The notes under the pieces: model-generated
Told to the model about the DNA's origin: nothing
Databases searched by the model: none
The model's input: only the letters and a program-made list of their open reading frames with translations
Made by a program: the position numbers and the translations under genes
Source: Oligoflexus sp.
GTDB taxonomy: Bacteria; Bdellovibrionota_B; Oligoflexia; Oligoflexales; Oligoflexaceae
Reading direction: 5' to 3'
Assembly (NCBI GenBank): GCA_041736305.1
Contig: JBGSTX010000005.1
Coordinates: 1 to 43,318, forward strand
DNA length: 43,318 bases
Shown here: one piece after another, positions 1 through 43,318 of the stretch
Layout of the letters: the number at the start of each line of letters is the position of its first letter
How positions within the stretch are numbered: position 1 is the first letter of the stretch

Positions 1-190
1 CTTCCTTCAAAGAAGTGAAAGCCATCTTGCTTGCTAGATCAACTGCCAACGGAGGAGTTAGCGCTCCCTTGGAGCGCAACCGCCCCTCCCGGACTCCAGT
101 TGCACGCCGGAAACGGACATCAGCGGAGAGCGAAGTACCAAATTCTATGTAGATCTAGGTTCGCATAGGTTTTTTGGATCGGTCTGCTCA

Positions 191-292
191 TCATGTAGCC
201 AGGCCCCAGTTGAAGCGAGTGAACCTGTGAGCAGTAAGCAGTAAAGCGCCCTGAACAATGCCGCGACGATCAAGTGATGTCTTCATGCGCAA
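191..292 (-). pseudogene. Possible frameshifted gene with a twin-arginine-like signal peptide, directly downstream of the lipoxygenase
   Basis: AAGGA-like SD overlapping the LOX stop, then TTG(292)/ATG(286) start reading MRMKTSLDRRGIVQGALLL. A 7-bp tandem duplication (GCAGTAA x2, 231-244) breaks the frame. Removing one copy gives ...GALLLTGSLASTGAW, but a further stop follows. Confidence 0.3.
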
Positions 293-303
293 GGTACTCT
301 TCC

Positions 304-2175
304 TTAAATGTTAACGCTGGCCGGTATCCGGGAGGGCAGCAGGTGGACGTAATCAAGATCGTAGATTGACCGCCTGCGTTTGTTTTCTGCATTGATCTTC
401 TGCTCGATGCCCTGCAACTTGGCCCAGAATTTAATGCGGGCGGCCTCCGAAACCGGATTGAGCGTGAAAGCGCCGCGATAATCACCGAGACGGGTGTTAT
501 TCACGCCTGCCAGGAGATTGAGGATAGCCCAGGTATGCACCGCAACATCGAGAGGCGGCAGCATGTTGAGGTAGTCCTGTTCGCTATGCCCTGTTCCTCG
601 CGGAGCCGGCGCATAAGCACCCATAGGATTGGCTGGCACAAAGGTCATGTCGGTCATCTGGCTGAAGTTCACAGCTGCATGCTGGGGACCAGCCGTGAAA
701 ATTATCATGGTCAGCATGTCGATGAGATCATCACGGCCCTGCACACCACCACCGCTGAGGCAGAAATCGTTGACCTCGCCCACGTTCTGGATTTCATTGG
801 CCCAGCCCTGCAGCTCAAAGTCGGCACGGATATCGGCGTCTGACTGATACCAGATGCTCACATAGTCGCTGATCCACGAATGCACGGCATCCCAGATGAG
901 CAGAGCGTCCTCCCTATACGGGAAGTTGGGGAGTTTGGTCCTGTCAGCGATGCCTTGCCGCTCAAAAACCTTGGGTGGTGCGTTATCGCGGAAGGAATAA
1001 GCCAGCCGCTCTTTGCGAAGAAAGGTATAGTTCAACTCAATCTTTGAGCCAATCAAGCGATCGATCGAGCGCTCAGGCAGAAAGAGAAAGGCGCGGGCCC
1101 CGACATTGATACTCACGGTCCCTTCGAAGTGCGGCGACAAGAGCCGATAAATCGGGTGCTTATTGTGCAGGCGAATGCGGGTTGCCATGACGATAGGATC
1201 GACCAAAAGATGGGTGAGCCCCAGGTGGGTAATCACTTCATGGTGATTATTATGGGAGGCCAGCACGCAGGCTTTGGCCATTTTCCAGCTGTAGCCGTCC
1301 TTGGGCGTATAAATCTGGTGGCCTTCGGCACTCGGACCGCATTGAATGGCGACGGGCAAGAGGTGCTTGCCGCCGGGCGGCACGGCGAAGGCCGCGTAGG
1401 GCGCAAAGATAAACTTCCAATCGTCCGAGGTGATTCCTTCAAACGATCTGGTGGTGGCGTTGGGCGCCGGAGCACCCGGTGAATTGGCAAAGAGCTGGCG
1501 GAGCTTGCTATGATCAACAAAGTAGAGTCGGCCCTCGCCCATGGCCTTTTCAATGGAGTCGCCTGAAAAATTAGGCTGTGAACCTAAGGCCACTTTGCTG
1601 AGGTCAAAGTCTTGGGGACGCGATGCCTGAGTATAGCGGACCAGCTGATTCGGGTTAGGCCCGCCTACGAACATATAGGCAAAGGTGCGATCGCTGTCCC
1701 ACTTCGAGGCAATTTCCGGCACTGGCGCCGGGCCTTGGTTCTGGGCGTCGCGGGCCATGAAGATTTTTTCGACGTAATCATTGATTGATTTGGGGCGCCT
1801 TGCCTGCTTATCGCCCATGATAAAGCCAAGGTCCGGGGTAAAGTAAGAGACTAAATTACCACCGGGTTTCAAAGCTTCCATGAACACATTAATATCGCGG
1901 ACCGGCTTGGGTTTCTGAAACTGCAAACCAGACTTATCAGAAATTGCCTGCAGGTTCGTGCGGAGAGTGAGCAGCTTGGTGATGATTTTTAGCTGGTAAT
2001 CGGGCTTGTTCTTATCGTCAGGGCCTTCCGCTTCGATAAGCGGAATTTTCATGTCGTAATTGTACTTATAGGGCTTAGCCTGTTCGGCCAATTCCGATTT
2101 CCGTTTTTGTACATCATCGTTCTGTGGCAGAGCGAATTTAGCCAAAGGGCCCTCCTTTGCCGACTCTTGAGGCAT
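304..2175 (-). CDS. Lipoxygenase (non-heme iron, PUFA dioxygenase)
   Basis: LOX motifs WKMAK, HHEVITHLGLTH (two Fe His), HPIYRLLSPH, QHAAVNFSQ (His/Asn ligands) and C-terminal IPASVNI ending in the Ile ligand. N-terminal LPQND..R..L motif typical of bacterial LOX. Confidence 0.96.
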   Translation of the reverse strand: MPQESAKEGPLAKFALPQNDDVQKRKSELAEQAKPYKYNYDMKIPLIEAEGPDDKNKPDYQLKIITKLLTLRTNLQAISDKSGLQFQKPKPVRDINVFMEALKPGGNLVSYFTPDLGFIMGDKQARRPKSINDYVEKIFMARDAQNQGPAPVPEIASKWDSDRTFAYMFVGGPNPNQLVRYTQASRPQDFDLSKVALGSQPNFSGDSIEKAMGEGRLYFVDHSKLRQLFANSPGAPAPNATTRSFEGITSDDWKFIFAPYAAFAVPPGGKHLLPVAIQCGPSAEGHQIYTPKDGYSWKMAKACVLASHNNHHEVITHLGLTHLLVDPIVMATRIRLHNKHPIYRLLSPHFEGTVSINVGARAFLFLPERSIDRLIGSKIELNYTFLRKERLAYSFRDNAPPKVFERQGIADRTKLPNFPYREDALLIWDAVHSWISDYVSIWYQSDADIRADFELQGWANEIQNVGEVNDFCLSGGGVQGRDDLIDMLTMIIFTAGPQHAAVNFSQMTDMTFVPANPMGAYAPAPRGTGHSEQDYLNMLPPLDVAVHTWAILNLLAGVNNTRLGDYRGAFTLNPVSEAARIKFWAKLQGIEQKINAENKRRRSIYDLDYVHLLPSRIPASVNI

Positions 2176-2289
2176 TTTAAAAAAATTATTCTCGCTATTA
2201 TCGTATTAACCGAGGCCAAAACTCAAGGCGGGCTTTTTTTTATAAGATCTGTGATATTATGGGTAACCGATTGATAAAAGGAGATTCTT

Positions 2290-2739
2290 ATGGGCTTGAC
2301 AAGCCGGGCTCTTTTCATAGGCTTTTCCCTCTGGCTCTGCTCGTGTCGGACGACGGGCGCTCAAAATGGTCAAAGCAACCTGAATGCTTGGGCTAACGAT
2401 GCTGACAAGGAAATGGCTCGCCAGAGCTTTACTCAAGCCATCTACCAGTGTGTCCCCGTGGTCTCAGCAGCGGTAACCGGAGCTAAAACGGTCAAGCTGG
2501 CAAAAGATAGCGAAACCTCAGCGGTGGTCGATAAGTTTGTCGCGGACATGATCGAAGATCCCGATCCGAAGGTGGAGCACACGGCCGCCTTGCTGCGGTT
2601 TTACTACAATGACAAAAACCGCCAGTTACCGCCCTGCGGCGGTGAAGCGACAGAATATGTTCTCACGGCCTTTGCCAGCAAGACCAATGTGATTGCGATC
2701 GCTTTTGGGGAAGAGTCCAAACTCCGCATCGTTCAATAA
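2290..2739 (+). CDS. Hypothetical lipoprotein
   Basis: 149 aa, AGGAG SD, hydrophobic N-terminus ending in LCSC lipobox-like motif. Confidence 0.7.
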   Translation: MGLTSRALFIGFSLWLCSCRTTGAQNGQSNLNAWANDADKEMARQSFTQAIYQCVPVVSAAVTGAKTVKLAKDSETSAVVDKFVADMIEDPDPKVEHTAALLRFYYNDKNRQLPPCGGEATEYVLTAFASKTNVIAIAFGEESKLRIVQ

Positions 2740-3165
2740 GTTTCAGGCTTTCCATGAGCTGAAGAGGCTTGAGCAGGATGAGAGGACAGACTGCAAATGA
2801 TGGAAGTGGACTGGGGAACCAGCAGCCACCATTTGCCTAGAGACGATGAGACAGTAAAACTGAGAATTTCTCTAGGTGCTTAGCTTCAATGTTGGCATCT
2901 TGACCTCCTTTCGCGGCCAGGCTCAGCTCCTGGAGCTGACGCCAGCCATCATTATCTGCCGCCTCTGGGCGAGGACCGTCGGCAAAAGTCTGCCAGGGTC
3001 TCTGTAGTTCTTCGGGCAAAGGCTAAGTTTGCTTGGTCCTTGTCAGAATCGCAGTTCTTACCTGAGAAATCAATTATTCCAGCCAATTGACATCAAAGGG
3101 CAAATTCAAGCCTGCTCAAAAAGTAGAGATCTTCCGCCGATAAAGAAAGATCTTAAGCCTTTTTA

Positions 3166-4092
3166 GTGGAGCTGCTTATGTTGTACTTGATGCGAACAAG
3201 AGCCTATTCTCTCGTGCTACTAGCTGTATTCTTACCATCCTGCTCGTCTGGAGGCCTCTTCAGTGGAGGTCAAAGCCAAGCCACCAAAAGCAAGCAGCTG
3301 ATAGGGGCTCTGCAAGCAACGGATGAGATTGATATTGAATCTTACCTAAGTTCCGAGGAAAACCTCAGTGACGCTTTCGGGGAAATAGAGGACAAAACCC
3401 TGATAGACCTATTGGACTCGATGCTCGAACTTTACAAAAAGATCGGTATTAAAGACGAGGAACACATCGTCAAGGATAGGCCGGTCAGCGACCTATATTC
3501 AAATACAGAACAACTCCGCGACCTCATCGAAGAAGATCCGAACGTTTCTGTTCTCACTCTTCTAGAGATACTAGAGCTCAGCAACGGCGGTCTCGATTCG
3601 ATTCTCGACTATGGTTACGAGGGGTTTAGTGATGAGCTGGGGGATCGTGCTGATACCTATGCAGATGGTGGAGATGCCGAAGAGATGTTCTCAGCCAGCG
3701 TGAAATCTGTGGGCGACGGTGAGGAAACGACCATTGACTCAAGTTCTCCCAGCAAAACTAAGACAGACGACAAAACAGCAGGCAGCAAGCCCGAAAAACC
3801 CGCTGCTTCCGACGGAGCTGGGACGGAGAGCTCGACAGCGATTTGCAAAGCAAACCGCACCGGACGCGGCAAGCTCAGCATAGCACCGTCGACAAGCTTT
3901 ACTTTGGCCATCGCTGTTAAGAATTTCTGCGAGGAGCAGGTTGAACGCAAAGGCTTGAAGCCCTCGAAAAACGCCCGCTGTTTAAATGGAACAGTAGGTG
4001 CGGGAGTAGGCACGATCGCCGGCGCAAGCGCCGTCCTCGCGCGCTTTGCCATAGATAGCGCGAACGCCTGCAGTGGCGCACAAGACGAGTGA
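3166..4092 (+). CDS. Hypothetical acidic lipoprotein (true start probably a downstream ATG)
   Basis: 308 aa ORF, signal ending LPSC, very acidic core, low-complexity S/T/K linker, C-terminal Cys-containing region with a Gly/Ala-rich hydrophobic segment. Confidence 0.7.
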   Translation: MELLMLYLMRTRAYSLVLLAVFLPSCSSGGLFSGGQSQATKSKQLIGALQATDEIDIESYLSSEENLSDAFGEIEDKTLIDLLDSMLELYKKIGIKDEEHIVKDRPVSDLYSNTEQLRDLIEEDPNVSVLTLLEILELSNGGLDSILDYGYEGFSDELGDRADTYADGGDAEEMFSASVKSVGDGEETTIDSSSPSKTKTDDKTAGSKPEKPAASDGAGTESSTAICKANRTGRGKLSIAPSTSFTLAIAVKNFCEEQVERKGLKPSKNARCLNGTVGAGVGTIAGASAVLARFAIDSANACSGAQDE

Positions 4093-4151
4093 TGAGCTCA
4101 GAGCTTTGGCTTGCAGCTCGCAAGCTATTCTCGAAGCACAGATGCCGATTG

Positions 4152-4214
4152 ATCGAGTAGGAGGGGCTTTCTCCCCGTCCTCTCACACCACCGTACGTAC
4201 GGATCCGTATACGG
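4152..4214 (-). mobile_element. Group IIC intron 3'-end remnant (domain V, domain VI, terminal AT)
   Basis: Minus strand reads CCGTA TACG GATC CGTA CG TACGG TGG TGT GAGAGGACGGGG AGAAAG CCCCTCCT A CTC GAT: a D5 hairpin with CG bulge, a D6 hairpin with bulged A and an AY end. The CGC triad is replaced by GAC and no RT ORF is nearby. Confidence 0.85.
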
Positions 4215-4481
4215 TCTGACGCCGAGCTTTAGCCCCGATTTCCCGGCCCTCGAACGATTGATAAAGTCAATGGCGGGGCCGGCACTCTTAGCTGGCATTA
4301 TCCCAGCGCAGCAGTTAGAAAAAGGGGGGAAAGAGGATTAAAGGACCCATTTTAAACTTGAGGCACTCTAAAAGCTAATCTCTCAAAAGGGTTTCCTTAA
4401 GCACAAATTACTAAATTTTCTCGGCAAACTGCCGACACGCTCACTCGGAGCTACGACCGAATCCTTAAGGGAGAATGCCTC

Positions 4482-5489
4482 GTGGAAACAGATATACAGG
4501 AGATCGGTTTAAAGCAAATTCGGATCTCCAAAGAGGAACTCAGGAATTTTTCTAGCCGCAAACCTTTTTTCGCTCTCCTGCACATCGCTATGGAATGGTC
4601 TTTGATCGTCCTAGCCGCGTATCTCACCAATCTTTATTTTAACGTATTCTTTTATATCCTCTGCGTTGTTTGGATTGGAGCGCGACAGCATGCTTTGGGC
4701 GTCATTATGCACGATGCTGCGCATGGCAATCTCTTCGCTTCGCGCAAGTTGAATTACGTGATCTCCGATCTATTCCTAGCCTGGCCACTCCTCGTGGCCA
4801 CGCAGACCTACTGGCAAGGACATTCCGTTCATCACAGGCATACAAAAAACGATAAGGATCCGGACTGGGTCGCTCAGAAGGATATCCCTATCTACCAGCT
4901 GCCTCGAACCCGCTGGCAGTTCTTTACGCACTTTATGAAAGATATGACCGGCATTGGCCTCTTTCAGCTCATACAGTTGTTTATTTATCTAGGGTCGCGC
5001 CCCAAGGATCCATCGATCATCGTCGACAAGAAACAGCTCTACACCTACCGAGCGCTGCGCATTTCCTACTACCTCATTATATTTAGCGTAGTCCACTATC
5101 TCTCAGCCTGGAAAATTCTGCTGATGTTTTGGTTCGTGCCCATGATCACCTGGTTTAAATGGGTGGTCTACCTTCGCTCGTTAGGCGAGCATCATGGTTT
5201 TGACGGCACGGGACCCCTAGGTCATACCCGGACCACAATTGTGTCTGTATTCGGTAAATTCTTTATTACACCGAAAAATATCAACTTCCACATGGAACAC
5301 CATATCTATCCCACAGTGCCTTTTTTCCGTCTACCGGAGGTGCATAAGCTCCTGATGGAAAATCCTGAGTACCGCAGCAAAGTGAAGGTCAATCAGGGTT
5401 TTTGGAGCGTTCTGAACGATGCAGTTCATTATCAGCCTCAGGTTTTAGCAGGAAGCGCACATGAGGTTCCGCGTGGATCGGATCGATAA
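4482..5489 (+). CDS. Membrane fatty acid desaturase-family protein (RtxC/rhizobitoxine-FADS-like subgroup suspected)
   Basis: His boxes HDAAH, HSVHHRH, EH and HMEHH, several TM segments, QHALGVIMHDAAH signature. Overlaps the oleC start by 29 nt. Confidence 0.9.
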   Translation: METDIQEIGLKQIRISKEELRNFSSRKPFFALLHIAMEWSLIVLAAYLTNLYFNVFFYILCVVWIGARQHALGVIMHDAAHGNLFASRKLNYVISDLFLAWPLLVATQTYWQGHSVHHRHTKNDKDPDWVAQKDIPIYQLPRTRWQFFTHFMKDMTGIGLFQLIQLFIYLGSRPKDPSIIVDKKQLYTYRALRISYYLIIFSVVHYLSAWKILLMFWFVPMITWFKWVVYLRSLGEHHGFDGTGPLGHTRTTIVSVFGKFFITPKNINFHMEHHIYPTVPFFRLPEVHKLLMENPEYRSKVKVNQGFWSVLNDAVHYQPQVLAGSAHEVPRGSDR

Positions 5490-7128
5490 TTTTGCTCTTT
5501 ATCTGAAAATGATGGCCGCTGGGTGTCCGCATCAGCAGGTCGTTATCTTTCCTGCTGCCCGGCAGAAGAACGGGCGGATCGCCTATACCCATCTCACTTA
5601 CCAACAGCTTGATGAACTGAGCGATCACGTAGCACAGCGGCTTTTGGAATGCGGGTTTTTTCCTGGAATGCGGACCGCTTTTATGGTGAAGCCATCGCTG
5701 GAGTTTTTTGTTCTGAGTTTCGCTCTCCTTAAAGCTGGCATCGTTCCAGTGCTAGTAGATCCGGGCATCGGCCTGAAGAATGTGCGCACTTGCCTCGCCA
5801 TGGCCGATGCTGAGGCTTTTATCGGCATACCTGCGGCCCATATCGCCAGGCATCTCTTTCGCTGGAAGGGAGCTGGTTGGAAGGCACTGCTCAACATAGG
5901 CTACAGGCATTTTCCAGGGACAATCTCATATAAAAGCCTGCTGGCACCCGTTGAGAATAAGCAGCCTCTGATGAACACCGTGCAGGAAGATACGGCGGCA
6001 ATTCTTTTTACTTCAGGCAGTACCGGCTCACCCAAACCGGTGGTGGCGACCCACGCAAATTTCGTGAGCCAGCTGCAAATCATGCGCGAAAACCTCGCCA
6101 TACAGCCTGGAGAATATGACCTCTGTACCTATGCGCCCTTCGCTCTCTTTGCTCCTGCCCTCGGTTTGACGACAGTGATTCCAGACATGAACTTCAGTAA
6201 GCCCGCCGAGGTTGACCCCTGGAAAATCAAAGAGGCGATCGATGATTTTGGCATCAGAAACATGTTCGGTTCACCGGCTCTCATGAAGACCGTGAGTCGC
6301 TGTGCAGAGGCCAATAATTGGCAATTCCCCTCCCTTAAAAGACTTATTTCGGCAGGTGGGCCCGTTCATTCCGATATTATAGTGAGCTTTCTGAAGTCAT
6401 TGTCTCCGGAGGCTGAATTCTTTACAGCCTATGGAGCCACCGAAGCTATGCCTGTGGCAATGGCAGAAAGTCGCCAGTTGCTGGGAGAAGAGCGCCTTCG
6501 TCACGCCAGCGGACATGGTCTCTGCGTCGGTCGCTTGGCAGCGGGGCTTGTAAAAATCTTGCGCGTTAGCGAGCTCCCGCTCAGTTCTTTGCGCAACGAG
6601 GATATCCTGGGCCCCTATGAAATTGGGGAAATATTAGTCAGCGGACCGCACGTGACCTGGGGCTATTATAAAATGGACGCCGCCAACGAGCTCTCAAAGG
6701 TTCGCGATGAAAACGGCACAATCTATCATCGGATGGGCGATGTCGGCTATCTGGATGCAGAAGGGAAGCTCTGGTTCTGCGGTCGTAAATCTCATCGGGT
6801 GCAGCGGAGCGAGGGCGATCTTTATTCCATTCCTGTGGAAGCAGTCTTCGACACCCACCCTCTAGTTGCGCGTACCGCATTGGTGGGATTGGGCCAGGGT
6901 CCCGATCAAATTCCCTGTCTTTGTATCGAAAGCAAACGGGACTTGAGCGCTGAAGAAAAGACCAGCCTCGTAAAGGAGCTGAAGCTCATCGCCAGTCGAT
7001 ACAAGCAGACGCAAAGTCTCGACAAGTTCCTCTTTCATCCGGCCTTTCCGGTCGATATTCGTCACAACGCGAAGATTCATCGTGAGTCTCTGAAGCTCTG
7101 GGCCGAAGGCCTTCTAGCGGATCGCTGA
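5461..7128 (+). CDS. oleC: OleC-family beta-lactone synthetase (AMP-dependent ligase)
   Basis: FTSGSTGSPK P-loop, YGATEAMPV, HRMGDVGY, WFCGRKSHRV, VDPGIG and the OleC-typical C-terminal FPVDIRHNAKI. No fused N-terminal alpha/beta-hydrolase (555 aa). Confidence 0.9.
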   Translation: MRFRVDRIDNFALYLKMMAAGCPHQQVVIFPAARQKNGRIAYTHLTYQQLDELSDHVAQRLLECGFFPGMRTAFMVKPSLEFFVLSFALLKAGIVPVLVDPGIGLKNVRTCLAMADAEAFIGIPAAHIARHLFRWKGAGWKALLNIGYRHFPGTISYKSLLAPVENKQPLMNTVQEDTAAILFTSGSTGSPKPVVATHANFVSQLQIMRENLAIQPGEYDLCTYAPFALFAPALGLTTVIPDMNFSKPAEVDPWKIKEAIDDFGIRNMFGSPALMKTVSRCAEANNWQFPSLKRLISAGGPVHSDIIVSFLKSLSPEAEFFTAYGATEAMPVAMAESRQLLGEERLRHASGHGLCVGRLAAGLVKILRVSELPLSSLRNEDILGPYEIGEILVSGPHVTWGYYKMDAANELSKVRDENGTIYHRMGDVGYLDAEGKLWFCGRKSHRVQRSEGDLYSIPVEAVFDTHPLVARTALVGLGQGPDQIPCLCIESKRDLSAEEKTSLVKELKLIASRYKQTQSLDKFLFHPAFPVDIRHNAKIHRESLKLWAEGLLADR

Positions 7129-7129
7129 G

Positions 7130-8170
7130 CTACCAGTCTATTCCTAGCATCATGCAGTTCAGTCCAGAGCCAAAGCCCAGCATCGCGACTCTATCTCCCT
7201 TTTTTAGAAAACCATTTTCATGGGCCATGGCTGCCGTCAGAGGCAGCGAAACGCTGGCGATATTGCCGAGTTTTGGGTAGGTCATATAATCTTTGTGATC
7301 GGGAATATTTAGAGCATTCAGAAAGGTTTTGCGATGCATGATACCAACTTGATGGGAAATGATCTTGTCGACATCGTCTTGAGTCCAGTTCATCACTTTT
7401 AAGAAATTATGCCAAGTCTTGATGCCTAGTGCTACACCATGATTGAGCACGCCGACTGAGTCGGTGAGAAAAGATTGTTCAAAAAACGTTTGCTTCACGC
7501 GGTTGAATTCCCAGGTACAGAGCTGGTTCCGGGAGCTGTCGTTTCGCACCGAGCCGCCGAGCAGACGATGACCGCCTCCCAAGTTAGGATCTCGGCTGAG
7601 GATGATAGCGGCGGCTCCAGAGCCCCCCGTGAAGATCGCCAAATTCCATTTAAAAAACTCGATATCGTGATGCTTGAGGAACCTATGCAAAGCGTCCTCG
7701 TTGAGATCGCGAGACGATTCGCAGCAGACCACCATACCCATACGGGCATGACCGAGAGCGAGTCGGTTGGCTACCTCAAGGATTCCTGTCAAAGCCCCCA
7801 TGCAGGCGTTGCTGACATCGAAGAGGATAGCCTCCGGACCCACACCGAGTTCAGCAGCGACCCTACAGGCCGTGGCGGGTTCTTCGCCGTCGCGACAAAC
7901 CCCTGTGTAAAGCAGAACATCGATTTCGCTGGCATTTACATTGAGAGCGGCCAAGGCCTTTCTCCCAGCGGATATAGCTCCGTCACTGACTTTAAAGCCT
8001 TTGGGCCACCATCGTCTCTCCTGTATGCCCGTCATCGCTTCCAGTTGGCCGTTGGGAAAATGGAGCGCTCTAAATACCGGTTGCAGAGCCTCTTCGAGGG
8101 TATCTGTCGTTATCATCTCCTCGGGAAGCTCGTAACTAAAGGCATTTAGGTAGACATCGTTGTAAAGCAT
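7130..8170 (-). CDS. oleA: OleA-family thiolase (head-to-head Claisen condensation)
   Basis: GIQERRWW, VCRDGEEPATA (catalytic Glu), FDVSNACM (Cys), HQVG (His), GNIASVSLP (Asn), C-terminal GFGSGLNCMMLGIDW. Confidence 0.92.
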   Translation of the reverse strand: MLYNDVYLNAFSYELPEEMITTDTLEEALQPVFRALHFPNGQLEAMTGIQERRWWPKGFKVSDGAISAGRKALAALNVNASEIDVLLYTGVCRDGEEPATACRVAAELGVGPEAILFDVSNACMGALTGILEVANRLALGHARMGMVVCCESSRDLNEDALHRFLKHHDIEFFKWNLAIFTGGSGAAAIILSRDPNLGGGHRLLGGSVRNDSSRNQLCTWEFNRVKQTFFEQSFLTDSVGVLNHGVALGIKTWHNFLKVMNWTQDDVDKIISHQVGIMHRKTFLNALNIPDHKDYMTYPKLGNIASVSLPLTAAMAHENGFLKKGDRVAMLGFGSGLNCMMLGIDW

Positions 8171-8303
8171 CTTGTTTCATTCCTAGCCGGAAATTTCAAA
8201 AACTTATGGATTTGCACCCATCCTATCAAGTCCGCGGTCTCGAGCGATAGCTCATTGATAGCGTTTAGAGATTTTGCTATTTTGAAGCATCAAGAATGAA
8301 AGG

Positions 8304-9656
8304 ATGCAGATGACTCTAATATCTGGCCCCCGATCGACCGTCCCGAGTCTCCTGCGACTTGCTTTCGGAAAAAACATCACCATCTGGAGCATCCTTAGAG
8401 ATTTTCAAAATAGGTTCGGCGATATCGTCAAGGTCACACTGCCTTTTAGAGAGCCTCTGCTGCTCGTCAGCGATCCGGATATCGCCGGGAGAGTTCTTAT
8501 AGGTTCCGAAAAAATTTCGAGCAAAGGCATGATCGTCGAACGCATGAAGATTTTTTTAGGTGATGGACTTTTCACCTCGAAAGGTGATAAATGGCGCTCC
8601 CGACGCCGCTTGCTCAACCCCATGTTTCACAGTTCGCAGATAGATACCCTCGCTGTACTTATCCAATCAGAGATTCTGCAGATGTGTGATCGCTGGGAAA
8701 GTCAGTTAGGCAGCAGCGATATCATCGACCTTTCCGACGAAATGGCCAAACTTACTTTCTCTATTATCAGTAAAGCTATGTTCAGCACAGAGCCTTCCAA
8801 AAAAACGCACGCTCTCCACAAACTCATGGCTGATGCGCAGCGGATGGCTAACGCCTTCAATTTTGCGCCCTTTCTGCTGCCCTTATGGGTCCCTACGCCT
8901 TTCAATCTCAAGGTGCGGAGGATATCCAAACTTTTCGATTCCATCACCAATGAGCTCATTCAGGAGCACAAAAGCCATCCCGATCGCTATAAAGACCTCC
9001 TGACGCTTCTGCTCAACAGTCGTGATGCCGATACCGGCGCCTCTCTGAGTGAACTTGAGATTCGCGATGAGCTGGTCACTACTCTCATCTCTGGTCACGA
9101 AACTACCTCGTCGACGCTGTCTATGGGATTAGAAGCTCTTTCTCACGAGCCCCAGGTTCTTGCCAAAATGCGCGCCGAATATGAAGGTCTTGATGAGAAC
9201 AACCCCCTCAATTATAAGTCTTTGAAGTATAGTAAGCAGGTGATAAACGAGATCATTCGGCTTTACCCGGCTATTTGGGCTATAGAACGCGTGATGTTAG
9301 AAGATCTTGAGGTCAAAGGCTTCACTCTAAAGAAGAGCGATCACCTTCTGCTGCTCCCCTATCTAACGCACAGACACCCTAAACTCTGGGATAATCCAGA
9401 CTCCTTCGATCCTGAGCGCTTTTCTGAAGTACGCAGCCAGGGTCGGCATCCTTTCGCATACTATCCCTTCGGCGGTGGCGCACGAGCCTGCATTGGCGTG
9501 GGACTGGCGAAAATGGAAATTGAGATCTGTCTCTGGCAAATCGTGAAGCGTTTCGACCTGCTTCCTCTGGAAGGTTTTCACTATACCCCCATGGCGCGCG
9601 TGACCACTTCACCACAACCAAATATTAAACTCCGCATCGCTAAGCGTTCGCCCTAG
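8304..9656 (+). CDS. Cytochrome P450
   Basis: I-helix SGHETT, K-helix EIIR, FDPERF, heme motif FGGGARACIG; 450 aa. Confidence 0.97.
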   Translation: MQMTLISGPRSTVPSLLRLAFGKNITIWSILRDFQNRFGDIVKVTLPFREPLLLVSDPDIAGRVLIGSEKISSKGMIVERMKIFLGDGLFTSKGDKWRSRRRLLNPMFHSSQIDTLAVLIQSEILQMCDRWESQLGSSDIIDLSDEMAKLTFSIISKAMFSTEPSKKTHALHKLMADAQRMANAFNFAPFLLPLWVPTPFNLKVRRISKLFDSITNELIQEHKSHPDRYKDLLTLLLNSRDADTGASLSELEIRDELVTTLISGHETTSSTLSMGLEALSHEPQVLAKMRAEYEGLDENNPLNYKSLKYSKQVINEIIRLYPAIWAIERVMLEDLEVKGFTLKKSDHLLLLPYLTHRHPKLWDNPDSFDPERFSEVRSQGRHPFAYYPFGGGARACIGVGLAKMEIEICLWQIVKRFDLLPLEGFHYTPMARVTTSPQPNIKLRIAKRSP

Positions 9657-9666
9657 CGCGCGGCCC

Positions 9667-10659
9667 CTAGCTGTGGAGACTCTTTTTGAGTCGCGCAAAG
9701 CCCTCTTTCATGCTGACTCTCGCTTCGTAAGCAAGATCACGTTGGGCTGCAGCGGGATTATACCAGTGGGCTGTGCTCATCTGCGCCACCACAAAGCGCG
9801 TTAGAATCGGCTCGCTCTCAATTCTGAGAGTTCTGTAGACGGTCTCCAGAAGGCTAGCGAGTGCATACGCGACCCGAACATCGACATGTTTCGAAACGGG
9901 GGCTAGGCCCGCGGCGTCGAGGATACTGTTGATAATATCCCGCATAGGCCAGGGTTCGGCATTGCCGATGAAGTAGGCTTTGCCTCCGATCGGAGAGCCG
10001 GGTGCAAGACGATCGAAGGCACATACATGCGCCCACGCAGCATTTTCAACATAGACAGCATCTATCAGCTGCGTGGCTTCTCCCACAAGACGAAGGCGAC
10101 CTTTTCTCGCTCTATCGATAATGCGCGGGATCAGATGCGGATCACCCGGTCCCCAGATTAAATGGGGACGCAGAGCGCAGGTCGCTAGGTTTTTGTCGTT
10201 GGCTTGCAGAATCAACTGTTCAGCCTGCGCCTTAGTTTTTGGATAAGCCGCTAGAAAAGATGCAGGATAAGGCACAGACTCATCGACGTTCTCCTGATCT
10301 TTCCCATCGAAGCTAACGGATGGAGAGCTGGTATATACCAGCTGGGAGATTCCAAGTTCACGGCAGGCCCGAAGCACATTCTCGCTGGCTTGCACATTAG
10401 CGGCATAATAGGCATGCAAAGGGCCCCAGGCCCCGGCCTTAGCCGCTACATGGAATACGGCATCGACGCCGCGAAAGGCTTCCCTTACGGATTCATAATC
10501 GCCAAGATCAGCTTGAACGCAGCTGACTCCCATCGCCTCGAGATGAGGATAGCGGGCGCGGTTGATGCTGCGGAGCTGGTAGGGACGCGCCTTGAGTTCC
10601 TGCAGTATAGCAGTACCAAGAAAGCCGCCTCCTCCGGTCACCATTATAGTCTTACTCAC
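9667..10659 (-). CDS. oleD: OleD-family 2-alkyl-3-oxoalkanoate reductase (extended SDR, 3-beta-HSD-like)
   Basis: TGGGGFLG NAD(P) motif, HVAAKAGAWG, YTSSPSV, YPKTK, LRPHLIWGPGDPH. GTG start at 10659 overlaps the pfaC TGA (GTGA), so the first 70 codons of the listed ORF are probably not translated. Confidence 0.9.
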   Translation of the reverse strand: MSKTIMVTGGGGFLGTAILQELKARPYQLRSINRARYPHLEAMGVSCVQADLGDYESVREAFRGVDAVFHVAAKAGAWGPLHAYYAANVQASENVLRACRELGISQLVYTSSPSVSFDGKDQENVDESVPYPASFLAAYPKTKAQAEQLILQANDKNLATCALRPHLIWGPGDPHLIPRIIDRARKGRLRLVGEATQLIDAVYVENAAWAHVCAFDRLAPGSPIGGKAYFIGNAEPWPMRDIINSILDAAGLAPVSKHVDVRVAYALASLLETVYRTLRIESEPILTRFVVAQMSTAHWYNPAAAQRDLAYEARVSMKEGFARLKKSLHS

Positions 10660-13600
10660 GAGTTCGCTGCTTCTATCGACAGATGTTCTACTTTGTAGAT
10701 AGGAAGACCATCGCAGTAGAAAGTTCCCAGCGCTTCCAGTCTGCGATCGTCTGCCTTGCGGATTTGCAGAGCCATGCGGATCTCCTTGCTGTCGAGCCGC
10801 ACTTGGGCGCGATAGACCCAAGACTGCTTCGAACCCAGGGCCAGGCGCCAGCGCGGAACCTCTGGCCATCGGCGGTTAGCTTCTGCCATCAGCAGCTGCA
10901 GAAGCCCTTCGACTCCGAGCGAGCCAGGCATAATAGGATCTTCGAAGAAATGAGCGCGATAGTACCACTCGTCGGGATCTACCGCCTTGGCGCCGTAAAC
11001 CTTCTCGCCTGCGCTTTCCCAGGTTTCGACCATGCAGATCATCCCATGCGGGAGTGGAGAGATTACTGGATAAGGCTTTTCGATTCGCTGCTCTTCCCAG
11101 AGAGGAACGCCATGCAGAGGAAGCTGCTTGTTCAGAGATTCCCCCGCGAACATCCCAAACACAGTGCTGCCGCGATAAACTTCTCCCGACGCGTTGAAGA
11201 CCCGGAAGGCGAAATCATGGATGATGAAATCCCCACTACTGGTCATCTTCGTTACCGCAACTTCGATGGAGAGTCGTCCCGAGCCCCTGCGCACATCCTG
11301 GGAAAGTGTACCATCACCCGACAAATTCCGCAGTTTTAGGTCCTTCGGTGACTGCAGCGCGGTACCCATGTAGGCTGATAGAAAGCCGCAGGGTTGCAAA
11401 GCTATTTCCAAGAGAAGGGCCAAGGGCAAGGCGTCGTTGTAGAGTGGCCAGAACCAGGCATCGTCAGGGAGTTCATAATGAGCCAAGAGTCTTGTCCCTA
11501 CATGGGCTTCCATGAAGGGTCCTTCGACCCAGGCGACCGAATCAAGGAAACGGAAGGGTGGCCGAGGTAAACGAGGCATCTTCCGCGCTGCACCGCGATT
11601 AAAGATACTGTAATGCGGTCCAAAGCATTCAGATGGATCACCTTCGGACAAAGCCGCGACCTGTTCTGCCGTGAAACTCATCTTCTTTTGACTTTTCGAC
11701 CAGATTCCTTCCAGTTTCGACTGGGTGAAATGTGGGATTTTGAGACTCATGTCGATGATATCGACGATAGGTTTACCGTCGGCGTACATGAGAGCATCGC
11801 AGATTACGTAGGCGTCTGGTCCGTAACCGATTTCTTTGATCTCGATCTCATAGGTCGCCTTCTTCGTAGTCGCAAGCACCTGGCCCCGGCATTTCAACTG
11901 CGACCAGATACCCGGTACGGGAACAAAATCCTGTTCGCCGCTTTCCCCGACCCAACCTGAACGCATGAGAAAAACGCGCAGCGTATGGAGGCAGCACTCA
12001 TACATGAGCGTGCCGGGCATCACCTGGTCGTCAATGAAGTGACAAATAAGGAACCAGTTTTCGGGGTGCATGTCCGCTTCCCCAATGACTTTGCCGATTC
12101 CATAGCGTCCTCCGTTCGGGTCGATCTCCAAGATGCGGTGAACCAGTTTCATATCGCCCCCCGGTAGCGACTTCGGCTTCTCCAGGGGGAGTCCGGCGAA
12201 TTCAGCACCAAAACTCGCGACGTAGTCACCTCGCCGAAGAGCCTCAATCTGCATGTCGCTGAGGCTTTCCTTCCGCAAGGGTACAAACGGTGTATAGTTC
12301 CCGCTAACCTTACCGTGACCACCTTTTTCCTGCATCTTGCTGCGCTTGACACCCCGCCCTTCATTTAAAGCCGTTTCTGTGAAGAATCCAGCGCATCCAT
12401 CAACCATACTCATCATGGGCTTGTCATCGATGAAGGCCTCGAAGCTGAACTGGAAGAAGAGGGTCCCGTTCTGCTCGAAGAAGCGTTTTATCTCAATTTC
12501 GTAGCGAACCATCTCCCCGGCCCGCGGCAGCTCACGGAAAAAGCAGACCCGCGCATCGAGCAGACGGTACCCGGCATTACCTCGGGTTTGGAAATCTGAG
12601 CCGAGGAAAGCCGACAGCATGAGGTCGCCCTGCCCCGACTCGATGCAGATACTGGTCGGCATTACCTGGTCTTCAAGATACCAGGCGTCGGCATAGACAT
12701 CGTGTTCGGTGGTCATTTTGCCTGGACCCATGCTTTTCGATTCGCCTTCGATTTTCATCACCCGATGACAAAGCAGCAGTCGGTTGGCAGGCAGGCGCAC
12801 ACGCTTACTAAAACTATCGATCTCTGTGAAGTCCGGACCGAAAACATTGGCGATTTTGCCGTTAGCAAATTCCCGGCATGCGGCGTAGTCGTAGAGTGGG
12901 GGAGTTTTGTTGAAAGGCTCGTGGACCCAGGAGGAAGATTGCGATGGGTTTGTCCGATTTAGAAGCTCCAGAGCCGTGGCCAAAATACTTTGACCTTGCT
13001 CTACAAAGGCCACATATTGCTCTTGTATGGCGATGGCATCGAGCTGATCGCGTAAGAGATTGCTCAGTATCTGCTGTGCTGCAGAGCCTCTAACGGGTGC
13101 TTTATCCGCTGCTACGGGCGGTACCTGAGGCTCATCCGGCTCTGGCTCGGGCTTCTGCAGGAGCTGATTTAAAGGCAAGAGCACTTGATCCTTTCGAGGG
13201 ATCTGATAACTCTCACCTTCTACCTGTGAAGATGTGGAGACAGTCAAAGCTCCCGTCTGTTGCCATTTGACAGAGAGATCATGCTCACCTTTCAAAGTAT
13301 AAGAAGCTCGTCCGGATTCGCCTTTTTCCCAGATTTTGAGCAGCGAATGCAAGCCATGAGCCGCGCCTCGATAGGCGGAGCTGACGATGACTTTCTGGGC
13401 TGTCGCAGCTACTCTCTGCGTATGCGAAGGAATGATTTCTGACCATGCTGATCCATCGAGACTCAACCCCTTCTCGCCTTCCAAAAAAGCTTCGAGAGTT
13501 ACAGCCACGGGCAGACCTAATTCAAGGGCAAGACGCGCATCCATCAGGAGCAGCGCAACAGAACAGTCGGGTGCTTCCAGCCACTGTGTTCCGAAGCGCT

Positions 13601-15425
13601 CCAGCAGCTGACTGCGCGCTCTATGGCTGCCGACCATGTCAGTAGCCAGGACCAGGGAGGCTTCCAGATCACCGCGAGATACAAAGCGAAAAGCCAGCTC
13701 AAGTGCCTTCAGTCCTGAAGCTTCCGCCGCAGCGACCGTAAAGGAAGGACCTCCTGTCTGAAGCTCGCGGGCACAGCGCGAAGGCACGATACTCGCTAAA
13801 GAGCCCATGACCTGGTTGGCCTGGAGCGGTTGCATAAAGGGACTAAAATCGATTCCGGGGTGCTCGTTCTGTAGATCCCAGCGGACGGCAAATAAATTAG
13901 TTAGAGCATCGAGTTCCACCCCAAAAAAAATCCCGACTCGATTCAAATCCAGCTTTGGCAATCGACCGAGGCTACTCATTGCCAGCAGCGAGGCGATCTG
14001 CTGGGGTAGGATTTCCTTCATTTCCTTCGGGGGAATGCGGAACTGCCGGTACCCAAGTTCGAGATAATCGGCTCGAGGTATCAGGTCCGCAGCGCGCACC
14101 ACAGCGACTTTTTTGCGAGCGATAAGCGGAACCGGTCGCGCACTGTAATCGACACTATACTCTTCCAAAAGCAAATGAGCATTGATACCGCCGAAACCAA
14201 AGCCGCTGAGCGCGGCCCGGCGCAGAGGGCCTATAGCCTGCCAGGGCTCCGCCTTCTTCAGGATCCGGAGACCAGTGGCGGCAAGCTTCCAGCTTTCGGG
14301 TTCAGCTTCAAAATTTGCTGTGGGCCAGCATTTCTTCTCGCGGAGTGAAAGCAGGAGTTTGGCCAGTCCAGCGGTGCCGGCAGCGGTCAGCATATGACCG
14401 ATATTGCCTTTAACTGAGCCAATGACGGCGGGTGCATGCCCACGAATCTCGTGTAGGCTTCTGATTTCGGTACCATCGCCTAAAGGCGTTCCAGTTGCAT
14501 GACATTCAATAAGATTTATGGTTTTGGGATCCCAACCCGTCTCTAAGTAAGCCGCGCGCATAGCTCGGGTTTGCCCTTCCTGCGAAGGGGCCATGAGCCC
14601 TCCTTCCCGGTCGTTCGACAGCCCTATGCCGCGGATTACTGCCAGAATCGAGTCACCGTCTCTTTCGGCATCCTCGAGTCTCTTCAAAGCGAATATACCG
14701 GCGCCTTCGCCCACCATAAGACCATCGGCGCGGGCATCCAGTGGTCGCGAGACTCCCGCCCGAGAGAGCGCGCCGAGTGCATGAAACCCTACCTGCGTGA
14801 AGAGAGGATCAGGCCGACTCAGGCCCCCTGCCAGCACAAGATCGAGGCGATTTTCCATCAGCTCATCACTAGCGAGCTTCAACGCATAAAGCGAGGAAGC
14901 ACAAGCGGCGTCGAGGGTGAAGGTATTGCCGCTGATTCCTAGTGCGCGGGCGATCATCAGGCCAGGCATGGCGGCTGGTATGAGATTCACTGGATCGAGG
15001 CGAGAGAAGCTAAGTCCGCCTTGGCTTTTTACCCAATCGGCGGCCAGCTGATAAGACGCTTCGGTCGGGAGTGCGATATTCCCTATAATGATTCCGCAGC
15101 GATCCTTCGCATACCCAAGTGTTTTGCAGCCGCTAAAGGCATCGCGAGCGGCACCAATTCCTAGGTGAAAAACGGGATCAAGACGCTGCAGCAGCGTCTC
15201 TGGAATATTCAGTCCTGCGGCGTTTTCCTGCCATTTATCGACTCTATAAACCTTATTGTGTGCAAAACCTTCGTCCTCGGCTTTGCGCTTGCCTCGTTCA
15301 GCCCAGCGCTCGTTTTCGATCCTGCTGACTACATCTTGCGCGCCTTCGAGTATCTTCGCAAATTCGTCGAGACTTTTGGCAGCAGGAAAGCGTATACCAA
15401 CACTGACGATGGCGATAGATTTCAT
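10656..15425 (-). CDS. pfaC: PUFA synthase PfaC-like subunit: KS, degenerate CLF, FabA-like DH/pseudo-DH domains
   Basis: KS DAACASSL, ECHATGT, GHMLTAAG. CLF-like GPSFTVAAAEASGL lacking Cys. FabA-type CHFIDDQVMPGTL and AHFFEDPIMPGSLG. No recognisable AT GHSxG motif. Confidence 0.88.
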   Translation of the reverse strand: MKSIAIVSVGIRFPAAKSLDEFAKILEGAQDVVSRIENERWAERGKRKAEDEGFAHNKVYRVDKWQENAAGLNIPETLLQRLDPVFHLGIGAARDAFSGCKTLGYAKDRCGIIIGNIALPTEASYQLAADWVKSQGGLSFSRLDPVNLIPAAMPGLMIARALGISGNTFTLDAACASSLYALKLASDELMENRLDLVLAGGLSRPDPLFTQVGFHALGALSRAGVSRPLDARADGLMVGEGAGIFALKRLEDAERDGDSILAVIRGIGLSNDREGGLMAPSQEGQTRAMRAAYLETGWDPKTINLIECHATGTPLGDGTEIRSLHEIRGHAPAVIGSVKGNIGHMLTAAGTAGLAKLLLSLREKKCWPTANFEAEPESWKLAATGLRILKKAEPWQAIGPLRRAALSGFGFGGINAHLLLEEYSVDYSARPVPLIARKKVAVVRAADLIPRADYLELGYRQFRIPPKEMKEILPQQIASLLAMSSLGRLPKLDLNRVGIFFGVELDALTNLFAVRWDLQNEHPGIDFSPFMQPLQANQVMGSLASIVPSRCARELQTGGPSFTVAAAEASGLKALELAFRFVSRGDLEASLVLATDMVGSHRARSQLLERFGTQWLEAPDCSVALLLMDARLALELGLPVAVTLEAFLEGEKGLSLDGSAWSEIIPSHTQRVAATAQKVIVSSAYRGAAHGLHSLLKIWEKGESGRASYTLKGEHDLSVKWQQTGALTVSTSSQVEGESYQIPRKDQVLLPLNQLLQKPEPEPDEPQVPPVAADKAPVRGSAAQQILSNLLRDQLDAIAIQEQYVAFVEQGQSILATALELLNRTNPSQSSSWVHEPFNKTPPLYDYAACREFANGKIANVFGPDFTEIDSFSKRVRLPANRLLLCHRVMKIEGESKSMGPGKMTTEHDVYADAWYLEDQVMPTSICIESGQGDLMLSAFLGSDFQTRGNAGYRLLDARVCFFRELPRAGEMVRYEIEIKRFFEQNGTLFFQFSFEAFIDDKPMMSMVDGCAGFFTETALNEGRGVKRSKMQEKGGHGKVSGNYTPFVPLRKESLSDMQIEALRRGDYVASFGAEFAGLPLEKPKSLPGGDMKLVHRILEIDPNGGRYGIGKVIGEADMHPENWFLICHFIDDQVMPGTLMYECCLHTLRVFLMRSGWVGESGEQDFVPVPGIWSQLKCRGQVLATTKKATYEIEIKEIGYGPDAYVICDALMYADGKPIVDIIDMSLKIPHFTQSKLEGIWSKSQKKMSFTAEQVAALSEGDPSECFGPHYSIFNRGAARKMPRLPRPPFRFLDSVAWVEGPFMEAHVGTRLLAHYELPDDAWFWPLYNDALPLALLLEIALQPCGFLSAYMGTALQSPKDLKLRNLSGDGTLSQDVRRGSGRLSIEVAVTKMTSSGDFIIHDFAFRVFNASGEVYRGSTVFGMFAGESLNKQLPLHGVPLWEEQRIEKPYPVISPLPHGMICMVETWESAGEKVYGAKAVDPDEWYYRAHFFEDPIMPGSLGVEGLLQLLMAEANRRWPEVPRWRLALGSKQSWVYRAQVRLDSKEIRMALQIRKADDRRLEALGTFYCDGLPIYKVEHLSIEAANS

Positions 15426-15443
15426 TTTGCACCTAAGCTTCTT

Positions 15444-17780
15444 TTAGGGACCTGTCCGCTCCAGAAGGATACGGTTAGCAAACGCTTGGATCAAAGTATC
15501 GGAAACCGTGGCTTCAAAACCAGTCATCCGTGCGATCAATTCGCCATTTCGCTTCCAGATATAGGCATCTGCCTGGAGCGAGTAACTGTCTGCTGCCCTG
15601 ATGCGAATTTCTAGTATAGCCTCTTGCGTAGACCAGGGCTCAAAGTATTCAAGCCTTGTGAAGCGGCTAGGCAATCCACGCGCACCCCGCTCTACGGCAA
15701 CCCAGACAATCGCGCCCTGAAAAATCGCATCAAGCAGAGGACCTTGGGCCTCGAATGAGCGACGGATATTCCAGTCTGTCGGATCACCATGCAGACGGAT
15801 TTCTGCCACCCAACGCTCGGGCGTGCTTTCCAAGACCCTTTCAATATAATGCAGTGATGGGCCATGGAAGAGTATATCGTAAGGTCGAATAGTTTCCGTC
15901 AGGGTTTTTTCATGGGGCACAAAAGCTTCAACTTCCCCCGTGGGGAATTCGGTATACAGTTCGAGAACTGCGCTCGCATGAAAGTCGGTGCTGCCCTTTG
16001 CATTGCGACTCCAGACGCGACCCTCGTAGCTTCCCGCTGAAGTTTCTCTCACTTCCACGGCTACCCGAACTTCGCTTTCGCTGCTCAGAACGATTCCCTT
16101 CCAGAGGCGAAAACTCTTCACGCCCGCGAATTTGCGGGTAGGAAAGCGCAAACGGGCGTTCTCCGCCAGCCATTCAAGCAGAAGCGCTACAGGCACTACT
16201 GCTCGGCCGTTGATTACGTGGTCGAGAAGCATAGGGGTTGTTCGCACACTGACCGAAATGTTGCCGAACGATCCGGAGAGGTGAGGTCTAACTATCTTCT
16301 GGCCACCTTCGCCGAGCACGAGCCATTGGCCAGACCCCAGCTGGGGGCGTTCCAAAATGTAGGTCTGGAGATCAGATCCGGCTGCCATCGGTATCGTACC
16401 GAGGCCTTCGCTGGCAAAGAGTTTTTTCAAACCATCATGTACCATGCCGCCGTCCCAGGGGCCCCAGTTCATAGCTATCGTGCGGCAAGATAATTTGGAG
16501 CTGAAATAGGCGCTCGTGAGATTCAAAATTTCATTGGCGAGACCATACGCCCCCTGGCCCTTGCGTCCCATCCGTGCTGTCGAAGAGGAGAAGAAGACCA
16601 CCCAACTCGTAGCGGCTTTCGCCAGCTCTTCGAAATAGGGGAGGATCCGAAGCTTAGTATCCAATACCTCTTGGAGCTCAGCCGGGCTTTGATCGACTAT
16701 AAATTTGTCGCGAATCACGCCGGCGCCATGTATGACGCCGCGGATTATTGGATAGCGTGAGCGCAAGCTTGCGAAGGCTGCACTCAGATGCTCGTCGCGA
16801 CTGACGTCGACCGCTTCATAGACAACCTCGGAGCCCAGATCTCGAAGCGACCGAAATGTAGCTTCGATCTCGCGCTGGGAAAGTAGAGCGCGATACGCCT
16901 TTTCCAAATCTCTTGGATGCTTTAGTGCGGGATTCAGACGCAAGAGTTCGAGTTTGAGTGGGGCTCCTTCCAGGCTTCGCGTACTGACTGCTTCTTCGGG
17001 AGCTAAGGGAGTCCTTCCCCAGATGACGAATCGTGCCACTTGGCTTTTGGCCAGAGACAGAAGAGTCGAAGCGGTGACTCCGCGCGCGCCGCCCGTTACG
17101 AGCACGGTGTCACCGGGCTTGAGGATTTCTTGCGGCTCTGGGTCAGTGAATGGCTCTTCGACCAAGGCTAGACGGTAATAGGCCGCACGCGTCAGGCCTA
17201 ACTCAATAGGACCTTCCAGCAGTGAGGCTTCTAAAGCGGCTTTTGCCGTGTCGGGCACACTGCCGAAATCCCTGGCTATATCAATGGCGCGCGTATGAAC
17301 ATTAGACCATTCATGGGAGATCGTTTTAGCGAGAGAAGCTAAACTTCCGGCGAAAGCTTGGGCCAAGGAATCGAGACCCTCTTGAGCTAACAATCCGGAG
17401 TTCTCTTGAATCGTGACGAAAAATCCTTTGTGATTCTGTAAAGGGGCGGCGGCTCTAGCCAGCAGTTGATACGATAGGCCCAGCCCGTGAAACGGCTGCT
17501 CATCTGTGGGGCTGAAGAGATAGATTCCTCTGAGGTCCTCGGGGGCCCTTCGCTCTGCGGCTTCCGCCAGGGTCAGATGCTTGCTCGTGCAGGTCCACTT
17601 TCTAAGCAGACTGAGCAGTTCTATAGCCAGTGGATTATCCTGAGGACTGATAACCCATACTGTGCCCTGAGAGGGTTGCTCAATGCGGTTCGGTCCTGGT
17701 ATCCAGACTTCAGCTTCCAGTTTCCAGCAGCCTACTTGGGATAAGTCCAGTTCCGCCTTGAGCTTCTCAGGGCTTAGACT
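15444..17780 (-). CDS. pfaA: PfaA C-terminal part (KR + PKS-type DH), in the -1 frame relative to the upstream pfaA ORF
   Basis: VLVTGGARGV, HGAGV, FSS, YGLAN (KR); DHVINGRAVVP and DAIFQ (DH). The frame is open without stops for 129 codons upstream of the listed TTG at 17393, back to the A7 run, with no ATG/GTG/TTG in that stretch. Confidence 0.85.
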   Translation of the reverse strand, partial: SLSPEKLKAELDLSQVGCWKLEAEVWIPGPNRIEQPSQGTVWVISPQDNPLAIELLSLLRKWTCTSKHLTLAEAAERRAPEDLRGIYLFSPTDEQPFHGLGLSYQLLARAAAPLQNHKGFFVTIQENSGLLAQEGLDSLAQAFAGSLASLAKTISHEWSNVHTRAIDIARDFGSVPDTAKAALEASLLEGPIELGLTRAAYYRLALVEEPFTDPEPQEILKPGDTVLVTGGARGVTASTLLSLAKSQVARFVIWGRTPLAPEEAVSTRSLEGAPLKLELLRLNPALKHPRDLEKAYRALLSQREIEATFRSLRDLGSEVVYEAVDVSRDEHLSAAFASLRSRYPIIRGVIHGAGVIRDKFIVDQSPAELQEVLDTKLRILPYFEELAKAATSWVVFFSSSTARMGRKGQGAYGLANEILNLTSAYFSSKLSCRTIAMNWGPWDGGMVHDGLKKLFASEGLGTIPMAAGSDLQTYILERPQLGSGQWLVLGEGGQKIVRPHLSGSFGNISVSVRTTPMLLDHVINGRAVVPVALLLEWLAENARLRFPTRKFAGVKSFRLWKGIVLSSESEVRVAVEVRETSAGSYEGRVWSRNAKGSTDFHASAVLELYTEFPTGEVEAFVPHEKTLTETIRPYDILFHGPSLHYIERVLESTPERWVAEIRLHGDPTDWNIRRSFEAQGPLLDAIFQGAIVWVAVERGARGLPSRFTRLEYFEPWSTQEAILEIRIRAADSYSLQADAYIWKRNGELIARMTGFEATVSDTLIQAFANRILLERTGP

Positions 17781-17801
17781 TTTTTTCTGCTTGCTTCTCC
17801 T
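17745..17801 (-). promoter_or_regulatory. Putative programmed -1 ribosomal frameshift signal
   Basis: AGGAG (17801-17797), 10 nt, A AAA AAA (17786-17780) in the 0 frame, 6-nt spacer GTCTAA containing the 0-frame stop, hairpin GCCCTGAG-AAG-CTCAAGGC (17773-17755), possible outer helix GTCTA/TGGAC. Confidence 0.65.
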
Positions 17802-20800
17802 ATGCCCTGCTGCTGGGAGCTAGTTTCAAGAAAACGCAGAAGCTCACTGAGGGTGCGCACATTTTCGACGGGCACATCCCGGATTTCGGGAATCTTGCTC
17901 GTGAGGCTGGCCATGATTTCGACTCTTTTTATGGAGTCGATGCCTAGATCTGCTTCGAGATCCATACTCGGGTCCAATACCTGCTGCGGATAGCCGGTCT
18001 TGTCGGCGATGACTTGCCAGAGAAGAGACTTAAATTTTGGGGTCTGCGCCTCGGGTACTGATAGGCCTGCCCTTGCGCCGAGATGGGCAATGATATCAGA
18101 GATCTTTTGCATTTCACTGAGGCTTTGCTCTTGTAGCTGGGCCTCTTTGAATGCATTACGAAGCTCAGAGAAAATTTCAACCTTCTTGATCGAGTCGATG
18201 CCAAGATCGCTTTCAAGCTCCATATCATCACTGAGAGTATGGATAGGAAAACCGGTTTTTTCGGCGATAGTCTGTAGAATCTTCGTGCGAACGTCGGGAT
18301 TGCTGTCGGCCGGACTTGCCGCTGGAGCTGCTGACGCGACTAGGCTTGCTGCGAGCGCCTGAGTCGCAGTCGATCCCGTGAACTGAATGAGATCTGCTAT
18401 GGTCTGGGCTTCACGAATCGGACCTGCTGCTACGTCTAGCTCGGGAAAAGCCTTGGAAATTGCTGAAAGGATTTCCACTTTTTTGATTGAATCGATGCCT
18501 AAATCGCTTTCGAGCCCCATGTCTTCGGAGAGGGTAGTGACGGGAAATCCCGTGGCGTCGCTGATAAGCTTGAAGATCAACCGACTACTGGCTGCATTCG
18601 CTGGCGCTGCCGCGCTTGTGCCATGTGCATAGCTTTTTTGCTCGAGCAGAGAGTTGGTGTTTGAAAGAGCATGGCTATTGCGATCTGCGGGCACGATGCC
18701 GAAATTTGCTGCATAAGCGGATGCTGCCTGCACTGCCTGCGCCGCTTGAGCCGCTTGAGCCGCTTGAGCTGCTTGTGCTGCTTGTGCTGCTTGTGCCGCC
18801 TGCGCTGCCTGAGCTGCCTGCGCCGCTTGATCTGATTTCGCTACAGGGAGGCCTTGTGCTGAGTAGGCCGAAGCTAAAGGAGATGCATAAGACGAAGCTG
18901 CTTGAGATCCAGATCTACCAGCTCCTGCCGGCCCTTGCTGCGCGCTATTCGTCAGGGCCCCTGTCTGCTTCGAAAATGCAAGTTCAGCTTCGACGGTACG
19001 AGCAAACGCCGACTGGCGCTCCATATCTCTTGTAGCCTTGCTCAAGTCCATACGGCTCAGCGTGGAAGCGACCAGGCCTTCGCCGCCCCTAAGTGCATCG
19101 TGAATAATCTGCTGGAACTGGCGCTGATTCGCGAGGAACTGTGCCTGCACCTCAGCGGCTTTCCTCTGAGTCTCCTGCATATCGAGGAGGAATTTTTCAA
19201 GCACCGTCACATTTATTTCTGTGGACATTGTTTGAACCCTTTGTGTGTTATGCGAAGCCTTTGGCATTTCATATCTACGGTGATGAGCAAGACCTGGGAC
19301 TGCTACGGGTCCGGGCTCAGGTGTTGCGAGGTGGCCCAATACCGCCTCAAACCCAGGCTTTAATTCTGGTCCCGCTACAGGACTTACGCGCGATTCTAAC
19401 CCAGCTTGTGAAGCAGCAGAGCCAATCTTCCGCTCAGGCTTGGCCACTGCCGCTCTTTCCGACTCTAATGCAGGCACTTTTCTACTAGTGTCAGAACGGT
19501 AATTGGCACCCGTCAGCCAGACCTTAAAAGCATCTTTCTCCGCCGCCACGATCTCGACACCAGGATCCCAACGCACCAGATCCAAGTCCATGCCTCGAAC
19601 GGCAAGTTCACCAACCAACGCCGCAAGGCCCAGCATGCTGTCGCGTTTGTCGCTATCCAGCGAAAGAGCCTGTTTGTCACAGGCCTTCAAGAGTCGACTC
19701 AACTTCTGTCCCGGGCCTATTTCAACGAGAGTGATTTCCCGATCCTTGCGCACAGCCTGCAGCATCTCGTGAAAGCGAACCGGCATGGCTAGCTGGGCCG
19801 AGAGCGTTTTCTGGAGGCCTTCAGCAGGGTATGCTTTGGCCAGAAGGTTACTGTAGACAGGGACTTCGGGCTTCTTAAAGTGCACGTGCTGGCCCAACCA
19901 ACGATCGAAACCACTTTCCGCGGCGCTCACATATTCAGAGTGAAAAGCTGTACTCACATTGAGGACAGCCGACGAAATATTCACCTTCGCGAGCTGCTCG
20001 ACTAGAACATGAATTTCCGCCGTCGCGCCGCCGACCACTACCTGCTCAGGAGAATTAAAATTTACTATCTTCAGGCTGCTTGCACTCGCTCTGATCAAGT
20101 CTTCAACGCGTTCTTGAGAAGCCAGGATCGCCAGCATAGAACCACCTTTGCTTCCCAGCTGCTCAATTAGCAGACCTCGTTGATAAGAAGCGCGCAGCGT
20201 CTCCTCCAGTGACATGACCCCGGCCGCGTACAGAGCTAGCAGTTCACCATAGGAATGTCCAGCCGTGACAGACGGCCGTATACCGAAGCTCTTTAAGATC
20301 GAAATCACAGCTGTACCGACGCAACCCAACGCTAGCTGCGTGATCCGAGTCGCCGTCAGCCGCTGAGAAAATAACTCCTTATCGTTGCCAAAGGCCTGCG
20401 GAGGATAAATATAGTCCATCAGCGAAGGACCATTACTTTCATGCTCTTCGAGAATCCGCGAAGCCAGAGACAAACTCTCCAAAGCCTCAGGAAAACTTAC
20501 CATCAGCTCCCGCAGCATACCGGGTGCTTGTGAGCCCTGGCCTGCAAAAATCATCGCCAACTGAGCCTGCGGTGCCGCCTGCGAATAGGCTACCCCGTTG
20601 ACGGACACACCTTCCTCTACCGCCTTTTTTGCCTCAGTAAGCCGCTGTTTCAGTTCTGGAAGTCCTTTGGCCCAGATTGCGAGCCGATGGGCGTGCTTAG
20701 CGGCGAACTTTCGTCGAGACTGGCGAGCTATAGTCTGCGCATGGTAGGTGCATGCCGGGGTCTCCAAGAGCTTAGATGCAGCGAGAAAAGAACTCATAAG

Positions 20801-22270
20801 AGCTTCTCTCGAATCTCCCGAAAAACTTAGCAAGAAGAGATCCTGATTCCAAAGTCGAGGTTTGTCGTCGGCTTTGTATTCTTCAAGCACGCAGTGATAA
20901 TTGCTTCCACCAAATCCAAAAGCGCTAACCGCTGCATAGCGAGGCTTGCCAAGTCGTGGAATCCAGGGTCGAGGCCTATCAAGCAATTGAAAAGGTCCCC
21001 CCACCAGATGGGGGTGAAGCCGCTGCACTTTAATAGTCGGAGTCTGGATTTTTTGATGCAGAGCCATCACGCACTTGATAAGCCCAGCTGCCCCAGCGGC
21101 GGCCTTGGTATGTCCAATCTGGGATTTTACAGATCCGATCACACAGGACTTTCTATTATGCTGGCCAAATATCTTGGTCAGCGACTCGGCTTCGATACCA
21201 TCTCCTACCTTGGTCCCCGTCCCATGCGCTTCCACTAATTCAATGGCAGCTGAATCGATATCTGCATCGTCGTAGGCTCTTTGAATCGCCTTGATCTGAC
21301 CTTTGACTGCCGGGGTATAGATGGCTTTACCCTTACCGTCGCTCGCTGACCCAAAGCCCCGGATGACAGCATAGATCTTGTCTCCATCGCGCTCCGCGTC
21401 CTCGAGTCGCTTCAGGATTACGACGCCCAGGCCTTCACCCAGAACCGTGCCATCGCCGTCTGCATCGAAGGGCCGGGAGTGACCGCTCGGTGAGAGAGCA
21501 GGAGTTTTACTGAAGCACATGTACATAAAGATGTCGTTGAACGTGTCCATTCCACCGGTGATCACCATATCGCAGCGACCCGTCTGGAGTTCCATGACCG
21601 CGACCTGAATCGCCGCCAATGAACTCGCACAGGCCGCATCGACGACCGAATTACTGCCGCCGAGATTGAGGCGGTTCGCAATGCGCCCAGCGACGACATT
21701 ACCTAAGAGTCCTGGGAAGGATGCTTCCTGCCAAGAGACATAGGAATTGGCGATTTCGTCCATCACCTCTTTGGCGACGTCGTCGGCTACTCCAGCATTT
21801 TTTAGGGCTTTTTTCCACTTTGGATGCCCGAGGCGGGCGCCGAGCGGAATCACTAGCTCGAGAGTGCCTGTCACACCGATAATGCAGGAAGTCCGATCAC
21901 GATCGAAATTGGCATCCGGCCCGTAGCCAGCATCGACAAGAGCTTCATGGGCGCAGACCATGCCCAGCAGCTGCGTGGAATCGGTCGCTTCAAGCGTGTG
22001 GGGCGCAATTCCATAGCGTAGGGGTTCGAAGGCGAAGGGCTTTAGAAATCCACCCGTCTGCGAATAGGTACGATCGGGAGTCTTGGGATCGGCGTGAAAG
22101 TATTCTTCCGGACTCCAATGGCTCAGTGGAATAGGACTTATAGCATCCTTCCCCTGAATAATGTTTCTCCAGTATTCTTGGAGGTTGGCTGCCTCGGGAA
22201 ACATGCACGACATACCGATGACTGCGATCCCATTCTTCGACCTATCCCCAACCCTCCCTCGCTTGTTCAT
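17774..22270 (-). CDS. pfaA: PUFA synthase PfaA N-terminal part: KS, MAT, linker, 3 x ACP
   Basis: KS DAACASSL, EAHGTGT, GHTKAAAG; MAT FAGQGSQ, GHSYGE, AFHS; three LE(S/A)DLGIDSIK(K/R)VEI ACP motifs. ATGA overlap with the pfaD stop. Confidence 0.95.
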   Translation of the reverse strand: MNKRGRVGDRSKNGIAVIGMSCMFPEAANLQEYWRNIIQGKDAISPIPLSHWSPEEYFHADPKTPDRTYSQTGGFLKPFAFEPLRYGIAPHTLEATDSTQLLGMVCAHEALVDAGYGPDANFDRDRTSCIIGVTGTLELVIPLGARLGHPKWKKALKNAGVADDVAKEVMDEIANSYVSWQEASFPGLLGNVVAGRIANRLNLGGSNSVVDAACASSLAAIQVAVMELQTGRCDMVITGGMDTFNDIFMYMCFSKTPALSPSGHSRPFDADGDGTVLGEGLGVVILKRLEDAERDGDKIYAVIRGFGSASDGKGKAIYTPAVKGQIKAIQRAYDDADIDSAAIELVEAHGTGTKVGDGIEAESLTKIFGQHNRKSCVIGSVKSQIGHTKAAAGAAGLIKCVMALHQKIQTPTIKVQRLHPHLVGGPFQLLDRPRPWIPRLGKPRYAAVSAFGFGGSNYHCVLEEYKADDKPRLWNQDLFLLSFSGDSREALMSSFLAASKLLETPACTYHAQTIARQSRRKFAAKHAHRLAIWAKGLPELKQRLTEAKKAVEEGVSVNGVAYSQAAPQAQLAMIFAGQGSQAPGMLRELMVSFPEALESLSLASRILEEHESNGPSLMDYIYPPQAFGNDKELFSQRLTATRITQLALGCVGTAVISILKSFGIRPSVTAGHSYGELLALYAAGVMSLEETLRASYQRGLLIEQLGSKGGSMLAILASQERVEDLIRASASSLKIVNFNSPEQVVVGGATAEIHVLVEQLAKVNISSAVLNVSTAFHSEYVSAAESGFDRWLGQHVHFKKPEVPVYSNLLAKAYPAEGLQKTLSAQLAMPVRFHEMLQAVRKDREITLVEIGPGQKLSRLLKACDKQALSLDSDKRDSMLGLAALVGELAVRGMDLDLVRWDPGVEIVAAEKDAFKVWLTGANYRSDTSRKVPALESERAAVAKPERKIGSAASQAGLESRVSPVAGPELKPGFEAVLGHLATPEPGPVAVPGLAHHRRYEMPKASHNTQRVQTMSTEINVTVLEKFLLDMQETQRKAAEVQAQFLANQRQFQQIIHDALRGGEGLVASTLSRMDLSKATRDMERQSAFARTVEAELAFSKQTGALTNSAQQGPAGAGRSGSQAASSYASPLASAYSAQGLPVAKSDQAAQAAQAAQAAQAAQAAQAAQAAQAAQAAQAVQAASAYAANFGIVPADRNSHALSNTNSLLEQKSYAHGTSAAAPANAASSRLIFKLISDATGFPVTTLSEDMGLESDLGIDSIKKVEILSAISKAFPELDVAAGPIREAQTIADLIQFTGSTATQALAASLVASAAPAASPADSNPDVRTKILQTIAEKTGFPIHTLSDDMELESDLGIDSIKKVEIFSELRNAFKEAQLQEQSLSEMQKISDIIAHLGARAGLSVPEAQTPKFKSLLWQVIADKTGYPQQVLDPSMDLEADLGIDSIKRVEIMASLTSKIPEIRDVPVENVRTLSELLRFLETSSQQQGIGEASRKKV
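18722..18829 (-). repeat. 12 x 9-bp tandem repeat encoding (QAA)10-QAV-QAA in the PfaA MAT-ACP linker
   Basis: Units CARGCNGCN read directly, varying almost only at synonymous positions. Confidence 0.95.
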
Positions 22271-23877
22271 GAAAAAGACTCCTGAGCTTTTATCAGCTCT
22301 TCACCCGAGCGTGGATCAGTAAGGCCTTCCCAGGCTGGATCGCGAAGCCCCATAAAATTCAGCTGGCGAATTCTCTGCAGGAGCGCGGCCGAGTACATAA
22401 TATTGGCTCCTACTAGGGCCGCCCGCCTTGCCTTCGCGGCTTCGAGCGGACTACCTTTGACCCAAGCATTGAATGCGGCCATAGCCGGGCCACACCAAAT
22501 CTGATAATCAAGCCGACGGCTGCTGTCACCGCGGATTGCCCAATGCGAGGCTTGCCCCAGATAGGAGCGGAAGAGCAAAGCCATCTTGAATTTAGGGTTG
22601 GTCTCAGCCCTTTCTAGCTGGGAGGGATCACGGGCTTGAAAGAAGGCCCTTGTTGAATCCCAGGCTTCCTCGATGCTGCAGCGGAAAAAGCTGGCTTCGA
22701 GCTGCTGCCGCTCTTTCAGCGAAATACCTTCAAGATTGGGATGACTTCGATAAATTTCGTAAAGCTTCTGGGCCCGCATCGGGAACATGGTGCCCTTTTT
22801 AAGCACCTGTAGCTTCACCCCTAGCTCGAACATGTCCGCCGCAGGAGCCATCATAAAATCGCTCTGCTCGGTCTCGGCCAGCATTGCTCGAACTTCATCG
22901 CTAGTGCCGGATTCCACGCAAGCCTGATTGATCGATCCCGTCACAACGTAAGCTGCACCCATAGAAAAGGCAGCCAGCGCCGACTGGGGGGTGGAAATTC
23001 CACCAGCAGCTCCTAAACGGAGCCGGTCCTGATAGTGGTACTCTCGCTCCAGCTGAGCTTTTATCTGCAACATGAGAGGCAGCAAAGTAACGAGAGGTCT
23101 ATTGTCGGTGTGACCTCCAGAATCAGCTTCCGCGGTGAGGTCTTGAGCCATAGGAACGAGCTGGGCCAGCTCAAATTCCTGAGCGGTAATTGCCCCCTCG
23201 GCTAGCAGCGTATCGAGAATAGGCCGGGGTGCGGGTGACCAGAACAAACGGGCAAGCTCGACGCGAGATACTTTCGCAATGATTTTCTGAGGACTGACGA
23301 TGCCACCGCTGCCATCGCGATGAAGGTTCTTTACGCGATAGCGAACCAGGGCCTTGGTGAGGGACATGAAAGCCGAAGCTTCGACCAGATTGACCCTTTT
23401 ATGCAAAAGCAGATCGCAGATCTTATCTTCTACTGCCAGTTCTTGGGGACTATGAATAAAATTCACCGCAAAAGTCTTCGCACCCAGGGCGCTCTGCAGC
23501 TCGTCGATGGCCTTTTCCACAAGACCCAACCCTAGACCGGCGGCGCCGAAAGAAGCAAGCATCCCCTGACTGGCCAGAGCCTTGACCAAGGCAACACTTG
23601 AAATACCATGCGCCATGGATCCTGCCATATAGGGAAGGCTCAGCTGATGGGCATCAGTAAAATGACGATCACCAAGATCTCGAGGATGGATTCTAGGCAG
23701 AAAGATCTGTTTTCTATCCAGTGAGACTTCGAGCTCGTCCTGAATTCTAATAATTGCAGTAGCATTCAGATTTTTCATGGCGTGCAAGTCTTTCGTTGAT
23801 AAGTCACTTGTATATCGGAGATTTATTGGAATAGCTGAGTTGCTAGGCATGAAGTTGAGCTTCTCGCTCGCTCGCAA
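22267..23877 (-). CDS. pfaD: PUFA synthase enoyl reductase PfaD (FabK-like); real start probably a downstream ATG
   Basis: AGSMAHGISS, EASAFM, AKVSRVE, EADSGGHTD, AAGGISTP, TGSINQ, APAADMFELG, DYQIWCGPAM. Confidence 0.95.
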   Translation of the reverse strand: MRASEKLNFMPSNSAIPINLRYTSDLSTKDLHAMKNLNATAIIRIQDELEVSLDRKQIFLPRIHPRDLGDRHFTDAHQLSLPYMAGSMAHGISSVALVKALASQGMLASFGAAGLGLGLVEKAIDELQSALGAKTFAVNFIHSPQELAVEDKICDLLLHKRVNLVEASAFMSLTKALVRYRVKNLHRDGSGGIVSPQKIIAKVSRVELARLFWSPAPRPILDTLLAEGAITAQEFELAQLVPMAQDLTAEADSGGHTDNRPLVTLLPLMLQIKAQLEREYHYQDRLRLGAAGGISTPQSALAAFSMGAAYVVTGSINQACVESGTSDEVRAMLAETEQSDFMMAPAADMFELGVKLQVLKKGTMFPMRAQKLYEIYRSHPNLEGISLKERQQLEASFFRCSIEEAWDSTRAFFQARDPSQLERAETNPKFKMALLFRSYLGQASHWAIRGDSSRRLDYQIWCGPAMAAFNAWVKGSPLEAAKARRAALVGANIMYSAALLQRIRQLNFMGLRDPAWEGLTDPRSGEELIKAQESFS

Positions 23878-23989
23878 AGGCTATGTAGCAGCTATTCTTG
23901 AGAGAATCTCTGCTAAAATTCGCTAAATAGAATTTGCCTAGCTAAATACAGCGAAAAGGTGAGTGGCGGAAAAAAAATGCCGGCGACGT

Positions 23990-26257
23990 CTAAGAGCGGA
24001 TCTGAGCAACCCTGCTATCTGGACTCTTCTGCAAGAGTAATTTAAGCACCCATAGATCTCCGCAGAGATTGACAGCAAGACCAAGAGCTAAAATTATACC
24101 TAAGGTTTTAGGCGGTAAAAAGGCTGATGCTAGCAACATGAGAGCCAAAAGCTGCATACAGAGCATCACTTCTATAGAGCCACCGGCCCTGGCTTCAATG
24201 CCTTCTTCGAGCGGTCGATTGGGAGAGGCATAGAGATATTGAATTGCGTTATCGCCCGCCATACCAACCATTATCGCCCCAAAAAAGCAGTTTACAAAAT
24301 TGATCGGAACCTGAAAGACGAACATTAAACCTGTCATTACCAGCGGGCCCGTGAGCGAAGAAGTCAGTACAGCGTAAAAACATTTTTTTCTCTGCCACCA
24401 GGTATAAAAACAAAGGAAAAGGCAGACGATGATTAGACTTTCGGCAAAGCTTCTAAAGAGAACGACTACAACCGCCTCGGAAAATTCAACGAAAATTGGC
24501 AGCGGGCCCGTCGCATAGCAGATCGTGCTTGGACAGTTCGCCTTAACTGCATTCATAACCGACTGAATTTGATCTAGATTGCTCTCACGGACGTAGACGC
24601 TCAAACGCTCGTCGCCCTGGCTACTGAATCGTCTGAGATAGGAATCGTCAACACTGATAAATCGTTGAACCATTTCCGAATCCAACTGGGCTAGATCTTT
24701 TATGAGAAATTTGACCATCTCTTGGCCTGATTCGATTCGAGCGACCGCTGCTAAAGTTTGCAAAGACTGGACAAGCTTATGTCTTTGCTTTTCGGTGGCT
24801 GTAGACTTTATTACGACCGAAACTGCGCCGTCCCAGCCTCGCGACGAGCGCAAATATTCGCCCGCTCTTGAAAAAGGGTGCTCCTTCGGCAAGAAGCTAT
24901 TGAGTGAATCTTCGAGTAAGAGAAAGGGCATGGACAAGAGACCACCGATCATAAGCGGCAATACTAAGTAACGGCAAAATTTCGGTAAGCTACGCTGCGC
25001 CAGCTGATCGTTAAGCCTCGCCAGAGAGTTGGAGCTCGCTACAGCCCAGACCCGACTTCTCGGCCACACAGAGTGTATACAGGGTATAAAAAAGTAGACG
25101 CTGAACCATTGAATAAAAGTTCCGATGGTCGCCCACATTCCCAAGTCTCTAACCGTTTTGATATCAGAGCTCATAAGGCAAAGAAAACCAAATGCAGTGG
25201 TCAGCGAGGTTAGGAACGAAGGAATCAAGAAGCGTTGGTAAGCACGTCGCCAACTCGCACCCGTTTTCTGCTGGTAGCGGGTGACAAAGAGAAAGTCAGC
25301 TACACCAGCCATTGAAACGAGCAGGATCAAACTACCTGTCAAAGGATCGGCGCTATAACCTGATAGGGCCATCAAGCCCAGAAGAAAGCTGCGCATCACT
25401 ATCAGGGAAATGCCTAGGAGCAAGCCACCAATCCACGTCCCATAGAAAAGGCGAAAGGCGATGGCGAGCAGGACCGGGATGAGAGAATTCACTAGAAGAT
25501 CGCGATCTGTAGCCACTTTCGCATAGGCGCGAAACGCCACCGGCCCACTCATATCCCAGGATACCTCAGGAAAAGCGCCTAGGGTCTTCCGGAGACTGTC
25601 ATCGATGTGCAGCGCAACAATGTTATCGACGCTGACGCCGGTTTTTTCAGTACTACCTTTCAGCTCAATTTCAGCCAGAATATCACCGTTTCCAGACTCG
25701 GTCGAAAAGAGGCCCTTCCACGGAGTGGAGCTGAGAATTCCATTTATTTCCATGCTACTTGCAATATAAGCCTGGGTGGGTTCGGGATCCTCGCGGTCAC
25801 AGTTCGGTTTGAACATAGGGGCAAACCAGAGTTTCGAGCCATCGACGGTTACCTGGCGAACGCTAAAGGGCGACGTCACCGTACTGATATCCGGTTGACC
25901 TTTGACGTTATAGACCCCCTGCCGCAGCCAGCGGTTGATCGCGCACATGGCTTCAGCTGAAATTCCTTGGGGCTTGCTACTCTTGAATACTAGAAAGAGT
26001 GATTGCCCGACTTTGAAGTCGCGCTCCATGACCTTATCGGCAAGGACAACAGGTAGTTTCGGATCGAGGTTGTCATTCATTGTAAAATAGCGAGGCATCA
26101 ACTCGATGCGGATTGTGAAAAATACGCAGAGGAGGCTACCGATTATTAGAACAATTTTGGGAAAGCGTAGGGTCTTACGATGAGCGAAGAAAGCAAAGTA
26201 AGTTAGGGGTCGAATGAAACGCTCTAAGAAAGCCCTTAGTCCCGTTGATCGAGTCAT
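23990..26257 (-). CDS. MMPL/RND-superfamily lipid exporter
   Basis: 755 aa with two repeats of TM, periplasmic loop, 5 TM. Motifs GVADFLF, TSLTTAFGFLCL, GMAGDNAIQY typical of MMPL-family proteins. Confidence 0.82.
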   Translation of the reverse strand: MTRSTGLRAFLERFIRPLTYFAFFAHRKTLRFPKIVLIIGSLLCVFFTIRIELMPRYFTMNDNLDPKLPVVLADKVMERDFKVGQSLFLVFKSSKPQGISAEAMCAINRWLRQGVYNVKGQPDISTVTSPFSVRQVTVDGSKLWFAPMFKPNCDREDPEPTQAYIASSMEINGILSSTPWKGLFSTESGNGDILAEIELKGSTEKTGVSVDNIVALHIDDSLRKTLGAFPEVSWDMSGPVAFRAYAKVATDRDLLVNSLIPVLLAIAFRLFYGTWIGGLLLGISLIVMRSFLLGLMALSGYSADPLTGSLILLVSMAGVADFLFVTRYQQKTGASWRRAYQRFLIPSFLTSLTTAFGFLCLMSSDIKTVRDLGMWATIGTFIQWFSVYFFIPCIHSVWPRSRVWAVASSNSLARLNDQLAQRSLPKFCRYLVLPLMIGGLLSMPFLLLEDSLNSFLPKEHPFSRAGEYLRSSRGWDGAVSVVIKSTATEKQRHKLVQSLQTLAAVARIESGQEMVKFLIKDLAQLDSEMVQRFISVDDSYLRRFSSQGDERLSVYVRESNLDQIQSVMNAVKANCPSTICYATGPLPIFVEFSEAVVVVLFRSFAESLIIVCLFLCFYTWWQRKKCFYAVLTSSLTGPLVMTGLMFVFQVPINFVNCFFGAIMVGMAGDNAIQYLYASPNRPLEEGIEARAGGSIEVMLCMQLLALMLLASAFLPPKTLGIILALGLAVNLCGDLWVLKLLLQKSPDSRVAQIRS

Positions 26258-26301
26258 TCGCTTAACCTTCCTTGCTACTTAAGAACACGAGCCTAAGTCA
26301 C

Positions 26302-26344
26302 AAAAAAAGGTCTAGAGGCTCGTTCCTGGCAGCCAGTAGACCTT
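26302..26344 (-). terminator. Intrinsic terminator after the 467-aa lipoprotein gene
   Basis: Minus strand AAGGTCTA..GGCT..AGCC..TAGACCTT followed by a T run. Confidence 0.6.
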
Positions 26345-26356
26345 GCCTAATTTAAT

Positions 26357-27760
26357 TTAGAACACAAAAGGGGCAAGGGCAGCTGCTACAAAACCGCCGC
26401 CCCACGACTGACCGAGGATACGAGCTGCTTCCTTAACATCGGCAGACGACTTGAGACTGGTGATATAAGGCGACCAGGCTGAAACATTCCAGGCTGTAGC
26501 AGAACCGTAGAGGTAGTTCCGGGCTTTAACGCCATTTATCGAAACGTCTTCCCCTTGCACAAAGCTTGTCGGAAAGAATGCTTTAGCATCTGCAGGAGGA
26601 TTGGTAAAGAATTCCGGGACATTGACCGCAACGCTTTCATTGGTCAGATTGCTGTAAATTTGGGCCGGTCCGGAAACTATAGCCGAACTTTCTTTGAGAG
26701 TTAGACTAATACCGCGCGTTCCAGTCATAATTACGTCGGGACGAAGGGCCCAGAACTCGTCGACCTTACCGCCTAGAGAAGCTTGGCGAGCCGCTACAGC
26801 TTCATAGGTTTTCGAACCGGCTTCGATTGAAGCGCGGACGCTTTGGAGAGCTGCAGCCATCAAAGCCTTGCCATTGCTCTTTATAGTCAGAAACTGAGGG
26901 TATTCATTAATCGCCGAGACGCGCAAGGAGATGGGTGCTCCCTGAACTGACGAAAGAAGGAAACCGTCGACACCAAATATCTTGCCAAGCGAACCTATTA
27001 CAGCGACTGCGTCATTGATATCGTAGGCGCTTACCACGCGGGCGGTGGTCAGATAACTGTTCAGTGTAGCAAGACCAGCATATTTTTCAGCAAGCCCGAT
27101 TTTGGTGAAGCGATCGCGGGGATCTTTAAACGATGCGGTACCGTAAGCAATGCGATGATCCCAGACGACAGGATTGGCATCACTGACGTCTATGGCCGTT
27201 ACATTTTTTATGGTTTTTTCTAGCAGTGGAATGACAATTGTCTCCACCTCGCTCTGGGCATCAGCTACCGACTTGAAAGAATTGGGTTTCGAGGTGCTAG
27301 GCTCAGTAAAATATGCGGTTACGGCCTTCCACTGCGTGGTGGGAAGCAAGATGCTAGTGCTCGCCACCATCTGCTGCACCCCGGTTAAAACGAGGCTATG
27401 GGTTGCATTGTTTTGCTTAAAGAGTGGGGCAGCTCGAAAGACTACAGAACGGAAAGGACGAACCAACAAAGCGTACGATGAAGCTAGTTTCACTTCCGGC
27501 GGTGCAGATGCATAATTAGTCTCGAGCCCCTGAAGGAAGGCTTCAAGTTCGTCTGCTGTTTTAACAGCCAGGAAAGCATCGCGAAATTTCGCGAGACCTT
27601 TAATGTCTGCTTCACTGACTGGACCGGCCTGAGTCTGACTTTCAGATTCAGGGGCGCTTTCACCTGCTGGTTTGCAGGCTGCAAAGAGAAGAAGAGAGCC
27701 GGCAAACGCACCAAGCAAACCTTTATGCACGATACCCCTTGAGACCAGAACACGATTCAT
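26357..27760 (-). CDS. Hypothetical lipoprotein (467 aa, apparently helical)
   Basis: GGAG SD, signal ending LFAAC, long uninterrupted ORF; no family recognised. Confidence 0.8.
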   Translation of the reverse strand: MNRVLVSRGIVHKGLLGAFAGSLLLFAACKPAGESAPESESQTQAGPVSEADIKGLAKFRDAFLAVKTADELEAFLQGLETNYASAPPEVKLASSYALLVRPFRSVVFRAAPLFKQNNATHSLVLTGVQQMVASTSILLPTTQWKAVTAYFTEPSTSKPNSFKSVADAQSEVETIVIPLLEKTIKNVTAIDVSDANPVVWDHRIAYGTASFKDPRDRFTKIGLAEKYAGLATLNSYLTTARVVSAYDINDAVAVIGSLGKIFGVDGFLLSSVQGAPISLRVSAINEYPQFLTIKSNGKALMAAALQSVRASIEAGSKTYEAVAARQASLGGKVDEFWALRPDVIMTGTRGISLTLKESSAIVSGPAQIYSNLTNESVAVNVPEFFTNPPADAKAFFPTSFVQGEDVSINGVKARNYLYGSATAWNVSAWSPYITSLKSSADVKEAARILGQSWGGGFVAAALAPFVF

Positions 27761-28482
27761 AGCTTCTCCATAAAGTGAATTTAAAATTATCTTGCTTCAG
27801 TAAAGCCAATCTTTAATTGGGCAAAATCGATCTCTAGCCAGAAGCAGACCAAGGACTTGGGGAATGAAAGCGCTGCACGCTAGAAAAATATCTGTGTTCA
27901 TGCGTTCCCAGAACTGAATAGCCTGACCTTGAGCCGAAGCTCGCAGGTGCATTTTCTTACTGTGAGTAAGTATCGAAACTATACTAACACAAATTCAATA
28001 TAACTTCCGAGTATGAGTAAATTAATCCTGAAGTGAGAGCAGGCAAAAAGCGCCTATTTCGTAGCACTTCGTAGCTGAAGCCATGTTTCGGGGGTTTATG
28101 AAAAGTGAAGTTTACGCTCGATTTTTTGTTGGGCGCGCGAGAATTTTTTAGGTGTTTTCTTCCTACATCTTTAAGTGAAGCAAGTTGATAAAATAGGAAA
28201 AGGCTTTCTTCTCTAAAGGGAGGGCCAAACCGGGTGGGATGCACCAAGTCGAGCCTTGCCACGCCGTACGGATCGGCCCGTTCTAAATCTAAGCTTTAGC
28301 TGATCTCTGAGGAAGGCCAGTCCCGGATTCGCAGGGCGACTCAGCTTATCGTTGGCATAATCAAAGGTAATAATCCCAAATTTGATAGGCGTATCACCTA
28401 AACGAAAATTATCCAGAGCTTTTGGCGAAAGTCAACTAGATTAGTTGCAATCACCCGCGACCGTGACACGACCAGCTGCTTT

Positions 28483-28662
28483 CAGCCCCTTCCCGCCCAG
28501 CTGGAGGAATTCCTCGGCTCCGGTGATCCGCCTATATACTTTGGTTTTGGCAGCACGCGTACGCCGGAGGAACTTGGTCCGCTTTTGATCAAATCAGCCC
28601 GCGCACTCACTCGTAAAGCCACTTTCAAACAAATGATCCCTTGCTCGCGGCAGGCCCTATAA
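28483..28662 (+). pseudogene. Fragment of a GT1/GT-B glycosyltransferase (GtfA/sterol glucosyltransferase-like)
   Basis: Unlisted + frame reads QPLPAQLEEFLGSGDPPIYFGFGSTRTPEELGPLLIKSARALTRKATF, matching the 'L..FL..G.PP.Y.GFGS' motif. Bounded by stops at 28399 and 28660 with no start codon before the motif. Confidence 0.75.
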
Positions 28663-28756
28663 TTCGACAATGGCTGGAGTACTAGCCGAGAGTCGGCTAG
28701 ACTAGGCGATCCATCGCCTATGCCACTTCGGATAAGGCAGTATTGTTGTAAAGAAG

Positions 28757-30331
28757 GTGCCTGTGGCTAAACCAAGCGAAAAGATACCAAAACTACTCGT
28801 CCGCAATACCACCCCGGCCGACTTTGAGGGAATACGTGCACTCTATGCGCGCGTCTATCCCCAATTTCCTAACTACACCCACGAGATGCTGCTCGGTCAG
28901 CTCAACTATTTTGCGCAGGGCCAGTTCGTGGCAGTTTGCGACAACGTCATTGTTGGCTTCTGCTGTACCTTTCGCATCAGTTCCCAATTTGCTCTCAAAC
29001 CGCACTCCTGGGATGAAATAACTGGAGGGGGTTACGCCTCACGGCATGATCCTAACGGCGAATTGCTCTATGGTATGGAACTCTTCGTCGACCCTGCCTT
29101 TCGCGGCCTGCGCATAGGTCAGCGGCTCTACAATGAACGTAAGAAATTATGTCAGTATTTGCGCCTGACAGGCATCGTCTTCGGCGGTCGCATACCCGGC
29201 TTATCCAGACGGATAAAGGAGGTTAAAACTCCGGAGCAGTATCTTGCGCTGGTCCAACAGAAAAAGCTTCGCGATATGGTGCTGACTTTTCAGCTTCGCA
29301 ATGGCTTCGAAGTACTAGGCCTCTTGAGAAACTATGTCCCTAGTGACAGAGAATCGATGGGTTATGCCGCGCATTTGCTTTGGCGCAATCCTCAAGTCAG
29401 CCCATCACAGGCCAACACAAATCAAGCCGAAGGCCGCATGCAAGACTCCATTCGCATAGGCACGGTCCAGTATCATCAGAGGCGGATAGCTTCTTTCGAA
29501 GAATTTGCCCGGCATGTTGAATATTTTGTCGATGTTGTTGCCGACTATCGAGGTGATTTCGTACTATTTCCCGAACTTTTTACGCTTCAGCTTCTTTCCT
29601 GCGAACCTGAACAGCTGCCACCAGCTCAAGCGATCGAGGCTTTAACAAGGCACACGGAGCCCTTTAAAAAGATGATGGGGGACTTAGCGCTTCGCTACAA
29701 TATCAATATCATTGGTGGATCGCATCCGACCATGCTTGAGAACGGTGATGTTCAAAACATTTCGTATGTTTTTTTACGAGATGGAAGCATCCATGAACAA
29801 GTCAAGATTCACCCAACTCCGAGCGAGCGCTTCTGGTGGAATATTCGGGGTGGTAATGAAGTCCGGACCATCAATACCGACTGTGGACCCATAGGTGTTC
29901 TTATCTGCTACGATGCCGAGTTTCCAGAACTTGCGCGGCATTTGGTCAATCAAGGAGCACAGATCCTCTTTGTCCCCTTCTGCACTGACGAACGACAGAG
30001 TTATCTCCGTGTTCGATACTGTGCTCAAGCCCGAGCTATAGAAAATCAGTGTTATGTGGCGATGGCTGGCAATGTCGGCAATCTTCCTGGTGTAAGCAAT
30101 ATGGATATCCAGTATGCCCAGAGCTGCATCATGACTCCCTGCGATTTTCCTTTTGCCCGCGATGGCATTGCCGCAGAGAGCGAGCCCAACACCGAGGCTG
30201 TTGCTATTGCCGATGTACGTCTTGAAAATTTAGCCACTGCCCGAAATGCCGGTACGGTACAAAACCTCAAAGATCGACGCTTTGATCTTTACAGCATACA
30301 GTGGAAACACATGACGACACATCCTAAATAA
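28757..30331 (+). CDS. Bifunctional GNAT acetyltransferase / carbon-nitrogen hydrolase (nitrilase superfamily)
   Basis: N-terminal VDPAFRGLRIGQRLY acetyl-CoA motif; C-terminal triad FPELF (E), VKIHPT (K), ICYDAEFPE (C), plus ARAIENQ. Confidence 0.92.
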   Translation: MPVAKPSEKIPKLLVRNTTPADFEGIRALYARVYPQFPNYTHEMLLGQLNYFAQGQFVAVCDNVIVGFCCTFRISSQFALKPHSWDEITGGGYASRHDPNGELLYGMELFVDPAFRGLRIGQRLYNERKKLCQYLRLTGIVFGGRIPGLSRRIKEVKTPEQYLALVQQKKLRDMVLTFQLRNGFEVLGLLRNYVPSDRESMGYAAHLLWRNPQVSPSQANTNQAEGRMQDSIRIGTVQYHQRRIASFEEFARHVEYFVDVVADYRGDFVLFPELFTLQLLSCEPEQLPPAQAIEALTRHTEPFKKMMGDLALRYNINIIGGSHPTMLENGDVQNISYVFLRDGSIHEQVKIHPTPSERFWWNIRGGNEVRTINTDCGPIGVLICYDAEFPELARHLVNQGAQILFVPFCTDERQSYLRVRYCAQARAIENQCYVAMAGNVGNLPGVSNMDIQYAQSCIMTPCDFPFARDGIAAESEPNTEAVAIADVRLENLATARNAGTVQNLKDRRFDLYSIQWKHMTTHPK

Positions 30332-30439
30332 GCCTTTAAGCACAGCCTGCAGATTCCATATTTGCGTCTCTTCGCACCGAAGCTTGTGCGAGGAAGCTGC
30401 AAAGCTCTCGTCGCTGTTTTGTCCCAAAATTATTGAATG

Positions 30440-31201
30440 CTAGGCATTCAATAGTCTATTCCGATTCTCGCTGTAGATTCTAAGCCCAAATTTCCCTGCC
30501 TGACTCATTCGCCATCGCCCGATTTCTTCCTGAGCCGCAGCTGGCAGCTTCTCGAGCTGAGGCAGTGAAACACCGTAGTTATCCGGCAGCAGCACAGGCG
30601 AGGCCAAGGCCGCGAAACTTAGATCTGCAGCCGAAAATGTGTTGCCGAGCAGAAAAGATCGTCCATCTCCCAAAGTCTTTTCGACCTTATTCCACACTTC
30701 CTGCAACTTAAGCCTCGAACGCTCTGCTCCTTCATGATCGATCTTCAGACCTTTGCCAATGAGCTTGCGCATCAAAGGCAGAAGAGGGCGGCAGAGCACC
30801 TCCTCAGGACGCGACACCCCCTGAAGCAAAAGCGGATTGGCGATCTGGGGAAGAGAGAGGACATGGTAATAGATAATGCGCCGAGTCGCAGGCCCGAGTT
30901 CTCGATCGAATAATGCGAGCCAGTCCATGACAGCTGACCTCTCGCTATCAGATCTACCGAAGAGCGAAGAGGACTTGCTCCTCCCGTCGGCCCAGATAAC
31001 GATGGGAGTCGACTCGAGAATAGGTCCTTGCTCGGTAAAAAGCACCGGCACTGTACTCCACGACCCACGAAGCCGGCCTTCGAGACGCGTGATAAAGGGA
31101 AGATGAGTGAGCCTGCTATAAGGAATACAGCAGTATTCTAAGGCCCATCTTGCTTTTTCACAGTAGTGGCTGACACCAATTTCTAGAAGTTTTGGCTGCA
31201 T
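30440..31201 (-). CDS. Glutathione S-transferase family protein
   Basis: SHYCEKARWAL, TVPVL, ES, FLLGNTFSAADLSFA. Start moved to ATG 31201 with a GAGGGA SD. Confidence 0.9.
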   Translation of the reverse strand: MQPKLLEIGVSHYCEKARWALEYCCIPYSRLTHLPFITRLEGRLRGSWSTVPVLFTEQGPILESTPIVIWADGRSKSSSLFGRSDSERSAVMDWLALFDRELGPATRRIIYYHVLSLPQIANPLLLQGVSRPEEVLCRPLLPLMRKLIGKGLKIDHEGAERSRLKLQEVWNKVEKTLGDGRSFLLGNTFSAADLSFAALASPVLLPDNYGVSLPQLEKLPAAAQEEIGRWRMSQAGKFGLRIYSENRNRLLNA

Positions 31202-31645
31202 AAAGCGATATTCCCTCTTCTTAGTCTCGCAATTTTTTTTAATGGCCACGTTCCGGATATTTTTCGAAGGCTGTTACTGTGATCGACATCTGAGCTTCCT
31301 CCTTCAGAAAGGATCGGCACCAGGCGAGATGCTGTCAAGGCGAAGCTCCCAGTCGAAGAGAAGCAGGTCCCCCGTTAAGATATTCATGTCAAAAAGAGAG
31401 GGATCACCCAATTTTGAGCCTCATGCGTCCGCAGACTTTCCCCTCCCCGGCAATCCGACTCCAGACCTTGAAGGGAATCATGAACTCTCCCATCCAGCTG
31501 CCCACGCACCTTTGAGCAAAAAATATTTTAGTCTGACGCTAGAATTTTCGCGGAGTAAAAGTTATACACCGAATCGCATCTGTCTCCGAAAGCCAACAAA
31601 TTCCTCGCGCCGCTACGACCGATGCTACTAGGGAGAGTTTCACCT

Positions 31646-33010
31646 ATGACCCGTCAATACTGCTACTGGATCGCCGCCTGTCTTTTGTTCTCATGTGGCA
31701 AGGACAATGGCGACAGGCAGGTGGAAAAAGAAGTGGCATACCTTCAGCTGCCCGCTGCCAGTTTTACAAGCAAATGTAGCGACGATTTAGAATCTCGCTG
31801 TAAAGATGTCCGAGAAAAACTGTCGGTGACTCAGGCACAGCTTAACATCGCGATAGCAAGTATCGACCGTCCAGCCATCGCCCAGCTGCAAATGGAGCTG
31901 GGCGAACTTTATGAACTTCTTCAGGCCTATCTAAGAGGACAAAGCGACACCACAGAAATCCAGGATCGCTATGTGGCTTTGCGGAACATTATGAATGCGC
32001 CTGCTAACGGCTCCAGTTCTCCTAAGATCAGCTACCGAACCGAGGAGCTCGAAGCAGTAAGAGCGGTGTTTCGTGATTTCGGCGATCTTTACATCTCTCC
32101 GACAGGGATCGACGAAAGGGGTCGCCCAGAAACTCTGACTCTTGCTGTCGACGACACAATGCGTCCGTGGGCTGGCTACTGGTATCCGAAATCCAAGGCC
32201 GAGATATTTGCGAACGAAAATTCGCCTTTGCGGAAATTCGAAATTTATCTGGCCAAGCGAGGATGGGCGAGTTCCATTGTCAGCTGGGAAAAAGAGCGTT
32301 GGCAACCTGGAATCTATGCCGACTGGGAAGGCCTTTGCGATGCTCTTGCCATGGCCTCGGTTCTCACCCGCGAGCCACAGTCTACTCTTAGCTTAAACGA
32401 AGTCGACTTCACGCTTGCCGATCAGAAAGCCCTCGCTCTCAAATACTACGAAGGCTTCGAACCAAAGGTCTACGGCATTCGCTATGAAGGCTCAGCGGAG
32501 TCTGACGGGGAAATGCAAGACCTTCGACCAGAAGCCTTTCATCGCCTGGTCGAAACCTTCCTTCAGGACAAAAAGCAGGCTTTGGTCATGGACAGTGATC
32601 CAGGGCCTGAAGTATGGGCAAAGCCAGTCTATAAAGTCACATGGAAGATCTATCAGGATCCTGATTTTGCGAATGCCTATAGAGTCGATGCATTTCTATC
32701 GATGCTCACTCCGCGCACCGACCCCCCCAAAGCTGAGGACGATCCTTTAACCGACTACTTCACCGATACGGCTTCGCCAAAGTATGAGTATCGTTTGTAT
32801 GTTGACCCTAACGACCGCCGCGATAATAAGCTAAAAGTCGTGGCCGGAGAGTGGCTTAACGATTCACTTGATCAACATCCAGACATGATATTTGTTCCTC
32901 AATCAGCTTTCCACACGAAGCAGAGAAACAAGGAACTGCAAAAGTTTGAAGGTGAATTGCGCAAGCTCTTGATCGAGGCAAAAATGTTTCCGCAGGAAAC
33001 TGTTGAATAG
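31646..33010 (+). CDS. Lipoprotein with transglutaminase-elicitor-like domain
   Basis: LFSC lipobox; motifs PWAGYWYP, WEGLCD, EP, PEAFH, EVW, GEW...HPD. ATG 31646 follows a GGGAG SD. Confidence 0.7.
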   Translation: MTRQYCYWIAACLLFSCGKDNGDRQVEKEVAYLQLPAASFTSKCSDDLESRCKDVREKLSVTQAQLNIAIASIDRPAIAQLQMELGELYELLQAYLRGQSDTTEIQDRYVALRNIMNAPANGSSSPKISYRTEELEAVRAVFRDFGDLYISPTGIDERGRPETLTLAVDDTMRPWAGYWYPKSKAEIFANENSPLRKFEIYLAKRGWASSIVSWEKERWQPGIYADWEGLCDALAMASVLTREPQSTLSLNEVDFTLADQKALALKYYEGFEPKVYGIRYEGSAESDGEMQDLRPEAFHRLVETFLQDKKQALVMDSDPGPEVWAKPVYKVTWKIYQDPDFANAYRVDAFLSMLTPRTDPPKAEDDPLTDYFTDTASPKYEYRLYVDPNDRRDNKLKVVAGEWLNDSLDQHPDMIFVPQSAFHTKQRNKELQKFEGELRKLLIEAKMFPQETVE

Positions 33011-33068
33011 GATTTTTGCTTGTGTTTCTTTTTGTTCGTAAATCACTTCGCTCTGAGGAGTACTCTGC

Positions 33069-33602
33069 ATGACCAACTCTAGAACTATCTTTGCCCTTCT
33101 TCTCGCTGGAACCTTTAGCGGCAGCGCTCTCGCCAAAGAAACTGCAGCTGCCGGTCTGCAATCACTGAAAGCTGTCTGCGACGAACTCACATCCAACGAG
33201 CAGCTCAAACCCTTCAAAGTTACCGTCACATGTCGCCATAGCGGCACGACTTGGAAAGATGTGGGAGAAAGCAGCGTTTACCTTCCGAACTCACGTGAGA
33301 TCTCAGCTGCGTTTCGCGTTAAGCAATATGCTTCTGAAACCAGTCCTCAAGCAGTTGAAGCTGCTAAAACTCCGGCTGCTTGTACCGTCCTCGAAAAATT
33401 CAAGTCCACCGCACTTGTAGACGTGAGCCTGAGTTGCCAAGAACTCAAAGCGGTCGACGACGTGACCAGCTTCTGTCTCGATGCGATCGAAGCTCGTTTG
33501 GAAGAAAACCCTGCTCAGTTTGTCGAAGTCTCAACGGGTGAGACCTATGATACCTGCAAAGGTGCTGTGGCAAAGAATACCAAGAAACCAAAAACCAATT
33601 GA
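33069..33602 (+). CDS. Secreted Cys-rich hypothetical protein
   Basis: GAGGAG SD, Sec signal ending ALA, six cysteines. Confidence 0.8.
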   Translation: MTNSRTIFALLLAGTFSGSALAKETAAAGLQSLKAVCDELTSNEQLKPFKVTVTCRHSGTTWKDVGESSVYLPNSREISAAFRVKQYASETSPQAVEAAKTPAACTVLEKFKSTALVDVSLSCQELKAVDDVTSFCLDAIEARLEENPAQFVEVSTGETYDTCKGAVAKNTKKPKTN

Positions 33603-33656
33603 GCCGCACCTAGCCGAGCCTAAGTGCTTGGATTACTAGCAGCGATAAGCGCCCTG

Positions 33657-33690
33657 ATCCCGCCTTCATTTTATGTTGGCGGGATTTTTT
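33657..33690 (+). terminator. Intrinsic terminator
   Basis: ATCCCGCC...GGCGGGAT stem followed by a T run. Confidence 0.8.
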
Positions 33691-33812
33691 CATTCGGGTC
33701 TGGCTCAATATGGCCTACCATTGAAACGTTTTTGCTAGAGGCTGAAATTGCAGCGGAGCCGAAGAGAGTATACATTTATTGCAACATCTACCTACACTGA
33801 CAGGATAAGCTT

Positions 33813-34493
33813 ATGCGCGCTCTGCTGCTCCTTTCCGCTCTTGCCTCCTCAGCCGCTGCTCAGGAAGGTGGTGAACAGCCTCGTTCCATGACTTCAGCAG
33901 ACCTTCGGGAGGCTGGTAGTTTCGGGGTGGGACTAGGTCTAGGTACTTTCCTAGTTCCGATCTCGGGAAGCGCTCTCCATGGATTTTACTCCTTCAAGAA
34001 AGATTTGCAGTTAGAACTTCAGCTTTGGGGCGGCACGTTTGATGGGAAGGACATCATCGACAAAGAACCGACGGTCCGCCTCGACCACTTGGACCTCAAG
34101 GGGAGCCTGGCTCAATTCCGCCTGAAATATTTCGTCGGCAATAGCTTCTATGTGGCGGGTGCTTTTGGCAGTCGCAGGATTGAATTTGACCTGCAGGCTT
34201 CGAATATTCTCGGAGACATGGTTAGGACTGAACTCGAATCCGATGCCGTCTTCGCCGGTATTGCCATCGGTAACACCTGGACATTTGGCAGCGGCTTCTT
34301 CATCGGTGGTGAATGGGTCGCAGTCTCTGTTCCGCTCGCTTCAGAGTTTTCCTCGGAAACTACGGAAACTTCGGCTTCATCGACTCCGACTGATCTTACG
34401 GATCTGCAGGCTGAGGCCGAGGACTCGGCCAAGGACCTCGGTGAAGTTACAACTCTCGGCTTGGCGACTCTTTATTTGGGTTGGCAGTTCTGA
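33813..34493 (+). CDS. Outer-membrane beta-barrel protein
   Basis: Signal peptide, alternating amphipathic strands rich in Gly and aromatics, C-terminal LYLGWQF beta-signal. Confidence 0.75.
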   Translation: MRALLLLSALASSAAAQEGGEQPRSMTSADLREAGSFGVGLGLGTFLVPISGSALHGFYSFKKDLQLELQLWGGTFDGKDIIDKEPTVRLDHLDLKGSLAQFRLKYFVGNSFYVAGAFGSRRIEFDLQASNILGDMVRTELESDAVFAGIAIGNTWTFGSGFFIGGEWVAVSVPLASEFSSETTETSASSTPTDLTDLQAEAEDSAKDLGEVTTLGLATLYLGWQF

Positions 34494-34548
34494 GCAGTCG
34501 ACGATACAAGGCAAGCATCGGCGGCCTTGCCTCTCCAAAAGATAAAGC

Positions 34549-35802
34549 TTAACGACAAATTTGGTCGTTAGGCTGCGTAGTCCAGAAGGCCCTATCGTTG
34601 GTCATGTTGCTGCCGTAGAGGTAAGCCTGCATCAAACGTAGAACTTCGTTGCCGTAATCCTTGACCCAGCTAGGTTCAGTAGCAGAAGACGGCCAGCCGG
34701 TGTTATGGTCAGCTAGAGTACCCAGCAGATAGAGTTTAGCCTCCTTGCCTGCCCCGAAGTCCCGAACGGATCTGAGGACGCCATCAGCCAAACGTTTCAT
34801 CCCTACATAGGTGGAAACGGCAGGGTTGTAGAACTGTGACATTTCGGGAATAGGTAGTCCGGAAAAACCAGGAATCGTACTGTCGTAACCACCACCACGA
34901 AAGTTAGTGACGGCAGCCTGGAACGGCCCCCAAGCATGACCGGGACCTCCTACGCCTGTCTCTAGATCTATCCGCCACTTCTCGCCCTGGGCTGATTCTC
35001 GCGACATCACAGCAAACATAAAGGCCATGGCTTGACGCTTGCTCAAACCAAGATCGTTTTCGTAAACCTGCTTAAAGGGCGAATACGCGTCGTAGACCTG
35101 GCCGATAAATGTTTTAATTTCAGTGTTGGAAGCTGTCTTACTCAAGGCAGGGAGATTCAATTGTCCCCGATAGCTATCATACTGCGAGCGAGAGGCAGGA
35201 GCTGCCGTCGTTGGCAAGCCGAAGTTAGGCTTCATACAAACCTGATTCCCTGGATCCTTCTGATCGCTCTTCGAGTCTTCTTGCGGGACTTTCGGCTTAT
35301 TGGCGACATCGCCGCTTGGTACGAGGGGAACAGTTCCGGCATCGGCATCTGAACCTTCGAGGCAGAGGGCGAGATCCGTCTTGAAGGTCGGTGTAAAGAT
35401 CTCATAGATCTTACTGCGTATCGCGGCACAGGCTTGATAAACGACCCGGCCTGCATCATCCTTATAAACTAGATTGATGCTATAGCGTCCCTGGGCGATT
35501 TGTATGCCCAAGTCTTCGGACTTGCCAGCTTGGAAGGCAGCGCGCTGAATCGAGCGTTTATATTCAGTCTTGTCAGCGTCCGTCTGTATCATCGAAATAT
35601 CAACTGAACTCCAATCGGGCAAACCTGCACCGGGTTTGAACTCGTCGAGGTGAAAAGAACTGACGCCTGCCTTTTCACCTTTATCGACGGGACGGCGTAC
35701 GCAGTTGGCTAGAAGTAAAACGGAAGAGACGAGGCCCAGACAGACCTTAAAATTTGGCAGAAATCGCACTGAAGTATTCTCCGATTTAATTCCCCGAAAC
35801 AA
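34549..35802 (-). CDS. Lipoprotein with C-terminal lysozyme/lytic transglycosylase-like domain
   Basis: LLANC lipobox; AVMSRES (catalytic Glu), GPFQ (GLMQ-like), NPAVSTYVG, HNTG (YNxG-like). Start uncertain. Confidence 0.6.
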   Translation of the reverse strand: MFRGIKSENTSVRFLPNFKVCLGLVSSVLLLANCVRRPVDKGEKAGVSSFHLDEFKPGAGLPDWSSVDISMIQTDADKTEYKRSIQRAAFQAGKSEDLGIQIAQGRYSINLVYKDDAGRVVYQACAAIRSKIYEIFTPTFKTDLALCLEGSDADAGTVPLVPSGDVANKPKVPQEDSKSDQKDPGNQVCMKPNFGLPTTAAPASRSQYDSYRGQLNLPALSKTASNTEIKTFIGQVYDAYSPFKQVYENDLGLSKRQAMAFMFAVMSRESAQGEKWRIDLETGVGGPGHAWGPFQAAVTNFRGGGYDSTIPGFSGLPIPEMSQFYNPAVSTYVGMKRLADGVLRSVRDFGAGKEAKLYLLGTLADHNTGWPSSATEPSWVKDYGNEVLRLMQAYLYGSNMTNDRAFWTTQPNDQICR

Positions 35803-36038
35803 GACGAGGGACTACAAGCGAGAGTTGTAAAACTCCCAAGCATGCAAGAGGATGCAATGCCTACGCCAGCCGCGGGCGAGCTAGCACGATTAAATTGCCT
35901 TGTAAAATGATGGGCTTTTTCGGGGTTTCTGTCGGAGCAAATAGCTTACGCGCGAAAAGTCAGTGTCAGATTCCTATACACTCGAAGGCGTATTCGGCTC
36001 GAACCACGGTCATCACGCAGTATGACAAGGAGTCATTC

Positions 36039-36143
36039 ATGCCAATAAATGCCCAGCTCCTTCAATCCCGCAAACTTCCCGAACGGGACTTAGCGTTCAT
36101 CCTTAAGAAATTGAAATGGCTAATGAAATTTCTAGGCTTGTAA
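36039..36143 (+). CDS. Putative small protein (34 aa)
   Basis: AAGGAG 6 nt upstream of ATG; MPINAQLLQSRKLPERDLAFILKKLKWLMKFLGL. Confidence 0.4.
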   Translation: MPINAQLLQSRKLPERDLAFILKKLKWLMKFLGL

Positions 36144-36192
36144 GTGATAATGAAAGTCATTATCCTTAAATTTTTGCTAGCGAGGAGAGTCT

Positions 36193-36411
36193 ATGCGTTG
36201 GGCTGAGTTCTTTTGGCTGCTTCAAAATCCACAGTATGTGATTTGCGATAGAATCCTGACGCACCTCATATCGTCTCAACAGGCTGAGACGGTGCGAAAT
36301 CCAAGTCGCAATCGAGATCAGCGAGAGCACCCAAGGCGTACAAACTCGAGTCTCGATAGGCTTCTTGACGAAAAGTCGATTCAGAGTGAATTCCCCGCCG
36401 TCTCTCCGTAA
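36193..36411 (+). CDS. Putative small protein (72 aa)
   Basis: GAGGAG SD upstream of ATG; no recognisable family. Confidence 0.35.
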   Translation: MRWAEFFWLLQNPQYVICDRILTHLISSQQAETVRNPSRNRDQREHPRRTNSSLDRLLDEKSIQSEFPAVSP

Positions 36412-36466
36412 AATAGAAAGACCAACCTGCCCCCCAAAGCATAGCTATTAACTGAAGGTCGAATCT

Positions 36467-38188
36467 ATGAATTCCGTTCTTAAAGCTATGATGTGCCTGC
36501 TGCACTTTGCGATTTTTCTTAAAAATGCACATGCACAAGGCGCGGACTTACCTCCCAAGGGCACGTCCTTCTTTGATTCCATGCAAGAATCGATAGGAAT
36601 CATTTATGATGGTAGACCTTTGCCAGTGCAGGCTTACCCTTTCGAAGAACTTCTAAAGCGACTTAACCAGCACAGCTCTTTTTTTACCTCCGTGGTTCCT
36701 TTCGGTCGATCTCTCCAAAAGATGGCCGCTTATCCCCAGTCCCTCAAGTCTCCTCGCGTGCTAGTTGCGACGAGTGAACTGAGCAAAGGCATGAACACGC
36801 ACTTTCGAGGTCGACTTTTTATCGCCTATGTTGAGGCTGCAAGAAAGTTGGAAGTTATCAGTTTCAATCCCATCATGGGTCGCTACGAGTTCCAAGTCGT
36901 CGATAACTTTTATCCAGGCGGGAAAGCTCAGGTTCGCTACATACAACGCTCTCTCTGCCTTCGTTGTCATCAAGGAGGGTCGCCCATTTTTGCGGGAGGC
37001 GAGTGGCTGGAAACAACGGCGTTCAATTCAGAGCTGCTAAAGCTAAGCGAGGCTGCCATCGGCAGCAAAGAGTACCTTGGAATCCCCCTGAATCGTGATG
37101 ACGTTTCTTCAAAATATGACCTTGACCCGAAGCCAGAGCATTTCGAAGACATGGTTCGCTTCGGTGCCCTCATGGTCGGCTATCAAAAAGCCTGGCAGGA
37201 TATCTGCTCGCTAAGCAAAAATCGGGTCTCTTGCAAGAGGAAGCTCATCAAGTGGATGATAATCACAAATCTCTTCGACAAGCTCTCGCTGGAACCTGAT
37301 CTCGAACTGCTGCGAGGCTTCGTCTCGGTGCTAGGCGAAGGAACGATCGATCTGCCCACAGAACAGTTGCCGGACCACAATCCCATAGTCAATGGGCAGC
37401 TGTCCTATCTCATGCCCGAAGCGATGGACCCGAGTCTAGCTAGGGGGCCCATGCAGATGATCATGGCGTCCAAAAAGGATCCTTTAGGTCTGCAGTTCTA
37501 CAAATTTCACATTTTTGTCAAAAGCATGGGTCAAAGCTTCTTTACAGAAAAAGACTTCGCTCACCTTCGAGCCTTGCTCGGTGGAAAAGTAGAATTGCGA
37601 TCCCAGGAGCTAAGTTTTCGCAAATATGCGGCACCGAATTTCGGCGAAGACCAAGCCTGCCTGCCAGATCCGAATGGCCTTCTTCAGGGCTTGAGCCAGC
37701 AGGAGGAAAAGAGGCTGACGATGCAATGGAGCTGCTTACCAAGAGTGGCCTGGGTGAGTCTTGTAAAAGCCCTCGACAGCTTAGCGCTCGCACCTGATGA
37801 TCCTCTCTCAAGAGAGATCATTCTTAGGGAACTCGATAAGAAACTGGGAACTCAGTACGCGAGCGGCCTCTGCTGCCTGGCAAACCTATCGCCTAAGCAC
37901 AAGAGGGATGCAGATAAAAAAATGCCGCTTGATCCAGGATCATTCAAGGATCTAAGACTCCAATCCTTTAGCAAATTCTGCAGTGAATGCCACCTCTATC
38001 AGGATTTGCCAGCTCCATTCCTAGCAGGTGAAAGCGAAGAGAAAGTCTTGCAAAATATTAAACTTAGGGCGCAGCTGATCCAGTATAGACTCCAGAATAA
38101 GCAAATGCCTCCCCACTTTGCGCGCTACCAACTGAACCCTCAAGAACGGCTGGATATCTTGCAGGATCTCAAGAAAATATCCGAATAA
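36467..38188 (+). CDS. Exported diheme c-type cytochrome of unknown function
   Basis: Signal ending AHA; two CxxCH motifs (CLRCH, CSECH); C-terminal MPP Met-ligand motif. Confidence 0.75.
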   Translation: MNSVLKAMMCLLHFAIFLKNAHAQGADLPPKGTSFFDSMQESIGIIYDGRPLPVQAYPFEELLKRLNQHSSFFTSVVPFGRSLQKMAAYPQSLKSPRVLVATSELSKGMNTHFRGRLFIAYVEAARKLEVISFNPIMGRYEFQVVDNFYPGGKAQVRYIQRSLCLRCHQGGSPIFAGGEWLETTAFNSELLKLSEAAIGSKEYLGIPLNRDDVSSKYDLDPKPEHFEDMVRFGALMVGYQKAWQDICSLSKNRVSCKRKLIKWMIITNLFDKLSLEPDLELLRGFVSVLGEGTIDLPTEQLPDHNPIVNGQLSYLMPEAMDPSLARGPMQMIMASKKDPLGLQFYKFHIFVKSMGQSFFTEKDFAHLRALLGGKVELRSQELSFRKYAAPNFGEDQACLPDPNGLLQGLSQQEEKRLTMQWSCLPRVAWVSLVKALDSLALAPDDPLSREIILRELDKKLGTQYASGLCCLANLSPKHKRDADKKMPLDPGSFKDLRLQSFSKFCSECHLYQDLPAPFLAGESEEKVLQNIKLRAQLIQYRLQNKQMPPHFARYQLNPQERLDILQDLKKISE

Positions 38189-38225
38189 AAAAAGCGGCAG
38201 AAACTCAGATAGTTAAACTGCCGCT
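38187..38225 (-). terminator. Intrinsic terminator for the minus-strand operon
   Basis: AGCGGCAG/CTGCCGCT stem with A7 on the + strand (U tail on the - strand), between convergent genes. Confidence 0.6.
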
Positions 38226-38252
38226 CGATGATATTCTGTACTGACCACTAAA

Positions 38253-38795
38253 CTAGGGGCAAAAAACCGGCGAATGTGCGGAGTTGCCCACAGCGTTTAC
38301 GGCGACGACAGTAAAGCAATTAACCGCAGAATTTGCGGGAGTGCTTCCTAGAGCTGTCTTGATTTCGTCACTGTTCACGGTCACCGAGTATTTCGCTCCG
38401 TTCTTCTGCAAAGCAGCGAGAGGGTAGTTTTTGATCTGAATAGGTACATCCGTTTTGCCCGGAAAGCGCGGATTGCGATCGGGCGGCACCAGGAAGACCT
38501 TATACGAAACTATAGCTGGATCAGCCGAGGCATCCCAGCTCATCGTGAAGTTGACTGGCGGCGCAGGGGTAGCCGGTTTAGGCGCTGCTGGCTTCGCTGG
38601 GCCGGCTGGCGATTCAATCTGCTGATCTTCGCCTTCTGCACCAGTCTTGTCAGCCTCTGCTTCGCTTGCCTGTGCTGACCTTACAGCACTTTTCACATTC
38701 CTATTATCCTGAATGGCATCATCTTGGCAGGCATGAATGAGTATCGATATAAAGAGGGTCGCCGAAAGGTTGCCGGCTGTTCGATTGAAAATCAT
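38253..38795 (-). CDS. Lipoprotein with fibronectin type III-like domain
   Basis: IHAC lipobox, Pro/Ala linker, SWDAS...SYKVF...FTVVAVNAVG.S FN3 pattern; GGAG SD. Confidence 0.7.
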   Translation of the reverse strand: MIFNRTAGNLSATLFISILIHACQDDAIQDNRNVKSAVRSAQASEAEADKTGAEGEDQQIESPAGPAKPAAPKPATPAPPVNFTMSWDASADPAIVSYKVFLVPPDRNPRFPGKTDVPIQIKNYPLAALQKNGAKYSVTVNSDEIKTALGSTPANSAVNCFTVVAVNAVGNSAHSPVFCP

Positions 38796-38810
38796 GTCTT
38801 CGCTCCTTTC

Positions 38811-39344
38811 TTATTTCGTTACAGCAAAGCCGGCCGGCGCTGGTGGAGCCGGGGCATTGGCGGGTGTTATCACTACGTCGACGCAGGACTTGTAGTGTAG
38901 TGTCCCACCCATATCCTGAACGAATTGAATCGTGCAGTCGGTGCAGGGCGTATTGGGAACGGTAAACTGGAAAGTGCCCTTATTGGGAGTCGCGCCCACC
39001 GCTGTGTTGTCGTCCGTTTGTGCGGGAACGAGCGGAGCAAAGTTCACCTGGCCCATGAGAGAGAAATTCAGCTGAAAGGTTCCTGAGTGACCGATTGTTT
39101 CTTCAAATTCCGCGGTAATCGTCTCGCCAACTGTGAGAATAACTGGATTAGGACTGCGGGTCGAAGTGGTTGAGCCACAGGGTGATGCAACGTCGCCTTT
39201 GTTTCCATCGCTGGAATTCCTCGGGACAAGACGCGGTATACTACCGTTAGCGCTCGTTACACTGAGACGTGCGTGGGCAAAGCTCACGGAGGCTAATAAA
39301 AGATCGGTGCTCGCGGCGAGTGCAAGCAGATGTTTCGTATTCAA
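38811..39344 (-). CDS. His-brace copper protein, LPMO-like (SCE4755-type)
   Basis: TTG start after GAGGGG; signal ending SFA-|-H gives an N-terminal His; PCG, ETIGHSGTF (second His), PNTPCTDCTIQFVQ, Y.SC.D. Confidence 0.78.
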   Translation of the reverse strand: MNTKHLLALAASTDLLLASVSFAHARLSVTSANGSIPRLVPRNSSDGNKGDVASPCGSTTSTRSPNPVILTVGETITAEFEETIGHSGTFQLNFSLMGQVNFAPLVPAQTDDNTAVGATPNKGTFQFTVPNTPCTDCTIQFVQDMGGTLHYKSCVDVVITPANAPAPPAPAGFAVTK

Positions 39345-39499
39345 TGGATCACCCCTCGAATTGTGTTCAAACCGGCCTAGCCATCGGTATCGGCAGGTAT
39401 TGAGAAAATCATCAGGGTAAAATTGTAGGCGCCTGTAATTATAGGTTTTAAATGGCCTAAGCGCTACCATCAATGGCAGCGCTTAGGCCACTCACCTAG

Positions 39500-39724
39500 T
39501 CAAGCAGCGGGAGGAGGGGGCCTCGGCGTTACCGTGATCGAGAGTTGAGTTGTCGCCAACTGACCTAAATTTCCATACGCGTATGGATAGTAAAAGAGGT
39601 CAACTTGCCCTGAAGAAATAATTGCATCTTCCCTCGAGTATAAATGCCTTTCGCTGTATTTCTTACGTCCGAAAAAAATCTCCGTAGCTTGTTCATACTG
39701 CGCCCGATTTTCGGGGCTGTTCAT
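39500..39724 (-). CDS. Small ORF (74 aa) or relic with a partial Ig-like repeat
   Basis: AAGGA SD before ATG 39724; C-terminal YPYAYGNLGQLATTQLSITV resembles YVLYAYGAEGQVSTATMTV of the 40475-41164 protein. Confidence 0.4.
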   Translation of the reverse strand: MNSPENRAQYEQATEIFFGRKKYSERHLYSREDAIISSGQVDLFYYPYAYGNLGQLATTQLSITVTPRPPPPAA

Positions 39725-39785
39725 TTTTTCCTTTCTAAAAGCCGAAACGAAATTTAATACTGCGGCACAAATTGGAGGAACCAAA

Positions 39786-40337
39786 ATGCGATTCAGCTTA
39801 CGTTTGTCATTTTCAACACTCTTGATGATATCTTTTCTATCTCTTGTACAAGGATGTAGCGGAGCTGCTTCCACCCCTGCTGGAGCAGATGATAGTGAGT
39901 ACGAAAATGACGATAATGATACTAAGAAAAAGACTACGCTGAAGGATGATAAAGAAAGCACCACTACGAAGAAAACTGAAGAAAAAGAAAAGAAGCCTGA
40001 TACGACGGTCGTTCGCCGTCAGATGACTAATATTTCAGATAAGATAACGCGCGCCCAAGCCAACCTTCAACGCACAGAAAGCCTTCGCAATAATGCTGTG
40101 GATAGACGCAATACTACGAAGAGTGAGCTGGCACAGGTCGAACTCCAGAAGAACGATCAAAACTCCGGCGGATTCGGCAATCCTATCAAAAAGACTAAGG
40201 CTGAACTCCAGGCTCTCATCGTTCAACAAACTGAGGAAGTGAATAAATTTGATTCTGAAGTGAAAAGCCTCGAAGATGAAATAGCCCAGTACGAAGCAGA
40301 GCTAGACGCTTTGACTTTGAAACTAGAGAAAAAGTAA
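39786..40337 (+). CDS. Coiled-coil lipoprotein, hypothetical
   Basis: GGAGG SD, VQGC lipobox, charged linker, heptad-rich C-terminus. Confidence 0.8.
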   Translation: MRFSLRLSFSTLLMISFLSLVQGCSGAASTPAGADDSEYENDDNDTKKKTTLKDDKESTTTKKTEEKEKKPDTTVVRRQMTNISDKITRAQANLQRTESLRNNAVDRRNTTKSELAQVELQKNDQNSGGFGNPIKKTKAELQALIVQQTEEVNKFDSEVKSLEDEIAQYEAELDALTLKLEKK

Positions 40338-40367
40338 GCTGAGACAGCCTCGCTCCTGGTCCTCAGT

Positions 40368-40393
40368 AAAAGCCTCCTCTAAGGAGGCTTTTT
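40368..40393. terminator. Bidirectional intrinsic terminator
   Basis: AAAAGCCTCCT-CTA-AGGAGGCTTTT between convergent genes. Confidence 0.85.
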
Positions 40394-40474
40394 CCATTCC
40401 ATTGAAGCTTCGGCTAATGTCCAGGAGTCCACTGGCGAAGGAGGAGGCAGCCGGCGGCTGCCCCTTGACGGGTG

Positions 40475-41164
40475 TCAGCGCACGACAACGGTCAGCTGCA
40501 AAATGCGCGACTCACCGAGCTGGTTGTAAACGGTAATCGTGTAGGTCGTCGTCTGAAAGGGATAGACTTCGATGGATCCGCTCGGCATGTTAAGATTTGC
40601 GTAGTTTGTATTGAGGGTGCTGTCGAAGATGTCGACCCGCGCTGCACTGCGGGAGCTCCAGTTCAGCCTTATCGCCTGGCCTGGTGAAGCTATGTAGGTC
40701 GAGGCTGTAAAGTATTCGATCTGCAGCGGGGAGAAGTACACAGTCATGGTAGCTGTCGACACCTGACCTTCCGCGCCGTAAGCATAGAGCACGTAATTAG
40801 CGCTGCGATTCGGCCAGACTTCGATAAAGTTCTCGGTGCCAAGATCCGAAATCGTCGTATCTCTGAAACCATCATAGATGTCGACGCGCACTGCATTCTG
40901 CACACGCCATGAGAGACGGACTGGCTGCTGTTTCTCGATGATCTGGGGCGAAGCCTGATAAAATTCGACTCGAGGAAAACCCGGAACAATCGGACCGATG
41001 ACGGGACCGATAGGACCCACACCGCCTCCCGCACCCACGCCCCCTAAGTTGCCCCCGCCCGGACCGACAATGGGAACGATAACCTGAGAATATGCTGATA
41101 TAGAGAAGAAAGAAAAGGAGAGCAAGGGGAGTAGGGCTAAGAGGAAACGGAATGTGCGTTTCAT
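40475..41164 (-). CDS. Secreted protein with Gly/Pro linker and two tandem Ig-like repeats
   Basis: ATG 41164 after AGGAG, signal peptide; two repeats 'F.AS...I..G..V.L.W....A.RVDI.D...IEV.P....Y'. Confidence 0.8.
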   Translation of the reverse strand: MKRTFRFLLALLPLLSFSFFSISAYSQVIVPIVGPGGGNLGGVGAGGGVGPIGPVIGPIVPGFPRVEFYQASPQIIEKQQPVRLSWRVQNAVRVDIYDGFRDTTISDLGTENFIEVWPNRSANYVLYAYGAEGQVSTATMTVYFSPLQIEYFTASTYIASPGQAIRLNWSSRSAARVDIFDSTLNTNYANLNMPSGSIEVYPFQTTTYTITVYNQLGESRILQLTVVVR

Positions 41165-41585
41165 AGTGTGGACTCCTGTTCGCGAGTGAAGAAGGTCGCT
41201 GTTAAATGCCCTGGTCTGATCCAAATGGCAAGTCAAAAATACCAGGCAAGCTTTAAAAAGGTTCTCAAGCGAAATTTCAGCGAAAACAGGAAAGAGCTGG
41301 GACGCAAAGACCAAGGTACTGCCGATGGCGATCGCCTTCTGCCGCTACACAGGGTTTTTAGTAAATGCAGTAAGTTTCGGTCAGAGCCGCGGGTGAGCAC
41401 CACCAAGCAAAGACCGTTTGATATTTTGACAAAGGTGCTCTTCCCATACGTCCTCCAGAGCTGGCTCGTCGCCATTCCCCTGATAGTTAAGCGGCTTTTG
41501 AACTCTTACCGCTGGTACGCAGTTTGCTTATAGGGACTCGCGACCGATGTTGTCGCCATCGCTATCTCTCGAAGGAGCCAAAACC

Positions 41586-42719
41586 TTGAAGCTTTTCCTC
41601 ACTCTCCCGCTGCTGCTCCTGCCAGCTTTCGCCTGCAGAACTCAAACCCCTGAGAGCGAAGTCAAAGTCACCAACGGTATCGAAAACCAACTCTTTCCTG
41701 CCACGGTTTTTGTGTATTCCGACGTCGGGCAGTGCACAGGTACTTTCATCGGTGACCAGCTGCTCCTGACAGCGGCCCACTGCGTAGACCAGGCCAAGTG
41801 GATTCGCATTCTCAAGAACGGACAGTCCATCGCAGCCACTCGCTTTTTAGGCCACTCATTTTTCGGTAACCCTCGTAAACCGGGCAAGAACGACGTTGGC
41901 CTCGCCTGGTTTCCCGTCGGCACCGCTCCTGCTAGTCTACCCCTTTGCCGCAGCGAGCCTAAGGCCGGTGATTCTGTCCGCCTCGTCGGCTACGGCTGCA
42001 ACGATATTACATCGTTCCAGCCGTGCAAAGGTGGCGGCATGCTACGCACAGGAAGGAACAATCTTGATTCTGTCGTAGACGGCAAGCTGAACCTCACACA
42101 GGGCATCATGACAGCGACCGCAGAGGATACGGCTCTCGGTGAGAAATCGTTGACGGGTTCTGGCGATTCAGGCGGTCCTTGGATTGTTGGCGAATGCATC
42201 GCGGGCGTCACCTCGGGAGGATGGTCCACTTATTCGACCGCAGCAAGCGTGACCTATCCATCCGTTGTTGATTTCCTTAAGCTCAATAACGCGTATACCG
42301 CTGCACCTGCGGGTTCCTTGCCGGTTGGCTTCATCCCTGGCCCAGGTGTTCCTGATCCCTTGCCACCGTCCCCTCCACCTCTACCTCCTCCCCCAGTGCC
42401 GCTTGCACCTTACGTAAACGTCGAAAGCTTCGACATCGACAAGAAGGCTATAAAAGCAGGAGAGACAGTTAAGCTCACCTGGAGAGCTCCCCGGGCGCGG
42501 AAGGTTGAGCTTTTGGCGAACGGCGAGTTTGTATCTGTCGTCAATGGGGACATGGGCGGAGCCAGCCATTCTCCGACCGTCGACACTGTCTATAGCATCC
42601 GCTATGAAGAAGAGCGCGGAGGCTCAAGCGAGTATATCTTTACGCATACCGTGAAGGTGACTCAGCGCAGCACCGAAGATCTTCTCGATCAGCTGCTCGA
42701 TCAGATGCAAGGATCTTGA
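41586..42719 (+). CDS. S1 (trypsin-like) serine protease lipoprotein with Pro-rich linker and C-terminal Ig-like domain
   Basis: TTG 41586 after AGGAG, AFAC lipobox; CTGT, LTAAHC, NDVGL, GDSGGP. Confidence 0.92.
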   Translation: MKLFLTLPLLLLPAFACRTQTPESEVKVTNGIENQLFPATVFVYSDVGQCTGTFIGDQLLLTAAHCVDQAKWIRILKNGQSIAATRFLGHSFFGNPRKPGKNDVGLAWFPVGTAPASLPLCRSEPKAGDSVRLVGYGCNDITSFQPCKGGGMLRTGRNNLDSVVDGKLNLTQGIMTATAEDTALGEKSLTGSGDSGGPWIVGECIAGVTSGGWSTYSTAASVTYPSVVDFLKLNNAYTAAPAGSLPVGFIPGPGVPDPLPPSPPPLPPPPVPLAPYVNVESFDIDKKAIKAGETVKLTWRAPRARKVELLANGEFVSVVNGDMGGASHSPTVDTVYSIRYEEERGGSSEYIFTHTVKVTQRSTEDLLDQLLDQMQGS

Positions 42720-42938
42720 TCGTAAGAATCCCAAACACTTTTACAGCTTCCAGCTATCTGCGGCTACGGGACGCGGGTTTGGACAGCTTCCAAGGCAGAG
42801 CATGCCGGCACGCGTAGCGGTTAAATTCGCCGGGAGAGCCGTGCCTAGGTCAACGCGCAAGGAAAGAGACCCGAATTATAAGCAAAAAGTGCTTTATATT
42901 TATTCATTACAGTAACTTATAAGCATTAAATTATTTAA

Positions 42939-42958
42939 ATATAAAAATACATTAATAT
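42939..42958. promoter_or_regulatory. Candidate SahR-like operator palindrome
   Basis: ATATAAA-N6-TTAATAT in the AT-rich promoter of the ArsR gene; resembles my recollection of the SahR consensus (ATATCAA-N6-TTGATAT). Confidence 0.35.
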
Positions 42959-43029
42959 AGATTTGCAATTTAACCGATATGGCTATAGCCTAAGGAAGTT
43001 CGCCCTATCGTGAGGATAAGTATAAAGCC

Positions 43030-43318
43030 ATGGACGCTATCGTTCAGACCTTTGAACATAAGAAGTCCGCTGCAGAGTCAGGCCATGAGCAAGCTCTCGC
43101 TCGACTCTGTAAGGCAGTAGCTGATCCCTTGCGCATATCGATTCTGCGCGTTCTCAGCAACGACTCATTCGGTGTACAAGAGCTGGCGGCGATCTTCTCC
43201 ATGCCGCAGCCGGGCATGAGTCATCATCTCAAAGTCTTAACGAACGCAGGTCTTCTGGTAAGCAGACGGCAAGGCAACAGCATATTTTATCGCCGCGCGC
43301 TCCTCAAGGGCGACCACG
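43030..43318 (+). CDS. ArsR-family HTH regulator, SahR-like (partial, runs off the window)
   Basis: Not in the ORF track. Translates MDAIVQ...LCKAVADPLRISILRVLSNDSFGVQELAAIFSMPQPGMSHHLKVLTNAGLLVSRRQGNSIFYRRAL, resembling proteobacterial ArsR-methyltransferase fusions. Confidence 0.85.
   Translation, partial: MDAIVQTFEHKKSAAESGHEQALARLCKAVADPLRISILRVLSNDSFGVQELAAIFSMPQPGMSHHLKVLTNAGLLVSRRQGNSIFYRRALLKGDH

Follow-up and report, generated by a model that had tools for sequence, protein, structure and literature searches.

In Shewanella oneidensis and Photobacterium profundum, the pfa genes together with oleABCD lead to a C31:9 polyunsaturated hydrocarbon. The passages of PMC6463001 that deal with this pathway indicate that pfa and ole genes may lie side by side and that OleA accepts the polyunsaturated chain made by the Pfa synthase, and report that OleB, OleC and OleD act as one complex. 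The nocardiolactone (nltABCD) and lipstatin (lstABCD) clusters carry OleC and OleD homologues without oleB, have tailoring genes nearby and, in the excerpts of bioRxiv 10.1101/856955 and PMC7064751 that describe them, contain two thiolase genes, the second of which lacks Cys-His-Asn but has the Glu. Excerpts of PMC7064751 also predict that oleACD clusters with a P450 and without oleB make beta-lactones, the criterion being that oleB is missing from the whole genome. There, Actinoplanes atraurantiacus is given the order oleA-glycosyltransferase-oleC-P450-oleD, a beta-lactone product by prediction only, and a whole genome reported to lack oleB.

Here we analyse a stretch of 43,318 nucleotides (the window; contig C102) from a hot-spring, Oligoflexus-like bacterium. 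What the window carries is very probably a remodelled accessory version of the pfaD-pfaA-pfaC plus oleABCD cluster characteristic of this genus. The link between a Pfa synthase and OleA, OleD and OleC is shared with Shewanella and Photobacterium (PMC6463001). Unlike those systems, the window cluster lacks oleB, has oleD attached to pfaC and a pfaA whose frame is broken, and has gained genes for a diiron enzyme, a P450 and a lipoprotein-MMPL pair. Domain searches also found neither a PfaB acyltransferase nor a PfaE phosphopantetheinyl transferase in the window; two ACPS-family candidates lie elsewhere in the genome, on contigs C116 and C108. Compared with nlt and lst as described in the excerpts, the locus shares OleB-less OleC and OleD with tailoring genes close by, but it has one complete OleA with all four catalytic residues and its genome has an oleB, which those genomes lack. 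The Actinoplanes cluster, as far as it is described in PMC7064751, is similar in its single OleA with OleC, OleD, a P450 and no oleB; it differs in having no Pfa synthase and no oleB in the whole genome, whereas here both Pfa genes and a genomic oleB are present. Finally, the canonical cluster of the genus (contigs C184/C346 of the same bacterium and 18 relatives) has the same gene families and belongs to the same lineage as the window copy. In it, oleA-oleB-oleC-oleD diverge from pfaD-pfaA-pfaC without accessory genes, and only the window copy lacks oleB.

Gene content and arrangement of the window

An earlier sequence-only reading had proposed the gene content and coordinates of the locus, and domain searches of the window bore them out (Table 1). 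The tight coupling of pfaD, pfaA, pfaC and oleD that it described is real, as all three junctions were read directly: ATGA at 22270-22267, where the TGA stop of pfaD overlaps the ATG of pfaA; an 18-nt gap from pfaA to pfaC, between 15444 and 15425; and GTGA at 10659-10656, where the GTG start of oleD overlaps the TGA stop of pfaC. An overlap of 29 nt, also read directly, joins the desaturase-like gene to oleC. As the same reading had it, the desaturase-like gene and the P450 gene stand among the ole genes, with the MMPL gene upstream. The MMPL gene forms a pair with the lipoprotein gene, and all four genes are intact. OleC carries an AMP-binding domain only and is thus no OleBC fusion, again as claimed. 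At one end of the window, the lipoxygenase has three paralogues elsewhere in the genome.

Table 1. Features of the window and the basis of their assignment.
Feature	Position	Strand	Basis
Lipoxygenase, outside 4482..27760	304..2175	-	PF00305, 176 bits
FA_desaturase-family protein (membrane diiron desaturase/hydroxylase-like)	4482-5489	+	PF00487, 123.5 bits
OleC, beta-lactone-synthetase homologue, 555 aa	5461-7128	+	NF045786, NF045785 and PRK09274 matches
OleA thiolase, single gene, homodimer type	7130-8170	-	174 bits against X. campestris OleA structures (3ROW and others)
Cytochrome P450, convergent with oleD	8304-9656	+	PF00067, 280.6 bits
OleD reductase	9667-10659	-	NF042422, 421 bits
PfaC: KS, second KS-like (CLF) region, two FabA-type dehydratase domains	10656-15425	-	Domain matches
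PfaA, split over two overlapping frames	15444-22270	-	Pfam and NCBIfam domains
pfaA 3' frame: KR-DH	15444..17819	-	Stop-to-stop ORF; TIGR02813 positions 1907-2581 matched
A7 homopolymer, site of the pfaA frame break	17780..17786	-	Frames compared with homologues
pfaA 5' frame: KS-AT-3xACP, TAA stop at 17776-17774	17774..22270	-	Pfam and NCBIfam domains
PfaD enoyl reductase	22267-23877	-	TIGR02814, 604.5 bits against a cut-off of 449.25
MMPL/RND-family membrane transporter, 755 aa	23990-26257	-	Pfam MMPL and Atlas clusters
Predicted lipoprotein, 467 aa, first gene of the minus-strand row	26357-27760	-	N-terminal sequence

Accessory genes

The desaturase-like protein has the His boxes HDAAH, HSVHH and HMEHH; its best NCBIfam match is a GntB hydroxylase (150 bits, under the cut-off) and its best homologue anywhere is 41% identical. 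The P450 contains the haem motif FGGGARACIG, and its best relative in the family is also 41% identical. The MMPL protein was recognised weakly by Pfam (21.8 bits against a cut-off of 20.5) and clearly by Atlas (0.98 to MMPL clusters), the NCBIfam HpnN-like match (51 bits) being far below its cut-off; no homologue at E<=1e-20 was found in 21 same-family genomes. The N-terminus of the 467-aa ORF ends ...LLLFAAC, which we take to be a lipobox, making the product a predicted lipoprotein. This protein has no Pfam or NCBIfam match, its AlphaFold model (pLDDT 77) gave no clear fold match, and it has three homologues (35-47%) among 5.8 billion proteins. In all three same-order genomes inspected, a homologue of the lipoprotein (25-29%) is directly followed by an MMPL homologue: the two genes are a conserved pair. 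None of the four accessory genes has a close homologue in the family, and none adjoins any of the 151 other OleC loci. The genes with predicted roles in tailoring (diiron enzyme, P450) and export (lipoprotein and MMPL) are intact and unique to the window cluster.

Origin of the window copy

Synteny with relatives, a comparison that the sequence-only reading had called for, shows the loss of oleB at the cluster to be real and derived, since all 18 relatives fetched retain oleA-oleB-oleC-oleD. In the stretches fetched, the only pfa genes of these canonical clusters are pfaD, pfaA and pfaC. OleC and OleD of the window nest inside the clade encoded by the oleABCD clusters of the genus. Identity of the window proteins is 48-59% with the C184/C346 copies (38% for the 3' part of pfaA) and reaches 61-66% with the copies of a group of congeners around genome G010. 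In a concatenated OleA, OleC and OleD tree, the window sequences grouped with G012, G010, G005 and G003 (support 100/99) and those of C184 with G009 (96/94). PfaD was placed in the same way as the ole genes (99 SH-aLRT). The AU test rejected a single clade of window and C184 sequences (lnL difference 107.8, p 1.7e-52), the group having been named after earlier trees were seen. These trees show that the predicted proteins of the window copy share their ancestry with the cluster of one congeneric subclade, and those of the host's own copy with that of another, which implies that the window copy arrived by transfer or by ancient duplication.

The genome is a 392-contig bin (92.7% complete, 2.66% estimated contamination), so that assigning the two clusters to a single cell depends on the binning. 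C102 and C184/C346 could then come from two co-occurring Oligoflexus-like populations, a reading that the discordance between the ole and pfa genes of the window and the host markers would also fit. We consider it very improbable. GC content and tetranucleotide use of the three contigs lie within the bin, C102 being 10th closest to the centroid of 223 contigs; an rpoB tree and the flanking DNA place both C102 and C184 in a host lineage like G009, G013 and G008; the flanks of both contigs best match G008, G009 and G006, not the G010 group; and a hydrolase adjoining the cluster is 89% identical to that of G009.

OleB in the window and in the genome

The window was found to contain no alpha/beta-hydrolase (the genome has 39 PF00561 matches, all of them off C102), and tblastn and OleB-profile searches of its six frames for OleB or a remnant gave only noise (E > 0.3). 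The description of the locus as being without OleB thus stands for the window and fails for the genome: the whole-genome search that had been proposed recovered an intact OleB at C184:10883-11818(-), within the canonical oleABCD plus pfaDAC cluster on C184/C346. This protein shares 62% identity with the OleB that an Oligoflexus sp. MAG encodes within its cluster, keeps 42/42 near-invariant OleB positions, has the HDWGG motif and the His, and matches PF00561 with 110.7 bits. A co-expressed oleB elsewhere, with olefins alone detected, had been named in advance as evidence against an OleB-less pathway, and half of this was found, oleB being encoded elsewhere in the genome. The bacterium also departs from the whole-genome absence of oleB by which the excerpts of PMC7064751 define OleB-less beta-lactone clusters. 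Still, an oleB elsewhere does not by itself exclude such a pathway, since congeners with the canonical oleB (G003, G005 and G010) also hold separate nlt/lst-type clusters, distinct from that of the window and showing the two-thiolase pattern with a second thiolase that lacks Cys-His-Asn.

With an intact OleB that acts on this class of substrate, the window enzymes might make a second, differently built polyunsaturated beta-lactone that the C184 OleB decarboxylates in trans, so that the product is another hydrocarbon, which may carry additional desaturation or oxidation. OleA, OleC and OleD of the window are of the olefin-type lineage of the genus, not of the nlt/lst type, and loss of one redundant gene after the gain of a second cluster would be a simple event. 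Besides, of 86 OleC loci flanked by 3 kb or more in both directions, 20 have no adjacent OleB, so dispersed ole genes are common. If sharing worked, however, OleC and OleD would be equally redundant, and both are kept with their conserved sites. A membrane hydrocarbon would need none of the accessory genes, which the other OleC neighbourhoods lack, and OleBCD is one complex in the passages of PMC6463001. Identity to the C184 copies is only 50% for the window OleC and 58% for the window OleD. We regard decarboxylation in trans as rather unlikely.

State of pfaA and of the Ole enzymes

The single pfaA reading frame that had been assumed was not borne out, the gene being out of frame at the A7 run. 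Every domain of KS-AT-ACPn-KR-DH is present, with the AT motif GHSYG and three GIDSI ACP motifs in the 5' frame, yet not in one open reading frame. Homology of the 3' frame begins at about 17801 and its first own start codon is only at 17393. A -1 shift is needed to join the frames, and such a shift at the A7 run (or an A8) would restore them; the A10 run that all five in-genus homologues have at this site is in frame and encodes KKK. A separately assembled Logan contig from the probable source run has the same break (depth about 8). With the pfaA frame broken at a homopolymer, the pathway would run weakly or not at all unless slippage puts the frame right. The other Pfa-type PUFA synthase components are there, namely the domain set of PfaC and PfaD, which keeps 135/139 conserved positions.

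In OleA, Glu97, Cys123, His273 and Asn303 are aligned and present, and we take them to be the Cys-His-Asn triad and the Glu from the second subunit. A passage of bioRxiv 10.1101/856955 supports the roles assigned to these residues. Conserved positions are kept at 45/48 in OleA, 29/29 in OleD and 60/65 in OleC. The best NCBIfam families are OleD for the window OleD (under the NF042422 cut-off of 580) and olefin beta-lactone synthetase for OleC (NF045786, 572 bits; NF045785, 557 bits), all under the equivalog cut-offs; PRK09274 matched OleC with 636 bits against 478. The core adenylation residues of OleC are invariant (alignment A1). However, it has five unique changes, G193P, Y196A, P225A, A300G and P323A, at positions conserved in 120 to 122 of 122 other OleC sequences, and one of them converts the P-loop PKG to PKP. 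With five near-invariant positions changed, one in the P-loop, OleC may be impaired or altered.

These features raise the question of a redundant second cluster on its way to being lost, with oleB deleted, pfaA frameshifted, OleA and OleC drifting and no product now. The frameshift lies at a mutable homopolymer and is identical in two assemblies, the OleC changes at conserved positions, a P-loop Gly included, are the third-highest count among 97 sequences, and only one of 14 genomes of the genus has two olefin-type copies. The end branch of the window copy (0.89, against 0.12-0.23 in the sister group) is 4-7 times longer, which fits relaxed selection as well as new function. On the other hand, all window ORFs except pfaA are open and keep 92-100% of near-invariant positions at about 60% overall identity; with conserved sites mostly kept, the cluster is, by this measure, not an old pseudogene. 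OleA, the P450 and the diiron protein all have their catalytic residues, and the junctions with overlapping start and stop codons remain in place. A lone frameshift, seen at about 8x depth, may be of recent date, may vary within the population or may be reversible. We consider decay of the copy unlikely.

A candidate pathway and its product

We favour, tentatively as a whole, a remodelled accessory cluster with a product of its own. After transfer or duplication, oleB was very probably lost, oleD joined to the end of pfaC, oleC coupled to the diiron desaturase/hydroxylase-like gene, and the P450 and lipoprotein-MMPL export pair added. By analogy with the chemistry of these families, the Pfa synthase would make a polyunsaturated acyl chain, OleA would join two chains head to head, OleD would reduce the 3-keto group and OleC would close the beta-lactone. 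These steps, with decarboxylation to the olefin by OleB and the OleB-less lipstatin and nocardiolactone pathways, were the established chemistry invoked at the outset, and agree with the available passages of PMC7064751, PMC6463001 and bioRxiv 10.1101/856955. A cluster without its own decarboxylase would have a beta-lactone or an oxidised derivative as its own end product, tailored by the P450 and diiron enzyme and exported by the lipoprotein-MMPL pair.

The exported, tailored PUFA beta-lactone first proposed for the locus thus draws support from the loss of oleB at the cluster and from the accessory genes, and is weakened by the genomic OleB, the pfaA frameshift, the OleC changes and the fact that the cluster is a singleton. 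Indeed, no second example of its architecture was found in 185,579 species genomes (best OleC match 59% identical), metagenome contigs (49%) or the 14 genomes of the genus, so that nothing shows selection for, or conservation of, the OleB-less form. On balance, a non-olefin lipid of the beta-lactone type is a possible rather than a probable end product, and two alternatives are nearly as likely, namely an olefin to which OleB contributes in trans and a cluster in decay. At its most far-reaching, and we hold this to be doubtful, the locus may capture an olefin pathway turning, after transfer from a congener, into a natural-product pathway that would export a polyunsaturated beta-lactone or, should the altered OleC have lost its lactonising activity, an acid or ester of the mycolate-like 2-alkyl-3-hydroxy type, with the poly-A run of pfaA acting as a phase-variable on/off switch.

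The window cluster and its junctions

The genome bin comprises 392 contigs (5.02 Mb; an estimated 92.7% complete and 2.66% contaminated), and the window is the entire contig C102. The stretch was found in only one public run, a DNA run labelled as a hot-springs metagenome, which is its likely source; none of the public runs listed for it is an RNA run.

The sequence-only reading of this region described a PUFA synthase cluster with OleA, OleD and OleC but without OleB. As an observation this was largely right: the tight coupling of pfaD-pfaA-pfaC-oleD (ATGA, an 18-nt gap, GTGA) is exact at each junction, and OleC is not an OleBC fusion, having 555 aa and no hydrolase domain. However, a frameshift in pfaA had been missed. 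A scan for promoters and terminators over 2000-10800 did no better than shuffled expectation.

Coordinates of the window genes and of the compared loci (C, contigs, of the same genome unless a G handle precedes; G, genomes of relatives; L, fetched loci).
Feature	Location	Strand	Basis or remark
467-aa ORF	26357-27760	-	Pfam/NCBIfam scan
MMPL-family transporter	23990-26257	-	Pfam/NCBIfam
PfaD	22267-23877	-	Pfam/NCBIfam
PfaA (split over two frames)	15444-22270	-	Pfam/NCBIfam
PfaC	10656-15425	-	Pfam/NCBIfam
OleD	9667-10659	-	Pfam/NCBIfam
P450	8304-9656	+	Pfam/NCBIfam
OleA	7130-8170	-	Pfam/NCBIfam
OleC, 555 aa	5461-7128	+	Pfam/NCBIfam
Fatty-acid-desaturase-family protein	4482-5489	+	Pfam/NCBIfam; 29-nt overlap with oleC
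Lipoxygenase, outside the cluster coordinates	304-2175	-	Pfam/NCBIfam
Canonical cluster, C184	L178:8098-17845		
Canonical cluster, C346	L179:10071-19269		
OleB-less cluster, G003	L236 (G003:C42:12000-31900) 3867-12933		
OleB-less clusters, G005	L237, L239		
OleB-less cluster, G010	L238		
Lipoprotein-MMPL recurrence, G044	L251 (G044:C77) 4841-12098		
Lipoprotein-MMPL recurrences, others	L252; L253		

OleB is absent from the cluster and present in the genome

The family chemistry assumed by that reading, in which OleA condenses, OleD reduces, OleC lactonises and OleB decarboxylates, agrees with what is set out in PMC7064751, PMC6463001 and bioRxiv 10.1101/856955. The genome has 39 PF00561 matches, all of them off C102, and the window contains no alpha/beta-hydrolase; searches for an OleB remnant within it, by tblastn with seven cluster-embedded OleBs and by an OleB profile in six frames, returned only noise. 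In relatives, oleA and oleC are separated by an ORF for a haloalkane-dehalogenase-like hydrolase, and these OleB proteins match C184:10907-11953 with identities up to 62%. The genome-wide search for oleB that had been proposed as a check found one outside the window: the absence of OleB is true of the window cluster but false for the genome, as C184 encodes an intact OleB that retains 42/42 of the positions at least 97% conserved among 68 OleBs.

On C184, oleA-oleB-oleC-oleD (12837 down to 8098, minus strand) is divergent from pfaD-pfaA; pfaA leaves the contig end and resumes on C346, with ACP-KR-DH in one frame, followed by pfaC. Identity between the window and C184/C346 proteins is 55% for the 5' part of PfaA, 38% for its 3' part, 48% for PfaC and 59% for PfaD, and that between the window and C184 is 50% for OleC, 59% for OleA and 58% for OleD. 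The C184 gene adjoining oleD was considered as an MMPL-related exporter and rejected, since it encodes a TonB-dependent receptor.

According to PMC7064751, beta-lactone products have been predicted in print where oleB is missing from the whole genome, which is not the case here. The window enzymes could make an olefin with the C184 OleB acting in trans, a possibility we consider only slightly less likely than a non-olefin product; a complex prediction for window OleC and C184 OleB, run without controls, gave no answer (score 0.00) and speaks neither for nor against binding.

Distribution among relatives

All 13 same-genus genomes contain OleC homologues, as do 32/60 relatives searched (33/61 with the own genome), and only the own genome among them carries two olefin-type copies. 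In the suggested comparison of synteny, oleA-oleB-oleC-oleD was found in 18/18 relatives whose locus was fetched (genus, family and order level), mostly divergent from pfaD-pfaA; among these copies only that in the window lacks oleB. More widely, where an OleC locus has 3 kb or more of sequence to either side, OleB is next door in 66/86; an OleC without neighbouring OleB is common and proves little alone. The closest match to the window OleC was 59% identical, from an Oligoflexus sp. MAG (GTDB, one genome per species), and the closest in metagenome contigs 49%, so within the data reached this architecture has no second example. Our literature search found neither a published Pfa-linked oleACD cluster without oleB nor a report of two pfa-ole clusters in Oligoflexus; PMC7064751 says no more on this genus than that its OleA homologues showed activity in that paper's screen.

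Clusters of the nocardiolactone/lipstatin pattern were detected in the congeneric genomes G003, G005 (two copies) and G010. All three genomes also have a canonical oleB, so clusters with and without OleB coexist in the genus; the own genome has no cluster of this type. Each comprises one FabH-like gene with Cys/His/Asn and a second without them but with Glu, together with OleC-like (33-36% to the window's) and OleD-like (29-32%) genes, OleB being absent. The G003 cluster is preceded by a P450 and a GNAT-CN_hydrolase (46% to window 28757-30331).

Origin of the window copy

The OleC, OleA, OleD and PfaD trees concur in making the G012/G010/G005/G003 copies, with the Oligoflexus sp. MAG added in the PfaD tree, the sister group of the window copy. 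The C184 copy groups with G009/G013. In a concatenated OleA+OleC+OleD tree these placements received supports of 100/99 and 96/94, respectively. Forcing the window and C184 copies together, a group named after the earlier trees had been viewed, costs 107.8 log-likelihood units (p-AU 1.7e-52), which rules out a recent in-genome duplication.

Two copies of such different affinity might reflect a binning artefact. We regard this as very improbable: the composition of C102, C184 and C346 is consistent with the bin, for C102 and C184 alike the flanking DNA is closest to G008/G009/G006, and the hydrolase gene adjoining the window cluster is 89% identical to that of G009. An rpoB tree places the genome with G013 (its G006 row, a wrong ORF, was disregarded). 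All this is read most simply as a single host that has its native cluster plus a second one, either derived from a congeneric lineage or an old paralogue.

The GNAT-CN_hydrolase fusion at window 28757-30331 is 86-89% identical to its G009/G008 orthologues, whereas identity to the fusions of six other congeners is 44-48%. The G009/G008 orthologues have no other gene of the window alongside them, so no insertion boundary can be drawn, and these unconserved neighbours indicate a highly rearranged region. Of the proteins encoded at 31622-33010 / 34549-35802, one matches the mainly oomycete PF16683 "transglutaminase elicitor" family (73 bits) and the other ends in a Cel124-type C-terminal domain; these flank genes thus encode two unusual candidate secreted enzymes.

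State of the ole and pfa genes

In the concatenated tree the window copy has an end branch of 0.89, against 0.12-0.23 in sister copies. Among positions at least 97% conserved elsewhere, it retains 45/48 in OleA (n = 37), 60/65 in OleC (n = 97) and 29/29 in OleD (n = 76), and PfaD retains 135/139 conserved positions (n = 11). Glu97, Cys123, His273 and Asn303 are present in OleA, and the adenylation core of OleC is invariant (alignment A1). OleC carries the changes G193P, Y196A, P225A, A300G and P323A, at sites where 120 to 122 of 122 other distinct OleCs have the standard residue. Its P-loop (window 6037-6048, residues 193-196) reads TSGSTGSPKPVVATH, where 120/122 other OleCs have PKG..Y; G193P alters the P-loop motif TSGSTGxPKG, and the C184 OleC reads PKA at this site. 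An "OleB-less signature" shared among OleCs was rejected, as 15 others without adjacent OleB share only one P225A.

The window pfaA lies in two frames: KS-AT-3xACP stops at a TAA (17776-17774), and KR-DH occupies the -1 frame, open from 17819. Set against homologues, the frame is lost at an A7 run (17780-17786), where an A8 would give ...RKKSLSPEKLKAELDLSQVGCWKLEA, in agreement with the relatives' ...KKKS...VSCWKLKA. A Logan contig, assembled independently from the likely source run (depth about 8), matches the window exactly across 17000-18600, so the A7 is not one assembler's quirk, though the underlying data are the same. An in-frame A10 run encodes KKK after the last ACP in 5/5 in-genus PfaA covering the linker (L130, L131, L132, L031 and the own second copy on C346), and is kept although some of these copies share no more than 38-50% identity. 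Tracts of this kind are slippage-prone, and this one might serve as a switch; downstream of the A7 run, folding over 90 nt does not exceed that of shuffled sequences (z = -0.91). The broken frame and the long branch would fit a copy that is being lost, which we nevertheless judge improbable given the residues retained.

Genes added to the cluster

Genes for the desaturase-like protein, P450, MMPL transporter, lipoprotein and lipoxygenase were in the flanks of none of 151 other OleC loci. The desaturase-like diiron protein has three His boxes and best relatives of 31% in the family and 41% among 5.8 billion proteins; the P450, with its haem-binding motif present, is 41% identical to its closest family relative; and no MMPL homologue at E <= 1e-20 was found in 21 family genomes.

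The predicted lipoprotein, of 467 aa, carries a lipobox-like sequence at its N-terminus and has a closest homologue of 47% identity. It gave no Foldseek match in the PDB at E <= 0.001, a best VIA-align Z of 7.5, a value typical of common helical arrangements, and only unnamed lipoprotein-like clusters in the Atlas (best score 0.90). In three same-order genomes a homologue (25-29%) is directly followed by an MMPL homologue, and there, in another family, the pair adjoins an AMP-binding-UbiA fusion, GNAT and DUF3419, which may be an unrelated lipid pathway using the same export module. The two genes have the look of a portable module for lipid export.

The window lipoxygenase lies about 2.3 kb from the cluster and is one of four in the genome, the others (C136, C144, C90) being 38-48% identical to it. 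Since polyunsaturated chains are the substrates of lipoxygenases, a connection with the Pfa products is conceivable. The 308-aa ORF between it and the desaturase-like gene (3166-4092) has no Pfam/NCBIfam match and no OleB similarity.

Significance

The architecture is unusual and apparently remodelled, and has so far been seen once, in a metagenome bin. Tentatively, we propose that it ends in a non-olefin product that is tailored and exported, either a beta-lactone or a compound derived from one. A cluster without oleB, as at 20/86 OleC loci, is insufficient to predict a beta-lactone, and a whole-genome search is needed. If active, the cluster would represent the first case of a Pfa-fed OleACD pathway with an end product other than a hydrocarbon, namely a long polyunsaturated beta-lactone or related lipid, in a little-studied lineage related to predatory bacteria. 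A membrane-hydrocarbon pathway would then have become a secreted-metabolite pathway through one gene loss and a few gains.

What the first reader, a model, noticed from the sequence alone, without database searches (positions are those of the whole stretch)
17393..17822. PUFA synthase PfaA apparently split by a programmed -1 ribosomal frameshift, giving KS-MAT-ACP3 with or without KR-DH
Seen: the 1498-aa ORF ends AGA AAA AAA GTC TAA right after the third ACP. The -1 frame opens after a TAG at 17822-17820 and runs stop-free into the KR-DH ORF, with no ATG/GTG/TTG for 129 codons past the A run. The 45-nt overlap window holds an in-frame A_AAA_AAA heptamer (17786-17780), an internal AGGAG exactly 10 nt upstream, and a hairpin (GCCCTGAG-AAG-CTCAAGGC) 6 nt downstream. 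Established: this SD + slippery site + stem-loop layout matches E. coli dnaX and IS3-family -1 frameshifting, though A_AAA_AAG is the more efficient heptamer in E. coli. Inference: two proteins, 1498 aa and about 2275 aa (...SRKK|SLSPEKLKAE...), which would set the ratio of KS/ACP to KR-DH or provide a non-reducing acyl-carrier form for OleA. I know of no described recoding in a PUFA synthase.
Basis: partly seen in the sequence, partly recalled or inferred. Interest (0 to 1): 0.92.

Follow-up and report, generated by a model that had tools for sequence, protein, structure and literature searches.

The report
Poly-A slippage site splitting PUFA synthase PfaA
A fatty-acid megasynthase gene in this Oligoflexus genome is split at a run of seven A's, at the spot where related bacteria keep a rare 9-12 A run, so the run is probably a conserved slippage signal that makes a short and a long enzyme from one gene.

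Summary
On the minus strand a 1498-aa KS-MAT-ACP3 frame ends AGA AAA AAA GTC TAA. The KR-DH frame is open in -1 from 17819 to 15444, with no canonical start for about 129 codons.

The context is new. The window is from an Oligoflexus-like MAG. Eleven of 11 same-genus orthologues have one intact about 2240-2500-aa pfaA. All 11 carry A10 or A11 at the same ACP-KR linker site, although such runs number only 3-8 per genome.

Eight other Oligoflexia genomes have pfaA split at this poly-A (A6G, A9, A10). Nine of 9, window included, need -1 and have an in-phase A_AAA_AAA/G. Four form one old clade that is uniformly -1.

So a conserved recoding site is well supported for the family. For this window it rests on context. 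A7 is the shortest pure run and no close relative exists. A second assembly of the same reads also gives A7.

A recent one-base deletion or a read error is not excluded. No recoding in a PUFA synthase or polyketide synthase turned up in print.

The parts
17774..22270 (-). 0-frame ORF, 1498 aa: KS, acyltransferase (MAT) and three ACPs. It ends ...SRKKV, then TAA.
17780..17786 (-). A7 run, in phase as A_AAA_AAA. It is the only slippery heptamer in the 0/-1 overlap. It is orthologous to the A10/A11 run (KKK) of same-genus pfaA genes.
17774..17776 (-). TAA stop of the 0 frame, one codon after the run.
17820..17822 (-). TAG that closes the -1 frame upstream. Any shift must therefore occur between 17819 and 17777.
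15444..17819 (-). -1 frame, 791 codons open: linker, KR and PKS-type DH. It is 46-50% identical to the C-terminal part of intact same-genus PfaA.
17797..17801 (-). AGGAG, 10 nt upstream of the run. A possible Shine-Dalgarno-like stimulator; not tested against chance.
17755..17773 (-). Weak hairpin 6 nt downstream: 7 pairs with a C.A mismatch, -8.1 kcal/mol, z -1.47.
17391..17393 (-). First canonical start codon (TTG) in the -1 frame. It lies after the conserved N-terminal part of the KR region.
22267..23877 (-). pfaD-like enoyl reductase gene directly upstream (FabD_helical_ins and NMO matches).
10656..15425 (-). pfaC-like gene directly downstream (two KS-type stretches, FabA-like dehydratases).

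Best explanation
The A7 run is this genome's version of a conserved poly-A slippage site. The site lies in the linker between the last ACP and the KR domain of PfaA in the class Oligoflexia.

Standard decoding stops one codon after the run. It gives a 1498-aa KS-MAT-ACP3 protein.

A minority of events moves reading into the -1 frame. Either the ribosome slips back one base on A_AAA_AAA, or RNA polymerase adds one extra A. The result is a full-length KS-MAT-ACP3-KR-DH protein of about 2275 aa (...SRKK|SLSPEK...).

Relatives with A10-A12 in frame would make the same two products, with the default reversed: a slip there truncates the protein a few codons on.

What is shown: the sequence anatomy, the conservation of the run, the recurrent -1 arrangement, and the intact KR-DH frame.

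What is inferred: that slippage occurs at all, its rate, and that both products are used. A7 gave about 10% in E. coli reporters of other genes. For the window I put ribosomal against transcriptional slippage at roughly 55:45.
For: 1. The run is conserved at the nucleotide level.
- In 11 of 11 same-genus loci the linker KKK is AAA AAA AAA with a flanking A. That gives A10 in 6 loci and A11 in 5, while neighbouring codons vary synonymously.
- AAA makes up only 47-81% of Lys codons in these genes.
- The naive product is 7e-8, with kinship ignored.

2. Such runs are rare.
- Distinct A/T runs of 10 or more number 3, 6 and 8 in three relatives. One in each is the pfaA site.
- G000 has 9 such runs, and one is the in-frame A10 of its own pfaA paralogue.

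3. The split recurs.
- Nine pfaA loci in Oligoflexia are split at this site: the window, G019, G014:C36, G032, G044, G042, G052, G095 and G096.
- Nine of 9 need -1 and have an in-phase A_AAA_AAA or A_AAA_AAG.
- In G014:C36 a -1-frame TAA overlaps the start of the run, so the shift must happen inside the run.

4. The split is old.
- The split genes are 27-55% identical to each other and dS is saturated.
- Their -1 frames stay open for 746-848 codons. The G042 locus is the exception; it has a second frame break.
- Four form one clade (support 99) that is uniformly -1.
- This meets the comparative criterion of Baranov et al. 2005 (PMC1088944, section 7 read).

5. Independent initiation is unlikely. 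The first canonical start lies 129, 153 and 75 codons after the run in the window, G044 and G032. That is beyond the conserved start of the KR region.

6. The window's KR-DH is maintained. It keeps 38 of 40 invariant and 63 of 73 near-invariant columns.

7. A7 is reproduced by an independent assembly of the same reads: a 4187-nt contig with 0 differences and 0 gaps.

8. The two shortest runs both have a Shine-Dalgarno-like motif 10-13 nt upstream. G019 has the classic A_AAA_AAG plus a -20.5 kcal/mol stem 6 nt downstream (z -3.0, 0 of 200 shuffles). G052 has a 12-bp stem 4 nt downstream (z -4.1).

9. Only tRNA-Lys(UUU) was found among 36 tRNAs. The genome is 92.7% complete.
Against: - The window's nearest relatives are all in frame. 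Its -1 state is seen in one genome only.
- No closer relative exists: the best are 46% identity in the protein collection and 33% in metagenome contigs.
- A7 is the shortest pure A run of the set. It is below the roughly 9 bases at which RNA-polymerase slippage is efficient (PMC1088944 abstract; PMC5009743 passages).
- The window's downstream hairpin is not above chance. No conserved RNA structure was found around the runs. Rfam gave nothing.
- The genome has a second, in-frame pfaA paralogue, so this copy could be dispensable.
- The window's KR-DH has diverged somewhat more than its KS-MAT part. The identity ratio is 0.74-0.76, against 0.87-0.93 among in-frame relatives. Its branch in the tree is long.
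- Depth is only about 8, and both assemblies rest on one read set.
- There is no RNA or protein evidence.
Confidence: 0.6

Rival explanations
1. A recent, non-programmed one-base deletion (A8 to A7) in a mutable poly-A tract. The window copy would be a broken or 'off' allele making only KS-MAT-ACP3, with the second pfaA paralogue doing the work. A DNA-level phase-variable switch is the population version of the same idea.
For: - The nearest relatives are in frame.
- A paralogue with an in-frame A10 exists in the same genome.
- The window's KR-DH is slightly faster-evolving.
- Homopolymer tracts are known indel hot spots (PMC3711429, passage read).
Against: - 778 codons downstream carry no stop, and 101 of 113 conserved columns are kept. 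Any deletion would have to be very recent.
- The extra divergence of KR-DH is not what neutral decay looks like in a frame that is still open.
- Nine of 9 splits go the same way, to -1.
- A whole old clade (4 of 4) is -1 with no in-frame member. That does not fit on/off switching.
- No length variant was seen in the contigs, though contigs drop rare variants.
Confidence: 0.22
2. A sequencing or assembly error. The true DNA would have A8 and one intact pfaA of about 2275 aa.
For: - The genome is a 392-contig MAG.
- Depth at the site is about 8.
- A8 would restore exactly the relatives' architecture.
Against: - An independently built contig from the same run gives A7 with 0 differences over 1970 bases.
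- The same MAG assembled an in-frame A10 in its paralogue.
- No other homopolymer-linked gene break was found in 5.02 Mb.
- Eight other genomes, from other assemblies, show the same -1 arrangement.
Confidence: 0.1
3. Two separate subunits by design. KR-DH would be translated on its own from the TTG at 17393 or from a non-canonical codon, as in bacteria annotated with pfaA1 and pfaA2.
For: A pfaA1A2BCD arrangement is named in a figure legend for Psychroflexus torquis (PMC3914696, passage read). So split PfaA may be tolerated.
Against: - No canonical start for about 129 codons. Homology to fused relatives starts right at the run.
- Starting at 17393 would remove the conserved N-terminal part of the KR region.
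- This idea gives no reason for a poly-A run to sit in every overlap, 9 of 9.
Confidence: 0.05

Closest known systems
dnaX tau/gamma recoding (E. coli -1 ribosomal frameshift at A_AAA_AAG with SD and stem-loop; Thermus thermophilus transcriptional slippage on a homopolymer run; 'reversed' dnaX genes where the long product needs the shift)
   Same: - One gene gives a short and a long protein that share the N-terminus.
- The poly-A/Lys slippery site sits at a domain boundary.
- Homologues alternate between in-frame and shifted arrangements. In the reversed type the 0-frame stop comes directly after the site, as in the window (PMC5009743, passages read).
- G019 has the same heptamer, a GGAGG 13 nt upstream and a stem 6 nt downstream.
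   Different: - The gene family is different: a PUFA megasynthase, not a replicase subunit.
- The window has A_AAA_AAA and only a weak hairpin.
- No product has been observed.
Citrobacter rodentium tssM1 (type VI secretion): an A11 run before a premature stop, decoded by transcriptional slippage into two length variants, both of them needed
   Same: - It is a chromosomal, non-mobile gene with a poly-A run just before the 0-frame stop.
- The full-length protein needs extra A's in the mRNA.
- The ratio of the two forms matters (PMC4256274, abstract read).
   Different: - The run is A11 there and A7 in the window. Relatives with A9-A10 in -1 are the closer match.
- It was shown experimentally there. 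Here the case is comparative only.
IS3/IS630-type and other poly-A frameshift clusters found by comparative genomics (Baranov 2005; Antonov 2013)
   Same: - Overlapping ORFs are conserved, with a conserved A-run in the overlap.
- Efficiency rises with run length: 11 A 63%, 9 A 40%, 7 A 10% in E. coli reporters (PMC3711429, passage read).
   Different: - This is not a mobile element.
- No polyketide or PUFA synthase cluster is named in the main texts I searched.
Canonical bacterial PfaA (KS-MAT-ACPn-KR-DH in one polypeptide)
   Same: - Same domain order once the two frames are joined.
- pfaD-like and pfaC-like genes sit on either side.
   Different: - The reading frame is interrupted here.
- I found no described poly-A feature for PfaA.

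Membership tests
PUFA synthase subunit PfaA | Domain order KS-MAT-tandem ACP-KR-DH | tested here: met
   Pfam finds KS N and C, Acyl_transf_1 and 3 PP-binding stretches in the 0-frame ORF. It finds KR, PKS_DH_N and PS-DH in the -1 frame. The order is met only if the two frames are read as one protein.
PUFA synthase subunit PfaA | Clustered with pfaC-like (KS/CLF plus FabA-type DH) and pfaD-like (enoyl reductase) genes | tested here: met
   10656-15425 has KS and FabA stretches. 22267-23877 matches FabD_helical_ins and NMO.
PUFA synthase subunit PfaA | Makes polyunsaturated acyl chains; needs a PfaE-type phosphopantetheinyl transferase | not tested
   The product is unknown and no PPTase was looked for.
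Programmed -1 ribosomal frameshift site (dnaX/IS3 type) | In-phase X_XXY_YYZ heptamer inside the 0/-1 overlap | tested here: met
   A_AAA_AAA at 17786-17780 is in phase. Reading by eye, it is the only such heptamer between 17819 and 17777.
Programmed -1 ribosomal frameshift site (dnaX/IS3 type) | The shifted ORF arrangement is conserved in non-identical homologues | tested here: inconclusive
   Met for the family: 8 other Oligoflexia genomes, including a 4-member clade that is all -1. Not met for the window's own lineage: the nearest relatives are in frame, and none is closer than 46-50%.
Programmed -1 ribosomal frameshift site (dnaX/IS3 type) | Stimulators: an SD-like element about 10 nt upstream, or a stable structure 5-8 nt downstream | tested here: inconclusive
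   AGGAG is present 10 nt upstream but was not tested against chance. The hairpin is -8.1 kcal/mol, z -1.47, 21 of 200 shuffles as good. Strong stems occur in G019 and G052 and none in G095 or G096.
Programmed -1 ribosomal frameshift site (dnaX/IS3 type) | A trans-frame protein is made at a set ratio | not testable with these tools
   No proteome is available and no RNA run was listed.
Programmed transcriptional slippage (Thermus dnaX, tssM1, mxiE type) | A homopolymer A/T run of about 9 or more | tested here: not met
   The window has A7. Relatives meet it: A9-A10 in seven split genes and A10-A12 in 13 in-frame genes.
Programmed transcriptional slippage (Thermus dnaX, tssM1, mxiE type) | mRNA population heterogeneous in run length | not testable with these tools
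   No RNA holder was listed. Only contigs could be laid on the window.
Phase-variable (contingency) gene with a homopolymer tract | Tract length varies among reads or close strains, with on and off states mixed among close kin | tested here: inconclusive
   No length variant appeared in the contigs of the one run that holds the sequence, but contigs drop rare variants. The class II clade is 4 of 4 -1 and the same-genus loci are 11 of 11 in frame. That argues against frequent switching.

The most novel reading that the evidence does not exclude
PfaA of Oligoflexia carries a conserved recoding signal, a poly-A run at the ACP-KR boundary. In-frame runs in some Desulfobacterales and Riflebacteria suggest the same there.

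Through RNA-polymerase and/or ribosomal slippage, the run would set a fixed ratio of two proteins. One is a KS-MAT-ACPn 'carrier' protein. The other is the full-length KS-MAT-ACPn-KR-DH.

In-frame and -1 arrangements would be interchangeable over evolution, as in dnaX. This would be the first programmed recoding described in any fatty-acid or polyketide megasynthase.
Probability: 0.6. Interest if true: 0.85.

Novelty: new member of a known kind. Interest (0 to 1): 0.74.

Why it matters
Conserved recoding in ordinary chromosomal genes is rare; dnaX, prfB and a few secretion-system genes are the usual examples. Here is a candidate in a biosynthetic megasynthase.

If real, three things follow.
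- Genes of this kind annotated as 'frameshifted' or 'pseudogene' pfaA in Oligoflexia MAGs are working genes.
- The amount of KR-DH relative to KS-MAT-ACP is set at decoding rather than by gene order. That bears on how PUFA synthase subunits assemble.
- From recall, no call: ACP number and subunit balance limit PUFA yield in engineered hosts, so this would bear on that work too.

The claim can be tested directly. At least one relative in my sample (G006) is a single-contig genome, possibly from a cultured strain, and it carries an in-frame A11.

Tried and rejected
- **RNA evidence.** No RNA holder was listed for the pfaA stretch, so nothing can be said on expression or mRNA heterogeneity.
- **Raw reads.** None were available. 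Only contigs of one run hold the stretch, and that run is probably the source sample. Two other runs of the same study hold next to none of it.
- **Closer relatives.** The metagenome scan gave 31 loci, the best at 33% identity. The search of 5.8 billion proteins gave a best non-self hit of 46%. Conservation of the window's own A7/-1 state could therefore not be tested.
- **Conserved RNA structure.**
  - Six A10 Oligoflexus loci have an upstream hairpin, CUGAG...CUCAG, ending 3 nt before the run. Its outer stem is invariant. Its inner stem shows one compensatory change and several mismatches.
  - The A11 clade has no consensus fold.
  - I rejected this as evidence. It stays a lead for hairpin-stimulated transcriptional slippage.
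- **Rfam.** Only two far-sub-threshold chance matches.
- **Other genes broken at homopolymers in G000.** Two further candidates turned out to be unrelated neighbouring genes.
- **A -1 form in a second phylum.**
  - In a sample of 251 Desulfobacterales genomes, 196 had a match.
  - I fetched 13 short-frame cases. Seven were cut by contig ends.
  - The 6 readable ones were breaks at N-runs or inside the ACP repeats. None was at a linker poly-A.
- **Stops in the alternative frames after in-frame runs.** They come 1-11 codons on in -1 and 3-24 in +1. That is sooner than the gene-wide median in 19 of 20 loci for -1, but each single value is unremarkable.
- **Careful IQ-TREE search.** It did not finish, so I used its quick tree and a FastTree tree. 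L146 and four class II loci were left out of one or the other, because a motif filter missed them.
- **Supplementary tables.** Those of PMC3711429 and PMC1088944 were not open to me. They might list a synthase cluster.
Full report
**1. What is in the window**

All coordinates are on the minus strand.

- The ORF 22270..17774 encodes 1498 aa and ends ...GIGEASRKKV (AGC AGA AAA AAA GTC TAA).
- Pfam finds KS (N and C), an acyltransferase domain and three PP-binding stretches in it.
- The -1 frame is closed by TAG at 17822-17820. It is then open for 791 codons to the stop at 15444.
- That frame holds KR, PKS_DH_N and PS-DH.
- Its first ATG/GTG/TTG is the TTG at 17393, about 129 codons after the run.
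- The A7 run (17786-17780) is in phase as A_AAA_AAA.
- AGGAG (17801-17797) lies 10 nt upstream.
- A 7-pair hairpin with one mismatch (17773-17755) starts 6 nt downstream.
- A pfaD-like and a pfaC-like gene flank the pair.

The hairpin, however, is weak: -8.1 kcal/mol, z -1.47, and 21 of 200 shuffles fold as well.

**2. Is A7 real?**

- The window is contig C102 of a 392-contig genome of 5.02 Mb, 92.7% complete.
- Only one public run holds the stretch. It is a hot-spring metagenome kept as contigs and is probably the source sample.
- Its independently built 4187-nt contig (depth about 8) covers 16800-18769 with 0 differences and 0 gaps. So a second assembler reading the same reads also gives A7.
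- The same genome assembled an in-frame A10 in a pfaA paralogue on contig C346.
- I scanned all 3120 strand-wise homopolymer runs of 7 or more for a switch between two long frames. Ten candidates came up. Only this one lacks a start codon within about 31 codons.
- The next two candidates are unrelated neighbouring genes: a CAAX protease beside an endonuclease I, and an unknown gene beside a TatD DNase.

The assembly is not error-prone at homopolymers. An error shared by the whole read set still cannot be excluded.

**3. Same-genus relatives**

- Record titles of the two best public matches name Oligoflexus.
- A search of 41 related genomes found the KR-DH part in 27, including 13 of 13 other genomes of the genus.
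- The orthologues lie in single open frames of 2237-2502 aa where contigs allow. The nearest relatives are therefore intact.
- Homology to them changes frame in the window between 17825 and about 17795-17741.
- The relatives' linker reads ...EWDLS[SA]KKK[SP]... or ...DWDLSKKKNP....
- In all 11 of 11 such loci the three lysines are AAA AAA AAA.
  - Six have an A-ending codon before the lysines (TCA or GCA), giving A10.
  - Five have AAT after the lysines, giving A11.
  - The neighbouring codons differ synonymously: GAT/GAC, CTC/CTG, AGT/AGC.
- AAA is only 47-81% of lysine codons in these genes. The naive chance of 33 AAA codons is 7e-8, an overstatement because the genomes are kin.
- Runs of ten or more A/T are very rare in these genomes. 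There are 3, 6 and 8 distinct runs in G005, G002 and the single-contig G006, and one in each is the pfaA site.
- G000 has 9 such runs, one of them in its pfaA paralogue.
- The window's ...SRKK|S... aligns with the relatives' ...S[S]KKKS... The conserved ...CWKL... motif follows 15 residues later, against 18 in relatives. The A7 run is thus the orthologue of their A10.

**4. Other split genes**

I searched 95 genomes of the order and 131 of the phylum and fetched every KR-DH match that had a short open frame. This turned up eight more pfaA genes split between the last ACP and KR:

| Genome | Site |
|---|---|
| G019 | GCA AAA AAG |
| G014:C36 | A9 |
| G032 | A9 |
| G044 | A10 |
| G042 | A9; poor assembly with a second frame break |
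| G052 | A10 |
| G095 | A10, then G |
| G096 | A10 |

- With the window, 9 of 9 need a -1 shift and 9 of 9 have an in-phase A_AAA_AAA or A_AAA_AAG.
- The only element shared by all the overlaps is the run. In G014:C36 a -1-frame TAA overlaps the first bases of the run.
- The split genes are only 27-55% identical to each other, and synonymous sites are saturated.
- Even so, eight of the nine -1 frames stay open for 746-848 codons. The G042 locus is the exception.
- In a FastTree tree of 37 KR-DH sequences:
  - G014:C36, G032, G044 and G052 form one clade (support 99) with no in-frame member.
  - G096 and G019 sit elsewhere.
  - The window sits inside the in-frame A10 Oligoflexus clade (support 100) (the quick IQ-TREE tree agrees for the window).
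- So the -1 state arose at least four times, or was kept for a very long time.
- Canonical start codons are far downstream in the window (+129), G044 (+153) and G032 (+75). That is beyond the conserved ...IWIxDDG... start of the KR region. Separate initiation is therefore not a general answer.

Tally of the 28 Oligoflexia loci I could read:
- 13 have the run in frame (A10-A12).
- 9 have it in -1.
- 6 have no run of 7 or more in the linker.

**5. Beyond the class**

- I took 77 PfaA-like loci from many phyla, out of 80 retrieved by protein pattern alone. In these, 10 of the 11 A/T runs of 10 or more lie 20-120 residues after the last ACP serine.
- That stretch is 6.7% of the sequence. The binomial P is 1.8e-11, with kinship ignored.
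- Nine loci carry them: two Oligoflexus, five Desulfobacterales, one Riflebacteria and one unnamed. All are in frame.
- In a sample of 251 Desulfobacterales genomes I found no clean -1 form. The six interior short frames I could read were breaks at N-runs or inside the ACP repeats.

**6. Reading**

The pattern has three parts: a rare run kept at the nucleotide level, a recurrent and old -1 arrangement with both halves intact, and no start codon for the second half.

This is the comparative signature that Baranov et al. use for functional slippage: the same ORF organisation and the same A-run in non-identical homologues (PMC1088944, section 7 read).

It also parallels dnaX. E. coli uses A_AAA_AAG with an SD and a stem. 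Thermus uses RNA-polymerase slippage on a homopolymer run. A minority of bacteria have the long product made by the shift, with the 0-frame stop directly after the site (PMC5009743, passages read).

A second parallel is Citrobacter tssM1. There an A11 run before a premature stop gives two length variants, and both are needed (PMC4256274, abstract read).

In published E. coli reporters of other genes, the shift rose with run length: 11 A 63%, 9 A 40%, 7 A 10% (PMC3711429, passage read). If that holds here:
- A10-A11 genes would give roughly equal amounts of the two products whichever frame is the default. That would explain why both arrangements persist.
- In in-frame genes a slip meets a stop within 1-11 codons (-1) or 3-24 codons (+1).

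**7. The window itself**

For recoding:
- The window has the family context described above.
- The 0-frame stop lies one codon after the run.
- The KR-DH frame is open and conserved, keeping 38 of 40 invariant and 63 of 73 near-invariant columns.
- The two shortest runs, the window and G019, both have an SD-like motif 10-13 nt upstream.
- G019 also has a strong stem 6 nt downstream: -20.5 kcal/mol, z -3.0.
- Only tRNA-Lys(UUU) was found among 36 tRNAs. The single-tRNA situation is linked to slipperiness in E. coli (PMC5009743 passage), though the genome is incomplete.

Against recoding:
- The -1 state is a singleton.
- A7 is short.
- The hairpin is not significant.
- A paralogue could cover for a broken copy.
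- The window's KR-DH has diverged somewhat more than its KS-MAT part. The identity ratio is 0.74-0.76, against 0.87-0.93 among in-frame relatives.

That extra divergence, in a frame still free of stops over 778 codons, is not what long neutral decay would leave. So either the shift is recent or the frame is translated.

My odds:

| Explanation | Probability |
|---|---|
| Functional recoding | 0.60 |
| Recent deletion or off-state | 0.22 |
| Read or assembly error | 0.10 |
| Separate initiation | 0.05 |

For the window I lean slightly to ribosomal -1 slippage over RNA-polymerase slippage. For the A9-A12 relatives the reverse is at least as likely.

**8. Novelty**

- Five full-text searches found no paper describing recoding or a poly-A tract in a PUFA synthase or polyketide synthase. 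The searches were pfaA with frameshift; transcriptional slippage with polyketide synthase; PUFA synthase with slippage, frameshifting, recoding or homopolymeric; polyunsaturated fatty acid synthase with frameshift; and Oligoflexus with polyunsaturated.
- The held part of the 2016 recoding review has no mention of polyketide, fatty acid or acyl carrier.
- The main text of Antonov 2013 names only a polyketide cyclase, under translational coupling.
- One paper's figure legend names pfaA1 and pfaA2 in Psychroflexus. I could not check whether that split lies at the same site.

The mechanism is of a known kind. The gene family and the in-frame/-1 duality in a megasynthase appear to be new.

Noticed in passing
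window 304-10869 and 23990-26257: The pfa genes sit among lipid-modifying genes. These are a lipoxygenase (304-2175, -), a fatty-acid desaturase (4482-5489, +) and an AMP-binding OleC-like enzyme (5461-7128, +). There is also a FabH/OleA-like thiolase (7130-8170, -), a cytochrome P450 (8304-9656, +) and a 3-beta-HSD/OleD-like reductase (9667-10869, -). An MMPL-like membrane protein lies at 23990-26257 (-). Together they suggest an oxidised or olefinic PUFA-derived product.
   Followed up: partly
window about 18640-18800 (minus strand, inside the 0-frame ORF): A (Q-A-A)n repeat, AQAAQAAQ... about nine times, lies before the ACPs. The independent contigs of run X1 end or branch exactly here, with loose ends at 18749-18799. 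The repeat copy number may therefore be uncertain.
   Followed up: no
window 10656-10869: The listed OleD-like ORF (9667-10869) overlaps the end of the pfaC-like ORF (10656-15425) by 214 nt. Its true start is probably further in.
   Followed up: no
G000 contig C346, 15031-19270 (locus L105): The same genome has a second pfaA paralogue, 40% identical in KR-DH. It has three ACPs and an in-frame A10 (GGA AAA AAA AAA GAA...NWDLSGKKKES...) at the same linker site. The contig ends inside the gene.
   Followed up: partly
L007 (G006:C1, about 4,918,500-4,919,270): In the single-contig Oligoflexus genome, the linker right after the A11 run holds a long tandem peptide repeat (AAKEAEHVRVG... many times). 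It makes this PfaA 2502 aa long.
   Followed up: no
L059, L070, L073, L082, L083, L090, L097 (genome-contig loci): PfaA genes of several Desulfobacterales, one Riflebacteria MAG and one unnamed MAG carry in-frame A10-A11 runs 50-101 residues after the last ACP serine. L090 has two such runs.
   Followed up: partly
L144 4240-4266 (G052): A perfect 12-bp hairpin (UCAUCUCCCUUC-AGG-GAAGGGAGAUGA) starts 4 nt after the A10 run of this split pfaA. It has -19.3 kcal/mol and z -4.1.
   Followed up: partly
P0015, P0027, P0038, P0063, P0079, P0097, P0107, P0113: Many stand-alone KR-DH proteins of about 650-870 aa are called on long contigs (24-92 kb) from other phyla. Named sources include Elusimicrobia and Mariprofundaceae. 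They may be further split pfaA genes.
   Followed up: no
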